NCBI GenBank assembly: GCA_019751125.1
Contig: JAIENU010000022.1
Coordinates: 7,524 to 71,523 of the forward strand
Length of the DNA stretch: 64,000 nucleotides
Reading direction: 5' to 3'
Source: Burkholderiales bacterium
GTDB taxonomy: Bacteria; Pseudomonadota; Gammaproteobacteria; Burkholderiales; SG8-41
Shown: in pieces, positions 1 through 64,000 of the stretch
Numbering within the stretch: position 1 is the stretch's first letter
How the letters are laid out: each line of letters opens with the position of its first letter
Translations under genes and position numbers: made by a program
Notes under the pieces: generated by a model
What the model was told of the DNA's origin: nothing
The model's input: only the letters and a program-made list of their open reading frames with translations
The model's database searches: none

Positions 1-28
1 CTGTCGCCAGCCCTTTTTTGTCCTGCGC

Positions 29-41
29 TAATGCCTTGATT
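29..41 (-). promoter_or_regulatory. IHF consensus core
   Basis: AATCAAGGCATTA matches WATCAANNNNTTR, just downstream of rplI. Confidence 0.45.
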
Positions 42-62
42 ACGTTGCCGTAAACGCGGGCC

Positions 63-515
63 TCAGGCAGCTTCGCCGAGCACCGACACGGTGATCGACA
101 CCACCACGTCGGCGTGCAACGCAACCTTGATCGGATAGTCGCCGATCATCTTCAGCGGACCTTCCGGCATGCGGATCGAGGCCTTCGGCACGTCGAAGCC
201 CTGTTTTTTCAGCGCTTCCGAAATGTCCGAGTTGGTGACCGATCCGAACAGCTTGCCGTCAACGCCGGCCTTCTGGGTGATCTGCACCATCAGGCCTTCG
301 AGCTTGGCACCGCGCTCCTGCGACTGCGCCAGCTGCTCGGCATGCGCCTTTTCCAGCTCGGCGCGGCGTTTTTCGAAATCGGCGAGGTTGGCCTGGGTGG
401 CGCGCTTGGCCTTGCCCTGCGGGATCAGGAAATTGCGGGCATAACCGTCCTTGACGCGCACAACGTCGCCGAGGGTGCCGAGGTTGATGACTTTCTCAAG
501 CAGAATGATTTGCAT
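63..515 (-). CDS. rplI: 50S ribosomal protein L9
   Basis: [32 protein letters not shown] and GKLFGSVT signatures; last gene of the rpsF-priB-rpsR-rplI operon. Confidence 0.98.
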
Positions 516-525
516 GACTGGCCTC

Positions 526-822
526 TCAGTGCTGGTCGGTGTACGGCAGCAGCGCGAGGAAACGCGCGCGCTTGACGGCGGTCGTCAGCTGGCGCTGGTA
601 ACGCGCCTTGGTGCCGGTGATGCGGGCCGGGATGATGCGGCCGTTCTCGTTGATGAAATCCTTGAGCAGGTTGATGTCCTTGTAGTCCACCTGCTTGATG
701 CCTTCGGCCGTAAAACGGCAGAACTTGCGGCGACGAAACAGGGCATTGCCCTTTTTGCGGCCGTCCTTGCCCTTGCCCTTGCCGAATTTACCCTTACCAC
801 CACTTCCGCCCAATCTTGGCAT
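526..822 (-). CDS. rpsR: 30S ribosomal protein S18 (Gly/Lys-rich N-terminal extension)
   Basis: [45 protein letters not shown]. Confidence 0.97.
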
Positions 823-873
823 GTCCGTATCCTTTCAGTCTCGAATCGTTTTGATGCTGTTTACGATTGCTGT

Positions 874-1185
874 TTACGATGTGTGTTCGATGCTTTGCTT
901 GATCTGCGTCACGTGCAGAACCATCTGACTGCTCATCCGGTGCCTGCGGTTGAGGAACCCCTGCGCTTCGATCGTGCTGCCCCTGGGCAGCGCGGCGATC
1001 CGTTTGGCCAGATCACCGGCGGCCTTGGCCGCCATCTCGAATGCCACCTGCCTGTCCTGCCCCGCTTCGGTCTGTTGCGAGGTGTGGCTGACGGTGAAAT
1101 CAATCACCGGCAGGCCGGCTGGCGTGTGGCGCAGTGCTTCCATCGCGGTCAGGACAACCTGCAGCCTGACGACGTTTCCGCTCAC
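874..1185 (-). CDS. priB: Primosomal replication protein N
   Basis: LRHTPAGLPV..H.SQQTEAG..RQV motif; position between rpsF and rpsR. Confidence 0.93.
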   Translation of the reverse strand: MSGNVVRLQVVLTAMEALRHTPAGLPVIDFTVSHTSQQTEAGQDRQVAFEMAAKAAGDLAKRIAALPRGSTIEAQGFLNRRHRMSSQMVLHVTQIKQSIEHTS

Positions 1186-1198
1186 CAGGATGCCCTGG

Positions 1199-1594
1199 TC
1201 AGGCGGCGCTCTCCGCTGCCGCAGCCGGTGCCGGAGCAGCCGGTTTGACTTCTTCGCTGGCGGCCGGACGCGATTTTTCCTCGCGCATCATCGGCGACGG
1301 CGCGGTCACCGCGGCATCCATGCTCACCGTGAGGTGGCGCAGCACCGCGTCGTTGAACTTGAACGCGTGCTCGAGTTCGCCGAGGGTCTCGTTGTCGCAC
1401 TCGATGTTCATCAGAACATAGTGCGCCTTGTGCATCTTCTGGATCGGGTAGGTGAGCTGGCGGCGGCCCCAGTCTTCGTAACGGTGCACCGCGCCCTTGT
1501 GGCTGGCAATCAGCTGGCGATAACGGTCAACCATCGCCGGGACCTGCTCGCTTTGGTCCGGATGGACGATCAAAACGATCTCGTAATGTCGCAT
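1199..1594 (-). CDS. rpsF: 30S ribosomal protein S6
   Basis: [41 protein letters not shown]; AAGGAG RBS. Confidence 0.98.
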
Positions 1595-1660
1595 TCAATT
1601 CTCCTTGTGGGCTGTTGGGCCGCCCGCGATGCGAGCGCGGTGCGGCAAGGAAACCTTCGA
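1595..1660 (-). promoter_or_regulatory. S6:S18-type autoregulatory leader of rpsF
   Basis: On the mRNA, UUCCUUG-CCG... can pair with CAAGGAG (the SD); the CCG next to an SD-sequestering stem matches the known S6:S18 leader architecture. Confidence 0.65.
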
Positions 1661-1707
1661 TTGTGGTGTTGCAACCCCGCCGGACTGGCGCCCGAACGGG
1701 AGGCCGG

Positions 1708-1735
1708 ATTATACCGGAATACCCTTGTCGATCAA
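1708..1735 (-). promoter_or_regulatory. Sigma70 promoter of the rpsF operon
   Basis: TTGATC-N16-TATAAT on the minus strand. Confidence 0.65.
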
Positions 1736-1744
1736 GGGCTTTGA

Positions 1745-1757
1745 AATCAAGGATTTA
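1745..1757 (+). promoter_or_regulatory. IHF consensus core
   Basis: AATCAAGGATTTA matches WATCAANNNNTTR, just upstream of the rpsF promoter. Confidence 0.5.
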
Positions 1758-1770
1758 GCTGCGCCGGGGA

Positions 1771-3405
1771 TCAGTAGATCAGCACCAGGGCGCCGTTGAG
1801 CCGCCAATCATCGACCTGGCGGGTGCCATGGGCCTTCAGCGGCTGGGCAAGATCCAGCCGCAGGCTGGCGGCCTTGCCATAGGTCAGGCGCAGGCCGACA
1901 CCGGTGCCGGCGAGGTATTTGCCGGCCTGTTCGCCGGGCAGCGGATCGTTGCGTTTGACGTCGCCGAAATCATAGAAACCGACCAGCCGTGCCCGCCATT
2001 TGTCGGACAGCCCGGCCTTGTCGGCGATGTTCGGTGTGTACATTTCCAGCTGCACCGCGTGACCCTTGTCATTGGCGGCCTCGCGCGGCAGGTAGCCGCG
2101 CACGGTGTCAAAACCGCCGATGCCGAACTGCTCGCCGGGCACCAGCAGATCCTGGGTGTACTGGGCCGAGAACGCCACCCGCCCCTGCCATTCGTTGCGG
2201 AAGGCGTGGTTGTAGGCAGTACCAAAACGCAGCACGGTATAGGTGGCGCTGGCGCCAAGGCGGGTGCGGTTGAAGTCAGCGGAGTCGCCGTCCTGGCCAC
2301 CGGGGATGTTGCGCGCGAGCGAGGCGTTGAAGCTCCATTCGCTGGCGGTCATCCGCATCAGGCCCGAATAACCGATCGAAACCGGATGCACGGTGATGTC
2401 CGGCACGAAGCCGACACCGCCGAGGGTGACATTGTTCTGGTAGGCACGGTAGTCGAGGCCGACAAAGGCGCGATGCTCGATGTCATCCCACTTCGGCAGG
2501 TAGTAGTTCCAGCGCGCGCCGAAAATCGAACCCTTGCCGCTGACGTTGAACAGGCCCTGCACGGTGCCGGAATCAACGTCGGAGTAACCGGCGAACATCT
2601 CCAGCATGCTGTTCAGGCGGTAGTACGGAATGCGGTAACCCAGACCGTAGATCGCCACCTGGTCATGGTTGGTCGGCGAAGTCACATACTGCGCCGAGAA
2701 CGAGTGGTCGCGGTCGAACAGGTTGGTGTGCTGGAAACCGACGCCGAGGCGCATGTAGCCGGTATCGCTGGTGCCGGTGTCATCGAGCGTCGTAATCAGC
2801 CGCCACGGCCGGCCGTCGGTGACGCGGATGTTGACGTCAACCAGGCCTTCGTTGGCGCCGGAACGCAGCAGCACGTTGCTCTGCTTCACCGGATGCTCGG
2901 CACCGATCTGCAGGTCGCGTGCAATGTCGCCGGAGTTCGGGATGCTGCCCTCTTTCACCGAAGGCAGCGCGCGGCGCACATTGTCATTGCTGAAAAACTC
3001 GTTGCCTTCAATGGTGACCTTGCCGATCTTCGGCTGGTTGATATTGAAGCGCACCACGCCGCGGGTGATGTCCTGCTCCGGCAATTGCACCTGCACCACG
3101 CCGTAGCCCAGCTTGCGGTATTCGGCCTCCAGCGCTTCCAGTGCCCGCTGCACGTCGCCGAAATCCTTCTGCGAGCCGGTAAACGGCGAGACGATGCGCT
3201 GGATGGTTGCGGCACCAAGAATGGTGTCGCCGTTGACTTCGAAGCTGCGGATTTCGAAACGGGGCGCGGGGATGACGACTTCCGCCGGGGCCGGGGTTTG
3301 AGCCGCGGTTTGCGCCTGAACCGGCAGCGCGATCGGGAAGGTTGCCGCCAGCAACATCGGAAAAATACTATAAATATTTGTTTTTATTGATATTTTTTTC
3401 ATCAT
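1771..3405 (-). CDS. TpsB (ShlB/FhaC/HecB family) outer-membrane transporter
   Basis: Signal peptide, POTRA (Y.KLGYGVVQVQLPEQDI..GVV), DDTGT..TG, VRGY motif, C-terminal aromatic residue; start moved to the ATG ATG at 3405/3402. Confidence 0.92.
   Translation of the reverse strand: MMKKISIKTNIYSIFPMLLAATFPIALPVQAQTAAQTPAPAEVVIPAPRFEIRSFEVNGDTILGAATIQRIVSPFTGSQKDFGDVQRALEALEAEYRKLGYGVVQVQLPEQDITRGVVRFNINQPKIGKVTIEGNEFFSNDNVRRALPSVKEGSIPNSGDIARDLQIGAEHPVKQSNVLLRSGANEGLVDVNIRVTDGRPWRLITTLDDTGTSDTGYMRLGVGFQHTNLFDRDHSFSAQYVTSPTNHDQVAIYGLGYRIPYYRLNSMLEMFAGYSDVDSGTVQGLFNVSGKGSIFGARWNYYLPKWDDIEHRAFVGLDYRAYQNNVTLGGVGFVPDITVHPVSIGYSGLMRMTASEWSFNASLARNIPGGQDGDSADFNRTRLGASATYTVLRFGTAYNHAFRNEWQGRVAFSAQYTQDLLVPGEQFGIGGFDTVRGYLPREAANDKGHAVQLEMYTPNIADKAGLSDKWRARLVGFYDFGDVKRNDPLPGEQAGKYLAGTGVGLRLTYGKAASLRLDLAQPLKAHGTRQVDDWRLNGALVLIY
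3371..3399 (-). repeat. Dispersed AT-rich IHF-like element, copy 1
   Basis: AAAAAAATATCAATAAAAACAAATATTTA; encodes KKISIKTNIY of the TpsB N-terminus. Confidence 0.8.
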
Positions 3406-3527
3406 CCTAGCCCTGAGACCACACTCCAAACCCCGTCGCCCAATGAGGGTCATTATCGCAGAAGACCCTGAAAAATCCAGCAACAGCCCGGGGTTCATCC
3501 GCATAGCCCCCGCCAGTCGCAGGTCCG

Positions 3528-3553
3528 AAAAAAACCCGGCAGTCACGCCGGGT
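3528..3553 (-). terminator. Intrinsic terminator between tpsA and tpsB
   Basis: ACCCGGC-6-nt loop-GCCGGGT followed by a U-run on the minus strand. Confidence 0.8.
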
Positions 3554-3575
3554 CTTTGTTCCGCTTAAACCACCA

Positions 3576-6500
3576 TCAACGACAGACCATCGTCCCCTTT
3601 TTCACGGTCTTGTCCTTGTCTTCCTCGGTAGCGCTGGTGGTGCCGGTGCTCTGCTGCTCGGCCGGCGGCTTGGCAGCCTGGGTCAGCGCGACGATCAGCG
3701 TATCGACCGGCGGCGAAATCGTGGCGCCGGCGCCGTAGGTCACGAACATGCTGGTGCCAAGCACCGCCGGATTCCCGACCACAAAGAAGCCGGAGTTGGT
3801 GGCCGCATCAAACACGGTCGCAACACCATTGACGAAGTATCCACCGCTCGACTGGGTCGGGAAGCTGATGTTGATGGTGCTGGGTGACTCGGCCGCGATC
3901 CGTCCAGGCTCGACCAAAGTGCCATTGATGTTGATGGTGCCGCCCACCTTCATGTTCACGTCGGGATAGCCGATGATGTCTGCACGATCCACCAGCACGC
4001 TGCCGCCGGCATCAATATTGGTGTTTGAGCCATAAGTACCCAGCTGGCCGAGATTGACAACATGGAGGTTGCCGCCGGTCACCACGTTGGTGCTGTTGGC
4101 CGATCCGTTGCCACCGTAGGCGTAACTGCCATCGATCAGCACGCTGGCGCCTTTCAGGGTCAGCGATCCCGCGCTGCCCACAGATGTAGCGCCGACAATC
4201 TGCAGAGCACCAGAACCCGCATCCAGCGTCAGGCCGTTGGCATAAATTGACCTGCCGGTCAGGCTGATGCCGTTGTTGCCGGCAAGGTAAACACCGCTGG
4301 TAGGCACGTAAATATTGCCGGTGCTCAGCGTGCCCGTAGTGCCGATCGAGGCCAGCGAGCCGCCGAAGCTGAGGCCGGCCAGGTTCAGGTTGCCGCTGTT
4401 GATGACGCCGATTTCCTGGCTACCCAGTGCTGTCGAACTCACCGTCAGGTCCAGCACCGAGGTTTCCAGCGGATTGGCGATCGAGCCGATTGAACCGCCA
4501 TAGGCTGCATTGATCACAGCCGAGTTGGCGATGATGTCGATGCCCACGTGATTGTCGGCGATTCAAGTGGACGCCGTCGAAAGTGTAACCGTGCCGGCAC
4601 CGGCGTTGAGCTGCCCGACAAGGGTCATGCCGCCGCCCGAACTGACGCTGATGTTGCCGCCGGCAGTGGATATGTTGCCGACTTCCATCGGTGCCGACGA
4701 GTTCACGCTGAAATTGCCGCTGCCGTTCACGCCGCCGGTGATATAGCTGATCTGGTTCGATCCGGACAACGTCACCCCGGACTGGGCTGAGGCGTTGAGG
4801 CCGCCGGTGATGACGCCCGCATCCTGCGAGACCGTTGAACCGCGGACATTCAGGAATGCGGCAGTCGGTCCGACCGAACCCTTGAAAATCAGCGGACCGC
4901 CGGTGATTTCGCCGATGAGCAGACCGCCGCTGGCGCCCGGATCCAGCGGATCGCCAGTTCCGTTCCAGGCACTCATCCGGTTCAGTTCGGCCGCATCCAA
5001 CGCCAGCGCGCCGCCGGCACCATCACCGGAAAGACCCAGGTGAATCGGGCCGCCGGCGATGTGGCGGATGTCAACGAAGTCACCCAGCGAACGAATGGCA
5101 CCCTGAAGATCGATGTCGCCGGCCTTGATCAGCGGCTCACGGCCGGTCACAAACGAACCTGCTTCGATCGTCAATTTGCCGCCGGCAATCAGCTCGACAT
5201 TACCCGTGCCGCCGACACCGGCCCTGATGCTGCCGAAAACACCGAAACCCTCATAACCGTCTGTCTGCTCGCCAAGGTAAATATGCCCGCTCGGCGCGTC
5301 CAGAACCACCGTCTGGCCCGGCAGCAAATCCGCAAAGTCAGGACGGAACGGTATGGTCAGTTCGATATTGCTGTCACTGCGGATGTAATAAGTGCCGTTC
5401 GGGTTGTTGTTGCGTACGTTTGCCAGATCACCGTCTATGGAGAGGCCGCTGCCGAGATAGTAAGTCGTGAGTCCGCCGGTATTGAAGAACGAAAGGCCGA
5501 TATGTCCGGAGGTTCCGCTGTTGATCACGCTGACATCGGGATCACCGGCAGCATCAATGCGTATCGGGTTGACCCGATCGCCAATGCCCGAGACCGCCGT
5601 CAGACTCACCGCGTTGTAGTCATAGTAATAACTGCTTCCCGTCGCCTTCAGGAAACCTGCGGCACTGGTTTGCTGGATCATGCCGCCGGCATTGAGTGAG
5701 ATAAAGCCGCGCTCGGCACCATCGGCGGTGACCGCCGCGTTCTGGGTGATATTGCCGCCGGCCGTCAGGTAAATGTCAGCCTCGTAGTAGGCCTCGGAAG
5801 TCAGCACCGCACCGGAATTGAGCACGATATTGCCGCCGGCCTGAAGATTGATTTCGGAATAATCATTGCTGCTACTGGCCAGAAGTTGCGCTGCGCCGTT
5901 CAGCGTGATGTTGCCAGCAGCGGCCTCGATCGTGATCAGCGCTTCGGAATTATTCGTTGCGGTGGCCGTCAGGTTGCCCGAACTGTTGATGGTCACATGA
6001 TTGGCCGCATGAATTTCGATCGCACTGCGGTTGGGGGCGGTGGCGGTAATGGGGGCGTTAATCGTCATACTGCCGGCGTTCGCGTGCAGCATCACCGTCG
6101 CATCGGTAAAGGGATAACCCGCTGAGGCAGTGATCTGGTTGTTGACGCTCAGGTCACCGGACGTCGTGCGCACATCAACCAGTGCATTACCCATGTTGCC
6201 GTTTACCGTGATGCCGTTGTTGGCACCCACGGCACCAATCTCGAGATTGCCGCTGTTGGTGAAATAAAATTCATTCTGCGAGCGACCCGCAAGCACGCCA
6301 ACCGAATTGGCGGCGCTATCGAGGTAAACCCCGCCTTCATTGCCATCGACATAAAGCTTTTTCACCGAGACCGAGCCGGCGGCGGATTGACCAATGCCGT
6401 AGGTGGCGCTCAATTCCAGCCGCTCAGCCTTCGCCGGAAGAATGTTGACGGGACCGTTAATTAAAATTTCGTCATTGGAAAAAATGTAAATCCGGCCAGA

Positions 6501-8252
6501 AGCGGGCGCATTCAGCTCCATCTTGGCGAAGCTGGCCGAGGTCAGGGTGTCAGCCGCGGAACCGATGGTGAAATAACCGCCGTAATTGGTCAGCTGGATC
6601 GAATTGCCCTTGACGATGGTGGCACCGCTGAAATCCATCAAATCGCTGCGCAGGTTAACGTCACCATTGGCGGCATGAATCGTCGCCCCGGGGCCGGCCA
6701 CCAGTGAAACGCTCGACTGCAGGTTGATCGGTCCGTTGGCTGCAGTGGCACCAAGCACGTTGAGGTTACCGGTATTGATCAGGTTGATCTCACCGCTGCC
6801 GCCACTGCTCGAAAGATTCACGTTGGAAACCTCGGTGCGCAGCGGATAGCTGAGGTTGCCGATCATGCCGGAGGCATTGCCGGTGAAAGAACCCGCCCGG
6901 ATGTCGGTCTTCAAGCCTGTATTGTTGGTCAGGATCGAACCGCCCGCGTTCAGAACGACCGACCCCGTAGTGCCGCCATCGAGAGCGGTGCCGCTGCCCA
7001 CGCCGAACATGATGTCGTTCACTGCGGTCAGCGTAAGGGTCGTGCCACTGGTCCAGCTGACATTGTCCTGGATCAGCACGTTGCCACCGCTCCCGCCCAT
7101 GCCGTTGGCGGACGAATACGACACGTTACCGCCCATCAGCGCAGCACCCAGGGCCGCACCGGAAATATCACCACCATAGGCCGAGGAAATAAGGAAATCG
7201 GTCGGGTCAATCAGCCAGGTGCCTGCAGCACCGCCGTTGCCACCCAGGGTGGTCACCGATGCGCTGTCCGCCACCTTGACCTTGGCCGCCGAAGTCTCGA
7301 TGAAACCGCCGTTGCCATTCGTCGCAGACGCATCAAGCTTGCCGGAAACCTGGGTCACGCCATTATTCATGTCGGACAACGCAATGATCTGGCCACCGGT
7401 CGTGCCCTTGGCGCTAGTCACGCTGCCCGCTTCGAGGTCGGTGCGCTTGGTGGACTTGAGCATGATGCGGCCACCTTCGGCGACCGCGCTGTCGGCATTG
7501 ATCACGCCGCCCTGCTTGATCAGGCCGGCATAGATGCCGATACGGCCGGCTTCGGCAACCACGCTGCCCAGGTTGCGCGCTTCGTTGTTGCCCGCCTGGA
7601 TTTCGACGCGCAGGTTGGGCGTGCCGGGATTGACCAGCTCGACACTGTTGCCGGCGGCGAGGATCACTTCACCACCGGGGCTGGTGATGATCCCCTGGTT
7701 GGTCACCGCATTGCCGACCATGTAAACGGGTCCACCCGCGGCATTGATCGAACCCTGGTTCAGCACCGAGCCGGCGCCCGTACCGTCGGTGAAATTCATG
7801 CGGCCGGCAAGGAAATCGGCATTGGAAAGATTCAGCGTCGAGGCCACCAGTCCGCCGACGTTGATCTGAGAGCCGGCGCCAAACACGATGCCGTTGGGAT
7901 TGAGCAGGAACACCTTGCCGTTGGACTGCAGTGCGCCGAGGATCGCCGAAGGATCCTGGCCGGTGACCCGGTTGAGCACCGCTGACAGGGCCGAGGGCTG
8001 GATGAACCGGGTCAGTTCATTGACGCCGATCGAGAACGAGCCCCAGTTGATGATCGCGTTGTGGCTGTTGGTGACGTTGAGGATGTTGCCGGCCTGCTGG
8101 AAGCTTGCCGTACCGTGCACCAACGTCGGATTGGTCGGGTTGGCCCAGACCATGCTGCTGAAACAGGCGGCGACCGCCAGTGCCGCCGCTTTCGGGCGGA
8201 GTTGCAAGCCGCTCGCCGAACGTCGGGTGGTGTGCGTGGTGTTGTTTTTCAT
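3576..8252 (-). pseudogene. TpsA filamentous-hemagglutinin-family exoprotein interrupted by one in-frame TGA (4563-4565)
   Basis: Signal peptide, TPS domain (INW.SFSIG, NRVTG, NPNG, GGFIETS, GTWLIDP), beta-helix repeats. ORFs 4563..8306 and 3576..4547 share a frame: ACT TGA ATC GCC GAC AAT CAC GTG. Confidence 0.8.
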
Positions 8253-8348
8253 GTTTTTCCCCTTTGCAGCCAGCGTTCTGGCATCACTCTGGCCAAGCTC
8301 AGGCACTGCTGTTGCCGGTGGACGACGCTTAAGCCACGATTGACATTG

Positions 8349-8422
8349 ATTATAGGGGGAAAAACCACAGAATCTCGAGGGTCTGCGCTGCGAATTTCAC
8401 AGGATTTGTGACAATTCTCACC
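8349..8422 (-). promoter_or_regulatory. tpsA promoter with CRP/Clp-type box
   Basis: TATAAT at 8354-8349 (minus) with no clear -35; TGTGA-N6-TCAC(C) at 8407-8422. Confidence 0.55.
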
Positions 8423-8490
8423 TCACTGACGCTCCAAACTGTCGCCGGATCGCGACAGTGACTCGCATCCACAAGACTCTTCTACGAGGC

Positions 8491-9225
8491 TCAACCCCGC
8501 TGGCGGCGGGATTCGGCCAGGCAGATCCCCGCCGACACCGAAACGTTGAGGCTTTCCACACTGCCCCGCATCGGAATCCGCGCCAGCTCGTCGCAGGTTT
8601 CCCGGGTCAGCCGGCGCATGCCCTCGCCTTCGGCGCCCAGCACCCAGGCCATCGGCCCGTCGAGCTTGATCGCGTAAAGATCCTTCTCGGCGCGCTCGTC
8701 GGCACCGATCAGCCACACGCCGCGGTCCTGCAGTTCGCGCATGGTGCGCGCCAGGTTGGTGACCATGATGTAGGGCACGCTGTCCGCCGCTCCGCTGGCG
8801 ACCTTGGCCACCGTGGCATTAAGGCCCACGGCGTGATCCTTCGGTGCGATCACCGCATGTGCACCCATGCCGTCGGCCACGCGCAGGCAGGCACCGAGAT
8901 TGTGCGGATCGGTGACACCGTCGAGGATCAGCAGCAGCGGCGCCTCGGAAATATCCTCCAGCACATCATCGATATGGGTCGGCAGTTTCACTGCCTCGAC
9001 CCGTGCCACCACGCCCTGATGCCGCTCCTGGCCGCTCATGCCGTCGAGGCGCTTGGCATCCACGGCAATCACCCGCACGCCCTTGGCTTCGGCCAGCGCC
9101 ATCAGATCTCGACAGCGCCGGTCCTGGCGCGCGGCGTCGATGTAGATCTCGCGCACCGCTTCGGCACGGCTGCGCAGGCGGCTGGTGACGGCGTGAAAAC
9201 CGTGGATCAGATGCAGGTCACTCAT
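8491..9225 (-). CDS. rlmB: 23S rRNA Gm2251 methyltransferase
   Basis: [37 protein letters not shown] SpoU motifs; follows rnr. Confidence 0.96.
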
Positions 9226-9235
9226 AGCAAATCTA

Positions 9236-9264
9236 TAAGTATTTGTTTTTATTGATTTATTTTA
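9236..9264 (-). repeat. Dispersed AT-rich IHF-like element, copy 2
   Basis: TAAAATAAATCAATAAAAACAAATACTTA; begins at the rnr stop codon and fills most of the rnr-rlmB gap. Confidence 0.85.
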
Positions 9265-11445
9265 TGCCAACACAAAGTCGATGCGCGCATTGTTGAGATC
9301 AACCTTGGCAATCTTCACCCGCAGCCGGTCACCAATGCGGTAACGCTGGCCGGTGCGCTCGCCGAGCAACTGGTGGCGGCCGGCGTCGTACTGGAAGTAA
9401 TCCTTGCCCAACTCGGAAATATGCACCAGCCCCTCTACATATACGTCGTCCAGCGCGACAAAGGCGCCGAAGGCGGCAACACCGGCAATACTGCCCATGA
9501 ACACTTCGCCGACGCGGTCGCGCATGTAATAACACTTGAGCCAGGCCGTGACGTCGCGGGTCGCCTCGTCGGCACGGCGCTCGGTCATCGAACACTGCGC
9601 ACCGAGTTCATGCCAGTCGCCGGGATCGTACTGGCTGCCGGCGAGCACGGCCTTGATCGCCCGATGCACCAGCAGGTCCGGGTAACGGCGGATCGGCGAC
9701 GTGAAATGGGTGTACGAATCGTAGGCGAGGCCGAAGTGGCCGGCATTTTTCGGCGTGTACACCGCCTGCTTCAGCGAGCGCAGCATCACCGTCTGCAGCA
9801 GCTGGGCATCGGGGCGGTCCTTCACCTTCGCCAGCAGCTTGGCGTAGTCCGAAGCATGCGGCATGTCGCCGCCACCGAGCTGTAGGCCGAAGCCTTTGAG
9901 GAAATCACGCAACGCGGCGAGTTTCTCCGGCGTCGGGCCCTCATGCACGCGGTAGAGCACCGGATGCCCGCGCTGGCCGAGGAAATCCGAGGTGCAGACA
10001 TTGGCTGCGAGCATGCACTCCTCGATCAGGCGGTGCGCGTCGTTGCGGATCACCGGCACGATGTTCTCGATCTTGCCCTGGTCATTGAAGATCATCTGAG
10101 TTTCAATGGTCTCAAAATCGATCGCGCCACGTTTGGCGCGCGCCTGCGCCAGTTGGTGATACAGCGCGTACAGCGCCTGCAGATGCGGCACCAGCGCGCG
10201 CCGCTTGCGCGCCGCAGTGCCGCGCGGATCCCCGAGGATGGCCGCGACTTCGGTGTAGGTGAAACGTGCGTGTGAACGCATCACCGCCGCATAAAACTTG
10301 TAGCCCTTGATCACGCCCTGGCCGTCGATCTGCATGTCGCAGACCATCGCCAGCCGCTCGACGTCGGGGTTGATCGAGCACAGGCCGTTGGACAGCGCTT
10401 CCGGCAGCATCGGGATCACCCGCCGCGGGAAATACACCGAGTTGCCGCGGTTGCGCGCCTCGAGGTCCAGCGCGTCGCCGGGCCTCACGTAATGGCTGAC
10501 ATCGGCAATCGCCACCACCAGGCGGAAGCCGCCGCGCGAGGGCTCGCAATACACCGCATCGTCAAAATCGCGCGCGGTTTCACCGTCAATGGTCACCAGC
10601 GGCATGTTGCGCAAGTCTTCGCGCCCCTTGTGGTCAGCCTTGCGTACCTCCTTCGGCAACTTCGCCGCCAGCGCCTCGGCCTCCTTCGGAAACTGCCAGG
10701 GCAGGTCATGCTTGCGCAGCGCGATTTCGATTTCCATGCCGGGGTCGGCGTAATTGCCGAGCACCTCGACCACCTTCGCCAGCGGCTTACCCTGGCGTCC
10801 CGGCTGGGTGATGATCTCGATACTGACCACCTGCCCCGGCCTGGCCTTGCCGGACTCGCCGGCAGGCACCACGAAGTCCTGGCTGATGCGCTTGTCCTCG
10901 GCGGCAACAAAAGTCACGCCGTGTTCAACATGCAGGCGCCCGACAATGCGCGTCTGGCCGTGTTCAAGCACTTCAACGATCTTGCCCTCGGGCCGGCCAC
11001 GGCGGTCCATGCCGGAAATGCGCGCCATCACGCGGTCGCCGTGCAGCACCTTGTACATCTCGCCGGAATCCAGAAACAGATCCGGGCCACCGTCGTCGCG
11101 GATCAGGAAGCCGAAGCCGTCCTTGTGGCCCTGCACGCGCCCGCGCACCAGTTCGAGCTTGTCGGCGACACAGAGATCGCCGCGGCGGTTGCGCATGATC
11201 TGGCCGTCGCGCTCCATCGCCGACAGGCGGCGCGTGAATGCTTCGTGCTCGCGGCGCTTGATGTCGAGCTCACGGGCAAGGTCACCCTCCTCCAGCGGCA
11301 CGCCGGCCTCGACCATGACCTCGAGGATCAGCTCGCGGCTGGGCAGCGGATGTTCATAACGTTCAGCCTCGCGCGCGGCCTGCGGGTCGCTGTGGCGACG
11401 GGAATCAGAGCGGCCGCGTGAGGCGGATTTTTTCGGTTTTTTCAT
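9262..11445 (-). CDS. rnr: Ribonuclease R
   Basis: TIDGETARDFDDAV, HFTSPIRRYPDL, CSD and S1 domains. Confidence 0.97.
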   Translation of the reverse strand: MKKPKKSASRGRSDSRRHSDPQAAREAERYEHPLPSRELILEVMVEAGVPLEEGDLARELDIKRREHEAFTRRLSAMERDGQIMRNRRGDLCVADKLELVRGRVQGHKDGFGFLIRDDGGPDLFLDSGEMYKVLHGDRVMARISGMDRRGRPEGKIVEVLEHGQTRIVGRLHVEHGVTFVAAEDKRISQDFVVPAGESGKARPGQVVSIEIITQPGRQGKPLAKVVEVLGNYADPGMEIEIALRKHDLPWQFPKEAEALAAKLPKEVRKADHKGREDLRNMPLVTIDGETARDFDDAVYCEPSRGGFRLVVAIADVSHYVRPGDALDLEARNRGNSVYFPRRVIPMLPEALSNGLCSINPDVERLAMVCDMQIDGQGVIKGYKFYAAVMRSHARFTYTEVAAILGDPRGTAARKRRALVPHLQALYALYHQLAQARAKRGAIDFETIETQMIFNDQGKIENIVPVIRNDAHRLIEECMLAANVCTSDFLGQRGHPVLYRVHEGPTPEKLAALRDFLKGFGLQLGGGDMPHASDYAKLLAKVKDRPDAQLLQTVMLRSLKQAVYTPKNAGHFGLAYDSYTHFTSPIRRYPDLLVHRAIKAVLAGSQYDPGDWHELGAQCSMTERRADEATRDVTAWLKCYYMRDRVGEVFMGSIAGVAAFGAFVALDDVYVEGLVHISELGKDYFQYDAGRHQLLGERTGQRYRIGDRLRVKIAKVDLNNARIDFVLA

Positions 11446-11474
11446 TTGAATTGCATGCTTTCATGGGCTAGAAT
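11446..11474 (+). promoter_or_regulatory. Sigma70 promoter of tRNA-Leu
   Basis: TTGAAT-N17-TAGAAT followed by a GC-rich discriminator. Confidence 0.7.
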
Positions 11475-11486
11475 GCCGCCCTCATT

Positions 11487-11571
11487 GCCCAGATGGCGGA
11501 ATTGGTAGACGCACCAGTTTCAGGTACTGGCGGGTAACACCGTGGAGGTTCGAGTCCTCTTCTGGGCACCA
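11487..11571 (+). tRNA. tRNA-Leu(CAG)
   Basis: GCCCAGA/TCTGGGC acceptor stem, CCAGT-TTCAGGT-ACTGG anticodon arm, long variable arm, GGTTCGAGTCC, encoded CCA. Confidence 0.97.
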
Positions 11572-11607
11572 GTAACATCGGGCAGTCGGTTGGTTGATGA
11601 CTGCCGT

Positions 11608-11646
11608 TGAAAAGAGCGCCATGCACCCGCATCGCGCTCTTTTTCA
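11608..11646. terminator. Bidirectional terminator between tRNA-Leu and purA
   Basis: TGAAAAGAGCGC...GCGCTCTTTTTCA inverted repeat between convergent genes. Confidence 0.75.
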
Positions 11647-11649
11647 TTT

Positions 11650-13020
<1,371 letters not shown>

Positions 13021-13034
13021 TTAGGAAATTTCAA

Positions 13035-13061
13035 TTATTTATCAATAAAAACAATTGGTTA
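13035..13061 (+). repeat. Dispersed AT-rich IHF-like element, copy 3
   Basis: TTATTTATCAATAAAAACAATTGGTTA in the hisZ-purA gap. Confidence 0.85.
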
Positions 13062-13073
13062 CGTAATACACGC

Positions 13074-14234
13074 TTAATCATCGCATTTTTGCAGCACCCA
13101 GCGGCCGCCACGGCGCACCAGTTCACGCTGACAACCCAGCTCGCGGCGGAAACGTGCATGCCCCGGCAGATCCTCGATCACCACCAGGCCACGGCCGCGC
13201 AAAGCGGCGATGCGCTGCTGCAGCGAACGGTCTGCCGGCCGGTACGGCGCCAGCACCCGCGATACCGGACGCACCTCGGTTCCGGCCGCAGCGAGTTCGC
13301 GCAGATCCACACTGAAACCGGTGGCCGGACGCGCGCGGCCGAAGGCCTTGCCGACCTCGTCATAACGGCCACCCTGCGCAATCGCATTGGGCCGGCCGTT
13401 GGAATAGGCGGAGAACACCACACCACTGTGGTAGTGGTAGCCGCGCAATTCGCCCAGATCGAAGCTTCTGATCTTTGCCAGGTCGGCCAGGCGCTGCGAC
13501 AGCGCCGCAAGGTCGCGCAGCGCGGCGCGGATTTCCGGCAGTGCCGGCAGCACCCGCTTCGCCCGCGCCAGCACCTCGATGCCACCGTACAGCCCGGGCA
13601 GTTCGGCAAGCGCGGCGCGCGTGCTGCGGTCGAGGCCACGCGCAAGCGTGGTGATCGCCGAAACATCCTTGGTCTGCATCGCGCGATGCAGATCGGATTC
13701 AAGCTCGCGGGAAACCCGCCCGCGGCGCAGCAGCGCGCGGAAAATCGCGACATGACCGATGTCCAGTGACACCTCGCGCACCTCGGCCAGCCGCAGCGCG
13801 CGCAGCATCAGCCGCTGCACCTCGACATCACTTTCAATGCCGGCATGGCCGTAGATCTCGGCGCCGATCTGCATCGGCTGGCGGGTGCGGTTCAGGCCCG
13901 GCAGCGTGCGCAGCACGCTGCCCGAATAACAAAGCCGGGTGATGCCGCCGCGGTTGAGCAGGTGCGCGTCGATGCGCGCCACCTGCGGCGTGATGTCGGC
14001 GCGGATGCCGAGCATGCGGCCCGACAGCTGGTCCACCAGCTTGAAGGTCTGCAGGTCAAGATCGTGGCCGGTGCCGGTGAGCAGCGAGTCGACATATTCG
14101 AGCAGCGGCGGCATCACCAGCTCGTAGCCGTGCACAGCGAAGTCGTCGAGCACCAGCCGGCGCAGGTGCTCGATGCGCCGCGCCTCGGCGGGCAGCACGT
14201 CTTCGATGTATTCGGGCAGCAGCCAGGTTCTCAT
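13074..14234 (-). CDS. hisZ: ATP phosphoribosyltransferase regulatory subunit
   Basis: WLLPEYIEDVLP, RADITPQVARIDAH, GGRYD; upstream of purA. Confidence 0.95.
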   Translation of the reverse strand: MRTWLLPEYIEDVLPAEARRIEHLRRLVLDDFAVHGYELVMPPLLEYVDSLLTGTGHDLDLQTFKLVDQLSGRMLGIRADITPQVARIDAHLLNRGGITRLCYSGSVLRTLPGLNRTRQPMQIGAEIYGHAGIESDVEVQRLMLRALRLAEVREVSLDIGHVAIFRALLRRGRVSRELESDLHRAMQTKDVSAITTLARGLDRSTRAALAELPGLYGGIEVLARAKRVLPALPEIRAALRDLAALSQRLADLAKIRSFDLGELRGYHYHSGVVFSAYSNGRPNAIAQGGRYDEVGKAFGRARPATGFSVDLRELAAAGTEVRPVSRVLAPYRPADRSLQQRIAALRGRGLVVIEDLPGHARFRRELGCQRELVRRGGRWVLQKCDD

Positions 14235-14322
14235 GACGGGTAATCAGCGCAAAGCCGAAGCGCGGCCAGTGGGTTGTTCAGGGGCAACATTATATAAAAG
14301 CGCGGTGCAGCCGGCGCTGAAT

Positions 14323-14511
14323 TCAGCCGCGCACGAAATACAGCAGCAGCAGGCCGGCCAGCATCGAGGTCAGTCCGATGAAGCGCAGCTGGCCGTCATG
14401 CATCTCGATCAGCTTGCGGAAGGTCTCGCGCCAGGCGCCAGGTGCGAGGAAAGGCAGCAATCCCTCGATCACCAGCATCAGTGCGAACGCCGTGAGCAAG
14501 GTGTCAGCCAC
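14323..14511 (-). CDS. DUF2065 family small membrane protein
   Basis: ALMLVIEGLLPFLAP..WR..QLRFIGL; conserved position after hflC. Confidence 0.9.
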   Translation of the reverse strand: MADTLLTAFALMLVIEGLLPFLAPGAWRETFRKLIEMHDGQLRFIGLTSMLAGLLLLYFVRG

Positions 14512-14553
14512 GGGGTGCGGGAATCATGGCCGGCGGGCAGCACCGCCCCGCCG

Positions 14554-15444
14554 TCACTTGCCGGCGGGCCGTCCGCCCGAACGCAGGTATTTGAAGAAAT
14601 CGGAATTCGGCTCCAGCACCAGCACATCGCTGCGGTTCTTGAAGCTGGCACGGTAGGCTTCGAGGCTGCGGTAGAAGGCATAGAACTCGGGGTTGATCTC
14701 GTAGGCCTTGGCGTAAATCGCCGCCGCCTTGGCATCACCCTCGCCCTTGATGCGCTGCGCGTCACGGTAGGCCTCGGCCAGGATCACTTCCTTCTGCTTG
14801 TCGGCATCGGCGCGGATCTTTTCGGATTCCGCGGAACCGGTCGAACGCAGTTCGTTGGCCACGCGCTTGCGCTCGGCCTCCATCCGCCGGTAGACCGACT
14901 CGCTGACTTCCTGCGGCAGGTCAACCCGCTTCAGGCGCACATCCAGCACTTCGACACCGATCTTCGAGGCGTCCTCGTTGGCCTTGTTGCGCATCAGCTC
15001 CATGATCTTGTCGCGTTCGCCGGACACCACATCGTGCACGGTGCGGTTGCCGAACTCGGCGCGCAGGCCGTCGTTGATGGTCTGCAGCAGGCGCGTCTGC
15101 GCGCGCAGCTCGTCGCCGCCGACCGAGGTGAAATAGCTGCGCACATCGGTGATGCGCCACTTCACAAACAGGTCAACCAGCACGTTTTTCTTTTCCGAGG
15201 TCAGGAAGCGCTCCGGCTCCGGCGTGTCGATGGTCAGGATGCGCACATCGAAAAAGCGCACGTTGTCGAGCAGCGGCAGCTTGAAGTACAGCCCCGGCTC
15301 CTTCTTGATCGACACCACCTCGCCGAGGCGGAACACGATTGCGTTCTGGCGCTGGTCGACGACGAACAGCGACATGCTGAGCAGCACCAGTACGGCCAGC
15401 GTGCCGCTGACGATCTGGCTGACGTTGAGATTGATTTTTTTCAT
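14554..15444 (-). CDS. hflC: FtsH modulator HflC
   Basis: SPFH domain, RMEAER, FYAFYRSLEAY. Confidence 0.96.
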   Translation of the reverse strand: MKKINLNVSQIVSGTLAVLVLLSMSLFVVDQRQNAIVFRLGEVVSIKKEPGLYFKLPLLDNVRFFDVRILTIDTPEPERFLTSEKKNVLVDLFVKWRITDVRSYFTSVGGDELRAQTRLLQTINDGLRAEFGNRTVHDVVSGERDKIMELMRNKANEDASKIGVEVLDVRLKRVDLPQEVSESVYRRMEAERKRVANELRSTGSAESEKIRADADKQKEVILAEAYRDAQRIKGEGDAKAAAIYAKAYEINPEFYAFYRSLEAYRASFKNRSDVLVLEPNSDFFKYLRSGGRPAGK

Positions 15445-15445
15445 G

Positions 15446-16726
15446 TCAGCGGCCCTCCCGTTCACGGCTGCGGAAGGCTTCACGCCCCCGTGCTGCGCCC
15501 TCGGGGGCTGCAGCCGGCTCTGCCGGCTTTGCCGCAGCAGCGGCTTCCGCCTGCTGGGCGGTGCCGGAACCGGTCATCTGCATCAGCTTGTCGAGCGGCA
15601 GGTAGAGCAGGTTGCCGCCGCCGCTTTTCTGGTCGACCAGCACCTTGCTGGTGTTGCTGAGTATCTGCTGCATGGCATCGAGATAAAGCCGGTCACGGGT
15701 CACCTGCGGCGCCTTGCTGTATTCGGCAACAATCGAACGGAAGCGTGCGGCATCACCCTGGGACTGCTCCACCACCCGGCTGCGGTAACCTTCGGCCTCC
15801 TGCATCAGGCGCGCGGCCATGCCTCGCGCCTTGGGGATCACGTCATTGGCGTAGGCCTCGCCCTCGTTCTTCTGGCGCTCGCGGTCCTGGCCGGCCTTCA
15901 CCGCGTCATCAAACGACGCCTGCACCTGCTCAGGCGGCTGCGCGTTCTGCATCGTCACCTTGCTGATGTTGATGCCGGTCTGGTAGCGGTCAAGAATGCC
16001 CTGCATCAGCTTCTGCGCCCGTGCCGCAACTTCGGCGCGGCCTTCAAAAATCACAAAGTCCATGCTGTTCTTGCCGACAATCTCGCGGATCGCGGTTTCA
16101 GCGGCCTGCAGCACCGCATCTTCCGGCGCGCGGTTGTTGAACAGGTAATCGTTCGAGCTCTTGAGCACGTACTGGACGGCAAACTGCACGTCGACGATGT
16201 TCTCGTCGTCGGTCAGCATCAGCGCCTCTTTCAGCACCTTGCTCTTCACGTTGTTGCGGTAACCGACCTCGACCGTGCGCACCTGCTTGACGTTGACCAC
16301 TTCGGCCGATTCTATCGGATAAGGCATGTGCCAGCGCGGGCCCGGCTGCGTGGTTTCGACGAACTTGCCGAAACGCAGAACCACGCCTTCCTGGCCCTCA
16401 TTGACGATGTAGAACCCGCTGGCCAGCCAGATCGCCACCACTACGCCGACCACCAGGCCGGCGCCGCCGCCGACCATGCCGGGGGTGGGCCCGCCACTGC
16501 CACTGTCGCCACCGCTGTTGCCATTGTTGCCACCCCTGCCGCCAAACAGACGGGACAGCCGGCCGTTCAGGTTGCGCCAGATTTCATCCAGGTCGGGGGG
16601 GCCCTGGTTACCGCCGTTGTTCGGCCGCCGGCCCCACTGGGGATCGTTCAGCGAAAGCAGCGGCGCCAGAATGCGGGCGAGCAGGCCCTTGAGGCGGTCG
16701 CGTACAGAACTTATCGAGGCAATCAT
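15446..16726 (-). CDS. hflK: FtsH modulator HflK
   Basis: LNDPQWG, GPPDLDEIW, MLTDDENIV; start uncertain. Confidence 0.96.
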   Translation of the reverse strand: MIASISSVRDRLKGLLARILAPLLSLNDPQWGRRPNNGGNQGPPDLDEIWRNLNGRLSRLFGGRGGNNGNSGGDSGSGGPTPGMVGGGAGLVVGVVVAIWLASGFYIVNEGQEGVVLRFGKFVETTQPGPRWHMPYPIESAEVVNVKQVRTVEVGYRNNVKSKVLKEALMLTDDENIVDVQFAVQYVLKSSNDYLFNNRAPEDAVLQAAETAIREIVGKNSMDFVIFEGRAEVAARAQKLMQGILDRYQTGINISKVTMQNAQPPEQVQASFDDAVKAGQDRERQKNEGEAYANDVIPKARGMAARLMQEAEGYRSRVVEQSQGDAARFRSIVAEYSKAPQVTRDRLYLDAMQQILSNTSKVLVDQKSGGGNLLYLPLDKLMQMTGSGTAQQAEAAAAAKPAEPAAAPEGAARGREAFRSREREGR

Positions 16727-16753
16727 CGGAACGGATCACTCAAATTGAAGGAA

Positions 16754-17902
16754 TCAAGCCAGGGGAATCAGGCTGGTCAACGGAGGCTGAACAACGGTTT
16801 GGTTGGATGCGGCGGTTTGTTGTGCGTATTCGCCGATGGCGGCACGCAAAAGGTCGATGCCGTCACCGCTGGCCGCACTGATCCAGACGCGGGAAATTCT
16901 AGCATATTCATCACGTTCGACCCTCGGCGGCAGCGCCGTGCGGTCGATCTTGTTGAGCACCATGACCTGCGGAATCCGGTCGGCGCCGATCTCCGCGAGA
17001 ACCCCCTGCACCGCCGCGATCTGCGCTTCCCGGTCGGGGCTGCTGGCATCCACCACATGCAGCAGCAGGTCGGCGTGCACGGTCTCCTCCAGGGTCGCCT
17101 GGAAGGCCTCGACCAGGGTGTGCGGCAGGTGGCGGATGAAACCGACGGTGTCGGACAGCACCACTGAAGCCCCTTCGATGCCACCCAGCCGCCGCGTCGT
17201 GGTGTCGAGCGTGGCAAACAGCTGGTCGGCGGCATAGGCCTCGGCACGGGTCAGGCGGTTGAACAGCGTCGATTTGCCGGCATTGGTATAGCCGACCAGC
17301 GACACCGAAAACACATGGGCGCGGGTGCGCGAGCGACGCTGGGTTTCATGCTGCGAACGCACTTTCACCAGCTTTTCCTTCAGCAGCTTGACCCGCTTGC
17401 CGAGCAGCCGGCGGTCGGTCTCGAGCTGGGTTTCGCCGGGGCCGCGCATGCCGATGCCGCCGCGCTGGCGTTCAAGGTGGGTCCAGCCGCGGACCAGCCG
17501 GGTGGACAGGTGTTCTAGCTGGGCCAGTTCGACCTGCAGCTTGCCGATGTGGCTGCGTGCGCGCTGGGCGAAGATGTCGAGAATCAGGCTGGTGCGGTCG
17601 ACCACCCGGCAGCCGAGCTTGCGCTCGAGGTTGCGTTCCTGGATTGGCGACAGGGCGTGGTTGAACAGCACCAGCGAGGCACCGCTGGTGCGCACCGCCT
17701 CGCCGATTTCCTCGACCTTGCCCTTGCCGGCATACAGCGCCGCATCGGGCCGGTCCCGGCGGCCACGCACCAGCGTGGTTACCGTGACACCGCCGCTGCG
17801 CGCGAGCAACTGCAGCTCGTCCACGCTCTCCGCGTAGTCGGGCTCGCCGAAGTCGAGCGCCACCAGCACCGCCAGGTTGCCGCTACCGGGGCGTTCAAAC
17901 AT
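16754..17902 (-). CDS. hflX: GTPase HflX
   Basis: GPGETQLETDRR, GYTNAGKST, DTVGF, NKID. Confidence 0.97.
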   Translation of the reverse strand: MFERPGSGNLAVLVALDFGEPDYAESVDELQLLARSGGVTVTTLVRGRRDRPDAALYAGKGKVEEIGEAVRTSGASLVLFNHALSPIQERNLERKLGCRVVDRTSLILDIFAQRARSHIGKLQVELAQLEHLSTRLVRGWTHLERQRGGIGMRGPGETQLETDRRLLGKRVKLLKEKLVKVRSQHETQRRSRTRAHVFSVSLVGYTNAGKSTLFNRLTRAEAYAADQLFATLDTTTRRLGGIEGASVVLSDTVGFIRHLPHTLVEAFQATLEETVHADLLLHVVDASSPDREAQIAAVQGVLAEIGADRIPQVMVLNKIDRTALPPRVERDEYARISRVWISAASGDGIDLLRAAIGEYAQQTAASNQTVVQPPLTSLIPLA

Positions 17903-17903
17903 C

Positions 17904-17929
17904 AAAAAACCAGTAAAAACAGTTACTTA
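17904..17929 (+). repeat. Dispersed AT-rich IHF-like element, copy 4 (variant)
   Basis: AAAAAACCAGTAAAAACAGTTACTTA; fills the hfq-hflX gap and overlaps the hfq stop. Confidence 0.65.
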
Positions 17930-18162
17930 TCTTGTTTTTCGTCAAACTGCAGACTCACCGCGCGCGCCGGCACGACCGTGGAAATGGCGTGCTTGTAGAC
18001 CATCTGCGTGACGGTGTTCTTGAGCAGAACCACGTACTGGTCGAAGGAATCGACCTGGCCCTGCAATTTGATGCCGTTGACGAGGTAAATCGAGACGGGG
18101 ATGTGTTCCTTGCGCAAGGCGTTCAGGAACGGGTCTTGTAGCAGCTGCCCTTTATTACTCAT
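17923..18162 (-). CDS. hfq: RNA chaperone Hfq
   Basis: [29 protein letters not shown]. Confidence 0.99.
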
Positions 18163-18251
18163 GGCACCCTCAGGGTCGTGATGGTCAGAAAAGTCACTTT
18201 ATCGCAAATTATCGAGTCTGGCCATCAGGTTAGCCGCGCTTTGGGGCGCCA

Positions 18252-19580
18252 CTAATCCTTCTGGCCGTACGGATTTCGACTGGATTTGAACTCCACCTTC
18301 AATGGCGTTCCGGTGAGTTTGAACGCATCCCTGAAGAATCGTTCCAGATAACGCCGGTACGAATCCGGGACACGGTCCAGCGCAGAACCGTGGACGATGA
18401 TCCGCGGCGGATTGCTGCCCCCCTGGTGGGCATAACGCATCTTCGGCCGCACCATGCCCGCCCGTGGCGGTTGTTGCTGCTGGATCGCCAGCGCCAGCAC
18501 CCGGGTCAGCCGGGGGGTTGCCAGCCGGGTCATCGCCGCGGCATAGGCGGCATCTGCAGAGCGCAGCACCGCGCCGACACCCTGCCCCTGCAGCGCCGAA
18601 ATGAAGTGAAAGCGCGCGAAATTGAGGAAGTTGAGTTTGCGCGCAGCATCGCGCTTGATCTGGTCACGCTCCGATTCGGAGAGCCCCTCCCACTTGTTCA
18701 CCGCCACCACCAGCGCCCGCCCCGCTTCGAGGATGAAACCGGCGATATGCGCATCCTGCTCGGACACCTCCTGGCGCGCATCAAGCACCAGCACCGCGAC
18801 ATTGGCATCCGAGATCGCCTGCAGCGTCTTCACCACTGAAAATTTCTCGGCCACCTCGTCGATGCGGCCGCGGCGGCGCATGCCCGCGGTGTCGATCAGC
18901 GTGTACGGTTTGCCCTCGCGCTCGAAATCGATGTGGATCGAGTCGCGGGTGGTGCCCGGCGCGTCGAACACCACCACCCGCTCCTCGCCGAGCAGCGCAT
19001 TGACCAGCGTTGACTTGCCGACGTTGGGCCTGCCGACAATGGCGATCTTGGGATGTTTGACGTCGGGCTCAGCCTCGGCTGCGGCATCCTCGAAGGACTC
19101 GAGCACCAGATCCATCAGATCGCTGACATGCTCGTTGTGGCTGGCTGAAATCGCCAATGGCTCGCCCAGCCCGAGATCATGGAATTCAGCAGTGGCCGCG
19201 GCCGAATTCATGCCCTCGGCCTTGTTCACGATCAGCCAGATGCGGCGGCCGCTTCGGCGCAATTCACCGGCGATCTCGCGGTCCTGCGCGGCAAGGCCGA
19301 CCCGCGCATCGACCACAAACAGCACGACATCGGCCTCATCCACCGCCTGTCGCGTCTGCCGCGCCATCTGGTGGTAGATGCCGTCCTTGGCCACCGGCTC
19401 GAAACCGCCGGTATCGACCACGAGGTAGGGCTTGCGGCCCACCCGGCCCTCGCCGTAATGGCGGTCGCGGGTGATGCCCGGCGCATCGACAACAATGGCC
19501 TCGCGGCTGCGGGTCAGCCGGTTGAACAGCGTCGATTTGCCGACGTTGGGACGGCCGACAATGACTACGGTGGGTTTCAT
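18252..19580 (-). CDS. der: Ribosome biogenesis GTPase Der (EngA)
   Basis: Two [10 protein letters not shown]-domains plus a KH-like tail. Confidence 0.97.
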
Positions 19581-19610
19581 GGTTGGGGACGCGGCAGAGC
19601 GCGCCCGCGC

Positions 19611-20756
19611 TTACTGGACGTTGATCGCGTAGACGCCGCCGTTGCGGGTCTGCACCAGGAAAGTGGACAGGTCGAGGGCGACCGGCGGCACCTGGATCGC
19701 GCTGCCGTCGGTGGCCACCCGCGCGACAAAGGAACCGTCTTCGCGTGACAGCACATGCACCTGACCTTCGAAATCACCAACCACCACATAGCGGCCGATC
19801 GCCAGCGGCGCCGAAGCCCAGCGGCCGTTCAGGCGGTCCTGCTTCCACAGGCTGGCGCCATTACGCCGCTCCAGCGCCAGCACCGCGCTGCGGTCATCGG
19901 TGATGTACACCGCGCGGCTGTCCAGGCCCATGCCGGCAATGCTCGAGGCATCACGCGCCCACAGGGTATCGCCGCGCTGAGCGTCGAAACAGCCGACCCG
20001 GCCCTGATAGGCCACGGCGCAGACCTGGCCGCCATCAACCACCGGCGTACCGGCAACATCGGTCACGCGTTCGAGTTCCGTGGCGCCGCGCGGCAGCGCC
20101 ACCACCGACTCCCAGCCGACATTGCCATTGGCCAGCGCAATCGCCACCAGACGTCCGCCCGGAAATCCGGCGAACACTGCGCCACGCTCGACGGTGACGC
20201 CGGCAAAGCTGCGCACCGACAGCGTCGGCAGCGCACGCTGGTAGACCCAGCGCGACTTGCCGTCGGCGGCATTCAGTCCATGGATGCGGCCATCACCGGT
20301 ACGCACCACCACCACGCCTTCCGCTGCGGCCGGCGGCGACAGCACTTCACCGCTCAGTTGCACCCGCCACGCCGGTTTGCCCGAAGGCTCGAAAGCCAGC
20401 ACTTCGCCGCGCACCGTACCGACCATGACCAGGCCAGCGCCAAACCCGACACCACCGGAAACCGGCGTGCCGGCATCAAAACGGCTCTGCTGCGCGCCGT
20501 TGGCGGCGTTGTAGCCGGCGATCTGGCCACCGGCACCGGCCGCATAAACCATGTTGCCGCTGACCGCCGGATAAAAGGCATTGCGCTGGGCGTTGCCGAC
20601 ATTGCCCTGCCACACCACGCGTGCGGTCGCCTTCGGCTGGAAACTGACCAGCTCGGCCGGCTTCTGCTTCGGTGCCGACGAACCGAACCAGCCGGTCACC
20701 GTCTGGCAACCGGGCAGCAACAGCAGCGCTGCGATCGCGGGCAGCAGGGTACGCAT
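19611..20756 (-). CDS. bamB: Outer-membrane assembly lipoprotein BamB
   Basis: Lipobox LPGC, PQQ-like beta-propeller repeats, ELER.TD; synteny. Confidence 0.93.
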   Translation of the reverse strand: MRTLLPAIAALLLLPGCQTVTGWFGSSAPKQKPAELVSFQPKATARVVWQGNVGNAQRNAFYPAVSGNMVYAAGAGGQIAGYNAANGAQQSRFDAGTPVSGGVGFGAGLVMVGTVRGEVLAFEPSGKPAWRVQLSGEVLSPPAAAEGVVVVRTGDGRIHGLNAADGKSRWVYQRALPTLSVRSFAGVTVERGAVFAGFPGGRLVAIALANGNVGWESVVALPRGATELERVTDVAGTPVVDGGQVCAVAYQGRVGCFDAQRGDTLWARDASSIAGMGLDSRAVYITDDRSAVLALERRNGASLWKQDRLNGRWASAPLAIGRYVVVGDFEGQVHVLSREDGSFVARVATDGSAIQVPPVALDLSTFLVQTRNGGVYAINVQ

Positions 20757-21391
20757 TATTTGGCCTCGCCCAGTGCGTCGAGTTTGAGCTGCAGGATCTG
20801 CCGCGAGGGACTTGCCGAGTCGCTCTTGTCAAAGGCCGACTGGTAGGCGGCGCGCGCTTCGGCACGTTTGCCGCTGGCCATCAGCGCCTCACCCTTGACC
20901 TCGGCATAGAGCCCGGCAAAACTTTCACCGTGTTTGGCTTCGAGCTGCTTCAGCGCCTCGGCCGGATTTTTTTCGTCGAGCAGCACCCGCGCCAGGCGCA
21001 AGCGGGCGACATCACGCACTTCCTCTTCCTTGGCGTTGTCGATCACCCACTGCAGGCGTTTTTTGGCGGCCGGCAGGTCGCCGGTCTCGAAATCGCTTTT
21101 GGCGGCCGACAGCGAAGCCAGCGTCGCATACTGGGTGGAGCCGTAGCTGTCGACAATCTGAACCGCGATGTCGCGCACCCTTTTGTGATCATTGCCGCGC
21201 TCAGCCATTTGCAGCTGGCCGAACAGCACTGCCGCCGACGAAGCCTGCTGGTTCTTGTAATAGTGCCAGCCGCGCACCGCTGCAATCGCCAGCGCGGCAC
21301 CCACCACGGTGATGATCACCAGCTTGCCGTACTGCTGCCACCAGCCCTTCAGCGCCGACAGCTGTTCCTGCTCTTCTAGATCGTAAGCCAT
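20756..21391 (-). CDS. yfgM: YfgM family TPR membrane protein
   Basis: MAYDLEEQEQL..LK.WW..YG, LARLRLARV-like motif; between hisS and bamB. Confidence 0.9.
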   Translation of the reverse strand: MAYDLEEQEQLSALKGWWQQYGKLVIITVVGAALAIAAVRGWHYYKNQQASSAAVLFGQLQMAERGNDHKRVRDIAVQIVDSYGSTQYATLASLSAAKSDFETGDLPAAKKRLQWVIDNAKEEEVRDVARLRLARVLLDEKNPAEALKQLEAKHGESFAGLYAEVKGEALMASGKRAEARAAYQSAFDKSDSASPSRQILQLKLDALGEAK

Positions 21392-21411
21392 TGATTTACC
21401 TTGATTTATTT
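21384..21411 (-). repeat. Dispersed AT-rich IHF-like element, copy 5
   Basis: AAATAAATCAAGGTAAATCAATGGCTTA; perfect WATCAANNNNTTR core containing the yfgM ATG. Confidence 0.75.
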
Positions 21412-21431
21412 CTGGTTTTCGTTCCGGGCAT

Positions 21432-22694
<1,263 letters not shown>

Positions 22695-22717
22695 GTTGAC
22701 TGTTCTTCGGAACCGGT

Positions 22718-23959
22718 TCAGCGCGCCACGCCGTAGCGGTCGCGCACGTATTGATCGACGATGGCCTGGAATTCCTCGGCGATATGCTCACCCTTCAGCG
22801 TCACTGTTTTGACGCCATCGACAAACACCGGCGCCACCGGTGTCTCGCCGGAACCCGGCAGGCTGATGCCGATATTGGCCTGCTTGCTCTCCCCGGGACC
22901 GTTGACCACGCAACCCATCACCGCAACATGCATCTCCTCGACGCCGGGATATTTGCCGCGCCATTCCGGCATCTGCGCGCGCAGATAACCCTGGATGCGG
23001 TCGGCCAGTTCCTGGAATACCGTGCTGGTGGTGCGGCCGCAACCGGGGCAGGCAATCACCAGCGGCGTGAACGAACGCAGGCCCATGGTCTGCAGGATTT
23101 CCTGCGCCACCACCACCTCGCGGGTACGGTCGCCGCCCGGCTCCGGCGTCAATGACACGCGGATGGTGTCACCGATGCCTTCCTGCAGCAGCACCGCCAT
23201 CGCCGCGGTCGAGGCGACGATGCCCTTCGAACCCATGCCGGCCTCGGTCAGGCCGAGGTGCAGCGGATAGTCGCAGCGTGCGGCGAGGTCGCGATACACC
23301 GCGATCAGGTCCTGCACCCCGCTCACCTTGCAGGACAGCACGATGCGGTCGTGGGCAAGGCCCAGCGCCTCGGCCTGCTGCGCGCTTTCCAGCGCCGAGG
23401 TCACCAGCGCTTCGCGCATGATCACCGCGGCCTCCTTCGGCTGCGGCTGGCGCGCGTTGTCATCCATCAGCCGCGCCAGCAACGCCTGATCCAGACTGCC
23501 CCAGTTGACGCCGATGCGCACCGGCTTGCCGTAGCGGCAGGCAAATTCAATCATCGTCGCGAACTGCTCGTCGCGCTTCGCACCCTTGCCGACATTGCCG
23601 GGGTTGATGCGCAGCTTGGCCAGCGCCTCGGCGCAGGCCGGATGCTGGCTCAGCAGGCGATGGCCGTTGAAATGGAAATCGCCGACCAGCGGCACGCTGA
23701 CGCCGCGTTTTTCGAGACCTTCGCGGATCAGCGGCACGGCGGCGGCGGCCTCGGCATTGTTAACGGTGATGCGCACCACTTCCGAACCGGCCCGCGCCAG
23801 TGCAGCCACCTGCGCCACCGTCCCGGCAACGTCAGCGGTGTCGGTATTGGTCATCGACTGCACCAGAATCGGCGCATCACCGCCGATGCGGTGGCCGGCG
23901 ACATCGACACAGACACTGCGCCGACGCGGGGCCGGGCCATGGGCCGGCAGGCAAGTCAT
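22718..23959 (-). CDS. ispG: HMBPP synthase (GcpE)
   Basis: [30 protein letters not shown]; start uncertain. Confidence 0.97.
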
Positions 23960-23999
23960 CGGTTTCGGATCATTCAAGGCTGAATCACTCAGGACCGGG

Positions 24000-24935
24000 T
24001 TATTCAAGAACCAGCCGCGCCACATCGGTCTTGGTGTGAGGCGCGAGATCGACCGCCTTGCCCTTGTAGCTCAGCTTCACGCCTGCGGCATTGCCGATCA
24101 CCACGTTCAGCGGCGCCGCACCCTGCACAGTCTGCATCGCACCCGCCGGGTTGAGCTGGGAAAACACCACGCGGTCGTTGCGGTCACGCACCTCGACCCA
24201 GGACTGGCGCTCGAAAACGAAGCGCAGCTCGCTGCCACCGGCCGCAGCCGGCTTGGCGGCAGCAACAGGTGCCGCAGTTGCAGGCTGCACCGCAGGCGAC
24301 GCCACCGGCGCTGTCACTGCCGGCGCCGCAACTGCGGGCGGTGTGGCCGCGGCAGAAATCGTGGAAGAAGACACCGCCTGCACCGCCGAAACATCCAATG
24401 GCGGCGCCGCAGGCGCCACGGTCTCCGTGGCTTCGACCACTGACAGCACTGGCGCAGGGTTGACCGGCAAGGGCACAGCCACCGGGGCCGACGCTGAGGC
24501 CGGAACCTCGGCTGCATCAGGCATCAGCCATTCGAAAATCAGCACGATTGCAGCCAGCAGCGCGACCGCCGCCGCAAACAAGGGCCAACGCGCGCTTCTG
24601 GTGTCCTGGAAGGGAATGTTCTGCGAATGCGGCACGGCATTGATCGCCGTGGTGGCGGTCTGCGACAACTCCAGCCGCGCCACCAGCGACTCTCCGTCGA
24701 GATCAACCAGGCGCGCATAGTTGCGCACAAAGCCGCGCACGAACACCGCACCGGGCAGCCTGGCGTAATCGTCGGCTTCCAGCGCCTCGATCTGATGCGG
24801 CGAAAGCTTCAGCTGCTGGGCAATTTCGGCAACGGTCTGGTTGCGCCGCTCGCGCGCTTCAGCGAGCACACGGCCGGGCCGCGGTCCTGCTGGTGCAGGC
24901 GCCTCCACCGTTGCCGGTTGTTCGATATCACTCAT
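24000..24935 (-). CDS. rodZ: Cytoskeleton protein RodZ
   Basis: N-terminal HTH ([10 protein letters not shown]), TM helix, Ala/Pro linker, DUF4115 (SWVEV..IGNA). Confidence 0.9.
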
Positions 24936-24955
24936 CGATATCTCTCATCGCCCAT

Positions 24956-25783
24956 TCATTCAAACCGTCCGGCCTGCAGCGCTTCGGCCTCCCGCGACTG
25001 CGGGAAATTGTTGCGCAGCTGATGGGCGTAACTTGCCTCGGCCACCGCATTGCCCATGCGCCGCTCGATGCGCAGGCCGAGCCAGAGGATCTCCGGGGTC
25101 GGCGGCACCAGTTGCACCAGCCGGCGCATGTAACCGTGCGCGCTGGCCGTATTGTTCGCGGCAAAGGCCAGGTCCGCGAGCTGGTACAGCGCCTGCGGCT
25201 GGTTCGGCCGCAGCGCGACAGCACGCTGGAAAAATTCCAGGGCGCCGGCATTGTCACCACGACGCCGCGCGCAGACACCGGCATTGACCAGCGAGCGTTC
25301 CGGCGCCTGGTACAGCGGGTTCTGCACGGCGGTGAGGAAATACTTGATGCCCTCGGCCTCGCGTTTGCGCTGGCAAAGGTACTGGCCGTAGTTGTTGTTG
25401 ACGTCGGGGTCGGCCGGCGCAAGGCGCAGCGCGCGCTGGAAGCTGTCCTCGGCACGGCGGTCATCCTTCAGCGCTGCAAACACCAGCCCGCCGACATTGA
25501 AGGCCGCTGCGTAAGTCGGATCGGACTGCTGGGCGATATTCACTTCCTCCAGCGCGACACCCAGGTTGCCCAGTTCGAAATAACCGGCCGCCAGTTCGGT
25601 ATGGATGCGCGCGCGGTTGCGCGCGTCACTTTCATTGCCCGAAGTCGAGGTCACCGGCTGCAGGTCACCGCTCTCAGGACTACCACCGGTCCCGGCGCAG
25701 GCAGAGATCAACGACGCCAACAACAGGACGGACAGCAGGTTCATAAAAATACTTTTAAAAACAATAGCTTGCATGTTAATCAT
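24956..25783 (-). CDS. pilW: Type IV pilus biogenesis/stability TPR lipoprotein PilW (PilF)
   Basis: Lipobox [26 protein letters not shown]; ATGA overlap with rlmN (alternative start 25744). Confidence 0.9.
25745..25771 (+). repeat. Dispersed AT-rich IHF-like element, copy 6 (variant)
   Basis: AAAAATACTTTTAAAAACAATAGCTTG; antisense within the pilW signal-peptide codons. Confidence 0.65.
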
Positions 25784-26931
25784 ACCCTGCGCTCCTCGAG
25801 GCGACGCTGGACGCGCCGGGTTTTGTCCTTGACCTGACCAGCCAACTGGCCGCAGGCGGCATCAATGGTATCGCCACGGGTCTTGCGCACCGTGGTGGTC
25901 AGCCCGGCCTGGTGCAGCACATCGCGGAATGCCGCAATCGCCGGCGCTGATGAACGCTGGTAGCCGGAATCCGGGAAGGGATTGAACGGGATCAGGTTGA
26001 TCTTGCAAGGCACCGGTTTCACCACCCGCGCCAGTTCCCGTGCGTGGGCCACGCTGTCATTGACGCCGTCGAGCATCACATACTCGAAGGTCACGAAATC
26101 ACGCGGTGCGCGTTCGATGTAACGCAGGCAGGCATCAAGCAGCGCCTTGATCGGATACTTGCGGTTGATCGGCACAAGCTGGTCGCGCAGCGCATCATTG
26201 GGCGCATGCAGCGACACCGCCAGCGCCACCGGACAGGCTTCACGCAACCGGTCCAGCGCCGGCACCATGCCCGAGGTTGACAGGGTCAGCCGCCGCCGCG
26301 AAATGCCGTAGGCGTGGTCATCGAGCATCAGCTGCATCGCGGCCACCACGTTGTCGTAGTTGGCCAGCGGCTCGCCCATGCCCATCATCACCACATTGGT
26401 GATCGGCCGTTCGATGCCGAGGTCGGCAGACAGGCAGCGGCTGGCATGCCACAGCTGGCCGATGATTTCGGCGACACCGAGATTGCGGTTGAAGCCCTGG
26501 CGGCCGGTGGAGCAGAAGGAGCATTCCAGCGCGCAGCCGGCCTGCGAGGAGATGCACAAAGTGCCGCGGTAACGGCGGCCGCTGCGGTTCTCACCGCCGC
26601 TTTCGTCCCTCTCGCCATCCTCATCGGGGTCGATATCACCCTCGGGGATGTAGACCGCCTCGATCGCGTTGCCGGTGCCGACGTCGAACAGCCACTTGCG
26701 GGTGCCGTCCGGCGCGGTGGAATCCTTGAGCACCGGCGGCGCCGCGATCACCGCGCATTCAGCCAGCTTTGCACGGAAGTCGCGCGACACATCCGACATC
26801 GCGTCGAAGCTGTCGACACCGGCCTGGTGGATCCAGCGCAGCATCTGCCGCGCCCGGAACGGCTTCTCGCCCCGCTCGGCGCACCAGTGTTCGAACTGGC
26901 TGCGGTTGAACCCGAGCAGGTTGACGGTCAT
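25780..26931 (-). CDS. rlmN: Dual-specificity RNA methyltransferase RlmN
   Basis: [30 protein letters not shown]. Confidence 0.97.
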
Positions 26932-26954
26932 GGTTGAAGGCTGCGGAGTGCCAC

Positions 26955-27380
26955 TCAGCGCGAGTGTACTTCCAGCGCGGGGAAGAAGTAGGCGATTTCG
27001 ACTGCAGCGGTTTCCGGCGAATCCGAACCGTGCACCGCATTGGCATCGATGCTGTCGGCGAAATCCGCGCGGATCGTGCCCTTGTCGGCTTTCTTCGGAT
27101 CAGTAGCCCCCATCAGGTCGCGGTTTTTAAGGATCGCGTTGTCGCCTTCCAGCACCTGGATCATCACCGGGCCGGAAATCATGAAGGCCACCAGCTCGCC
27201 AAAAAACGGGCGCGCTTTGTGCACCGCATAAAAACCTTCGGCTTGGGCGCGCGAAAGCTGGGTCATGCGCGCGGCAACAATGCGCAGGCCGGCACCCTCG
27301 AAACGGGCGTAAATCTGGCCGATCACGTTTTTGGCAACGGCATCGGGCTTGATGATGGACAGGGTGCGTTCGACAGCCAT
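26955..27380 (-). CDS. ndk: Nucleoside diphosphate kinase
   Basis: [28 protein letters not shown]. Confidence 0.98.
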
Positions 27381-27442
27381 GAAATCCTCGACTTATTCGG
27401 GTTAAGAAATGCGTTAAAAAACAACCCGCGAGGATAGCACGA

Positions 27443-27455
27443 TAAGGTGTTGATA
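27443..27455 (-). promoter_or_regulatory. IHF consensus core upstream of ndk
   Basis: TATCAACACCTTA matches WATCAANNNNTTR. Confidence 0.5.
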
Positions 27456-27609
27456 AAAGGCGAATTGGGGAAAATCGACGGGCGAAAAACACGCCAACGG
27501 CACCCCGGTTGACCGCCATTTTTCAGCCGTTTTTCAGCCGCATTGCAGCCTCCTGCCAAGCGGAAAAACGCTGCGCAGACAGGGGCATAGCCCCTGCCCG
27601 CCCTCTCCC

Positions 27610-29736
27610 TCAGGCTGCGGCCGAACGCGACCGCAGCCGCTGCCAGGCGTAGATCGGCGCTCCGACCAGCAGGCCGATCATGTCGGTCACCGTGCCGGGA
27701 TGGATCAGGCACAGCGAAGCCACAAACAGCACCACCCGCAGCGGCATCGCCAGACGGCCGCCGAACCAGCCCTCGGTCGATCCGGCAAGGAACCAGACCC
27801 CGATCGAAGCCGATACGATGGCCTGGATGATCGCCAGCGGATCGCCTTTCATCAGCAGCACGGGGCTGAAATAGAACATGAACGGCACCAGGAAGGTGGC
27901 CAGCCCCATTTTCATCGCAATCCACGAGGTCTTCCAGGGATCGGCGTTGCACATGCCGGCAGCGGCAAAGGAAGCCAGTGCCACCGGTGGCGTGATTGCC
28001 GAAATCACCGCGAAATAAAAAATGAACAGGTGCGCCACCAGCGGTGCCACGCCGATCTTGGTCAGGCCCGGCGCCAGCACTGCGGCGGCAATGGCGTAGG
28101 CCGCGGTGGTCGGCATGCCCATGCCGAGGATCAGCGCCACACCGGCGACAAACACCATCGCCAGCAGCTGATTGGCGCCGGCGATGCCGAGGATCATCTC
28201 GGAGAAACGGCCGCCGATGCCGGTCAGCGCCACCACGCCGACGATGATGCCGGCACAGGCACAGACTGCCACCAGCTGGATGGTGTCGCGTGCGGCAAGG
28301 TTCAGCCCCTCCACTGTCTTGCGCCAGCCGAACATCCAGACCAGGCCGAGCAGAACCACGACGGGCACCGCGGTGCCGGCCCAGTCGCCGGCATGCGGTT
28401 TGACCAGTGCCGGCACATGCACCACCACCAGCGAGGCTGCGGCGCCTATCGCAACCAGGGCGCCAATGCGCACCAGCAAGGCGGTCGCGAATGCGATGTC
28501 CAGTCCTGCAGGCGCGAGAGCCGGATCCGCGCCTTCCAGATCACGGAAACGCATGGCCAGCCAGCCGGCAATCAGCGCGGTCAGGATGCCCAGGCCGCCG
28601 GCACGGAATGGCGAGTAGCCTTCGAGCAAAGCCCACACCAGCACCACGATGGGCGCGAACAGATAAACCCGCTTCAGCATCTCGTACAACGGCGGCAGTT
28701 CATCCTTGCGCAGTCCGCGCAGACCCAGGCGGATTGCGTGCAGGTCGACGTGGATCCAGCAGGCGATGTAGAACAGCAGCGCCGGAATCACCGCAGCGAG
28801 CGCGATCTCGGTGTACGGGATGCCGGTGATCTCGGCCATCAGGAAGGCACCCGCGCCGAGCACCGGCGGCGTGATCTGGCCGCCGGTCGAGGATGTGGCC
28901 TCGATCGCCGCGGCAGTCGGCTTGTCGTAACCGACCTTGCGCATCATCGGGATGGTCACCATGCCCGAGGCCACCACATTGGCCACCGCCGAACCGGAAA
29001 TCGAACCGAACAGCACGCCCGATGCAACCGCCGCCTTCGCCGGCCCGCCGCGCGCCCAGCCGAACATCGCGTTGCACAGGTCGTTGATGTAATCGCCGAC
29101 CTTGGACACCTGCAGAAAAGCGGCAAAACAGACAAACAGGATGATGTACGAGGACGAAACCTGGGTGGTCACGCCGAAGATGCCGTATTCGCTGTAGATA
29201 TAGGTGAAAAAGCGGTCAACGGCAAAACCCTTGTGCTGCAGCACACCGGGCATCCACGGCCCGACGAAGCAGTAAAGAATGAAGATGCCCGCGATGATCG
29301 GCAATGCAAGCCCCGAGGTGCGTCGGCCGAACTCGAGGATCAGCAGCGTGCCGACCAGTCCGGTGATGACATCGCCGCGGGTGAACTGGGCGCCGGCGCG
29401 AAACAGCAGGCCATCGAGTTCAACGGTGATGTACACCGCGCAGGCCAGCGAAGCCACGACCAGCAGCCAGTCGTACCAGGGCACGCCGTCGCGCCGCGAA
29501 CGGCTGCTGGCGGCGTAGATCATGAATCCGATCGCCCCGCCCCAGCCGACGTGCACCGCTCGGAACAGCAGCGGCTCCAGCGAATAGACGTTGAGCACGA
29601 GCAGGTGAAACGCCGTGAAGCCGACACAGAGTACGGCCAGTGTCACTGCCTGCCAACCGGCCAGTTGCCGCTTGTTGCCGGCAAACTCCTCGTCTGACAG
29701 CGGCGCCTTTATCTCTTCATTTGCGGATACGCTCAT
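27610..29736 (-). CDS. TRAP transporter fused 4TM/12TM permease (TAXI type)
   Basis: GGPAKAAV, SGSAVANV, GGQITPPVLGA, GMGMPTTAAY, ITPPVALA. Confidence 0.93.
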   Translation of the reverse strand: MSVSANEEIKAPLSDEEFAGNKRQLAGWQAVTLAVLCVGFTAFHLLVLNVYSLEPLLFRAVHVGWGGAIGFMIYAASSRSRRDGVPWYDWLLVVASLACAVYITVELDGLLFRAGAQFTRGDVITGLVGTLLILEFGRRTSGLALPIIAGIFILYCFVGPWMPGVLQHKGFAVDRFFTYIYSEYGIFGVTTQVSSSYIILFVCFAAFLQVSKVGDYINDLCNAMFGWARGGPAKAAVASGVLFGSISGSAVANVVASGMVTIPMMRKVGYDKPTAAAIEATSSTGGQITPPVLGAGAFLMAEITGIPYTEIALAAVIPALLFYIACWIHVDLHAIRLGLRGLRKDELPPLYEMLKRVYLFAPIVVLVWALLEGYSPFRAGGLGILTALIAGWLAMRFRDLEGADPALAPAGLDIAFATALLVRIGALVAIGAAASLVVVHVPALVKPHAGDWAGTAVPVVVLLGLVWMFGWRKTVEGLNLAARDTIQLVAVCACAGIIVGVVALTGIGGRFSEMILGIAGANQLLAMVFVAGVALILGMGMPTTAAYAIAAAVLAPGLTKIGVAPLVAHLFIFYFAVISAITPPVALASFAAAGMCNADPWKTSWIAMKMGLATFLVPFMFYFSPVLLMKGDPLAIIQAIVSASIGVWFLAGSTEGWFGGRLAMPLRVVLFVASLCLIHPGTVTDMIGLLVGAPIYAWQRLRSRSAAA

Positions 29737-29766
29737 GCCTGCCCTTTCAGCCCCGAACCCGACATC

Positions 29767-29803
29767 AAAAAAAACCGCACTGTGCATGCGCCCAGTGCGG
29801 TTT
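29767..29803 (-). terminator. Terminator-like hairpin between TAXI receptor and permease
   Basis: AAACCGCACTG/CAGTGCGGTTT stem followed by a U-run on the minus strand. Confidence 0.7.
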
Positions 29804-29864
29804 GTTCACTGCATTCCGGCTTCAGCCGGGATCAGCCTCCGGTTCTCCGTTCCAGCCGTAACCG

Positions 29865-30866
29865 TCAGCCCTTGTATTCCGGAGGAATCAGGTGCTTGGG
29901 CACGGTGATGCCCTTCTCGCGGAAGTAGCGGATCGCACCCGGATGGAAGGGCAGGAAGCCGTTACGGTTCCAGTTTTGCAGCAGCGTTTCCTTGGCTGCG
30001 GCATGTCCCTTGACCATCTGCGCGTTGTTTTCAAGCACGGCCTTGACCACGGCATAGACCAGGTCGTCGGACACATCCTTGTTGGCGATCGCGAAGTTGT
30101 AGAGGCCGACCGTCTTGTGGTCCTCGGTCTGCTGCTTGTAGGTGCCTTTCGGGATCACCGAATCCGACAGCTCGGGCAGCGCCGCCTTGATCCGCTTCAA
30201 CTCGTCGTCGGTGAAGGTGAAGAAGCGCACCTTGTTGGTGGTCTCGAGTTCAGAGTAGGCCGCAATCGGCACGCCGGCACAGAACGGGAAGGCATCAATC
30301 AGGCCGTCCTGCAGGTTGGCCGACATGTCCGAGGCCTGGCCGTTGCGGATGGTGGTGTCGATGCCCAGCGCCTTGAACATCAGCGGGAAGTAGGTGCCGC
30401 AGGTGCCGGCGCGGGGGCCGACGCCGGAACGCTTCCCGGCGAGCTCCTTCACCGTCTTGATGCCCGATTTCTCGAGCGCAACAAAATGGAAGGGCGTGTC
30501 ATACATCGGGAAAATCGCGCGGATGTTGCTGAACTTCTGGCCCTTGGTCCAGTCGCCCTTGCCTTCCCAGGCCTGCAGCGCCACACCCATCGTCGTCATG
30601 CCGAAATCGATCTGCTTCGAATCGGCAAGGATGATGTTCTGGTTCGGCCCCTGCGTCTGCTGCGTGCTGATGTTGGTGCCGATCTTTTCATTGACCAGGC
30701 TGGCCCAGACCTGCCCGTAGACAAAATAGGTGCCGCCGACCGAAGCTGTGCCCAGCGTCAGGTTGGCCGGCCATTTCGGATTCGGTTTGGCCTGTGCATG
30801 GGCGCCGGTGGCGCAGACAAGTCCGGCCGCAGCAATGGCTGCAGCAAACAGTTTGGCGATTTTCAT
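29865..30866 (-). CDS. TAXI family TRAP solute-binding protein
   Basis: Signal peptide AHA, GTASVGGTYFVYG, PFHPGAIRYFRE. Confidence 0.93.
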   Translation of the reverse strand: MKIAKLFAAAIAAAGLVCATGAHAQAKPNPKWPANLTLGTASVGGTYFVYGQVWASLVNEKIGTNISTQQTQGPNQNIILADSKQIDFGMTTMGVALQAWEGKGDWTKGQKFSNIRAIFPMYDTPFHFVALEKSGIKTVKELAGKRSGVGPRAGTCGTYFPLMFKALGIDTTIRNGQASDMSANLQDGLIDAFPFCAGVPIAAYSELETTNKVRFFTFTDDELKRIKAALPELSDSVIPKGTYKQQTEDHKTVGLYNFAIANKDVSDDLVYAVVKAVLENNAQMVKGHAAAKETLLQNWNRNGFLPFHPGAIRYFREKGITVPKHLIPPEYKG

Positions 30867-31082
30867 GTAACCCTCCTCAGGTTTGTCGGTCTTTGCATGC
30901 CGGAAACCGTACTCACCGCGGCGGTTTCAGTTTTTTTATTATTGCGGCGCATGTCGTGCAGCTTGTTTTTATGCGATTGCGTCAGCAGAAACTGCCAGGG
31001 CAGGTTAGCACAAAGCCCGGGGCGTTTGGCAATCCCGGCGGGGCCGCTGCCCGCCGTCACTCAACAGCGGCTTGGCCGCCGT

Positions 31083-32384
31083 TTAATCAATGCGCCATCG
31101 CGGCAGCCATCCTGCCGTGCTCCGCTGCGACTGGAATTGCACATCGACACCGACACCAGGCACCGCGGCAAGCCGCTCGCCGACAAACAGCAGCGGCAGA
31201 CGGTCCCGTTGCCACGGCGGCAACGCCGCTTCCTGCAACAGATTGCGCAGGGTGCGCCGCGGCCCGCCGGCATGCAATTGCAGGCGTTCACCGCCAACGC
31301 GTGCACGCACCGTAAGAGTGCGCAGCCAGCGTGCGGCCAGCCCCCCCTGCCCTGCCCGCAGCATCTCCAGGCTGCCACCCAATTCCGGCAGCTGCAGCAG
31401 GCCGCGACCGTTCCAGGCCCGCGCAAAACCGGCCGGCAACGGCGGCAGCTTGCGCACCAGATGCAGTTCGCCGCGAAAGCGGCGCGCCGACAGCGGACCC
31501 AGATCAATCTGCAGCCGCGCATCCTCGCGGCTTTCGAGCACCTGCCGCAGCAACTCATCCAGCCGGGACGCATCGGGCATCACCAGCCCGCGCTGGCGCA
31601 GGTGGTAACGCAGCACATTGCGCGCGCGCGGCGCCGGCATCCCGGCCAGCATCGCCACCCGCAGCGTGGCCCCGCTGCCGGCATCGAGATCGATGCGCGC
31701 AAGATCATCAAGCAGCACCGCAGCCTCGACCTGCAACCGCGCGCCGCGCGCCAGCACCGCGACGGCACCGGGCAGGCGCTGCTCGATCAGCGGCAATACT
31801 TCATGGCGCAGGAAATTGCGGGTGTAGGCGGTATCCACATTGCTGTCGTCCTCGACCCAGCGCAGCCGGTGGCGCCGCGCATGCGCCGCGATATCGGCCC
31901 GCGGCACACCCAGCAGCGGCCGCCACAGGGCCGGCTCGCCGGCGCGGAATTCAGGCATCGCCGCGAGGCCGCGCGGGCCGGCGCCGCGCAACAGCTGCAG
32001 CAGGACCGTTTCGGACTGGTCATCACGGTTATGGGCCAGCGCGATCACTGATGCCGCACTCTTTGCGAATGCCTCGTAACGCGCGCTGCGCGCTGCCGCC
32101 TCGGTGCTGTTGCCGCGGGCAACCTCGACCTTGTGCACGCGCAGCGGCACGCCCAGTTCGCGGCAATAACGCCGGCAATGTGCGGCCCAGGCGGCAGCAG
32201 CGGGATTGATCTGGTGGTTAACATGGATGGCGCGGAGCCTTGAGGGCGGCAGCTTCAGGCTGCAGCGCAAAAGATGCAGCAGCACCACGGAATCGATGCC
32301 GCCGCTGAGGGCAACGGCGAAGGTGGCATCTTCCAGATGATGCGCGGTGATTGACGCTGCAAGCTGCCGGGCCAGCACATCCAT
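31083..32384 (-). CDS. tilS: tRNA(Ile)-lysidine synthetase
   Basis: ALSGGIDS, EAAARSARY, AHNRDDQSET, RNFLRH; follows accA. Confidence 0.95.
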   Translation of the reverse strand: MDVLARQLAASITAHHLEDATFAVALSGGIDSVVLLHLLRCSLKLPPSRLRAIHVNHQINPAAAAWAAHCRRYCRELGVPLRVHKVEVARGNSTEAAARSARYEAFAKSAASVIALAHNRDDQSETVLLQLLRGAGPRGLAAMPEFRAGEPALWRPLLGVPRADIAAHARRHRLRWVEDDSNVDTAYTRNFLRHEVLPLIEQRLPGAVAVLARGARLQVEAAVLLDDLARIDLDAGSGATLRVAMLAGMPAPRARNVLRYHLRQRGLVMPDASRLDELLRQVLESREDARLQIDLGPLSARRFRGELHLVRKLPPLPAGFARAWNGRGLLQLPELGGSLEMLRAGQGGLAARWLRTLTVRARVGGERLQLHAGGPRRTLRNLLQEAALPPWQRDRLPLLFVGERLAAVPGVGVDVQFQSQRSTAGWLPRWRID

Positions 32385-32409
32385 CGTGATCTGGCACCGC
32401 GCCGCGGAC

Positions 32410-33378
32410 TCAGCGGCTCTCGGCTTCCTTGAATGCGCCGTAGCCCATCAGCCGCTCGAAGCGCGCTTCCAGCAGCTTGTCCACCGGCGTATCGCGCAGC
32501 TGGCGCCAGCTTTCCTGCAGGGCTTTTTTCAGGGTCTGCATCATCAGCTCGGGGTCGCGATGCGCGCCACCCAGCGGCTCGGCCACCACCTTGTCGATCA
32601 ACCCCAGCGCCTTCAGGCGCGTCGCGGTGATGCCCAGCGTTTCCGCGGCCTCGGGTGCACGCTCGGCGCTTTTCCACAGGATCGAAGCACAGCCTTCAGG
32701 TGAAATCACCGAATAGGTCGAGTATTGCAGCATCAGCGTGGTGTCGCCGACTGCAATCGCCAGCGCACCGCCGGAACCACCCTCGCCGATCACCGTGCAG
32801 ATCACCGGCACTTTGAGCCCGGCCATCACATACAGGTTGTGGCCGATGGCCTCGGACTGGCCGCGCTCTTCGGCGCCGACACCGGGATAGGCGCCGGGCG
32901 TGTCGATGAAGGTGAATACCGGGAACCCGAATTTTTCGGCGAGCCTCATCAGGCGCAGCGCCTTGCGGTACCCCTCGGGACGCGGCATGCCGAAGTTGCG
33001 GTAGATCTTGTCCTTGGTGTCGCGGCCCTTCTGGTGGCCGATCAGCACCACGCTCTGGCCGCCGAAACGCGCGAGACCGCCGACGATGGCCGGATCATCG
33101 GCATAGGCGCGGTCGCCATGCAGTTCCTCGAAATCGGTGAATACGCCGGCCGCGTAATCGAGCGTGTACGGGCGCTGCGGATGGCGCGCAACCTGGGCGA
33201 TCTGCCAGGACGTGAGCTTGGCGTAGATGTCCTTGGTGAGCGCCTGGCTTTTTTTCTGCAGCCGCGAGATTTCCTCGGAAATGTCGAGCGCGGAATCATC
33301 CTGCACAAAGCGCAGTTCATCGATCTTGGTTTCGAGATCGGCAATCGGCTGCTCGAAGTCGAGGAAGGTCGTTTTCAT
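32410..33378 (-). CDS. accA: Acetyl-CoA carboxylase carboxyltransferase alpha
   Basis: [33 protein letters not shown]. Confidence 0.98.
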
Positions 33379-33427
33379 GGGCGCGAATGATACAGGATGG
33401 GCAGGCAGCCGGGCTTCAGCCGGCCAT

Positions 33428-34288
33428 TCACGGCTTCAGGTATTTCGCAAAAAACGCCTCGCTGCGTTTCAGCGTGTCTTCCATCGCCACACGGTTCGGG
33501 GCATGGCTTTGCTTGGTTTTGCCGGGATCGTCGTAGGAGTGGTGTGCGCCGTCATACCAGTAAAACTCAAGCTCGGCGCCACGGCCGCGCAGCGTTTCGG
33601 CGAAACTGCGGCACACCACCGGGGACACTTCGTCATCGTTTTCCGCCACCGCCAGCAACAGCGGCGCATAGGGCTTGTAGCCGGATTCTGCGGCCTGGGT
33701 GCGGCAACTTGGATAAATCGCCAGCGCCGCACGGAATCCGTTCGCCGGTGACGGATCCTTCAGTCCCGGCGGCTGCGGCGCCATCGTCGACAGCACGGTC
33801 ATGCCGCCGTTGGACCAGCCCTGCAAACCGATGCGATCCGGGATGACGTCGGCGCGGGTGCGCAGGTAGGCCAGCGCACCATAGGCGTCGAGCGGACGCG
33901 CCGTGATTTCGCTGACCTCGCCCGGCCGGCTGCTGTAGGAATGTTTGGCAAAACCTTCGGGATAACCGCGCGGACCGAAACTGTCGACATGGATGGCGAC
34001 GTAGCCGCGCTCGGCCCAGTAACGGCCCCACATCCTGTGGCGCATGGTCAGCGCATCGGCATCGTACTGGCCTTTTTTCAGCGACGAGTACGAACCGGCA
34101 CGGCCGTGCATCATCACCACCGCCGGATAACGACCCGGTGCCTGCGGTTTGAATACATAGCCGGTGAGTTCGGTACGACCGTCGGCACTGGCAAATCGCA
34201 CCGTTTCCGGCGCCGCCGGTTCGCCGGCGATGGCACGGCCCGCACCGGCCAGCAGCAGCACCAGCAGCCAACTGCGAATGTTATTCAT
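33428..34288 (-). CDS. Exported dienelactone-hydrolase-family alpha/beta hydrolase
   Basis: Signal peptide, GWSNGG nucleophile elbow, GAHHSYD. Confidence 0.85.
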
Positions 34289-34376
34289 CCGGATATCCCC
34301 GCCTGTCCTGCGCCCGAAAAACAAGTCCGCAAGATAACAGGTCATCAGCCCTTAAAAAACGCTCGCAATATAATTT

Positions 34377-34406
34377 CAAGCCATTGTTTTTATTGAATAT
34401 TTTTTT
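34377..34406 (-). repeat. Dispersed AT-rich IHF-like element, copy 7
   Basis: AAAAAAATATTCAATAAAAACAATGGCTTG; encodes the MFS C-terminus KNIQ and its stop. Confidence 0.85.
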
Positions 34407-35565
34407 CGGTAGCTGGTGGCTTGCGGCGAATGTCGTCGCGCAGCAGGTGCGCCGCAATGCCGAGCAGCGCGGCATCAAGCCAGAACACAGGCACCATGCC
34501 GAAGGCCGCGGACAGCGTGCCGAACACAAACGGCACCAGCACCTCGGTGCCCTTGTTTGCCATCTGGCGCAGGCCCATCGCCTCGCCGGTGCGCCCCTCG
34601 GGCGCGCGGTTGAAGGCGAGCAGCATCGACAGGGGGCTGCCGCAACCCAGTCCCAGACCGAGCACAAAGGACATCACGGCCAGCGCGGCAAAACTTTTCA
34701 GGAAGGGAAACACCAGGCAAACGCCCACCGCCAGCAGCAGCGACATGCACAGCACGCGTTCCTCGCTGAAGCGCTTCACCAGGTGCGGCATCAGCACGCG
34801 CACGATCAGCAGCGCGCAGCCAAAGGCGCCGAGGATCAGACCGATCTGCGAGGCGGAGAGCCCGACGCGATGACCGTAGATCGGCAACAGCAGGTTGTAA
34901 AGCTCCAGCGCGGTTTCGATGATGCCGGCGACAATCAGCGCCCGGCGCAGCGGCTTGTTGCGCAGCAGGTCGAAGGTGCGGCGTTCACTTTTGGCCGAGC
35001 CGCGCGGCACATGCGAGGTCGGCGGCAGCCAGCCGCGCCAGAACGCAAGCAGCAGCATCGGGATCACCGGCAGCAGTGCCAGCGCGCCGAAGGTGTAACG
35101 GTGGCCGATGGCATCGATCAGGAAACCGGCGGTGGTCGGCCCGAGCAGCGCGGTCAGCGCGATGCCGAGGCTGAACCAGCTGTAGTTGCGCGTGCGTTCC
35201 TGGCCATCAGCGAGCGCGCCGATCAGGTGCTGCACCGAGACGGTGTAGAAAATATAGCAGGCGCTCATCAGCGCCGCGGCTACAAACAGCAGCTCGAGGC
35301 GCTGCCAGAACAGCGGCACCGACAGCCCGACGAACAGCCCGGTCATGCCGAACAGCATCGGCTTGCGGAAACCGATGCGGTCTGAAATCTGCCCGGCATA
35401 AACGGACAGGAGCAGCGGCAGCATCGCGTTGGTGGCGAACAGCAGGCCGACCACGAACTCGTTGGCGCCGAGCTCCAGCGCGGACAGCGACAGCAGCACC
35501 TTGCTGCCCTTGAACGCGGTGTGCGACAACACGCTGAGCAGGATCACGCGAAAAACCAGGGGCAT
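34390..35565 (-). CDS. MFS transporter
   Basis: About 12 hydrophobic segments; GQISDRIGFRK motif A. Confidence 0.88.
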   Translation of the reverse strand: MPLVFRVILLSVLSHTAFKGSKVLLSLSALELGANEFVVGLLFATNAMLPLLLSVYAGQISDRIGFRKPMLFGMTGLFVGLSVPLFWQRLELLFVAAALMSACYIFYTVSVQHLIGALADGQERTRNYSWFSLGIALTALLGPTTAGFLIDAIGHRYTFGALALLPVIPMLLLAFWRGWLPPTSHVPRGSAKSERRTFDLLRNKPLRRALIVAGIIETALELYNLLLPIYGHRVGLSASQIGLILGAFGCALLIVRVLMPHLVKRFSEERVLCMSLLLAVGVCLVFPFLKSFAALAVMSFVLGLGLGCGSPLSMLLAFNRAPEGRTGEAMGLRQMANKGTEVLVPFVFGTLSAAFGMVPVFWLDAALLGIAAHLLRDDIRRKPPATEKNIQ

Positions 35566-35714
35566 GATCAGGGCGCCGTGTCCGGCACGCCGCATCCGTC
35601 GCAGCGGCGTGACGGTTCACAGGAAAAAAAGGGGAAGGAAAAGAAGGCTTGGAAATTCATGGCGGGCGCGTGTATTTTAACGCACCCCCACCTGCACTTT
35701 CCCGGAGAAACCCT

Positions 35715-36608
35715 GTGAAAATCCAGCATATCGGCGTCGTCAGTCCCGGCGACATGGGCCAGGCCGTGGCGCAGACCCTGAAAAATGGCGGCTTCACCGT
35801 ACACACCGCGCTCGACGGCCGCAGCCCACGCACGAAAGCGCTGGCACTCGAAGCCGGCCTCAACGACTGCGGCAGCATGGCGAAACTGGTCGCGACCTGT
35901 GACGTGCTGCTGTCCATCCTCAACCCCGCCGCCGCCATCGACAACGCCCGCGCCGCGGCCGCCGCGATCAAGGCCAGCGGAAAACGCCTGCTTTACGTCG
36001 ACTGCAACGCCATCGCGCCGCAGACCATGCATGAGATCGCGAAGATCATCGGCGGCGCCGGCGGCGACTGCGCCGATGCCGGCATCATCGGCCCGCCGCC
36101 GCGCGGCAAGGCCGGCATGCGCATGTATGTCTCCGGCCCGCAGGCGAAAAGCCTGGGGGCATTGAATACCGGCGGCATCACGGTTCGCGTGCTCGGTGAC
36201 CGCATCGGTGACGCCTCGGCGATCAAGATGTGCTATGCCTCTTACACCAAGGGTGCGGTCGCACTCGGCGTCGAAATGCTGATGGCGGCACGCAGACTGG
36301 GGGTTGACGAGGCCCTCGACCGGGAGCTGCTGGAAAGCGCCGCCGACAACCGGCAGTGGATCCTCAACCGCACCACGGTGATGCCGCCGAAGGCCTACCG
36401 CTGGGTGCCGGAGATGCAGGAAATCGCCAAGACCTTCGAAGGCACCGGGCTCACGCCGCGCATCCTGCTCGGCGCCGCCGACATGTACGAAATGATCGCC
36501 AAGACCGCGCTCGGCCGGGAAACGCCGGAAGAAGCGCGCAAGCAGGCCCGCGACGGGCAAAGCGTGGTGCGGGGACTGGCGGACGACCCGGCGGGTCGGA
36601 TCCCCTGA
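35715..36608 (+). CDS. NAD(P)-dependent oxidoreductase, 6PGD/3-hydroxyisobutyrate-DH-like with DUF1932
   Basis: GVVSPGDMG, DCNAIAP, ASAIKMCYA..TKG, KAYRWVPEM; GTG start with GGAG RBS. Confidence 0.85.
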   Translation: MKIQHIGVVSPGDMGQAVAQTLKNGGFTVHTALDGRSPRTKALALEAGLNDCGSMAKLVATCDVLLSILNPAAAIDNARAAAAAIKASGKRLLYVDCNAIAPQTMHEIAKIIGGAGGDCADAGIIGPPPRGKAGMRMYVSGPQAKSLGALNTGGITVRVLGDRIGDASAIKMCYASYTKGAVALGVEMLMAARRLGVDEALDRELLESAADNRQWILNRTTVMPPKAYRWVPEMQEIAKTFEGTGLTPRILLGAADMYEMIAKTALGRETPEEARKQARDGQSVVRGLADDPAGRIP

Positions 36609-36661
36609 CGTTCAGCCCCCTGACTTTCAGCTCCCCTTGAGTTCAGACCCCCGACGTTCAG
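36602..36661. repeat. Imperfect ~15-bp tandem repeat (4 units) between convergent stop codons
   Basis: CCCCTGACGTTCAG / CCCCCTGACTTTCAG / CTCCCCTTGAGTTCAG / ACCCCCGACGTTCAG. Confidence 0.7.
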
Positions 36662-37575
36662 ACGCGGTAATGCGAGCGGCGGTCGCGGCGGAACACGATC
36701 GTCGGCCGCCCTTCCGCAGCCTTGCTGTAGCCGGGGCGGATTTCACCCTCGCCCTCGAGCATCATCTCGCGCCGCATCAGGTGGATTTCGGCGCCATCGG
36801 AACGGGTGATGAAGGTGCCGTTGACACTGTGGTCAACGATGAAAAACTGCATGCGCTCGACGCGGATCGTGGCATGGCGGCGTGACACCACGGCATCGGT
36901 CACCAGCAGCTCGCAGCCGGCCTCGCGGCCGATGGTCAGGATCGGATGCCAGTGGTCGAGGCGACGCACATCCGGGCCCAGTTCCAGCACCAGGCTGCCA
37001 GAATCCTCAGGGATGGTGCGATGGATGTGCGGATTGATCTGGGTGCGGTGAATGAGATCGTCACGCCACTGCACTTCGCAGACCGAGGTTTTCGACAGCG
37101 AGGTCTTCAGCATGGCCTCGAACACGGTGCGCGTCGCCCCGGCGTGAACGGCACCCAGCTGGTCCCTGGTGCTTTGCGCGATCAGGATCTGGTCGGCACT
37201 GGCTGCATCGGCCAGATAGGCTGCGACATTGACCGTGTCGCCATAGACATCGTCTCCGCCGACCACCACCGGCCCGCTGTGCAGGCCGATCCTTATCTTC
37301 ATCACCAGCCCGCCGGGACGCAAGGAAGCCATCACCCGGTGCATCTCGATCGCGGCAGTGACCGCGCTGTCCGCATCAGCGAACAGGCACATGATGGCGT
37401 CACCGATGGTTTTCACCGCGCGGCCATGATGGCGCGGCAGGATCTGCTCCAATGAATCGAGGCAGGCGTTGATGATGCGCAGGGCCTCGATGTCTCCAAG
37501 GCGACGGTAAAGCGCTGTGCTGTCGACGATGTCGGCGAACAGCACCGCGAGATCGTCTGCTTCTGGATTCGGCAT
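36658..37575 (-). CDS. Class III adenylate/guanylate cyclase domain + FHA domain protein
   Basis: LFADIVDST, KTIGDAIM, RIGLHSG, GDTVNVAA; FHA motifs IGR, VSRRHA, SVNGTF. Confidence 0.9.
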   Translation of the reverse strand: MPNPEADDLAVLFADIVDSTALYRRLGDIEALRIINACLDSLEQILPRHHGRAVKTIGDAIMCLFADADSAVTAAIEMHRVMASLRPGGLVMKIRIGLHSGPVVVGGDDVYGDTVNVAAYLADAASADQILIAQSTRDQLGAVHAGATRTVFEAMLKTSLSKTSVCEVQWRDDLIHRTQINPHIHRTIPEDSGSLVLELGPDVRRLDHWHPILTIGREAGCELLVTDAVVSRRHATIRVERMQFFIVDHSVNGTFITRSDGAEIHLMRREMMLEGEGEIRPGYSKAAEGRPTIVFRRDRRSHYRV

Positions 37576-37796
37576 GTTTCCGTGACTGTTGATGTCTGGC
37601 GCCGCGAAATGCGTGACTGTCCGCGCGGCCCAGCCCCTTGTTGCCTGCCGCTACTCTACGCCAGCGCACAAGCCGCGGGCAAGTTGCCCGCGGCCTGGCC
37701 GGCACGACTGTCATCGACAAAAACCGGTGCGCCCTTCAGAATCCCGCCCATCCATACCTGCCGCACCCCGCGCACCCGCGTCACCGGAGATTGAAC

Positions 37797-38651
37797 ATGA
37801 GCACCACATCCGACACCCGCAACATGGCCCTGTTCTGCGACTTCGAGAACGTCGCGCTCGGCGTGCGCGAAGCCAAGTACCCTGACTTCGAGATCAAGCG
37901 CGTGCTCGAACGCCTGCTGCTCAAGGGCGACATCGTGGTGAAAAAGGCCTACTGCGACTGGGAGCGCTACAAGGAATTCAAGAAACCGATGCATGAAGCG
38001 GCCTTCGAACTGATCGAAATCCCGCATGTGCGCATGTCCGGCAAGAACTCCGCCGACATCCGCATGGTGGTTGACGCGCTGGACCTTTGCTACACCAAGG
38101 CCCACGTCGATACCTTCGTCATCATCAGCGGCGACTCCGATTTTTCACCGCTGGTGTCCAAGCTGCGCGAGAACAACAAGGTGGTGATCGGCGTCGGCGT
38201 CAAGAAATCCTCCTCCGACCTGCTGATTTCCAACTGCGACGAATTCATTTTCTACGACGACCTCGCCCGCGAAAAAGAGAAAAAGCAGGCGAAAAAACAG
38301 CAGCGGCCGAAAAAACCCGCCGCACCGAAGGTCGCTGCTGGCGGTGAAAAGGACAGCCCCGAAAAAGAGACTGGCGACAAGGACGGCAGCGACCGCAAGA
38401 CCGAAGCGCTTGACCTGGTTCTCGAGACGATCGAGGCACTGTTCGCCGAACGCGGCGCCGAGGAAAAGATCTGGGGCTCGATGGTGAAACAGGCCCTGAA
38501 GCGCCGCCAGCCGGGCTTCAACGAGAGTTATTACGGCTTCCGCTCCTTTGGCAAGCTGCTCGACGAGGCGCAGTCCCGCAAGCTGCTCGAACTCGAGCCC
38601 GACGAAAAATCGGGCGGCGTGATCATCAAGAGCTTCAACCCGGACTATTGA
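37797..38651 (+). CDS. NYN (LabA/DUF88) domain protein with C-terminal OST-HTH/LOTUS
   Basis: FCDFEN, KNSADIRMVVDA, SGDSDF, CDEFIFYD; PGFNESYYGFRSFGKLL. Confidence 0.9.
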   Translation: MSTTSDTRNMALFCDFENVALGVREAKYPDFEIKRVLERLLLKGDIVVKKAYCDWERYKEFKKPMHEAAFELIEIPHVRMSGKNSADIRMVVDALDLCYTKAHVDTFVIISGDSDFSPLVSKLRENNKVVIGVGVKKSSSDLLISNCDEFIFYDDLAREKEKKQAKKQQRPKKPAAPKVAAGGEKDSPEKETGDKDGSDRKTEALDLVLETIEALFAERGAEEKIWGSMVKQALKRRQPGFNESYYGFRSFGKLLDEAQSRKLLELEPDEKSGGVIIKSFNPDY

Positions 38652-38707
38652 ACGAAGGCACCGCGGCACGGTCTGAAGCGCAATAGCCGAAGGAAAAAAA
38701 CCAGCCC

Positions 38708-39010
38708 ATGACCACCGGACCCCGTATCCACATCCAGATGCGACCGCAGGCCGGACTGCTCGAGCGCATCGTATTCAGCATCATCGCCCTGCTGCTGGTG
38801 GTGGCCGCCTTCTTTTTCATCGGCATCGCGATCATCGCCGGCCTTGCACTCGCCGCGGTACTGGCAGCGCGCTGGTGGTGGCTCGGGCGCAAGTTGCGCA
38901 AGGCCCAGCAGGCGGAACAGGCCGATGTGGTTGAAGGTGAATACCGCGTGGTCGGGGCCGAGGTAATCGAAGCCGCGGTGATCGAACAGCCGCCGCAACG
39001 CCGCGAATAG
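38708..39010 (+). CDS. Small membrane protein
   Basis: Long hydrophobic hairpin, RWWWLGRK, DVVEGEYRVV tail. Confidence 0.75.
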   Translation: MTTGPRIHIQMRPQAGLLERIVFSIIALLLVVAAFFFIGIAIIAGLALAAVLAARWWWLGRKLRKAQQAEQADVVEGEYRVVGAEVIEAAVIEQPPQRRE

Positions 39011-39030
39011 CCACGCCGCCTTCGCGCGAA

Positions 39031-39939
39031 TCAGTCCGGCTTGCGGTCCAGCTCCTGATCCAGCAGCGAAACCGGATCCTCCAGCGGTTCAAGATGGGTC
39101 AGCACATGGGCGTTCGGCACCGCGCCGCGGATGTCGTGTTCGATGCGCTCCACACAGTCATGCCCCTGCTTCACGGTCCAGGCGCCGGGCACCAGCACGT
39201 GCACGGTGACAAAAGCGCGGCTGCCCGACTGCCGGGTGCGCAGTGCATGGAAATCAAGCCCCTGTGCACGGTAACCATCAAGTACGCCTTCGATTCCGGC
39301 CAGCTGTTCCGGCGGCAGCGACACATCCATCAGTCCTTCGACTGAACGCCGCATCAGCTGCAGTCCGGTCCAGACAATGTTCAGCGCCACCAGCAGCGCA
39401 ATCACCGGATCAAGCCACAGCCAGCCGCTGAACCACACCAGCGCAACTCCGGCCACCACACCCACCGAAGTCCAGACATCGGTCATCAGGTGGTGCGCAT
39501 CCGCCTCCAGCGTGATCGAACGATGCTCACGCCCGACCTTGAGCAGTACGCGCGCCACCGCCAGGTTGATCAGCGAAGCGACCACCGCAACCGCCAGACC
39601 CGCGCCCACCGACTCGATCGGCTGCGGACTCCACAGGCGGTCCACCGCGGCATAGGCAATGCTGATTGCCGCCACCAGGATCAGCATGCCTTCAAAGGCG
39701 CTGGAGAAATACTCGGCCTTTTCGCGGCCGTGGGCATGGCGCTCGTCGGCCGGCGTCGCGGCCACGCTCAATGCCCACAGCGCCATCATCGCCGCCGCCA
39801 GATTGACCAGCGATTCCAGCGCATCGGAGAGTAATCCCACCGAACCCGTCATCCACCAGGCGGCACCCTTGAGCAGGATCGTGACCACCGCTGCCGCGAT
39901 GGACAGCCAGGCGTAGCGGGTAAGCCGGGCCGTGCTCAC
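39031..39939 (-). CDS. Cation diffusion facilitator (FieF-like)
   Basis: [35 protein letters not shown]. Confidence 0.92.
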
Positions 39940-39961
39940 GATCGCCCCCGAGGGTTATTCA

Positions 39962-39990
39962 TAACCCGTTGTTTTAATTGATTATTTTTT
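39962..39990 (-). repeat. Dispersed AT-rich IHF-like element, copy 8
   Basis: AAAAAATAATCAATTAAAACAACGGGTTA; encodes the thioesterase terminal KK and stop. Confidence 0.85.
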
Positions 39991-40404
39991 ACCACCGCTG
40001 TTGACCAGTGCAACCTTGTTCTGGGTGCGCACATCGAAGCGCTCGACGTTGACGATGATGCGCTCGTGCACGCCCTCGCCGATGCGCTCCACCGCATCCT
40101 CGGCCCACACCCTGAACGTGAGCTTGCGTCCTTCAACCTTGACCACTTCGGCATGTGCCTTGACCCGCATGCCCACCGGTGTCGCCGCGGTGTGGCTGAC
40201 ATCAAGCCGTGTGCCGACAGTCTGATGACCGGCCGGCAACAAACCTTCGACGGCATTCAGCGCCGATTCCTCGAGCAGCATCACCAGCACCGGCGTCGCC
40301 AGCACCTTGATGCGGCCGCTGCCGACATGCGGCGCGGTGTCGCGCGTGCCGACCATGATTTCGGTGGAGCCCTGCAGTCCGCTGCGGATGGCGCTCAGAT
40401 CCAT
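39982..40404 (-). CDS. FlK-family hot-dog thioesterase
   Basis: VLATP..LLEE..TVGT.LDVSH.AATPVG (Thr/Glu/His triad pattern), GEGVHER. Confidence 0.88.
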   Translation of the reverse strand: MDLSAIRSGLQGSTEIMVGTRDTAPHVGSGRIKVLATPVLVMLLEESALNAVEGLLPAGHQTVGTRLDVSHTAATPVGMRVKAHAEVVKVEGRKLTFRVWAEDAVERIGEGVHERIIVNVERFDVRTQNKVALVNSGGKK

Positions 40405-40549
40405 GTCCTGTCCAGTCTTTTTTCCAGTTGATAGGGGCGGGCCGCATTGCGAGCGGCGATGGCACGATGTTACATTGAATCGAAACCGGGTTTTCCCGTT
40501 ACTGCCCGCTTCTTTCCACTCACCAATCGATGCCGGAGGAGACCGCGCA

Positions 40550-41680
40550 ATGCGACTGGGATTTTTCACGATGCCTTTGCATCCCGCGCAGCGCGCCCCG
40601 GCGCAGACGCTCGCCGAGGACCGCGAGGCGATCATCCTCGCCGACCGCCTCGGCTTTTACGACGCCTTTGTCGGCGAGCACCTGACCGAGCCTTCGGAAA
40701 ACGTCAGCAACAGCTTCATCTTCCTCGCCACGCTGATCCACCACACACGCACCATCAAACTCGCCACCGGCACTTCCAATCTGTCGCACAGCCACCCGGC
40801 GCTGATCGCTGCGCATGCCGCGATGTTCGACCACCTCGCCGGCGGCCGCTTCATCTTCGGTGTCAGCCCCGGCGCACTGCCCTCGGATGCCGAGGTGCTG
40901 GGCCTGCTCGACGAGGACCGCAACAAGCTGTTCGCCGAAGCGATCGACGTCATCCTCGAAATCTGGAAGCGCGATGTGCCCTATGACATCGACCTGCCCG
41001 GCAACCGCTTCAAGGTCAGCACCGCGCGCACACGCAACGCCGAAATCGGCCGCGGCGCGATGTACAAGCCGCTGCAGCAACCACGCCCGGAAATCGTCGG
41101 CACCGTGGTCGCCCCCGGCTCGAAGGGAGTGATCGCAATGGGCGAGCGCGACTTCCATCCGCTGTCGGCAAATTTCCTGCTGTCGCAGTACCTGCCCTCG
41201 CACTGGCAGAACTACGCCGAGGGCAAACGCCGCGCAGGCCAGGTGGCCGATCCTGCCGACTGGCGCATCGCGCGCACCATCTTTGTCGCCGATGACGAAC
41301 ACACCGCGCGCCGCTACGCGCTCGAGGATGCGGCCAGCCCGTACCGCTATTACTGGGAACTGCTGCTGAAAAAGATGCTGATCTCGAAGCGCCACATCAT
41401 TTTCAAGACCAGCCCGGAACAGGACGACCGCGAGCTGACCACCGACTACATGGTCAAGCGGCTGGTGATCTGCGGCACGCCGGACAGCGTGGCCGAGCAG
41501 ATACTCGCACTGCGCGAACAAACCGGCGACTTCGGCGAAATCGTCTACGCCGGCATGGACTGGGTGGATCCGCGGCTGGCGAAACGCTCGATGGAACTGA
41601 TGGCGGAAAAAGTCATGCCGCAGATCAACCGCGCGATCGGACAGACGACCCGCTCCGCCGCGACATCCGCAGCCGGTTGA
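40550..41680 (+). CDS. LLM-class flavin-dependent oxidoreductase
   Basis: MRLGFFTMPLHP, ADRLGF..AFVGEH, IKLATG, DHLAGGRFIFGV; GGAGGAG RBS. Confidence 0.9.
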   Translation: MRLGFFTMPLHPAQRAPAQTLAEDREAIILADRLGFYDAFVGEHLTEPSENVSNSFIFLATLIHHTRTIKLATGTSNLSHSHPALIAAHAAMFDHLAGGRFIFGVSPGALPSDAEVLGLLDEDRNKLFAEAIDVILEIWKRDVPYDIDLPGNRFKVSTARTRNAEIGRGAMYKPLQQPRPEIVGTVVAPGSKGVIAMGERDFHPLSANFLLSQYLPSHWQNYAEGKRRAGQVADPADWRIARTIFVADDEHTARRYALEDAASPYRYYWELLLKKMLISKRHIIFKTSPEQDDRELTTDYMVKRLVICGTPDSVAEQILALREQTGDFGEIVYAGMDWVDPRLAKRSMELMAEKVMPQINRAIGQTTRSAATSAAG

Positions 41681-42007
41681 ACCTTCCCAAAAAACCGCGG
41701 TCCACCCTGACATGGCAATACTGATCGGATACTGGTTGATGCTGGCCGCCAGCTGCATGGCAGGGCCGGCATCCGTACGCCTTCAGCGCCAGCGGGTTCC
41801 CGCCTGCATCACCAGCCGCACGCAAGCCGCCGGAAAGCCGAACGCCTTCGTCTCTTCCGCCCGGCGCCGCCACCGCCGCTGACCTTCCGGTCCGGCTGCA
41901 GCAGCGCCGGGCCTCACTCCAGAAGCAGGACATCGTCAGGCACCGCCTTCAGGGCGGCGCAGGACTTCCCGTCGCTTTGAGATGAAAAAAGGAAGGAAAA
42001 CAACACC

Positions 42008-42424
42008 ATGCAACAGAACATCAGCATCACCGCCCCTGATTACCGCAGGCTGAGCCGGCTTGTCGCCGACCTTGGCCGCTTCACACCGTCCGCTTTCAGC
42101 GGCGCCGAAACCCTTGCCGAGCTGCTCGATGCCGGGCGCATCGTGCTGCCGGAGGGCATTCCGGGCGACATCGTGACCATGAACTCGCGCGTGCTCTACG
42201 AAGACATCGAGGCCGGCGAGTTGCGCGAGGTCACCCTGTCCTATCCGGAGGACGCGAACCCTGCCCTTGGCAAGGTTTCAGTGCTGTCGCCGGTCGGCGC
42301 CGCACTGCTCGGACTGGCAGCCGGTGACGAAACGGTACTGCCGCTGCCGCACGGCCGCAGCGCCTGCATCCGCATCTGCAAGGTGGTCTGGCAGCCGGAA
42401 GCACACGGGCAGTACGAGTTGTGA
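42008..42424 (+). CDS. rnk: Rnk/GreA-GreB family nucleoside diphosphate kinase regulator
   Basis: DIVTMNSRV, LSYPEDA, SVLSPVGAALLGL, WQPE. Confidence 0.85.
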   Translation: MQQNISITAPDYRRLSRLVADLGRFTPSAFSGAETLAELLDAGRIVLPEGIPGDIVTMNSRVLYEDIEAGELREVTLSYPEDANPALGKVSVLSPVGAALLGLAAGDETVLPLPHGRSACIRICKVVWQPEAHGQYEL

Positions 42425-42446
42425 GTGTGGAGGTTGCCCCGCCGCG

Positions 42447-43187
42447 TCAGGCCTTGCTGCCGGCGGGGTCCGCGGGATTCCCCCAGTACCCGGTTTCGCT
42501 GCCATAACAGGTCGGCGAAGTCCGGGACGCCGAGGGATGGCGGCGCGCGATCAATTCTGCAGCCAGTTGTGCGGCCTGTGCCGGCCCCTGCAGGCGTTGC
42601 AGCCCCTGCGCGCCGACATGGTGGATGCCGGCCTCGGTGACGATGAAGTCCATCGGGATGTCGTAGTCCTGGGGATGGATGGTGTCGATGCGCGACAGCT
42701 CGAAGGCGACACCGATCTTCAGCGGCTGCGGCGTGATCGAGGCCAGCGTGCGGTCGAAATAACCGCCGCCGTAACCCAGCCGATACCCGCGCGAGTCAAA
42801 ACCCACCGGCGGCATCAGCACCGCCTGCGGCACCACCACACGCGTGCCCTCCGGCACCGGCAGGTCGAACACGCCCTTGCTGGTGGCAACACCCGGCCAC
42901 CATTCACGGAACTGCAGCGGCGCCTGCTTTTGCACCACCACCGGCAGCGCCGCAACGGCACCACCGACACGGAATCTGCGGATCGCGAAGCGGGTGTCGA
43001 ACTCCCCCTGCATCGGCCAGTAAAAACCGATGCTGAGCGACTTGAGCAGCGGAAAACCTTCAACCAGTGCATCGGTGATCGCCGCGCTCCATGCGCGATG
43101 TTCAGCCGCGGGCACCGCGGCACGGCGCGCAATCAGCGTATTGCGCTGCGACTTGCGCCAAGCTTTGAGTTCAGCAGCATCGTTCAT
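42447..43187 (-). CDS. 5-formyltetrahydrofolate cyclo-ligase
   Basis: GFYWPMQGE, GYRLGYGGGYFDRTL, DIPMDFIVTE. Confidence 0.92.
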   Translation of the reverse strand: MNDAAELKAWRKSQRNTLIARRAAVPAAEHRAWSAAITDALVEGFPLLKSLSIGFYWPMQGEFDTRFAIRRFRVGGAVAALPVVVQKQAPLQFREWWPGVATSKGVFDLPVPEGTRVVVPQAVLMPPVGFDSRGYRLGYGGGYFDRTLASITPQPLKIGVAFELSRIDTIHPQDYDIPMDFIVTEAGIHHVGAQGLQRLQGPAQAAQLAAELIARRHPSASRTSPTCYGSETGYWGNPADPAGSKA

Positions 43188-43251
43188 GCTTCAACAATAA
43201 CACCGACTGCAGCGCGGCGCAGGCGGACACCGTGCTAACCTCACCCTCATC

Positions 43252-44052
43252 ATGAATATCCCGCCACATCCGCAGGGTTTTTTGCGCATTGTTACGGCCC
43301 TGCTGATGGCCGCGGGGCTTGCCGGCGCAATTACACCGGCCACGGCCGCGACGCCCGCCGAACGCTACACCCAGTTCTGCGCGATGTGCCACCTGCCCGG
43401 TGTTCACGGCGCACCCAAGGTCGGCCGCCACGATGACTGGCTGCCAAGGTTGAAACCGGGCCTGAACATGGTCTATCGCAATGCCGTCGAAGGCATGCCC
43501 AATACCGCGATGCTGGCGCGGGGCGGCGCCGATCTTTCCGAAGCCGAGGTGCGGGCCGTGGTGGATTTCATGCTCGCGGCAAGCGCGCTGCCGGCTTCGG
43601 CGCTGCGCAATGCCGCGCGTTACGACAGGTTCGGCCTCAGCGACCGCGATTTCATCCGCCGCGACACCAGCCGCGACGGCTTCCTGTCACGCAGCGAGGT
43701 TTCCGCGGATCCGCTGCTGCTGAAGAATTTCTCGCGCTTCGACAGCAATCGCGATGGCCGCCTGAGTGAAACCGAATACCGCAATGCCGAAACCGCGCTC
43801 GAACGCGAGCGCATCGCCGCAAACGTGGACGACGCCACCCTGACCGCTGCGGTGAAACAGGCGCTGGCCGCGGTCAGGGGCATCGATTTCGAATACGTGA
43901 AATTCGACGTCAGCGGCGGCGAGCTGACGGTGAAGGGAATCGTCGGCCACGCCGAAGTCGCCGTCCGCGCCCAGGATGCGCTGAAACGCATCACCGGCTT
44001 GAAACGTATCAGCAACAATCTGGTATCGGGCGACCAGATCAGCTGGGATTGA
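43252..44052 (+). CDS. Exported cytochrome c5-like + EF-hand + BON domain protein
   Basis: Signal peptide, CAMCH..G..GAPK.G..DW..R, DTSRDGFLSRSE and DSNRDGRLSETE loops, DDATLTAAVKQAL BON. Confidence 0.8.
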   Translation: MNIPPHPQGFLRIVTALLMAAGLAGAITPATAATPAERYTQFCAMCHLPGVHGAPKVGRHDDWLPRLKPGLNMVYRNAVEGMPNTAMLARGGADLSEAEVRAVVDFMLAASALPASALRNAARYDRFGLSDRDFIRRDTSRDGFLSRSEVSADPLLLKNFSRFDSNRDGRLSETEYRNAETALERERIAANVDDATLTAAVKQALAAVRGIDFEYVKFDVSGGELTVKGIVGHAEVAVRAQDALKRITGLKRISNNLVSGDQISWD

Positions 44053-44105
44053 CCGGACCGGGCTGATCGGACGGTGCCGAGCCCGGTCCCCGCCTTCAGC
44101 GTTTC

Positions 44106-45398
44106 TTATTTTGCCTTGTCCTGCGCGATGTCCATGATCATGCGCACGGCAAGGTACATCCGCGGTTCGATCGATCCGATCAGCACATATTCGGCATCGG
44201 TGGTGTGTGCGCCAAAGCCGCGCAGGCCGAAACCTTCCAGCACCGGCGACTTCTGGCTCAGCGCGGCGAAGGCGGCATCGGTGCCGCCGCCGGTGGGACG
44301 GTCGCGCACGATCAGCTTCTGGCCGAGCTCGGTGTAGATTTTCGCGGCATGCGCGCCGAGTGCACGCGAGGCCTCGGTGGCCTGCAGCGGCGGCCGCCGG
44401 CGCTCGAATTCCAGCGTGACCTCGGATTCGGGCAGCAGCTTGTTCTTGATGCGCTCGCGCAGCGTATTCTCGATGCCGTCGAGGTCGGCAACAATATCCA
44501 CGCGGATATCGGCCTGGGCCTGGGCTCCGGGCGGGATCATGTTGCGCACCACGCCGGCACGCGCCAGCGTCCAGTTGACCTGGGTGCCGACTTCCGGCTT
44601 CGACAGGTCGCGCGCCTGCATCACCTGGTGCGCCAGCTCGTACAGCGCGTTGACGCCGCGCTCCGGCGCCGATCCCGCATGGGAACCGCGCCCGCGTACA
44701 TTGATCGTCGCCGCACCGATGCCGCTGGTGGCGAGCCGGATCTGGTCCGCCGTCGGTCCGCCGCCGCCCTCGAAGGACAGCACTGCATCGTGCTCGGCAC
44801 CCATTTTGGTGATCAGGTGGCGCGAACCCGGCGAGCTGATTTCCTCGTCGCCATTGATCAGCACGGTCAGCGTGCCGTAGTCGCGGAAATTCATCGCATT
44901 GAGCACGCGAATCGCATGCAGGATCATCGCCACGCCCTGCTTGTCATCGGCGATGCCGAGACCGTAGGCGCGCTCACCATCCACCTTGAACGGCTGCTGC
45001 GCCAGCATGCCGCGCGGATACACCGTATCCATATGCGCCAGCAGCAGGATCTTGCGCGTGCCCTTGCCGGTGAATATCGCACGCACCGTCTTGCCGGGTT
45101 TGTCCGGCGTGTCGAACATCTTGTAGATGTCGGCGCCTGCCTCGATGTATTCGACCTTGCCGCCCAGCGCCTGCAGCCGCTGTCCGATCAGCGCCGCGAT
45201 GCGGTCAAGGCCCTCGCGGTCGGCACTGCCCGATTCGATCTCGACCAACGCCTTCATGGTGTCGAGCATCGGCGCCTTTTCCTTCGCCACCAGCGCCTGC
45301 ACCTCCGGCATCGGCTGTGCCGGGGCCATCGCCGCCATCCCCAGTCCCGCCAACACCAGCAAGATCCTGCACAACCGGCTCATGCTTTGACTCATCAT
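44106..45398 (-). CDS. M20 family peptidase, glutamate carboxypeptidase (CPG2)-like, exported
   Basis: AHMDTV, GIADDKQG, GDEEISS, GGGTDA, GAH. Confidence 0.88.
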   Translation of the reverse strand: MMSQSMSRLCRILLVLAGLGMAAMAPAQPMPEVQALVAKEKAPMLDTMKALVEIESGSADREGLDRIAALIGQRLQALGGKVEYIEAGADIYKMFDTPDKPGKTVRAIFTGKGTRKILLLAHMDTVYPRGMLAQQPFKVDGERAYGLGIADDKQGVAMILHAIRVLNAMNFRDYGTLTVLINGDEEISSPGSRHLITKMGAEHDAVLSFEGGGGPTADQIRLATSGIGAATINVRGRGSHAGSAPERGVNALYELAHQVMQARDLSKPEVGTQVNWTLARAGVVRNMIPPGAQAQADIRVDIVADLDGIENTLRERIKNKLLPESEVTLEFERRRPPLQATEASRALGAHAAKIYTELGQKLIVRDRPTGGGTDAAFAALSQKSPVLEGFGLRGFGAHTTDAEYVLIGSIEPRMYLAVRMIMDIAQDKAK

Positions 45399-45419
45399 CA
45401 CTCCCCTCTAACCGCTCTG

Positions 45420-45445
45420 ATTTTTATCAAAAAAACAATGATTTA
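45420..45445 (+). repeat. Dispersed AT-rich IHF-like element, copy 9
   Basis: ATTTTTATCAAAAAAACAATGATTTA in the kinase-peptidase gap. Confidence 0.75.
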
Positions 45446-45455
45446 TGCCAACCAC

Positions 45456-47957
45456 TCAAACACCGGCCACCGGCAACTCAAACCAGAATGTCGAACCTTC
45501 GCCCTCAATCGAGTCGAAACCGATGCTGCCGTTCATATGCTCGATCAGCGCCTTGCTGATGGCAAGCCCCAGTCCGGTGCCACCCTTGCGCCGGGTATTC
45601 GTATTGTCGGCACGCTCAAAGCGCTGGAAGATGCTGCCGCGGAAATTCTCAGGTATGCCCGGCCCGTGGTCACGCACCGAAACCCGCACCTTGCCCTCAC
45701 CCAGCACCAGGCTGACTTCGACATCCGAACCGGCAGGTGAAAACTTCGCACCATTTGAAATCAGGTTGGTCAGCACCTGCATCAGCCGGTCGGCATCGAC
45801 CGCGACATTGCAGTCCGCCCCCGGCAGCAGCTTCAGCGTCACATTGTGCATGCCGGCATAGGGCTGGTTGATGCGCACCGCCTTGTCGAGGATCGCGCGC
45901 AGTGGCATCGGACGCAGGTCGACGGTCATCTGGCCCGAGCTGATCTTCTCGATGTCGAGCACGTCGTTGATCAGCGCTGCAAGGCGTTCGCTGTTCTGCA
46001 TCGCCATGTCGAGGAAGCCGGCGGTTTCGGCATCGATGTCGGTGGCGGTCTCGCGCACCAGGCCCAGCGCGCCGATGATCGCGGTCAGCGGTGTGCGCAG
46101 TTCGTGGCTGACGGTGGCGATGAACTCGTTTTTCAGGCGTTCGACCTCCTTGCCTTCGGTGATGTCGGCATTGGTGCCGACCAGGCGCAGCCCGCGGCCC
46201 GCGGCATCCCGCTCGGTGACCTTGGCGCGGCTGAGCATCCAGCGCCACTCGCCCTTCGGCGTGCGCACCCGGTGCTGCACCTCGTAAAACCGCAACTCGC
46301 CTTTCAGCACCTGGGTCAGCACGCGCAGCAGCCTGGGCAGATCATCGGGATGCACCATCGCCTGCAGTGCTTCGACGCTGATCACGGTCTCGGCTTTTTT
46401 GCCGCCCATCATCAACTGCCATTGTTCGGACAGGCGCACCTCACCCGAGCGGATATCCCAGTCAAACAGTGCGAGGTTGGAACCCTCCAGCGCCAGCTCC
46501 AGCCGTTCGCGGCTTTTCAGGATGGCATCGGTGTACTGGCGGCGTTCGGTGACATCCTCGACCAGGCCGACATAACCGGCAAAACGCCCCTCGTCGAGGA
46601 TCTTTGCCGCCTTGATCACGATCCACGCCTCGGGCCTGCCCGCCGGCACGATGCGGCAGGTCACGCTGAATTCCTCCTTCAGGTTCGACAGCGCAGAAGC
46701 CCAGGCGAGGATGATTTCATTGCGCTCGTCCGGATGGATCAGCTGCTGCCAGCCTTCGCCGAGCAGTTCAGCCGCCGGCAGGCCGCCCAGCGCCTCGAGC
46801 CGCGGATTGACGTAGGTCCAGTGGCCGGCATCATCCCCCCTGAAAATGCCCAGCGGCGATGCATCACTCATCGCCTGCCATTCCGCTTCGCGTCGGCGTA
46901 CCGCCTGGGTCATCCTGCCGGCCAGCGACACGGCGCGGCTGCGGGTATTCCACAACGACCACAACATCGCAAACAGCAGCATGTGCATCGCCACGCCGCC
47001 CAGCAGCACGATGCGCGGCGTGATGTCGTCTACCCCCTCCTCGAAGGCGCTAGTCGATTCCATCTGCAACACCCAGACCTGGCCCAGCACATTCAGGTTG
47101 GCCGCCCACTGGAAGCGCCCCTTGTGCAGCGGATCGACGTTGTCGAACAGCAGATTATCGGCGGCGGCCCGCCCGTCATACAGGCGCATCGCGACCTCGC
47201 TCTGGTCGCCGATGAGCTTGCGCATCAGGTCGCGGCTGCGGAAATGCGCGAACACGAATCCGGTCACCGCGCTGCGGCGCTGCTCGGCGGTTTCCGGCGA
47301 TTTGGTCTGGTGAAAAATCGGCATGTACATCACCACCCCGGGCTGCACATCACCGTCGGTCTCCTGCACCAGACGCACCTTGCGCGTGATCGCCGGCTGG
47401 CCGGTCAACATTGCACGCTCCTGCGCGTCGCTGCGTATGTCATCCGAAGCCGCATCAAAACCGAAGGCGCGCAGGTTACGCCCCGAAAACGGCTCGATAT
47501 AGGCGTTGGGCACATGATAGTCACGCACACCCGGCGGGGTGATCTGGTATCCGGGAAAACCCTCGGTGCGGATGCGGCGTACAAAAGATTCCACCTCGCT
47601 CTGGCGCAGCCGCGGCGCATAACCGATGGCCTGAATGCCGGGATAGTAATTCTCGAGCTTCAGGCTCTCGTAATAGGCGCGCCACTCGTTGCGGTCTACC
47701 GCCTCCGATGCGGCAAACAACCCGCTGGCGCCACGCAGCACCTGCTCGTAATCGAGCAGGCGACCGGCGATGGCGTCACGGATGCGCGAGGCGCGGGCCT
47801 CGAAGCTGGCATTGGCCTTGGCCTCGACCGCGTCGAGCTGCACCTGCCAGGCCTGCAGCACCACAACTGCCGGCAGCACGATCGCCACCAGCAGTGCCAG
47901 CAGGTTGTAAATCGTGTCACGCAGCGCTGCAAGACGGCGGGTCATGGCCTTGATCAT
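45456..47957 (-). CDS. CHASE-PAS-PAS sensor histidine kinase
   Basis: YPGIQAIGY..GRNLRAFGFD..LVQE CHASE; two PAS/PAC; VSHELRTPL, NGAKF, GTGLGL; ATGA overlap with GT2. Confidence 0.92.
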   Translation of the reverse strand: MIKAMTRRLAALRDTIYNLLALLVAIVLPAVVVLQAWQVQLDAVEAKANASFEARASRIRDAIAGRLLDYEQVLRGASGLFAASEAVDRNEWRAYYESLKLENYYPGIQAIGYAPRLRQSEVESFVRRIRTEGFPGYQITPPGVRDYHVPNAYIEPFSGRNLRAFGFDAASDDIRSDAQERAMLTGQPAITRKVRLVQETDGDVQPGVVMYMPIFHQTKSPETAEQRRSAVTGFVFAHFRSRDLMRKLIGDQSEVAMRLYDGRAAADNLLFDNVDPLHKGRFQWAANLNVLGQVWVLQMESTSAFEEGVDDITPRIVLLGGVAMHMLLFAMLWSLWNTRSRAVSLAGRMTQAVRRREAEWQAMSDASPLGIFRGDDAGHWTYVNPRLEALGGLPAAELLGEGWQQLIHPDERNEIILAWASALSNLKEEFSVTCRIVPAGRPEAWIVIKAAKILDEGRFAGYVGLVEDVTERRQYTDAILKSRERLELALEGSNLALFDWDIRSGEVRLSEQWQLMMGGKKAETVISVEALQAMVHPDDLPRLLRVLTQVLKGELRFYEVQHRVRTPKGEWRWMLSRAKVTERDAAGRGLRLVGTNADITEGKEVERLKNEFIATVSHELRTPLTAIIGALGLVRETATDIDAETAGFLDMAMQNSERLAALINDVLDIEKISSGQMTVDLRPMPLRAILDKAVRINQPYAGMHNVTLKLLPGADCNVAVDADRLMQVLTNLISNGAKFSPAGSDVEVSLVLGEGKVRVSVRDHGPGIPENFRGSIFQRFERADNTNTRRKGGTGLGLAISKALIEHMNGSIGFDSIEGEGSTFWFELPVAGV

Positions 47958-49390
47958 GGATTGCCTCCGCCGGTCTGCCAGCTGGCCTTGCGCGTCATCT
48001 CGCCCCAGCGTGCCTTGGAACCTGTCATCCACAACAGCAGCCCCCACAGCCGCCACAGCGAATTGAGCTGACGGTAGCCGAAGTTCTCCAGGATCACCAC
48101 CACCAGCAACACCGCAATCTGCCCGGGCTTGGGATAAATATGAAAGGAAATTTCCTCCAGCAGCAGCGAGCTCACCGACAGCACCAGCCCGAAGCCGAAG
48201 GCGACCAGGATAAACGTCCAGAACGCCTCCCCCGAGACCATGCCGAGCAGCCAGGCACTGATCATGAAGGCGTAACCGGCAACCTCGATCAGCGGCCCCA
48301 GCCACTCGAATATCGCCATGAACGGGAACGCCAGCCACCCGGCGGCGCCGCCGCGCGGATGGAACAGCAGCCCGAGATTCATCGTCAGGCTCTCGGACAG
48401 GCCGCGCTGCCAGCGCACGCGCTGGTTCTTCAGCACCCGCAGCGACTCCGGCGCCTCGGTCCAGCAGATCGGATCGGGCACAAAAACGATGCGGTATGGC
48501 GTGCCGCGGGCGCGGAACAGCCGGTGCAGGCGCACCACCAGCTCCATGTCCTCGCCCACCGTGTCGTGGCGGTAACCGCCGGCCTCGACCACCACTTCCT
48601 TGCGGAAAATGCCGAAGGCACCGGAAATGATCAGCACCGCGTTCAGCGGCGACCAGCCGAGCCGGCCGAACAGGAAGGCGCGCAGGTATTCAACAATCTG
48701 CAGCAACGCCAGCGGATTGCGCGGCAGCCCGACAGAGGTCAGGAACCCGCTGTCGACGGTGCAGCCGTTGGCAATCCTCACCGTGCCGCCGGAGGCGATG
48801 GTGCGCGGATCCTCTAGGAAGGGTTCGATCACCCGGCGCAGGCTGTCGCGCTCGAGTACCGAATCGGCATCAACGCCGCAGAACAGCGGGTAACGCGCGG
48901 CATTGATGCCTGCATTCAGCGCATCGGCCTTGCCGCCGTTTTCCTTGTCGATCACGCGCAGCGTCGGGTAGGTCGCCGAACGGTAGATGCCGCGCACGGT
49001 TTTGGTCCTCAGGCGCTGCCACGAGGCTTCGGGAAAGGGCAGCAGCGAGAACTCGCGCTGCAGCGCGGCCATGGTGCCGTCCTTCGATCCGTCGTTGATC
49101 ACCACCACCTCGTACTCGGGGTAGTTCAGCTGCAGCATCGAGCGCACCGAACCGGCGATGGTCGCCTCCTCGTTGTACGCCGGCACCAGCACCGACACCG
49201 GCGGCTCGAAGCCGGACACGCTGCGCGGCAGGTCATCAAGGCTGTGCATCTCCACATAACGCTTCAGGCTGCCCAGCGACAGCAGGTTGAGCAGCATGTA
49301 ACCGGAATTGATGCCGATGAAATAGAGCAGGAAAAACCACTGGGCAAAGCTCACCCAGTCCCATTGCGGCCAGCCGTCGAAAAAGCTCAT
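47954..49390 (-). CDS. Processive GT2 glycosyltransferase (PgaC/IcaA-like)
   Basis: PAYNEE, NDGS.D, GGKADALN, DADS, GED, QRVRW; flanking TM helices. Confidence 0.92.
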   Translation of the reverse strand: MSFFDGWPQWDWVSFAQWFFLLYFIGINSGYMLLNLLSLGSLKRYVEMHSLDDLPRSVSGFEPPVSVLVPAYNEEATIAGSVRSMLQLNYPEYEVVVINDGSKDGTMAALQREFSLLPFPEASWQRLRTKTVRGIYRSATYPTLRVIDKENGGKADALNAGINAARYPLFCGVDADSVLERDSLRRVIEPFLEDPRTIASGGTVRIANGCTVDSGFLTSVGLPRNPLALLQIVEYLRAFLFGRLGWSPLNAVLIISGAFGIFRKEVVVEAGGYRHDTVGEDMELVVRLHRLFRARGTPYRIVFVPDPICWTEAPESLRVLKNQRVRWQRGLSESLTMNLGLLFHPRGGAAGWLAFPFMAIFEWLGPLIEVAGYAFMISAWLLGMVSGEAFWTFILVAFGFGLVLSVSSLLLEEISFHIYPKPGQIAVLLVVVILENFGYRQLNSLWRLWGLLLWMTGSKARWGEMTRKASWQTGGGNP

Positions 49391-50538
49391 GCCCTCGCCT
49401 CCGCAATTGCCTCGCCGAGCATGTCGGCGGCGAAACGGTCGCTCAGCGTGCCGCGCACCTTGTCCAGATCCTCGAGCCGCGCGCCGGGCAGCGTGATCAG
49501 CGCGCGGGCAGCGTGGTAACGCACCCACCAGTGGGTATCGCAAAGCAGGTCCATCAGCAGCACGCGGTCCGCCGGCTCGCCGATGCGGCCGAGCACACGC
49601 AGCGCCGCGAGCCGCACAAACCACTCGCCGTGGCGGGCCAGCGCGCGCACGATGTCGAGGTCACGCGGATCCTGGGTCAGGCGCAGCGCGGCAGCGATCA
49701 CCTCCGGCTCGTCCGACTCCCGGGCGATGCGCCCGGCGAGCGGCGCAACACGCTCGGTGTGCGCGACCTCCATCATCTGCAGCAGCCGCACCACTTCGCG
49801 TTTGCCGCCCTCGACCCGTGATGCCGCCTCGGTGGCGGCGATCAACGGCTGGGTGCAGCGGTCGGGGCCGGCTTCGCGCAGCATTGCCACCACCCGCGCC
49901 AGCGGCCAGTCCTCGCGTGAGGCCATCACCGTCACCAGCCAGGCCAGTGTTGCCGCGGCATCGATGTCGAGCAGCGCGCGGGCCGCCGCCAGCGACAGCA
50001 TCGGCGAGCGGTCGGACACCAGCGCGCGCAGCTCATGCCACTGCGTGCGGTCACCGAGATGGCCCAGTGTCACCACGCCGATCAGGCGCTGGCGCAGATC
50101 GCCGGACCGCATCAGGTCACGCGCAACCTCTTCGAGGTGCATGCGCTCAGCCAGTGTTTCCAGGTTGCGCCTGGCGGCGCCGACCAGCGATTCGTGGTGG
50201 TAGTTCCAGTGCTTCAGGAAGTGATATCGCATCTCGCGCGGCACCTCGGGCAGACGCTCGGGCACGCCGAACACGCATTCGGCGAGCAGCGGTTTCCAGC
50301 GCGCCTCATGAAAACGCTCGCGGCGCTGCCGTGCCAGCAGGCGCATGCGCAGCGCAAACACCGAGAGCAGCATCAGGAAGGAACAGGCAATGATGATCAA
50401 CCCGGTCTGGAACACCAGGGCCAGCAGCGGATCCTGGGGCAGCCAGCCGGCGGCTGCGGCAGATTCAGGAATCCGTGAAAGATTGAAGTCCAGACGCAGC
50501 AAAGCCGAAGGTAAACCCAAAGGAAAACCCGGAGTCAA
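49387..50538 (-). CDS. Membrane-anchored HEAT-repeat protein
   Basis: N-terminal TM helix; repeats such as WFVRLAALRVLGRIG and WWVRYHAARAL; start uncertain. Confidence 0.82.
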   Translation of the reverse strand: MTPGFPLGLPSALLRLDFNLSRIPESAAAAGWLPQDPLLALVFQTGLIIIACSFLMLLSVFALRMRLLARQRRERFHEARWKPLLAECVFGVPERLPEVPREMRYHFLKHWNYHHESLVGAARRNLETLAERMHLEEVARDLMRSGDLRQRLIGVVTLGHLGDRTQWHELRALVSDRSPMLSLAAARALLDIDAAATLAWLVTVMASREDWPLARVVAMLREAGPDRCTQPLIAATEAASRVEGGKREVVRLLQMMEVAHTERVAPLAGRIARESDEPEVIAAALRLTQDPRDLDIVRALARHGEWFVRLAALRVLGRIGEPADRVLLMDLLCDTHWWVRYHAARALITLPGARLEDLDKVRGTLSDRFAADMLGEAIAEARA

Positions 50539-50557
50539 GAGAGAATACGGCAGGAAC

Positions 50558-51379
50558 TCAGAAGCTGTGGCGGAGGCCCAGCCTCAATCCCTGCCGGCGA
50601 TAAAGACTGCCCTGCTCGTGCCGCACGCCGTCATAAGTCAGCGCCCAGGACTGGTTGAGCCAGTGCTGCCCGCCCAGCGTCCAGTTCTCGACATCAGTGC
50701 TGATCACGCCGCGCGGCGGACCTACGTTCTCGACCTCGCGGCCGTTCGAATACGACAACCCGAAGGTGCTGCGATCGGTGTAGTAATAGTTGAACTGGAA
50801 ACGGTGGGCGGAAGCCGACGACGCACCTTCAGGACGCCCCGAGTACAGTGTGTAGGCACCGCGGAAATTGCCCCAGTAACGCTCGGCCATCAACGACACC
50901 ACCTGGCTGGAGATCACGGTGTATTCGGAATGGCGCAGCCCGAGGCCGACATTCCAGCCGCCGGGCAACGTTTTCTGCACCTGTCCGTAGACCGAGTTTT
51001 TCGACAGCACGTTGTGGGTCTGGCTGATGCTGCCCTCGATCACGCCGCTCCAGGTCGCCGCAATCGGAAAATAAAGACCGGCATGCGCCTCGCTGTCGTC
51101 AAGGCCGAAGCGCCGGGTCTCGCGCAGGCCGCCATAGACGGTGAGCCGGTCGCCGAGCCCGGCACTGCCCAGCAGGTAGCTGCTGGTCCAGTCCGCATTG
51201 TTGTTGGTCAGCGACTCACGGCTGTGGCCAACCTCAAGCGCCGGGCGCGCCACGCGCGATCCTTCGGCCTGGGCCAGCAAAGGCGCCGGCGCCAGACTGC
51301 ACAGCAGGCCGCACAGCAGCGTGATCCCGCCCGCGAACGAAGCCCTGCCGGTGACCGCCATGTTGTCAGAGGTGTCCAT
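50558..51379 (-). CDS. YaiO-family outer-membrane beta-barrel
   Basis: Signal peptide, amphipathic beta-strands, ERYWGNFRGAY, C-terminal ..GLRHSF. Confidence 0.78.
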   Translation of the reverse strand: MDTSDNMAVTGRASFAGGITLLCGLLCSLAPAPLLAQAEGSRVARPALEVGHSRESLTNNNADWTSSYLLGSAGLGDRLTVYGGLRETRRFGLDDSEAHAGLYFPIAATWSGVIEGSISQTHNVLSKNSVYGQVQKTLPGGWNVGLGLRHSEYTVISSQVVSLMAERYWGNFRGAYTLYSGRPEGASSASAHRFQFNYYYTDRSTFGLSYSNGREVENVGPPRGVISTDVENWTLGGQHWLNQSWALTYDGVRHEQGSLYRRQGLRLGLRHSF

Positions 51380-51783
51380 CACGCCGCCCCCTTCACCAGC
51401 CGCTTCACCCGCGCGCGCAGTTCCTCGGGCTTGAACGGCTTGATCATGTAATCCGAAGCGCCGGCATCCAGCGCACGCACGATGTCTTTTTCCTGTGATT
51501 TCGCGGTCAGCATGATCACCGGCACCGCATTCCACTCCGGTCGGGCACGGATTTCCGAGAGCAGCAGATAACCATCGACAAAGGGCAGCATCACGTCGAG
51601 CATGACCAGCGCCGGCGGCGGCATTGTTGCAATCAGTGCCTGCGCCGCACGGCCATCATTCGCGACTTCGACCACGAAGCCCTCGCGCGACAGGATGAAG
51701 CGCAGCAGATAGGCAATCTGCTCCTCATCCTCGACGATCAGGGCCTGGCGGGTTTCAGAGGCTGCAGGGGCTGGACTGGACAT
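51379..51783 (-). CDS. Stand-alone response regulator receiver
   Basis: LIVEDE, LDVMLP, MLTA, KPF; no output domain. Confidence 0.92.
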   Translation of the reverse strand: MSSPAPAASETRQALIVEDEEQIAYLLRFILSREGFVVEVANDGRAAQALIATMPPPALVMLDVMLPFVDGYLLLSEIRARPEWNAVPVIMLTAKSQEKDIVRALDAGASDYMIKPFKPEELRARVKRLVKGAA

Positions 51784-51948
51784 GACGTCAACGCGACCGG
51801 AATGTGAACGGGAATCCGAGCAACTACAATGACTTAGATGCCGCTATGATACCCCGGGTCCGCAGCCTGCGCGCGGCACAAAATCACTGACTGCGCGCAG
51901 TATTCGACAGCGCAGTCATACACAGCCCAGCCAGCCCCGCCACCGCTG

Positions 51949-53820
51949 ATGCCCCGTCTCGCTCCCGCACGAGTGTTGATTCCCGTACTGGCCATCACCG
52001 CGGCGCTGGCCGCCTGGCTGGCCCTGCGGCCCTTGCCCGCACCGGCAGTTTTTCCCGGCCTCGGCGGTCCGGCTGAGGCAAGCACCGTCGCCAGTGCGCA
52101 GCGCGCACGCTGGCAGGATTACACCGAGGGTGGCGAGCAGGCGCTGGCGATCCTGCTCACCGACCCCGATTCCGCATGGATGGGCCTCGCCCACGGCCTG
52201 AAAACGATCGGCCTGCCCTTCATCATCACCACCGATGCACAACACGCGCTGCGTCACCGGGTGGTGATGGTCTACCCCACCATCTCCGGCCGCGTGCTCG
52301 ACCAGGCAGCCCTGCAGGCACTCGCCGTGCTGCCCCGCAACGGCGGCACGCTGATCGGCTTCAACGTCGAGGGCGGCGGCCTGGAGCCGGTGTTCGGCTT
52401 TGAAGGCCTGAGCCACGACCGCAGCCGCACCGAGCTGCGTTTCAACACCGCATTGCCGGTCAGCGCCGAATTCAGCGACCCGCATGAACGCGTGATCCCG
52501 ATCAATCCGCGCCAGCGTTCGGCCAACGACATGGGCGTCGTCGCCTACACCCAGCCGAAACTGCCCGCGCTCGCCAGCTACGACAACGGCGCTGCGGCGA
52601 TCACCCACCGCCCGGTCGGCACCGGCCATGCCTATGCCTTCGGCATCGACCTCGGGTTTTTCCTGCTCAAGGGCTACAACAACCGCGAACAGGGCGTGAC
52701 GCGGCATTACGCCAACGGGTTCGAACCCACGCTCGATGTGCTGCTGCGGCTGCTGCGCAACATCTACCGCCAGGGTGAGCCCGATGCAGTGACCCTGGCC
52801 ACGGTGCCGCGCGGACGCAAACTGAGCGTGGTGCTGACTTACGACATCGACTACACCCACTCGCTGGCCAACGCCGCGGCCTACGCCGAAGCGGCACGCA
52901 AGGCCGGTGTCAGCGGCACCCACTTTGTGCAGACCAAATACATCCGCGACTGGAACGATGACGCCTTCCTGACGCCGGCGTCAGCGCCGAACCTCCAGCG
53001 CATCGCCGGACTCGGCATGGAAATCGGCAGCCACTCGGTATCGCACTCGCGGGTGTTCAGCCAGTTCCCGCTGGGCAACGGCAAGGAACGCTACCCGGAT
53101 TACCAGCCCTTCGTCTTTGACGCCACCACCACGCGAGACGGCACCATACTCGGCGAACTGCGGGTCAGCCGCTTCCTGCTCGGCCACCTCGCCGGTGCCG
53201 GCGACCCGGTGAGTTTCCGTCCCGGCCACCTCGAATATCCGTTCAAGCTGCCGCAGGCGCTGGAAGCCACCGGCTTCCGCTACAGCTCCTCGATCACCGC
53301 CAACACCGCGCTGACCCACCTGCCGTTCCGCCTCGCCTACGACCGCGATGTCAGCGCACAAACCGGCGTCTACGAATTTCCGATCACCGTCGAAGACGAA
53401 CTCGGCGCGCGCCTGGGCGACCGCCTGCCGCAGGCACTCGAGCTGGCTGGAAAAATCGAACGTTATGGCGGGCTTTACGTGGTGCTGATCCATCCCAACA
53501 TCACCGGCCACAAGCTCGAGTTCCAGAACCGGCTGATCGCGGGCTTGAAAGACCGCGCATGGTTCGGCACCTTGCGTGAATTCGGAGGCTGGTGGGTGGC
53601 CCGTGATGCCGCCAGCCTGCGTGTCAGCAGCAGCGATCGGCAGCGCAGGCTGCAGCTGACGCTGCCGCAGGCGCTGTCAGACCTCGCACTCGAAGTGCCC
53701 GCGCAGTGGCGGCTCGACCGCGAACACGCGCCAGCCGGAATCACACAGTCTGGCAATCGCGTGCTGCTCGGCGGTGAGCGCAGCGGCCGCATCGACCTCC
53801 AATTTACTGTCGCCCCCTGA
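51949..53820 (+). CDS. Polysaccharide deacetylase (CE4-like), N-terminally anchored/exported
   Basis: TYDID, EIGSHSVSH, SFRPGHL, LIHP motifs in the C-terminal half. Confidence 0.8.
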   Translation: MPRLAPARVLIPVLAITAALAAWLALRPLPAPAVFPGLGGPAEASTVASAQRARWQDYTEGGEQALAILLTDPDSAWMGLAHGLKTIGLPFIITTDAQHALRHRVVMVYPTISGRVLDQAALQALAVLPRNGGTLIGFNVEGGGLEPVFGFEGLSHDRSRTELRFNTALPVSAEFSDPHERVIPINPRQRSANDMGVVAYTQPKLPALASYDNGAAAITHRPVGTGHAYAFGIDLGFFLLKGYNNREQGVTRHYANGFEPTLDVLLRLLRNIYRQGEPDAVTLATVPRGRKLSVVLTYDIDYTHSLANAAAYAEAARKAGVSGTHFVQTKYIRDWNDDAFLTPASAPNLQRIAGLGMEIGSHSVSHSRVFSQFPLGNGKERYPDYQPFVFDATTTRDGTILGELRVSRFLLGHLAGAGDPVSFRPGHLEYPFKLPQALEATGFRYSSSITANTALTHLPFRLAYDRDVSAQTGVYEFPITVEDELGARLGDRLPQALELAGKIERYGGLYVVLIHPNITGHKLEFQNRLIAGLKDRAWFGTLREFGGWWVARDAASLRVSSSDRQRRLQLTLPQALSDLALEVPAQWRLDREHAPAGITQSGNRVLLGGERSGRIDLQFTVAP

Positions 53821-55520
53821 TGCTGCGCCTGCTGCCGTGCATGTTGCTGCTTGCCGCCACCCATGCCGGCGCGGCCACGCTGAACCTCTGTCCCGGCAAG
53901 ACCGCACCCGCTGATGCACGCCTCCTCGACAGCGTGCTGCGCCCCTCCGGTGAACCGCTGCAGCTGGTGATGCATGAAGACAGCCTCGCCGGCTGCGAAA
54001 CCATCACGCTCGAACATCTGCCGCGCTGGGCCAAACTGCTCGACCGTTCCAGCGCGCAACGCCTCACCGGCGGCCTGATGCTGCAGACCGCGCGCGGCGA
54101 GTCACGCAGCACCGCGCCGCAGGATGTGATCCCGATCGACACGCGCGCACAGGGCAACGAAGCGGCAGGACCGGCACTGATGCTGCCCGGCAGTGAACTG
54201 CTGCCGCTGCTGCAGGCGGCCACCTTCGGCGCCGAAGGCCGCGCCAGCCTGCGCCGCAGCGGCGGCCAGCTCCTGCTCGAATGCAGTGCCGGAGAACGTC
54301 CCGCCGGCGCCCTGCTCCGCGGCAATAACCAGTCGCTGCCCGCCGGTGTGCGCCTCGCACTGCGCGTCGATGCCGAAGCCAGCGCGGCGTTCCGAATCGC
54401 TGCCGCAGACGCCACACGCGACAGCCGCGGCGATGCGCTGACGCTGGGCAGCGTTGACGGCAACCGTCACACCGTGCAACTCGACCTGCCAACGTCACTC
54501 GACACCCGCAACTGGCGCAGCTGGGTGCTGGAATGCCCGCGCAACGAGGCCCGGCTCACGCTGCATTCGCTGAAACTCGCTGCCGCCGCGGGCACCATCA
54601 ACAAACCACGCGCGCTGTGGATCTGGCAGCCGCAGTACTGGCAGCAGCAGGAAGCCAAATTGCTGGAACTGCTCGCCGCGCAGGGCGCCGACACCGTCTA
54701 CATCTCGGTGCCGCTGCAAGGTGATCCGCCTGAAGTGGAGCAGGCCGAAGCGCTGCAGCGCTTCATTGCTGCAGCGGGCCGCCGCGGCCTGAAGGTGTGG
54801 GCCGTGGCCGGCGACCCGCGGGCGGTGCTGCCGGATGAACGCCGGAAATATGTGGCGCTTGCAGAGGCGCTGGCGGACTACAACCGCAAGGCCCCGCCCG
54901 CATCGCAGCTCGCCGGTCTGCAACTCGACATCGAGCCCTATCTGAATCCCGGCTACGCCCACGACCCCGAAGGCTGGCTTGCCGCCTATGTCGAAACGCT
55001 GGCGCTGATCAGGCCGCGCGTGATGATGCCGCTCGATGTTGCGCTGCCCTTCTGGTGGGGACGCCAGCGCCTGCGCGACGGCCTGTTCCTCGATGCATTG
55101 AAACCGCTGGTCGATATCGTCACGGTGATGAACTACCGCACCGACCCGCAGCAGCTGATGGCCTTTGCCGAGCCTTTTCTGAGCTGGGGAGCGGCAAACG
55201 GCAAACCGATCCGCATCGGACTCGAAAGCGGACCGATCCCGGACGAGTCACTCCATGCCTATCGCCGCGCAAGTACTGGTGATCTGTGGCTGGTAAACAT
55301 CGGCCGCCAGCATGCAGTGCTGCTGATGCTGGACGCGGCGCGCGCCAATCCCGCCGGCATCAGCTACGGCCACAGCCATACCATCAACCGCGGTGGTGAT
55401 CAGGTTACTTTCCAGCGTAACCCGGAAGCGCTGCGCAAGCTGCTGCCGCAGCTGGAAGATCTGTGGCGCGCCTGGCCGTCGTTTGCCGGCGTGGCGCTGC
55501 ACGGGATGGATCAGGATTGA
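53820..55520 (+). CDS. Exported protein with C-terminal glycoside-hydrolase-like TIM barrel
   Basis: Signal peptide; RALWIW, GLQLDIEPY, VMNYR, GVALH; TGATG coupling to the deacetylase. Confidence 0.6.
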   Translation: MLRLLPCMLLLAATHAGAATLNLCPGKTAPADARLLDSVLRPSGEPLQLVMHEDSLAGCETITLEHLPRWAKLLDRSSAQRLTGGLMLQTARGESRSTAPQDVIPIDTRAQGNEAAGPALMLPGSELLPLLQAATFGAEGRASLRRSGGQLLLECSAGERPAGALLRGNNQSLPAGVRLALRVDAEASAAFRIAAADATRDSRGDALTLGSVDGNRHTVQLDLPTSLDTRNWRSWVLECPRNEARLTLHSLKLAAAAGTINKPRALWIWQPQYWQQQEAKLLELLAAQGADTVYISVPLQGDPPEVEQAEALQRFIAAAGRRGLKVWAVAGDPRAVLPDERRKYVALAEALADYNRKAPPASQLAGLQLDIEPYLNPGYAHDPEGWLAAYVETLALIRPRVMMPLDVALPFWWGRQRLRDGLFLDALKPLVDIVTVMNYRTDPQQLMAFAEPFLSWGAANGKPIRIGLESGPIPDESLHAYRRASTGDLWLVNIGRQHAVLLMLDAARANPAGISYGHSHTINRGGDQVTFQRNPEALRKLLPQLEDLWRAWPSFAGVALHGMDQD

Positions 55521-55533
55521 GGATTGAGGATTG
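55514..55533. repeat. Heptamer tandem repeat (GGATTGA) x~3
   Basis: GGATTGA GGATTGA GGATTG spanning the stop codon. Confidence 0.6.
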
Positions 55534-55556
55534 CGGGGTAATGCTCCCCCACACCA

Positions 55557-55582
55557 CCGTTCGCCCTGAGCTTGTCGAAGGG
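55557..55582. repeat. REP-like element
   Basis: CCGTTCGCCCTGAGCTTGTCGAAGGG resembles the widespread CCCTTCGACAxGCTCAGG extragenic repeat; single copy here. Confidence 0.6.
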
Positions 55583-55637
55583 TGGGCAGTTAGAACAGTG
55601 ATGAACTCGGAGCGATGAGTGATAAGCGAAAAACGCG

Positions 55638-56543
55638 CTACGCCGCCAGCTTCGCTCTTGGGTGCCCAAGCACGCCTTCGGGCTTCAAGGCCGGCACATC
55701 ACCGGCACACTGGATGCGGTGCATCACCCGCCGGTAGCCACCATCAAAGGGGTCGCGGTGGTGCATCACGCAGCGGTTGTCCCAGATCAGCAGGTCACCG
55801 GGCTGCCAGACATGGTGCCAGGTGAAACGCTCCTGCGTGGCATGTGACCACAGGGCTTCGAGGATGGCCTCGGATTCCTCGACCGAATAACCGTTGATAT
55901 AGGCATTGGGCCTGCGGCCGAGGTACAGCGCATTGCATCCGGTTTCGGCATGGGTGCGGATGATCGGATGACTGGGGCCCGGCGCATCACGCACATCATT
56001 CACCGGCTGGAAACCTTCACGCAGGTCGCCGGCGCTGTTGTAGGTCATGTCGTGCTTCAGTGTGCGGCCCTCGATTTTCGCGCGCAGCTGCGGGGCCAGG
56101 GTTTCCAGCGCCAGATACATGTTGGCAAAGCCGGTATTGCCGCCCTTCGGCGGAATCTCCAGCGAGTACAGCGCGCTGTAGGACAAGGGCCGGTCGCGGT
56201 AGGAATTGTCGGAATGCCACACCACCTCGGCATCACGCAGCACGCCGATGGCCTCGCCGTTTTCGGTGACGTTGGACACGATGACGATTTCCGGATGCGT
56301 ACGCGCGCGCTCCTTGCCGGTCTTCGCCAGCGGCGCGAAGTCGAGGGTGCCGAGGCGTTTGCCGAAAGCGATCAGCTCGGGATCACTCAGCTGCTGGCCG
56401 CGGATGCGGATCACCAGGTGATCAAGCAGCGCGCGATAGACCTTGCCGAAGGCCGCCTCATCCAGCGTGCGCAGGTCGCCGCAGTCCACCTCGGCGCCCA
56501 GCGCTGCGTCCTGTGCAGTCACGTTCACACTCCGGGCCGTCAT
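55638..56543 (-). CDS. TauD/TfdA Fe(II)/2-oxoglutarate dioxygenase
   Basis: WHSD, GGNTGFANM, HPIIRTH.ETG, WDNRCVMHHR. Confidence 0.92.
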   Translation of the reverse strand: MTARSVNVTAQDAALGAEVDCGDLRTLDEAAFGKVYRALLDHLVIRIRGQQLSDPELIAFGKRLGTLDFAPLAKTGKERARTHPEIVIVSNVTENGEAIGVLRDAEVVWHSDNSYRDRPLSYSALYSLEIPPKGGNTGFANMYLALETLAPQLRAKIEGRTLKHDMTYNSAGDLREGFQPVNDVRDAPGPSHPIIRTHAETGCNALYLGRRPNAYINGYSVEESEAILEALWSHATQERFTWHHVWQPGDLLIWDNRCVMHHRDPFDGGYRRVMHRIQCAGDVPALKPEGVLGHPRAKLAA

Positions 56544-56556
56544 CGCAGAATCTCCA

Positions 56557-56584
56557 TAAGCTATTGTTTATATTGATATTTTTA
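56557..56584 (-). repeat. Dispersed AT-rich IHF-like element, copy 10
   Basis: TAAAAATATCAATATAAACAATAGCTTA between the Bug stop and the TauD RBS. Confidence 0.85.
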
Positions 56585-57553
56585 TCAGTCTATGCGGATA
56601 TTCGCCGCCTTGGCGATGCGGCCATAACGGACAAACTCGTCCCGGATCTGCGCGCCATATTCCTGCGGCGTGCTGCCCACCGCTTCGAGACCGCGCGCGG
56701 CGAGTGCCGCCTTGCTCTCCGCTGATTTGAGGATCGCCACCATGTCCTTGTTCAAGCGCGCAATCACCGCTGCCGGCGTCTTCGCCGGCGCGAGCACGCC
56801 GAACACCGTCGCCGAGTCGTAACCGGGCACGCCCTCTTCAGCCACCGTCGGAAACTCCGGCGCCAGCGCCGAACGCTGCCTGGTGCCCACCGCAAGAAGG
56901 CGCAGCTTGCCCGAACGCACATGCGGCAGGATGGTTGGCAGGTTTTCAAACATCAGGTTGAGCCGGCCGCCGAGCAGGTCGGTCACCGCCGGGCCCGCGC
57001 CCTTGAACGGCACATGCACCAGTTTGATGCCGGTCATCGCCATGAACTGCTCGGTGGAAAAATGCCCGACCGAGCCGTTGCCGGCGGAACCGAAGTTGAG
57101 TTCACCCGGCTTCGCCTTCGCCAGCGCAATCAGTTCCTTCACCGTCTTTGCCTGGAATCCGGGATGGGTGACCAGCGTGAACGGGCTCACTGTCGCCAGC
57201 GTGATTGGCGCGAAATCCTTCAGCGAGTCGTATGGCGTCTTGTCGCGGATGTTGGGGTTGATGGTCAGCGGCCCCGCGCTGCCGAGCACGATGGTGTAGC
57301 CGTCGGCCGGTGCACGCGCCGCCAGCTCGGCGCCGAGCACACCGCCGGCACCCGCGCGGTTGTCCACCACCACGGTCTGGCCCAGCGGCGCACCCAGCTG
57401 CTGCGCCAGAAAACGCGCCAGCAGGTCGGTGCTGCCGCCCGGCGCGAAGGGCACGATGAAACGCACCGGCTTGTTCGGGTAATTGGCCTGGGCCTGCACT
57501 GCCGGTGCAATGAACGGCGCCGCCAGTGCAGCGGCGATCAAGGTATTGCGCAT
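56585..57553 (-). CDS. Bug/TctC tripartite tricarboxylate transporter receptor
   Basis: YPNKPVRFIVPFAPGGSTD, NRAGAGG, DGYT, HVPFKG. Confidence 0.93.
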   Translation of the reverse strand: MRNTLIAAALAAPFIAPAVQAQANYPNKPVRFIVPFAPGGSTDLLARFLAQQLGAPLGQTVVVDNRAGAGGVLGAELAARAPADGYTIVLGSAGPLTINPNIRDKTPYDSLKDFAPITLATVSPFTLVTHPGFQAKTVKELIALAKAKPGELNFGSAGNGSVGHFSTEQFMAMTGIKLVHVPFKGAGPAVTDLLGGRLNLMFENLPTILPHVRSGKLRLLAVGTRQRSALAPEFPTVAEEGVPGYDSATVFGVLAPAKTPAAVIARLNKDMVAILKSAESKAALAARGLEAVGSTPQEYGAQIRDEFVRYGRIAKAANIRID

Positions 57554-57586
57554 GCTCCTCCTCCGCGCCACCTCAAGGTGGCGTCG

Positions 57587-58456
57587 TTATTTCAGATTGA
57601 CCTTGTTGATGATGCTGCCGATCTTTTCGACGCTGCATTCGCAGACATCCCCATGCTTCAGGAACACCGGCGGCGTGCGCGAGAATCCGACGCCGAAGGG
57701 CGTGCCCGTCGGGATCAGGTCGCCCGGCATCAGCGTGGTGCCCTGCGAGGCATAGGCGATGATCTGGTTGATGTTGAAAATCAGGTTCCTGGTGTTCGAC
57801 TTCTGCATTTCCTTGCCATTGAGTATGGTGCGCACCTCAAGGTCATGCGGATTGTCGATCTCGTCGCGGGTGATGATCCACGGCCCCCAGGGGCAGAAGG
57901 TGTCGAGCGACTTGCCGCGATCCCACTGCTTGGCATTGGCGAACTGCAGGTCGCGCGCCGACACATCATTGACCACGGTGTAGCCGCAGACATAATCCAG
58001 CGCATCCTTCTCGCTGATGTTGCGGCCGCGCCGGCCGATCACCACACCGAGCTCGACTTCGTAATCGACCTCTTTCGTCACCGACTCCGGCCAGTGCAGT
58101 TCATCGTACGGCCCGGTGATCGAGTTCGGCCATTTGGTGAACAGCACCGGCTCGCCCGGCACCGGCAGATTGGCTTCCTTGCAGTGGTCGATGTAGTTCA
58201 GGCCCACGGCGACAATCTTCGAAGGCTGCAGCAGCGGTGCAGTCAACTTCACTTCGTCCAGCGGCAGATCGCGGCGGGTCGGGCTCTCGATTGCGGCGCG
58301 CACACGCTCCAGCATGGCGTCGCCACCACGCACGATCTGCATCAGGTCACCATCCGCGTCCACCGGCAGGCCGGCGGCAGCAAGGTCAACCACGGCATTG
58401 CCGTCAATGACGCCGGGGCGCACCTGGCCGTCGGCGATGAAAGTCACCAGTTTCAA
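57587..58456 (-). CDS. Fumarylacetoacetate hydrolase family protein
   Basis: VGLNY.DH..E, DYEVELGVVIG, NDVSARD, GKSLD, TGTP.GVG. Confidence 0.93.
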   Translation of the reverse strand: MKLVTFIADGQVRPGVIDGNAVVDLAAAGLPVDADGDLMQIVRGGDAMLERVRAAIESPTRRDLPLDEVKLTAPLLQPSKIVAVGLNYIDHCKEANLPVPGEPVLFTKWPNSITGPYDELHWPESVTKEVDYEVELGVVIGRRGRNISEKDALDYVCGYTVVNDVSARDLQFANAKQWDRGKSLDTFCPWGPWIITRDEIDNPHDLEVRTILNGKEMQKSNTRNLIFNINQIIAYASQGTTLMPGDLIPTGTPFGVGFSRTPPVFLKHGDVCECSVEKIGSIINKVNLK

Positions 58457-58517
58457 GATTGTTCCTTTGATCGAAAAAGCAAAGGCGCGAGTTTACCGCG
58501 CCGCGCTGCAGCAGCCA

Positions 58518-59489
58518 CTACTCTGATTTGACGTTCGCGGCCTTCACCACCTTGCTCCAGCGCTCGACTTCCTCGACCAGAAAGCGCGCGAAGCGTTCCG
58601 GCGGTCCGCCCTGGGGCTGCACGCCGATGGCGGCGAGCCGCTCGCGGATGTCGGCGGAATCCAGCGCCTTCTCGAAACCGGCATTGAGGCGCTGGATCGT
58701 CGCTTTCGGCGTCGCCGCCGGCACCGTGACGCCGAACCAGATCAGCACGTCGTAGCCGGCCAGCCCCTGCTCGGCCGTGGTCGGCACGTTCGGATACAAC
58801 GACAGGCGCTTGTCGCCGGCAGTGGCCAGCACCTTCAGCTTGCCGGCATTGACCAGGGGCGCCGCGGTGGCCGAAGTGGTGAAGATCATCTGCAGCTGGC
58901 CGGCCATCATGTCCACGATCGCCGGTGACGCGCCCTTATACGGCACATGCAGGATATCGACCCCGGCCAGCATCTTGAAAAACTCCAGAGCAAGGTGGCT
59001 GCTACCGCCAGTGCCTGAGGAACCGGCGGACAGCTTGCCTGGCCGCGACTTGGCCATCGCGATGATGTCTTTCACGCCGCTGGCTGGATAACCCGCGCTC
59101 ACCACCAGCAGGATCGGCGACCAGCCGAGCAGGCTCACCGCCGCAAAATCCTCGGCACGGTACGGCGTCTTCGCACGCAGCGCAAAATTGATCGCATTGG
59201 CGCCGGGATTGGCCATCAGCATGGTGTAGCCGTTGGGCAGCGCCTTGGCGACGATGTCGGCGCCGAGCATGCCGCCGGCCCCGCCGCGGTTGTCGATCAG
59301 CACCTGCTGGCCCCAGATCTCGGTGAGTTTGTTCGCCAGCAGCCGCGCAATCACGTCATTTGACGCACCGGGCGTGAACGGCACCACCCAGCGCACCGCG
59401 CGCGCCGGAAACACCTCGGCCGCCTGCACCAGCACCGGCGAAACGGCCAGCAGGCCCGCCACCAGCGCATGGATCCATTTTTTATTCAT
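58518..59489 (-). CDS. Bug/TctC tripartite tricarboxylate transporter receptor
   Basis: FPARAVRWVVPFTPG, NRGGAGG, HVPYKG. Confidence 0.93.
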   Translation of the reverse strand: MNKKWIHALVAGLLAVSPVLVQAAEVFPARAVRWVVPFTPGASNDVIARLLANKLTEIWGQQVLIDNRGGAGGMLGADIVAKALPNGYTMLMANPGANAINFALRAKTPYRAEDFAAVSLLGWSPILLVVSAGYPASGVKDIIAMAKSRPGKLSAGSSGTGGSSHLALEFFKMLAGVDILHVPYKGASPAIVDMMAGQLQMIFTTSATAAPLVNAGKLKVLATAGDKRLSLYPNVPTTAEQGLAGYDVLIWFGVTVPAATPKATIQRLNAGFEKALDSADIRERLAAIGVQPQGGPPERFARFLVEEVERWSKVVKAANVKSE

Positions 59490-59525
59490 CACGCCTTCTC
59501 CTCGCGAGCAGTTTTACCCTGCTTT

Positions 59526-59552
59526 AATCCTGTGAATCCTGCCCATCCTGTA
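59526..59552. repeat. Nonamer tandem repeat
   Basis: AATCCTGTG AATCCTGCC CATCCTGTA in the intergenic gap. Confidence 0.55.
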
Positions 59553-59560
59553 AATTGCTT

Positions 59561-60961
59561 TTATAACTCCTCAACCGTCACCGGGAACAGCGGTGCCAGC
59601 GCATCGACCTCGACCACGTGATAGGCACTGAAGCGGTACGCGGTGCCGGCCATCACCTCGGGCGGCGTGAACGGGAAGGCCAGATTGCCGCCGGTGGAGA
59701 TACGCCCCGGAAAACCGTTGTGCAGCAGGTATTGCTTGAACACCGTCGCCACCGACTTGGCATCGGCGGCCGTGGCCGCGATCACCTCGACCATCACGAA
59801 GACCTCGCGCGGCAGCGGATTGGCGGCCGAAGGCCAGGCTGTGACACCGTTGAGTCCATATATCTTGGGATAGATCAGGAACGGCGCGCTGACTGAAGGC
59901 GTGACCAGCTCGCGCACCGTCTTTTCGACATTGGCGAGGATGTCGGGCATCGCCGCAATTGCACTTGGGTCACCGCAGCCGGCGAGCAGCACCGCGCGTT
60001 CGCCGACGCGGGTGGCGCCTTCGATTTTCACGGTGAACTGCGTGGCCGGCTCCCAGCGCGCACCGCTGATATGGCAACGGTGTTCGTCGAGCGCCTGGTA
60101 ACGCGCGCTGTCGGTATGCAGCGTGCCTTCGGGCTCATGCACGCGGTAGGGATCACCCTGCTCGTAAAGACTGTGCGCCGCCACCGACATCGGCGTCGCG
60201 TGGCGGATCGGGTTCATGCTGTCGATGGTGAAACCGTCGCCGTCGAGCGTGCCCATCAGCGCATCGCGGCCGCCGGGCGTGGTGCAGATCGAGCAGCACT
60301 CGATGATTTTCGCCATGTGCATCGCCGGCCCCAGCGGATAACCCAGCGCCGCCGGAATCGCCGCGAACACCGCGGTGTCGCAGGCACGCCCGGCGATCAC
60401 CACATCGGCGCCGGCCTCCAGCGCTCGCTGGAAGGCCTCGATGCCCATCTGGCCGACGATCTGCGACGCGCCGTCGATGTCATCTTCGGTCAGTGCCGCA
60501 ATCGCACCCAGCGGGCGCGTTCGGCCTGCACGCACCGCCGCCTTGAGCAGGTCGCGCGGCATGTCGGCGCGGATCGAAGCCAGCCTGAAGTGCAGGCCTT
60601 CGCGGCGCGCGATGTCGCGCACCATCGCCAGCGTGGTGTCGAGGTGCGGCGCGGCACCGGCAGTGCCCGCGGTGCCCAGCAGCAGCGGCACATTGATCGA
60701 ACGCGCGCCACGCAGCACCTTGGCCAAATCATCGCGGGTGATCGCATCACTGGTGGCGAGCTGGCCGCTGCCAAGGTAGTACGGGCCGGGATCAACCGAG
60801 CCCATGTCGCAGCCGATGAAATGCGGCTTGCGCTTGAGCCCTTCGGCCAATGCCGCTTCAGGAATGCCGTAACCCAGCTGGCCGGATGCAGCCAGTGCAC
60901 GCAGCGGCTGGCGCTGGCCGCCGGAGATGAGCTGCCCGCGAAGGCGATCGAGATGGTTCAC
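59561..60961 (-). CDS. AtuA/DUF1446 family protein
   Basis: SGQLGYG, D.GS.DPGPYYLG.G, AGRACD, AKIIEC, SVAAHSLYE. Confidence 0.85.
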   Translation of the reverse strand: MNHLDRLRGQLISGGQRQPLRALAASGQLGYGIPEAALAEGLKRKPHFIGCDMGSVDPGPYYLGSGQLATSDAITRDDLAKVLRGARSINVPLLLGTAGTAGAAPHLDTTLAMVRDIARREGLHFRLASIRADMPRDLLKAAVRAGRTRPLGAIAALTEDDIDGASQIVGQMGIEAFQRALEAGADVVIAGRACDTAVFAAIPAALGYPLGPAMHMAKIIECCSICTTPGGRDALMGTLDGDGFTIDSMNPIRHATPMSVAAHSLYEQGDPYRVHEPEGTLHTDSARYQALDEHRCHISGARWEPATQFTVKIEGATRVGERAVLLAGCGDPSAIAAMPDILANVEKTVRELVTPSVSAPFLIYPKIYGLNGVTAWPSAANPLPREVFVMVEVIAATAADAKSVATVFKQYLLHNGFPGRISTGGNLAFPFTPPEVMAGTAYRFSAYHVVEVDALAPLFPVTVEEL

Positions 60962-61269
60962 AGGGTGATGTCCAGCAAGGGACCGTGCTGCTGCGCACCG
61001 TAGACATCGCGGTCACCGGGCGTGCCGGCTACGATGGCGCGGTCCATCACGATCTTGATCGCCTGTGCCGGCGGATAGGGAATGACTTCAACCTGCGAAG
61101 GCTCGAGGCCGTAGAGCGCCGCAATCGCCGCCGGCTGCAGCGCCGCAGCGCCCTGCGCACGGCTGTAGCCCGCGGCGTCGTTGAACATCAGGTCTATGGT
61201 CAGCGTGGTCGGACCGGCATTCTTGCTGCGCACCACGCGCGCAACGTCGAGCAGTTTCATCAGCTTCAT
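60958..61269 (-). CDS. DUF4387 family protein
   Basis: ARVVRSKNAGP..LTIDLMF, GDRDVYGAQQH. Confidence 0.88.
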   Translation of the reverse strand: MKLMKLLDVARVVRSKNAGPTTLTIDLMFNDAAGYSRAQGAAALQPAAIAALYGLEPSQVEVIPYPPAQAIKIVMDRAIVAGTPGDRDVYGAQQHGPLLDITL

Positions 61270-61290
61270 TCACAGCCCTTGCGGGCGGTG

Positions 61291-61319
61291 AAAATTATTT
61301 CAATAAAAACAATGGCTTA
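61291..61319 (+). repeat. Dispersed AT-rich IHF-like element, copy 11
   Basis: AAAATTATTTCAATAAAAACAATGGCTTA; its terminal TTA is the VOC stop codon on the other strand. Confidence 0.85.
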
Positions 61320-61778
61320 CACTTTAGCCGGGCGCTTGGCATGCTCCGGGAACTGCATCGAGGACAGGCGACCGGTCTCGACATCGTCCGGCGTTTCCTC
61401 GTTGGGGAAGTTGAGCTCGACCTTGTTGCCCACCGGGTCGCGCAGGAACATCTGGAAGCCGGCGTTGGGCACGTTCTGCTCTTCGTATTCAAGACCGAGT
61501 TTTTTGAAGCGGTCGCGATAACTCTGCACACCCTGCACCGCATAGGCGGTGTGGTCGTAGCCGCTGCGCGATTCATCGATACCGGGCCAATCCGCCTTGA
61601 AGCGCGTGACCACGTGCACCAGCGGATGGTCGCCGCAGTAGAGCCAGATGCCGCCCGAGGGGAAATTCGGCCGATAGCCGACCTTCAGACCCAGCGCCTC
61701 GGTGTAGAACTTCTCGATCGCCGGCAGATCGCTTTCGCGGCAGCCGATGTTGATGTGGTGTACGCCGGTGAGTTTCAT
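61317..61778 (-). CDS. VOC/glyoxalase family protein
   Basis: HHINI, FY..ALGL, DHTAY, QMFLRDPVGNKVEL; AGGAGG RBS. Confidence 0.88.
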   Translation of the reverse strand: MKLTGVHHINIGCRESDLPAIEKFYTEALGLKVGYRPNFPSGGIWLYCGDHPLVHVVTRFKADWPGIDESRSGYDHTAYAVQGVQSYRDRFKKLGLEYEEQNVPNAGFQMFLRDPVGNKVELNFPNEETPDDVETGRLSSMQFPEHAKRPAKV

Positions 61779-61940
61779 AATGCTCCTCCTGCAGTTGTTC
61801 ATGATCCAGACACTGTTCGAACCATCCGACTCGGACCATCCTTATGAAGCCTAACTGTGACATACCGTCCGCGCCTTGCCTATAGCCCGGAATACGGTGC
61901 GCTTGCCTGCCGGCGGCGGTTCATGCTCTGCTAGCGCGCC

Positions 61941-62714
61941 ATGAGCTTTCTGATCATCTGCAGCGTGGCCGCGCTGGCGGCACTGCTGACCTTTTTCTCC
62001 GGCTTCGGCCTCGGCACCCTGCTGCTGCCGGCCTTTGCGCTGTTTTTCGCGATTGAAAAAGCCGTCGCGCTGACCGCGATCGTCCATTTCCTGAACGGCG
62101 TATTCAAACTCGGCCTGGTGCACCGGCACATCGACCGCGGCGTGGCGCTGCGCTTCGGCCTGCCCGCCGCGCTCGGCGCGCTGGCCGGTGCCTGGCTGCT
62201 GGTGCAGCTCGCCGGCAGCGGCATCCGCATCGACTACACGCTGATGGGCCGCGCGGTCTCGATCACGCCGCCGCAACTGGTGATCGGCGTGTTGCTGCTG
62301 GTGTTTGCCGCATCCGAACTGCGGCCATCCGCAGGACGCCAGGGATTTCCGCCTAACTGGCAGATCCCCGGCGGGCTGCTCTGCGGTTTTTTCGGCGGGC
62401 TCGCCGGACTGCAGGGTGCGCTGCGCTCGGCCTTCCTGCTCAATGCCGGACTCGACAAGGCCGCCTATGTCGCCACCGGCGCCGCGGTCGCCTTTTTCAT
62501 CGACCTCGCACGGCTGTCGATGTATGCCCAACTGATCGCAAAACACCACGCCGAATTCGACTACGCGCTGCTCGCCGCCGCAGTGCTGGCCGCACTGGCC
62601 GGCTCGGTGGTCGGCAAACGTTTTCTGCACAAGGCGACGATGCCGGCCATCCGCAAGGTGGTGGCGCTGATGCTGTTTGCCGTATCCCTCGGGCTGATCA
62701 CCGGCCTGCTCTGA
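61941..62714 (+). CDS. TauE/SafE (TSUP) family membrane transporter
   Basis: FFSGFGLGTLLLP, GFFGGLAG.QGALRS; about 8 TM helices. Confidence 0.82.
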   Translation: MSFLIICSVAALAALLTFFSGFGLGTLLLPAFALFFAIEKAVALTAIVHFLNGVFKLGLVHRHIDRGVALRFGLPAALGALAGAWLLVQLAGSGIRIDYTLMGRAVSITPPQLVIGVLLLVFAASELRPSAGRQGFPPNWQIPGGLLCGFFGGLAGLQGALRSAFLLNAGLDKAAYVATGAAVAFFIDLARLSMYAQLIAKHHAEFDYALLAAAVLAALAGSVVGKRFLHKATMPAIRKVVALMLFAVSLGLITGLL

Positions 62715-62739
62715 ACACCACCACAAGGACAAAGGGTCA

Positions 62740-63657
62740 ATGCCACCGGCCATCTTCCGCCTCGGCGGCTACCAGAAGCCCGCCTCGATCCACACCCGCG
62801 CCTGCCTGCGTTTCGGCGAGGTGCTGAAGCGCGAAGCCGGCGATGCCGTCGATTTCCAGTTTGTGCCCGACGTGCTGGCGCTGGGCCACAAATCCGGTGA
62901 CCTGCCGAAGATGGTCGAGAGCGGTGAACTGTCAGCCTGCTACATCTCGTCGCTGCGTTATTCGAAATGGGTGCCGGAACTCGCACTGTTCGACCTGCCC
63001 TTCCTGTTCCCGGATCGCACCGCAGCCTACAAGGTGCTCGACGGCAAACTCGGGCAGTCGCTGAAACAAAAAACATCGCAGCAGTCACCGTTCCGCCTGC
63101 TCGCGTACTGGGACAACGGCTTCCGCCACTTCAGCAACAAGATCCGCCCCATCCGCAAGCCGGCCGACTGCAAGGGCATCCGCATCCGCATCCAGATGAG
63201 CGAGCTGCAGGCCGAATCGCTGCGCCTGCTCGGCATGGAGCCGATCCTTGAGGACATCAAGATCTTCGTCGAGCAGATCGCCGGCGACCGCTTCGACGCC
63301 CAGGACAACCCGCTCACCAACATCGTCAACTTCAACGTCCACCAGCACCACCGCCACATCACCCTCTCCGGCCACGTCTACGGCGTTGCCTGCCTGATGG
63401 TCAATCGCGCGCAATACGAGTCATGGCCGGCAGCCGTGCAGCGCGCCGTGGACATCGCCGCGGCGGAAGCCACGGTGCTGCAGCGCCAGCTTGCAGCGGC
63501 GGAAGACGAGGAAATGCTCAAACGACTGGATCCGGCGCAGAACGAGGTGGTGCGGCTGACTTCGGATGAGCACCGCGCGTTTGCGGAGGCGGTTGCTGCG
63601 GTGACGGCGCGCTACCGGAAGGATTACGCGGAGAGTTTTTTTGCGTTGTTGAACTAA
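62740..63657 (+). CDS. TRAP DctP-family solute-binding protein lacking a signal peptide
   Basis: FDLPFLF, WDNGFRH, PADCKGIRIR, DAQDNP, TLSGH. Confidence 0.88.
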   Translation: MPPAIFRLGGYQKPASIHTRACLRFGEVLKREAGDAVDFQFVPDVLALGHKSGDLPKMVESGELSACYISSLRYSKWVPELALFDLPFLFPDRTAAYKVLDGKLGQSLKQKTSQQSPFRLLAYWDNGFRHFSNKIRPIRKPADCKGIRIRIQMSELQAESLRLLGMEPILEDIKIFVEQIAGDRFDAQDNPLTNIVNFNVHQHHRHITLSGHVYGVACLMVNRAQYESWPAAVQRAVDIAAAEATVLQRQLAAAEDEEMLKRLDPAQNEVVRLTSDEHRAFAEAVAAVTARYRKDYAESFFALLN

Positions 63658-63671
63658 ATGCAGCAGAACTT

Positions 63672-63810
63672 GTAGCCCGGATAAGCGAAGCGCCATCCGG
63701 GTCCGTCCCCCAAGGGGACTTGCTTCGGGCGCGCAGCGGACGATTACTCAGCGTATTGGCAAACCCGTAACAACACATCCCCCGGATGGCGCTTCGCTTA
63801 TCCGGGCTAC
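63672..63810. repeat. GTAG-family REP pair in inverted orientation (REPIN)
   Basis: GTAGCCCGGATAAGCGAAGCGCCATCCGGG (63672-63701) and its exact reverse complement (63781-63810), 79-bp spacer. Confidence 0.88.
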
Positions 63811-63815
63811 GACAC

Positions 63816-63998
63816 TCAGGATGCAAACAGTCTTGATAGTGCTTTGTGCGCGGACGCTGTGTTCCATCGCCATTGCCTCGGCTCAGAAAAAAGGACGTAC
63901 TGCTCAAACCACCAACCGAGATGCTTCGTCGGAGTATGCGGCTGCTGCAACAGAATCTGCAGCCGGCTAAGTTCCGCTTGCTCTTGAACTATCGTAGC
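63816..63998 (-). CDS. 3' end of an unidentified gene entering from the window edge
   Basis: Open frame ...ATIVQEQAELSRLQILLQQPHTPTKHLGWWFEQYVLFSEPRQWRWNTASAHKALSRLFAS*; lower-GC codon usage. Confidence 0.45.
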   Translation of the reverse strand, partial: ATIVQEQAELSRLQILLQQPHTPTKHLGWWFEQYVLFSEPRQWRWNTASAHKALSRLFAS

Positions 63999-64000
63999 AA

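Follow-up and report, generated by a model that had tools for sequence, protein, structure and literature searches.

Evenly spaced IHF-site-like repeats at gene ends in a freshwater Burkholderiales bacterium and its relatives

The window analysed here, a 64,000-nucleotide stretch of the genome of a freshwater Burkholderiales bacterium, carries among others the genes rnr, rlmB, hisZ, purA, hfq, hflX, hisS, yfgM, rlmN, and pilW, as well as several transporter and enzyme genes. Between several of these genes lies an AT-rich, asymmetric repeat of 35–38 bp that resembles a strong binding site for the heterodimeric DNA-bending protein IHF. Its consensus consists, in order, of an A-tract, TCAATAAAA(A/T)CAA, four loosely constrained bases, and TTA. 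In this layout, the A-tract is followed by about 10 bp including TCAAT, the core AA(A/T)CAA, and a 4-base spacer with a flexible pyrimidine-purine step, with TTA closing the element.

A search with WWTCAATAAAAACAANNNNTTR, allowing up to three mismatches, returned eight copies in the window, compared with 0.01 expected from shuffled sequences. The initial annotation of this DNA had listed 11 copies. Nine of these scored 25.7–57.5 bits with a 38-nt position weight matrix (PWM) that was built from the copies of the genome with the 4-base spacer kept neutral. The nine solid copies, comprising the eight pattern matches and the forward-strand copy at 25742, are separated by gaps of 5.9, 3.8, 4.9, 7.8, 8.6, 5.6, 16.6, and 4.7 kb (Table 1). 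The other two, listed at 21384 and 45420, are degenerate or decayed, the latter being considered a decayed member because a 47-bit copy occupies the orthologous place in the closest relative, G031. Two further sites at 30963 and 51825, which had been proposed to fill the long gaps, are not members of the family, since they scored −29.5 and −19.6 bits and the corresponding places of G031 are without a site. The rnr-rlmB, hfq-hflX, rlmN-pilW, TctC(Bug)-TauD, and Glyoxalase(VOC)-DUF4387 junctions were named correctly from the start.

Table 1. Copies of the repeat in the window, with PWM scores, starts of the matches to the search pattern, and surroundings
Feature	Position	Strand	Score (bits)	Pattern-match start	Location and remarks
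Copy	3363..3400	−	57.5	3371	Upstream of ShlB/FhaC-type transporter gene (1771-3357), downstream of 3576-4547; 0 mismatches to WWTCAATAAAAACAANNNNTTR; G031 ortholog
Copy	9228..9265	−	55.1	9236	Occupies entire 36-bp rnr-rlmB gap
Copy	13032..13069	+	49.2	13040	hisZ stop to purA start, antisense to both
Copy	17900..17937	+	25.7	17908	Last hfq codons and 20-bp hfq-hflX gap; 3 mismatches
Degenerate copy	21376..21413	−	17.0		hisS-yfgM junction; intact AATCAATGGCTTA core, 5′ half missing
Copy	25742..25779	+	32.7		rlmN stop to pilW start; TTT variant (CTTTTAAAAACAA)
Copy	34369..34406	−	54.1	34377	Between MFS transporter gene (34390-35595) and dienelactone-hydrolase-like gene (33428-34288); G031 ortholog with different spacer
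Copy	39954..39991	−	57.1	39962	Occupies 42-bp gap between FlK thioesterase-like gene and CDF (MntE-like) transporter gene; G031 ortholog
Decayed copy	45416..45453	+	12.0		Gap between glutamate carboxypeptidase gene and histidine kinase gene
Copy	56549..56586	−	49.2	56557	Occupies 41-bp TctC(Bug)-TauD gap; G031 ortholog
Copy	61290..61327	+	47.0	61298	Glyoxalase/VOC gene to DUF4387 gene, antisense to both; G031 ortholog

The repeat family is real. In the whole 3.46-Mb assembly of 275 contigs (designated G000), 383 copies were found, compared with six in a reversed-sequence control, and most of the copy statistics given below use n = 382. When the copies were aligned, the flanks outside positions −10 and +27 held less than 0.1 bit per position. 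Neither hairpins nor long-range covariation was detected in the copies, no Rfam family was found at their sites, and inverted REP palindromic flanks were absent.

Most copies hold their position across the genus. Thirty-four of the 38 mappable G000 sites were common to G031, and on inspection two of the other four were also there, while 21 of the 26 mappable sites of another relative, G048, were shared with G000. The rnr-rlmB copy was present in all 13 genus genomes with a contig covering the junction, with at least 25 bits in 12 of them and a 1-nt length change in the remaining one. At the hisZ-purA junction, 12 of 14 genus genomes had a PWM match scoring 25 bits or more. The hfq-hflX copy, whose 4-base spacer includes the hfq stop codon, was found in all 14 aligned genus genomes, in two cases with a length change of 1 nt. 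No match of at least 25 bits was found at the hisS-yfgM junction in 14 relatives. Only G000 and G031 have the rlmN-pilW copy. In the other 12 genomes, the start and stop codons at this place overlap as ATGA, and G000 has a 35-bp insert between ATGA...ATGA. At C5:31761 of G048, a 39-bp gap in the alignment with G000 spans a copy exactly. These two clean presence/absence cases of 35–39 bp show that gains or losses of entire units are possible.

Unit-sized differences of this kind would be left by a miniature insertion element, relic or domesticated, whose 35–39 bp module spread in the ancestor of the genus. The module could have come, for example, from a transposon or phage end bearing an IHF site, with a target-immunity-like rule separating new copies from old ones and with survival at gene ends, where the copies would be nearly harmless. 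A location just behind stop codons or within convergent gaps is typical of tolerated insertions, and the abundance of the repeat is lineage-restricted, since among 99 genera sampled it was abundant in only two, the present genus and a second lineage of the same order. However, almost every copy is old and has orthologs, and the copies have neither terminal inverted repeats nor covarying flanks. Direct 4-mer repeats flanked 179 of the 382 copies, compared with 168 ± 8.5 in shuffled pairings, and flanking repeats of 4–6 nt that might represent target-site duplications were likewise not in excess over shuffled pairings. Moreover, in 33 orthologous pairs from G000 and G031, the core block (positions 0 to 12) was 94.6% identical and TTA 97%, whereas the spacer was only 53% identical, with 33% at its position 14. 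Blocks kept at 95–97% beside such a spacer point to binding-type blocks that, unlike the spacer, are under purifying selection and are not merely tolerated. An insertion element is thus an unlikely explanation for the family.

The placement of the copies was evaluated against gene positions from our own crude gene caller. Copies of both orientations immediately follow stop codons, with a median stop codon-to-element distance of −0.5 nt for elements oriented like the genes and 13 nt for the opposite orientation, and in long gaps 73 of 104 copies were closer to the stop than to the next start. Among copies flanked by tandem genes genome-wide, 120 had the same direction as the genes and 113 the opposite one, which bears out the initial observation that both orientations occur irrespective of gene direction. 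When copies were counted by strand and local GC-skew sign, no bias was found (85, 84, 79, and 73), and the genes follow the skew. The same counts agree with the earlier argument from lack of strand polarity, since the element, unlike the polar motifs KOPS and Chi, lacks a strand bias that follows replication direction.

Copies were no rarer in convergent than in tandem gaps and were depleted in divergent ones, as expected from the initial view that the copies do not form a promoter regulon. The occupancy of gaps of at least 40 bp was 26% for convergent and 11% for divergent gaps, and among gaps of 60–250 bp it was 4–9% for divergent and 13–20% for tandem ones. If a single transcription factor controlled the adjacent genes through the copies, as operators or activator sites, the 40 copies in divergent gaps and the roughly 10 at the IHF position of sigma-54-type promoters would be in place, but not the 45 copies in convergent gaps, which are promoterless, nor the many that occupy gaps of 36–42 bp within operons. 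The orientation of the copies is random relative to the genes, and the functions of the flanking genes are unrelated. Such an ordinary regulon is highly improbable and is largely refuted by the placement statistics.

Ten of 37 sigma-54-type promoter matches had a copy centred 10–100 bp upstream of the −24 box, compared with 6.8% of the matched pseudo-promoters (p = 1.4e-4). The genes behind the copy-bearing promoters include an ammonium transporter gene, two pilin-type genes, and the gene of an NMT1-type binding protein. Since these copies occupy the classical IHF position, a small part of the family appears to serve ordinary regulation.

The spacing of the copies was more even than random placement would give. 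In G000, the coefficient of variation (CV) of the gaps was 0.59, compared with 0.89–0.98 ± 0.06 under five intergenic null models, and in none of these models did any of 500 simulations reach a CV as low. Only 5% of the gaps were shorter than 2 kb, compared with 20–25% expected, and the density was about one copy per 9 kb. Copies at 0–3 kb from another copy were 2- to 6-fold depleted, with pair-distance ratios of 0.20 (0–1 kb), 0.17 (1–2 kb), and 0.44 (2–3 kb), and weak copies (22–30 bits) likewise avoided strong ones. A 320-kb stretch of G048 had a CV of 0.57 with a minimum gap of 2.4 kb, and 337 kb of G031 had a CV of 0.54, these values being non-independent replicates because relatives share sites by descent. 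Consequently, the under-dispersion that the initial annotation had set as a test holds against all five null models and in two relatives. Of the proposed quasi-periodic arrangement every ~5 kb, the evenness was retained in the form of a 0–3 kb exclusion zone, and the period was not, since the mean within-contig gap is 7.3 kb and the pair-distance curve has no peak after the first. In the second copy-rich lineage (g8), 9 of the 32 listed gaps were below 2.1 kb, compared with 4 of 103 in G000. As g8 lacks the exclusion zone, the spacing rule is not inherent to the motif.

Even spacing would also arise in a DNA uptake sequence, whose copies spread by uptake bias and recombination and of which one per fragment is enough. 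The repeat resembles the USS and DUS of Pasteurellaceae and Neisseriaceae in its hundreds of copies or more, its lack of polarity, its genus-wide over-representation with spacer “dialects” that differ by species, and its spacing, and Haemophilus uptake sequences are described as evenly spaced by Karlin et al., as cited in PMC1939737. A ComEC gene was found in four of five genus genomes searched, and the window itself contains the type IV pilus gene pilW. By contrast, known uptake sequences occur about once per kb, which makes the element ten-fold sparser, and in the cases given in PMC1939737 they number 1471 and 1965 copies per genome, of which 65% and 35% are inside genes. The element is intergenic, longer, AT-rich, and matches the site of a cytoplasmic protein, IHF, which its block structure suits. 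No small ComEA-type gene was found in the five genomes searched, where the ComEA-typical HHH_3 domain appeared only in open frames of 814–1031 aa (four of five genomes), with a first-pass filter that may miss short genes. Since uptake would also leave the enrichment at sigma-54-type promoters unexplained, we regard this function as very unlikely.

The match to IHF sites was examined copy by copy. WATCARNNNNTTR was matched exactly in 74 of 382 copies and with at most one mismatch in 375. The usual deviation from WATCAA is A for T at the third position, giving the core AAACAA in 294 copies, while the perfect IHF variant AATCAA occurs in 78 and predominates in g8. Within the 12 bp upstream, 318 copies have AAA and 224 have AAAA, with A accounting for 64–84% at positions −9 to −5, save for position −8, where A (45%) alternates with T (39%). 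A pyrimidine-purine step was found in the spacer of 365 copies. The gap between tract and core is 10–11 bp, 1–2 bp longer than in lambda H′. The IHF site described in bioRxiv 10.1101/382655 is laid out in the same way, with the consensus in one half, an A-tract in the other half, and two kinks 9 bp apart. The genus has canonical IHF genes: the IHF beta gene of G000 matches 1ihf_B (E = 1.5e-32), and the IHF alpha gene of G031, which adjoins pheT, matches 1ihf_A (E = 3.4e-40), ihfA being absent from the G000 assembly together with the entire unassembled pheT-ihfA-merR stretch. Two HU/IHF-family genes and no third were found in each of the five genus genomes searched. Taken together, the consensus match, the block/spacer/block conservation, the sigma-54-type promoter enrichment, and the IHF genes sustain the IHF-like identity first suggested, and the reading of the element as a predicted IHF binding site is well supported.

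Several features go beyond this identity. The TCAAT block (positions 0–4) is strongly conserved and lies outside the general IHF consensus, so that a different or additional protein could read it, and the total information content is far above that of usual IHF sites. Furthermore, only one exact copy occurs in a sister genus that has both of these IHF genes, which indicates that the expansion cannot be explained by IHF alone. The element could thus be the site of a different, lineage-specific DNA-binding protein reading the TCAATAAAA block, its IHF likeness being partial or coincidental, and the A at core position 3 would also fit, as it contradicts the IHF consensus. Against this, two conserved blocks, the second being TTA, on either side of a free 4-base spacer are the signature of IHF. 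The AATCAA copies and the enrichment at the classical position of sigma-54 promoters also speak against it, and no candidate protein emerged. We therefore consider a binder other than IHF rather unlikely.

With classical IHF sites such as lambda H′ and those of sigma-54 promoters, the element shares the WATCARNNNNTTR core, the A-tract as the other half, the length of about 35 bp, and the asymmetry, and about 10 copies lie, as in sigma-54 promoters, between the presumed enhancer region and the −24/−12 box. Unlike these single sites, it is a near-identical repeat with an extra fixed TCAAT and mostly AAACAA, located mainly at places where one would not expect a promoter, origin, or recombination site. 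Other small intergenic repeats, some of which carry or bind IHF, are the Correia elements of Neisseria and the REP elements of Pseudomonas, and they have inverted repeats or palindromes and the look of mobile elements, all of which the present element lacks. A similar placement is that of the RIB/RIP elements (BIME-1) of Escherichia coli, in which IHF sites recur at the 3′ ends of transcription units, with BIMEs discussed as possible barriers to supercoil diffusion, according to PMC2817692, which lists Boccard and Prentki (1993) among its references, and PMC6907758. Both are IHF-type sites repeated after gene ends many times per genome. In BIME-1, however, two inverted REP palindromes enclose the IHF site, whereas the element has neither palindromic flanks nor covariation. 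It also differs in its roughly 380 copies in 3.5 Mb, its genus-wide retention of positions, and its 0–3 kb exclusion zone; a search of the RIB literature other than the original RIB paper found neither genus-wide positional conservation nor an exclusion zone.

Judging from sequence, position, and conservation, the family probably comprises some 380–400 strong, asymmetric predicted IHF sites, the bulk of which would be fixed architectural bends at gene ends. IHF would bind every copy and bend the DNA into a U-turn; about 10 copies would aid enhancer looping at sigma-54 promoters. For the others, we infer that they serve as fixed bends or topological barriers, which may pin plectoneme tips or make it harder for transcription-driven supercoils to pass from one transcription unit to its neighbour. 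Within ~3 kb of an existing copy, another would give no benefit and would not be kept, which would produce the exclusion zone.

It is conceivable, though doubtful, that these ~400 conserved predicted high-affinity IHF sites, at least ~3 kb apart and one per 7–9 kb, amount to a hard-wired folding code. If so, each U-turn would pin a plectoneme tip or block supercoil diffusion, and the chromosome of the genus would be divided into topological units that each span a few genes and are inherited. As the five genus genomes searched have no third HU/IHF-family gene, IHF may be the main bending protein on which these cells depend. Positionally conserved and very rarely within 3 kb of one another, these IHF-type sites offer a natural test case for bacterial chromosome folding.

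The source assembly (G000; 3,457,426 bp in 275 contigs, 63% G+C, 94% complete) contained 129 exact copies of TCAATAAAAACAA, and NNNNTTR followed in 125 of them. Using a 38-nt position-weight matrix (PWM) derived from 303 hits, we found 383 non-overlapping sites of at least 30 bits (195 on the plus and 188 on the minus strand), compared with six in the reversed genome. The consensus of the copies was A.AAAWWWW TCAATAAAA(A/T)CAA T(G/T)(G/A)(C/G) TTA T, with a short AT-rich tail after it. In the window, the pattern proposed in the initial annotation had eight matches with up to three mismatches, where 0.01 were expected. Nine of its 11 copies scored 25.7–57.5 bits with the PWM, while those at 21384 and 45420 reached only 17.0 and 12.0 bits, and the two degenerate copies with which it had filled the longest gaps scored −29.5 and −19.6 bits and do not belong to the repeat. 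The element forms no hairpin, and its sole strong covariation was between the adjacent positions 2 and 3 (AA in 297 copies, TT in 62). An RNA element was rejected on the grounds that no Rfam family was found at any copy, that there was no covariation apart from this adjacent pair, and that the copies occur in both orientations.

The element has the same layout as the published IHF site, in which the consensus lies in one half and an A-tract in the other, with two kinks 9 bp apart and WATCAR between them (bioRxiv 10.1101/382655). At PWM positions 7–19, the IHF consensus WATCARNNNNTTR was exact in 74 of 382 copies and had at most one mismatch in 375. The core was AAACAA for 294 copies and AATCAA for another 78, the upstream A-run was AAA in 318, and the spacer carried a pyrimidine–purine step in 365. 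Comparison of 33 orthologous pairs from G000 and its closest relative G031 showed a block-wise conservation pattern that mirrors the structure of an IHF site (see the table). The favored spacer was TGGC or TGAC in G000, ATAC or TTAC in the same-genus genome G048, and, among the matches listed, also ATAC or TTAC in two further genomes of the genus, G007 and G016. Since the TCAAT block lies outside the IHF consensus, another, lineage-specific protein stays a candidate for recognizing the copies, and a decidedly doubtful one. The best-supported reading of these sequence features is that IHF would bind each copy and bend it sharply.

IHF sites at sigma-54 promoters occupy the region upstream of the −24 box. 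With a sigma-54 pattern, the matches of which are treated as putative promoters, a copy was centered 10–100 bp upstream of the −24 box in 10 of the 37 −24/−12 matches upstream of genes, compared with 6.8% of matched pseudo-promoters (binomial p = 1.4e-4). Among the genes behind these 10 putative promoters are one for an ammonium transporter, two of the pilin type, and those for an NMT1-type and a family-5 solute-binding protein. This enrichment provides an independent functional line for the IHF reading. IHF beta is encoded in G000 (match to 1ihf_B at E = 1.5e-32), and IHF alpha is encoded directly after pheT in G031 (match to 1ihf_A at E = 3.4e-40), the entire pheT-ihfA-merR stretch being absent from the G000 assembly. 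Only two HU/IHF-family genes were found in each of the five genus genomes searched (G048, G011, G003, G031, and G032). Elsewhere in the order, two other families had four to five such genes and the sister genus two. Loss of HU was rejected as the trigger of the expansion, since the sister genus also has two of these genes yet shows no expansion.

We called genes from codon usage with a program of our own, which gave 3354 genes and a coding fraction of 90%, and the gene names initially assigned in the window were borne out by family scans. Copies occupied 26% of the convergent, 21% of the tandem, and 11% of the divergent gaps of at least 40 bp. In length-matched gaps of 60–250 bp, the occupancy was 13–20% for tandem versus 4–9% for divergent gaps. 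The median distance from the upstream stop codon to the start of the element was −0.5 nt for copies in the same orientation and 13 nt for those in the opposite one, and 73 of the 104 copies in gaps of 120 bp or longer were closer to the stop than to the next start. A promoter reading of the copies was rejected, with sigma-70-type matches in window 1–20000 at chance level (6 vs. 3.7 ± 2.0) and only one of them using a copy.

Features associated with the repeat and its surroundings, with positions where available
Feature	Location	Observation
Two-partner secretion pair	window 1771–8252	
ShlB/FhaC-type transporter gene	window 1771–3357	copy just upstream
1229-aa protein with filamentous-hemagglutinin N-terminal domain	window 4563–8252	
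tRNA gene	window 11487–11568 (+)	located between rnr and purA, antisense to both
rnr–rlmB gap, 36 bp		copy is the entire gap inside one operon
FlK thioesterase-like gene to CDF transporter gene gap, 42 bp		copy is the entire gap inside one operon
TctC–TauD gap, 41 bp		copy is the entire gap inside one operon
hfq–hflX		copy overlaps the last hfq codons; hfq stop codon within the 4-base spacer
Tandem gaps	G000	233/383 sites; 120 along the genes' orientation, 113 against
Convergent gaps	G000	45/383 sites
Divergent gaps	G000	40/383 sites
Contig ends	G000	12/383 sites
Inside called genes	G000	53/383 sites, most taken to be start-codon or spurious-ORF errors
Core	PWM positions 0–12	94.6% identity, G000/G031
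TTA		97% identity, G000/G031
4-base spacer		53% identity, G000/G031
Flanks		52–63% identity, G000/G031 (underestimates, because aligned ungapped)
Palindromic element, ~130 bp (CACAGAG-type repeats)	G031 contig 7, ~16,660–16,800	adjoins a copy after a gene end; missing at the same G000 junction, where a degenerate copy alone remains
(CCAGTTA)n, 7-bp tandem repeat, rnr–rlmB junction of two genus genomes	L009:18346–18465; L011:1890–2095	~9 and ~17 units; begins inside the copy's 3′ end (…AGTTACC) and takes up the gap as far as rlmB; the element has seeded a microsatellite
Module of palindrome (GTATCCGTCA…TGACGGATAC), copy, and terminator-like GC hairpin	G000 C269:13790–14360	present twice, 274 bp apart; second unit missing in G031

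The 219 within-contig gaps of G000 averaged 7.25 kb (median 6.1 kb), with a coefficient of variation (CV) of 0.59; 1.8% of them were below 1 kb and 5.0% below 2 kb. For comparison, 383 sites were placed at random among intergenic regions under five models with 500 simulations each (equal weights for all regions above a minimum length of 30, 60, 100, or 150 bp, or length weighting with the 30-bp minimum). These models, which treat all intergenic regions of a given class as equally eligible, gave CVs of 0.89–0.98 ± 0.06 and 20–25% of gaps below 2 kb. In no model did any of the 500 simulations fall as low as the observed CV or fraction, and the inter-site distances are thus under-dispersed relative to random intergenic placement. 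The ratio of all-pairs distances to expectation was 0.20 at 0–1 kb (z = −3.4), 0.17 at 1–2 kb (z = −5.1), 0.44 at 2–3 kb (z = −3.8), and 0.72 at 3–4 kb (z = −1.8). The quasi-periodicity of ~5 kb read from the window did not hold up, since the pair-distance curve to 30 kb had no later peaks and was flat within noise past the short-range depletion. Therefore, the copies keep an exclusion zone rather than a period. A hard-core model with a 2.5-kb exclusion and an exponential tail has, by our arithmetic, a CV of ~0.65, so that the exclusion zone explains most of the regularity.

Sub-threshold copies (22–30 bits) also obey the exclusion zone: for 12.5% of them the nearest strong copy was at most 2 kb away, versus 38% for copy-free intergenic midpoints. 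The exceptions were four doublets 91–274 bp apart in one gap and nine pairs 1.2–2.0 kb apart. Neighboring copies were in the same orientation in 99 cases and in the opposite one in 120, with 13.1% versus 12.5% at less than 3 kb. Deletion between direct repeats was consequently rejected as the source of the exclusion zone, the depletion being equal in both orientations. The claimed lack of strand polarity was upheld, as none was seen relative to GC-skew. In 320 kb of one G048 contig, the 34 sites had a gap CV of 0.57 and a smallest gap of 2.4 kb (uniform null 0.96 ± 0.15, lowest of 2000 = 0.56), and the 47 sites in 337 kb of G031 had a gap CV of 0.54 (uniform null 0.98 ± 0.14, lowest 0.62). Since most sites are common by descent, these genomes confirm the spacing on long contigs and do not represent independent events. 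Even spacing has also been reported for the uptake sequences of Haemophilus (PMC1939737), which the copies likewise resemble in having no polarity. However, a DNA uptake sequence is a very improbable reading of the copies, which fit it poorly in density and are purely intergenic; no small ComEA-type gene was found in the five genus genomes searched, and the sigma-54 enrichment would be left unaccounted for.

A 19-nt version of the pattern occurred without mismatch in all 18 genus genomes of the first draw, 21–165 times per genome. The position and orientation of the rnr–rlmB, purA–hisZ, and hfq–hflX copies are kept within the genus, with 12/13, 12/14, and 12/14 genomes, respectively, reaching 25 bits or more with the PWM. 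According to the alignments of rnr–rlmB and hfq–hflX, the genomes below this threshold retain the copy there, altered in length by 1 nt. G031, the DNA of which is 84–87% identical to that of G000 over the window, has orthologs of all nine window copies as well as of the decayed copy at 45416. Among 46 G031 sites, 36 corresponded to a G000 site scoring 20 bits or more, four corresponded to a weaker one, and six were unmappable, while 34 of the 38 mappable G000 sites were also found in G031. Two of the remaining four are actually present in G031, and one lies in a duplicated segment specific to G000. The fourth, at C261:20418, is a 50-bit copy inside a called gene that aligns ungapped to unrelated G+C-rich sequence in G031; it could be a 35-bp patch replacement or a mis-pairing of paralogues. 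G048 (HflX 85% identical) and G000 had 21 of 26 mappable sites in common, with five missing in G000 and 8 of the 34 G048 sites unmappable.

Two indels have the size of the unit. At rlmN–pilW, stop and start codons overlap as ATGA in twelve genomes, while this junction has a 35-bp insert consisting essentially of the element in G000 and G031, with ATGA on either side in G000. At C5:31761 of G048, a 39-bp gap in G000 covers exactly the copy. A miniature insertion element would account for both indels, but the ends of the repeat carry no repeats of their own and the block-specific purifying selection would be unaccounted for, which makes this origin unlikely. No excess of target-site duplications was detectable at the copies. 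At the other junctions without a copy, it seems to have decayed through substitutions.

In an order-wide survey of 151 genomes from 60 families with an exact 18-nt version of the pattern, many copies were found in only two of the sampled groups, namely this genus (158–229 copies in 3/3 genomes) and a second genus from another family (48, 78, and 111 copies in 3/3 genomes, G025, G106, and G152). The remaining genomes had 0–8 copies, with one in the sister genus of the same family. Among 80 hflX loci in named public records, only two had copies scoring 29 bits or more on G+C-rich DNA, one from a same-genus record and one from a 73%-identical relative, and two AT-rich loci (45% G+C) had single hits of 26.1 and 34.0 bits. 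The nearest records at this locus were uncultured betaproteobacterial assemblies. For window 8400–18300, 93–95% of the sampled words occurred in 14 runs labelled as freshwater or drinking-water metagenomes; the runs matching this DNA were metagenome contigs, and RNA runs contained small shares only. The motif of the second genus has mostly the perfect AATCAA form. Gaps below 2.1 kb with the same pattern made up 9 of 32 in G152, taken by hand among 100 of its 111 matches listed, versus 4 of 103 in G000 (Fisher p = 3e-4). Since this second lineage shows no short-range exclusion, the comparison argues that the spacing rule belongs to the genus and not to the motif.

With IHF as the predicted binder, a few copies would serve putative sigma-54 promoters, and most lie at sites harmless to promoters, namely gene ends and operon interiors. 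The selective maintenance at fixed places and the exclusion zone suggest an architectural role at the DNA level as a candidate function, for which a nearby second site would be redundant. The copies may pin plectoneme tips or impede supercoil diffusion from one transcription unit to the next. BIMEs have been proposed as barriers to supercoil spread in E. coli, and some of them bind IHF (PMC6907758; PMC2817692), while the determinants of bacterial topological-domain barriers have been listed as an open question (PMC6907758). In the literature searched, which covered few subscription journals, we found no account of evenly spaced IHF sites or IHF-site repeats, and within that scope the evenly spaced IHF-type array appears to be novel.

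The topological-domain barriers of E. coli apparently have random positions. The genus studied here provides a sharply delimited barrier candidate that is encoded in the sequence, a single 38-bp motif recognizable by eye, with ~400 copies at conserved places and a measurable spacing rule. It also poses an evolutionary puzzle, as the copies are kept out of a 3-kb neighborhood while the same motif occurs in a second lineage without such a rule. Given the defined motif, the conserved copies, and the spacing rule, the barrier question may therefore be tested in this genus with simple tools.

Follow-up and report, generated by a model that had tools for sequence, protein, structure and literature searches.

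The window analysed here is a stretch of 64,000 nt from a Burkholderiales bacterium (GCA_019751125.1, contig JAIENU010000022.1), and all coordinates are positions within it. Seven genes lie in two divergent groups either side of a 165-bp intergenic region (51784-51948). The reverse-strand group encodes, in order of transcription, a single-domain response regulator (the receiver, REC; 51379-51783, 134 aa, Response_reg), an outer-membrane beta-barrel (YaiO; 50558-51379, 273 aa, TIGR04390), a protein with one membrane-spanning helix and a HEAT-repeat solenoid on the cytoplasmic side (HEAT; 49387-50538, 383 aa, HEAT_2), a processive family-2 glycosyltransferase (GT2; 47954-49390, 478 aa, Glycos_transf_2 and Chitin_synth_2) and a sensor histidine kinase (HK; 45456-47957, 833 aa, with CHASE, two PAS, HisKA and HATPase_c domains in Pfam). 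The forward-strand pair encodes a membrane-anchored periplasmic deacetylase-type protein (CE4; 51949-53820, 623 aa, Polysacc_deac_1) and an exported 566-aa protein of an unnamed family (TIM; 53820-55520), the latter described on the basis of a structure model. ATGA overlaps join HK to GT2 and GT2 to HEAT, and one-base overlaps (TGATG) join REC to YaiO and CE4 to TIM, whilst a gap of 19 nt separates YaiO from HEAT if the TTG at 50538 is taken as the HEAT start; an alternative TTG at 50502 would give a protein of 371 aa, a length common among its relatives. The seven genes, their domains and the overlapping junctions given in a preliminary description of this DNA were thus all found in place. 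A sigma-70-like site was not found in the divergent intergenic region, an Rfam search of 44000-57000 returned no family at E <= 1, and a search for RNA runs covering the locus found none. Judged by its sequence, the locus holds a genuine gene set, complete for the synthesis, trimming and export of a sugar polymer.

Synthase, barrel and periplasmic enzymes

In processive membrane GT2 synthases, transmembrane helices flank a GT-A domain that carries the motifs D, DxD, (G/T)ED and QxxRW. GT2 (Glycos_transf_2, 1.1e-24; Chitin_synth_2, 1.5e-10) has both the motifs and the flanking helices: one N-terminal and at least three C-terminal transmembrane helices (at least four in total) surround a domain in which D100, D174/D176, E280/D281 and Q323, R324, R326 and W327 are invariant in 50 family members, so that the DxD, ED and QRVRW motifs noted earlier are present and fixed across the family. 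Its best NCBIfam match is PgaC_IcaA (TIGR03937) with 145.5 bits, under the cut-off of 422.3; cellulose synthase CelA reaches 59.9 bits and NodC 36.9 bits. It is 25% identical to E. coli PgaC across 422 aa (E 4e-33), and BcsA aligns to residues 54-371 (E 1e-9). By profile score, the nearest characterised synthase family is PgaC/IcaA. The HEAT protein (HEAT_2, 2.4e-18) has a transmembrane helix at residues 45-63 followed by an Arg-rich stretch, and is probably a co-subunit of the synthase.

The YaiO protein carries a signal peptide and scores above the curated cut-offs of TIGR04390 (107.8 bits; cut-off 32) and PF19413 (57.8 bits; cut-off 23.9). Its structure model (pLDDT 89.4) has 14 strands; the closest folds are OmpG (TM 0.58-0.62), and the PgaA barrel 4y25 stands at rank 16 among the fold matches (TM 0.53). 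The preliminary description had remarked on the lack of a TPR region on the barrel, which holds for the YaiO of the window and fails for the family, many relatives being TPR-YaiO fusions like PgaA and BcsC.

The CE4 protein combines a signal anchor (residues 8-26), an N-terminal flavodoxin-like (GH42M-like) domain, for which the Atlas structural lead was Glyco_hydro_42M, and a deacetylase domain (PF01522, residues 291-445, 35 bits against a cut-off of 23.1). Residues D299, D301, H362, H366, R424 and H515 are invariant in 28 relatives; we take D299, D301, H362, H366 and H515 to be the Asp-His-His metal site and catalytic Asp/His of CE4 enzymes. With PF01522 above its cut-off and the metal-site and catalytic residues present, the protein belongs by sequence to the CE4 polysaccharide deacetylases. 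Its partner TIM had no sequence match in Pfam, NCBIfam or the PDB, whilst 1417 representative relatives were retrieved. The TIM model (pLDDT 93.8) shows two beta-sandwich (CBM-like) domains and a glycoside-hydrolase-like (beta/alpha)8 barrel, best matched over residues 259-566 by Cwp19 (5oq2, Z 18.9). GH5, GH35, GH164, GH1 and also GH18 folds are among the matches, and the PgaB hydrolase domain (Z 15.6) is tied with many other barrels. A clan GH-A-like enzyme would be expected to have a (beta/alpha)8 barrel in which a catalytic Glu follows strand 4 and another Glu follows strand 7. The LDIEPY sequence pointed out earlier was found in TIM, and its residues D370 and E372 do not vary among 58 relatives; these two carboxylates lie after strand 4 (366-369), and the invariant E469 ends strand 7 (464-469).

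Conservation of the cassette and nature of the product

Two surveys addressed co-occurrence in other genomes, the absence of which had been named beforehand as one of the grounds for refuting the proposal; refutation on this ground clearly failed. The first, anchored on HEAT, covered 50 genome loci whose flanks reached at least 3 kb upstream and 4.5 kb downstream. All 50 had GT2, 43 had YaiO and 41 had the family-specific receiver, whilst CE4 was found in 6 and TIM in 10. The second was anchored on CE4, used 19 metagenome loci flanked by at least 5 kb on each side, and recovered GT2 and YaiO in 18 loci each, REC in 17, HEAT in 16 and TIM in 15. The CE4 family is found almost only together with the REC/YaiO/HEAT/GT2 cassette. 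REC, YaiO, HEAT and GT2 thus recur jointly across phyla, in Beta- and Gammaproteobacteria, Acidobacteriota, Nitrospira and Nitrospinota, and the conservation of this core is well beyond chance. Gene order follows a window type, a Nitrospira type or a Lysobacter type, with the gene set kept throughout; in the Lysobacter-type variant a sulfatase-family membrane enzyme, which in our view resembles the phosphoethanolamine transferase of cellulose systems, takes the place of the deacetylase. At least 535 HEAT relatives occur in species genomes, and in 59 of 71 loci the end of the HEAT gene and the start of GT2 share 4 nt. The CE4/TIM pair is, from its genomic distribution, an accessory module of the cassette; as most cassettes lack both genes, the system does not inherently involve deacetylation.

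The sugar of the polymer is most likely an N-acetylhexosamine, a reading drawn from sequence relationships and the weakest link of the interpretation. PgaC/IcaA is the top characterised family for GT2 by a wide margin over CelA and NodC, the CE4 enzymes of known synthase-dependent systems are N-deacetylases, and the CE4 family is nearly confined to the neighbourhood of the cassette. Each of these points argues against the product being, for example, a glucan or an O-acetylated polymer, with CE4 removing O-acetyl groups or acting on another substrate. That alternative draws on the distance of GT2 from PgaC (far under the family cut-off, with identity of only a quarter), on the lack of a nearby deacetylase in most cassettes, on the sulfatase-family enzyme of the Lysobacter-type variant and on a TIM barrel that fits GH5, GH35 and GH164 folds as well as GH18; we regard it as unlikely.

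We infer that the YaiO barrel is the export pore. Folds of the OmpG type with 14 strands form open pores, and the YaiO gene is placed within the operon, after the receiver gene and before HEAT. In the family, TPR-barrel fusions like those of PgaA and BcsC occur repeatedly, and the synthase combines the QxxRW signature of processive enzymes with more than one transmembrane helix. These observations speak against a product that stays in the periplasm or on the cell, or consists of short oligosaccharides, with YaiO serving some other purpose. Such a product would suit a barrel smaller than those of known exporters, which have 16-18 strands (16 in PgaA), and the 7 of 50 cassettes in which a nearby YaiO gene is missing; moreover, E. 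coli YaiO was found in the literature only as a diagnostic PCR target. We nevertheless think a non-secreted product very unlikely.

A literature search found no publication on the cassette, which can be set beside several characterised systems. Like PgaABCD/IcaADBC, it has an inner-membrane GT2 synthase (with PgaC the nearest characterised relative), a small membrane co-subunit, a periplasmic CE4 deacetylase and putative TIM-barrel hydrolase, and an outer-membrane barrel, with TPR in many cassette relatives. Unlike in PgaABCD, the synthase is not a PgaC equivalog by the NCBIfam cut-off, and PgaD, the small co-subunit that together with PgaC binds c-di-GMP, is absent, a 383-aa HEAT protein occupying the coupled position. 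The deacetylase and hydrolase are separate, optional proteins of other families, whereas PgaB is a CE4-GH153 fusion; the barrel in the window is a 14-stranded YaiO without TPR, whereas PgaA combines TPR and barrel; and a receiver protein stands where c-di-GMP acts. With xagABCD of Xanthomonas, a biofilm polysaccharide cluster built around the PgaC/HmsR-like GT2 XagB according to two reports (PMC3609779, PMC4643136), the cassette shares a PgaC-related GT2 at its centre, and a Lysobacterales variant of the cassette exists.

The earlier statement that yaiO of E. coli neighbours a GT2 and a deacetylase was borne out by the yaiS-yaiP-yaiX-yaiO arrangement of E. coli K-12. There YaiO barrel, GT2 and deacetylase genes adjoin on one strand, a combination of genes shared with the window, but neither a HEAT protein nor a receiver is present. 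Both barrels match TIGR04390, whilst pairwise BLAST found no similarity between E. coli YaiO and the YaiO of the window; YaiP is 26% identical to the cassette GT2 over 239 aa. The yaiX gene of E. coli K-12 is disrupted by IS2.

Proposed control of the synthase

Pel and Bcs systems share with the cassette a synthase-dependent logic, a TPR-plus-barrel exporter (PelB, BcsC), a periplasmic deacetylase or hydrolase (PelA, BcsZ) and a cytoplasmic regulatory subunit. In both, the regulatory subunit is a c-di-GMP receptor (PelD; in BcsA, the PilZ domain), whereas the cassette has no c-di-GMP receptor domain recognisable by Pfam, and its partner proteins differ. The PilZ, GGDEF and PgaD families, described earlier as missing, and also EAL and MshEN were absent from all seven proteins (Pfam, E <= 0.01). 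Unlike the c-di-GMP-gated synthases (Bcs, Pel, Alg, Pga, Nfr), the system showed no receptor family or riboswitch for c-di-GMP when Pfam was applied to the seven proteins and Rfam to 44000-57000 (E <= 1), though a cryptic binding site may exist.

What the operon does encode is a putative two-component pair. HK is ordered as a transmembrane helix (16-34), periplasmic CHASE domain (2.8e-59), second transmembrane helix (312-330), PAS, PAS, HisKA and HATPase_c, with no receiver domain detected by Pfam. The receiver has Response_reg as its only Pfam domain, in agreement with the earlier view that it lacks an output; its E18/D19, D63 and K115 are conserved in 50 members, leaving the phospho-acceptor residues intact. 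HisKA, HATPase_c, acidic pocket, phospho-acceptor Asp and Lys are therefore all present, as expected of a kinase and its receiver, but the term phosphorelay used previously does not fit, the signalling being a plain kinase and receiver pair and not a multistep phosphorelay. Scored with their own profile, members of the receiver family reach 160-206 bits and other receivers stay under 140, a separation that marks the cassette receiver as a distinct, dedicated orthologous group. An assignment as an EpsW equivalog was rejected (1.3e-20, 73.3 bits against a cut-off of 200). Of 40 loci with at least 6 kb on each side, only 17 have a transmitter ORF at a distance of up to 6 kb from the cassette, which counts against control by a neighbouring kinase.

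The preliminary description had suggested contact between receiver and HEAT, and controlled structure prediction returned such a contact. A three-chain model of REC, HEAT and GT2 gave an ipSAE of 0.70, compared with 0.43 for the best control; runs shared at least 92% of contacts, with partner pLDDT of at least 77. The modelled receiver sits on the juxtamembrane segment of HEAT (predicted contacts at residues 82-90 and 110-122) and on GT2, through helix 1 together with the loops that follow strands 3, 4 and 5. The score fell to 0.00 when either of two unrelated proteins replaced the receiver, whilst the control in which REC and HEAT were kept and GT2 was replaced still scored 0.43, so that HEAT carries most of the interface. 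Of 157 solved complexes 116 attain the score mark applied, as do 2 out of 215 mismatched pairs; these counts hold only roughly here since three chains and custom alignments were used, unlike in the calibration of the tool.

We favour, with moderate confidence, the reading that the genes together form a complete exopolysaccharide machine of the synthase-dependent kind, belonging to an unnamed family, in which the receiver sets synthase activity post-translationally in place of c-di-GMP; the control part, from kinase to receiver to synthase, is suggested by the structure model. GT2 would polymerise a nucleotide sugar and thread the chain across the inner membrane, with the translationally coupled HEAT protein as an obligatory cytoplasmic co-subunit in the place of PgaD, PelD or a PilZ domain. 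In the periplasm CE4 would deacetylate the chain and the CBM-TIM-barrel enzyme cut or trim it, a division of labour that is fused in PgaB and PelA, before the 14-stranded YaiO barrel passed it through the outer membrane. The CHASE-PAS kinase would phosphorylate the receiver, whose phosphorylation-site face would dock on the conserved juxtamembrane segment of HEAT and the GT-A domain, and the docked receiver would set the activity of the synthase after translation, replacing c-di-GMP.

The receiver might instead make no contact with the synthase and be a phosphate sink, or a connector that feeds a transcription factor encoded at another locus, control then being transcriptional or exerted through kinase flux. 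Single-domain receivers often are sinks or connectors. Helix 1 and the loop after strand 5 form a face that receivers also show to kinases, so what the model docks may be a surface that is sticky in general. In loci without a receiver, the HEAT segment at the predicted contact is just as well conserved (0.45 versus 0.47 for other positions) and so has at least one other role. The receiver is missing from 9 of 50 cassettes, and in five receiver-less genomes there was no orthologue elsewhere (best matches 117.5-118.9 bits, compared with at least 160 for family members). Against this stand the dedicated orthologous group to which the receiver belongs, its place at the head of the operon in 41 of 50 loci, with or without a kinase nearby, its conservation while the sensor domains of the kinases differ among loci, the null scores of the two unrelated proteins in the complex model, and a set of conserved cassette genes among which no DNA-binding regulator was found. 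On balance we consider a sink or connector unlikely.

The broader proposal, that a multi-phylum family of processive synthases is gated by a phosphorylated receiver docking on a HEAT co-subunit and the catalytic domain, is one to which we give slightly less than an even chance; if true, it would provide a two-component alternative to c-di-GMP for post-translational switching of matrix production. A single-domain receiver acting directly on a polysaccharide pathway has a precedent in EpsW of Myxococcus xanthus, which activates its pathway by binding the first enzyme (PMC12802240). The EpsW-EpsZ pathway depends on Wzx/Wzy, and EpsW acts there on the initiating phosphoglycosyl transferase, whereas the putative target of the receiver here is a processive synthase with a HEAT co-subunit.

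Organization of the locus and recurrence of its core

All seven genes named in the preliminary description are real, including the divergent pair. Five lie on the minus strand and are read in the order receiver (REC; 51783-51379, 134 aa), YaiO-family barrel (51379-50558, 273 aa), single-pass HEAT-repeat protein (50538-49387, 383 aa), family-2 glycosyltransferase (GT2; 49390-47954, 478 aa) and CHASE-PAS-PAS histidine kinase (47957-45456, 833 aa). This set is separated by 165 bp from the divergent plus-strand genes for a CE4 deacetylase-domain protein (51949-53820, 623 aa) and an exported TIM-barrel protein, hereafter TIM (53820-55520, 566 aa), which falls into no Pfam or NCBIfam family. Overlapping stop and start codons had been described for most junctions, and we found them at four of five (ATGA twice and TGATG twice); YaiO and HEAT are separated by 19 nt when HEAT begins at the TTG at 50538, whilst an alternative TTG at 50502 gives a protein of 371 aa, the length typical of its relatives. 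Hydropathy analysis placed two transmembrane helices around the CHASE domain of the kinase, one N-terminal and at least three C-terminal helices in GT2, a signal peptide on YaiO and a signal anchor on the CE4 protein. The HEAT protein has a single transmembrane helix followed by an Arg-rich stretch, and its solenoid should therefore be cytoplasmic according to the positive-inside rule. No riboswitch or other Rfam family was found between 44000 and 57000, and a promoter and terminator scan returned no more sites than in shuffled sequence. The genome assembly comprises 3.46 Mb in 275 contigs and is 94% complete, and the flanks of the locus (M20 peptidase, TauD, TctC receptors) belong to unrelated metabolism. 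Nearby, 43252-44052(+) encodes a 266-aa protein with an unusual mix of a cytochrome c domain, EF-hand calcium-binding motifs and a BON domain, and 40520-41758(-) holds a 412-aa ORF of no Pfam family, an uncertain gene call because a 457-aa ORF overlaps it on the opposite strand.

Searching a one-genome-per-species collection with a HEAT profile gave at least 535 relatives, of which the best 79 loci were retained. BLAST with the seven window proteins showed the order REC-YaiO-HEAT-GT2 in most of these loci, and 59 of 71 loci have a 4-nt overlap between the HEAT stop and the GT2 start. Since YaiO forms with a preceding TPR region escaped BLAST, its counts were too low for YaiO and were replaced by a recount with profiles from our own alignments, using thresholds set here (REC at least 150, HEAT at least 100 and GT2 at least 300 bits), of which only that for REC was justified, afterwards, by a bimodal score distribution. 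Across 50 HEAT loci with at least 3 kb upstream and at least 4.5 kb downstream, GT2 was present in every one, YaiO in 43 and the family-specific receiver in 41, and the co-occurrence in other genomes that the preliminary description presupposed is thus borne out for these genes. TIM (10/50) and CE4 (6/50) look optional from the HEAT side.

By record titles the HEAT loci span Burkholderiales, Gallionellaceae, Usitatibacter, Woeseiaceae, Lysobacter and Steroidobacteraceae, together with Blastocatellia and other Acidobacteriota, Nitrospira and Nitrospinota; Streptomycetaceae and Heliobacteriaceae labels on two loci look, in our opinion, like binning errors. The distribution is patchy and the cassette is not common: with genomes sampled evenly across the class, HEAT profile hits occurred in 12 out of 400 and CE4 protein hits in 3 out of 401 (genome G000 included). 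Cultured carriers are Lentisalinibacter species, Lysobacter yangpyeongensis, Aerolutibacter ruishenii and Herminiimonas fonticola. Among longer proteins retrieved with the HEAT query there were no HEAT fusions, which is weak evidence. Two surveyed loci carry tandem HEAT-GT2 pairs, L021:4032-10832 (a Usitatibacter MAG) and L049:2605-7812 (a Nitrospinota MAG), and the L021 GT2 copy away from the barrel is just 46% identical to the window GT2. A gene of the histone-deacetylase family (PF00850) lies just downstream of GT2 at L017:12694-13815(-) and in nine more loci (L014, L015, L019, L020, L025, L026, L033, L039 and L065), betaproteobacterial and gammaproteobacterial alike; it may be a further deacetylase tied to the cassette, or may reflect plain synteny.

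The synthase, the barrel and the CE4/TIM pair

The best characterised relative of GT2 is PgaC/IcaA (145.5 bits), followed by CelA (59.9) and NodC (36.9), all scores being far under the equivalog cut-offs. GT2 is 25% identical to E. coli PgaC over 422 residues, transmembrane region included, and also aligns with BcsA (1e-9); among 50 members its catalytic signature is invariant and mean column identity is 65%, an unusually high conservation. The model of YaiO is a 14-stranded barrel with short loops (pLDDT 89.4), with OmpG as nearest fold and the PgaA barrel at rank 16. The window YaiO has no TPR region, as had been claimed, but this does not extend to its relatives: TPR precedes the barrel in six of six long gammaproteobacterial forms and in the 786-aa Nitrospira-type and 459-aa Aerolutibacter forms. 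TPR followed by a barrel is the architecture of PgaA, BcsC and PelB. The cassette has its overall plan in common with Pga, Pel and Bcs systems, whilst its synthase, co-subunit and porin differ from those of Pga, which places it outside that system. The E. coli neighbourhood of yaiO is as previously described, with yaiS (deacetylase), yaiP (glycosyltransferase), yaiX and yaiO all on one strand; yaiX is an acyltransferase pseudogene broken by IS2, and the likeness of this cluster to the cassette is at family level only.

The CE4 protein has a family of over 1200 members with a length of about 625 aa; among 28 relatives, D299, D301, H362, H366, R424 and H515 are invariant. Its N-terminal domain (residues 36-285; 51949-52800) has no Pfam family, is conserved as strongly as the catalytic domain and resembles DUF2194 by features; as a lead only, Atlas models suggest that these N-terminal 250 residues resemble a flavodoxin-like GH42M domain. 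A PDB sequence search gave no match for either the CE4 protein or TIM, for which we found 1417 representative relatives and no family model. The TIM model (pLDDT 93.8) consists of two beta-sandwiches and a (beta/alpha)8 barrel. In a VIA search the barrel best matched Cwp19 (Z 18.9, rmsd 3.9, 241 residues), followed by GH18, GH5, GH35 and GH164 enzymes (Z ~16) and the PgaB hydrolase domain (Z 15.6), whilst Foldseek with the whole model returned only generic CBM-plus-barrel hydrolases. Three carboxylates are invariant, D370 and E372 after strand 4 and E469 at the end of strand 7, which we take to be the layout of retaining clan GH-A enzymes; because of this layout TIM is likely to be a glycosidase, a putative assignment from which activity and specificity cannot be read.

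When the survey starts from CE4, this gene and that for TIM prove tied to the cassette. A CE4 profile recovered 80 metagenome loci, and in the 19 with at least 5 kb on both sides GT2 and YaiO were each present in 18, REC in 17, HEAT in 16 and TIM in 15. The commonest layout, Nitrospira-type and unlike that of the window, has GT2 divergent from TIM, a 786-aa TPR-YaiO and CE4, these three being convergent with HEAT-REC, so that HEAT and GT2 stand apart (L117:4443-13467; also L075, L098, L101, L109, L115, L120 and others). As the same six functions are retained in differing orders, there is good reason to regard them as one functional unit. A Lysobacterales variant (L074:8932-17254, L061:8653-17250) has no receiver. 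Its HEAT and GT2 genes come first, followed by TPR-YaiO (459 aa in L061), a membrane enzyme of the sulfatase family (~820 aa) and, last, a short TIM-like protein; a separate TPR protein is encoded upstream. The presence of the sulfatase-family enzyme hints at a polymer with a phospho-substituent. This variant may have a relative in the xag cluster of Xanthomonas.

The receiver and possible control of the synthase

To our knowledge all well-studied Gram-negative synthase-dependent exopolysaccharide machines (cellulose, alginate, Pel, PNAG) are switched by c-di-GMP. The preliminary description had noted the absence of PgaD, PilZ and GGDEF, and across the seven window proteins we found none of PilZ, GGDEF, EAL, MshEN or PgaD; a cryptic c-di-GMP site may still exist. 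Compared with the c-di-GMP-switched machines, the cassette adds a putatively obligatory HEAT partner, the YaiO barrel and a dedicated receiver, and its two periplasmic enzyme families are unnamed or barely annotated. We found no description of the cassette in open-access papers and bioRxiv.

Profile scores indicate that the receiver is a dedicated family, as 59 locus ORFs scored at least 160 bits and the other 35 receiver-like ORFs less than 140. It resembles OmpR/PhoB receivers, has no output domain and conserves the acidic pocket, D63 and K115. The suggested complex of GT2, HEAT and receiver was predicted using a 50-row alignment for each protein drawn from the same loci, with the receiver as scored partner, and the proposed receiver-HEAT contact was recovered in the model with a score of 0.70 (runs 0.71, 0.70 and 0.70). 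The best control, in which HEAT and receiver were kept and GT2 was replaced, scored 0.43, and two unrelated proteins substituted for the receiver scored 0.00. The score mark is reached by 116 of 157 solved complexes versus 2 of 215 mismatched pairs, in a calibration that differs from the present job with its three chains and own alignments. The runs share at least 92% of contacts, with partner pLDDT of at least 77. Predicted contacts involve receiver residues 22-33, 45, 65-70, 94 and 115-120, HEAT residues 82-90 and 110-122, and GT2 residues 55, 87, 89, 181 and 213-218, the HEAT surface being a conserved juxtamembrane segment with invariant W81 and W111. This predicted interface surrounds the phosphorylation site of the receiver, suggesting that phosphorylation should change the fit. 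The closest mechanistic precedent comes from Myxococcus, where the single-domain receiver EpsW binds the first enzyme of a Wzx/Wzy pathway and so activates that pathway (PMC12802240).

Several observations count against phosphorylation of the receiver as the switch of GT2. Nine of the 50 cassettes have no receiver, and in five receiver-less genomes the best receiver matches reached 117.5-118.9 bits versus at least 160 for family members. Only 17 of 40 loci have a kinase within 6 kb, and these kinases differ in their sensor parts. In 10 receiver-less loci, conservation of the HEAT contact segment matches that of the rest of the HEAT protein, and if the model is right this segment must also serve some other purpose, of which GT2 binding is the simplest. 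The cassettes without a receiver therefore point to the receiver as an add-on to a HEAT-GT2 core that is able to work without it.

If the receiver does gate the synthase, it would represent a second, phosphorylation-based control of matrix production. A function would then also follow for YaiO, cited among the matches listed mainly as an E. coli PCR marker, for the TIM-barrel family (1417 representative clusters, no Pfam model) and for the 625-aa deacetylase family with its more than 1200 members. To this question the present analysis adds the receiver-HEAT-GT2 model with its controls, models of YaiO and TIM, the negative tests on receiver-less loci, and the reciprocal CE4-side survey tying the deacetylase and an unnamed glycosidase-like family to the cassette.

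Occurrence in water systems

Near-identical DNA (0.92-0.97 of sampled words) was found in 18 runs whose labels are drinking-water, biofilter, freshwater, aquatic or root metagenome; one of these runs may be the source of the window DNA, and the runs that match the locus come from 12 studies. The organism seems to be widespread in water systems. Near-unchanged recurrence in drinking-water, biofilter and freshwater metagenomes suggests that the polymer may matter for water-system biofilms. No RNA run was listed for the locus, two candidates being probably DNA and containing short pieces only. The stretch 47954-53820 is almost unchanged in the 18 runs, and an 8,528-nt contig from a biofilter shows 33 differences across 47059-55520.
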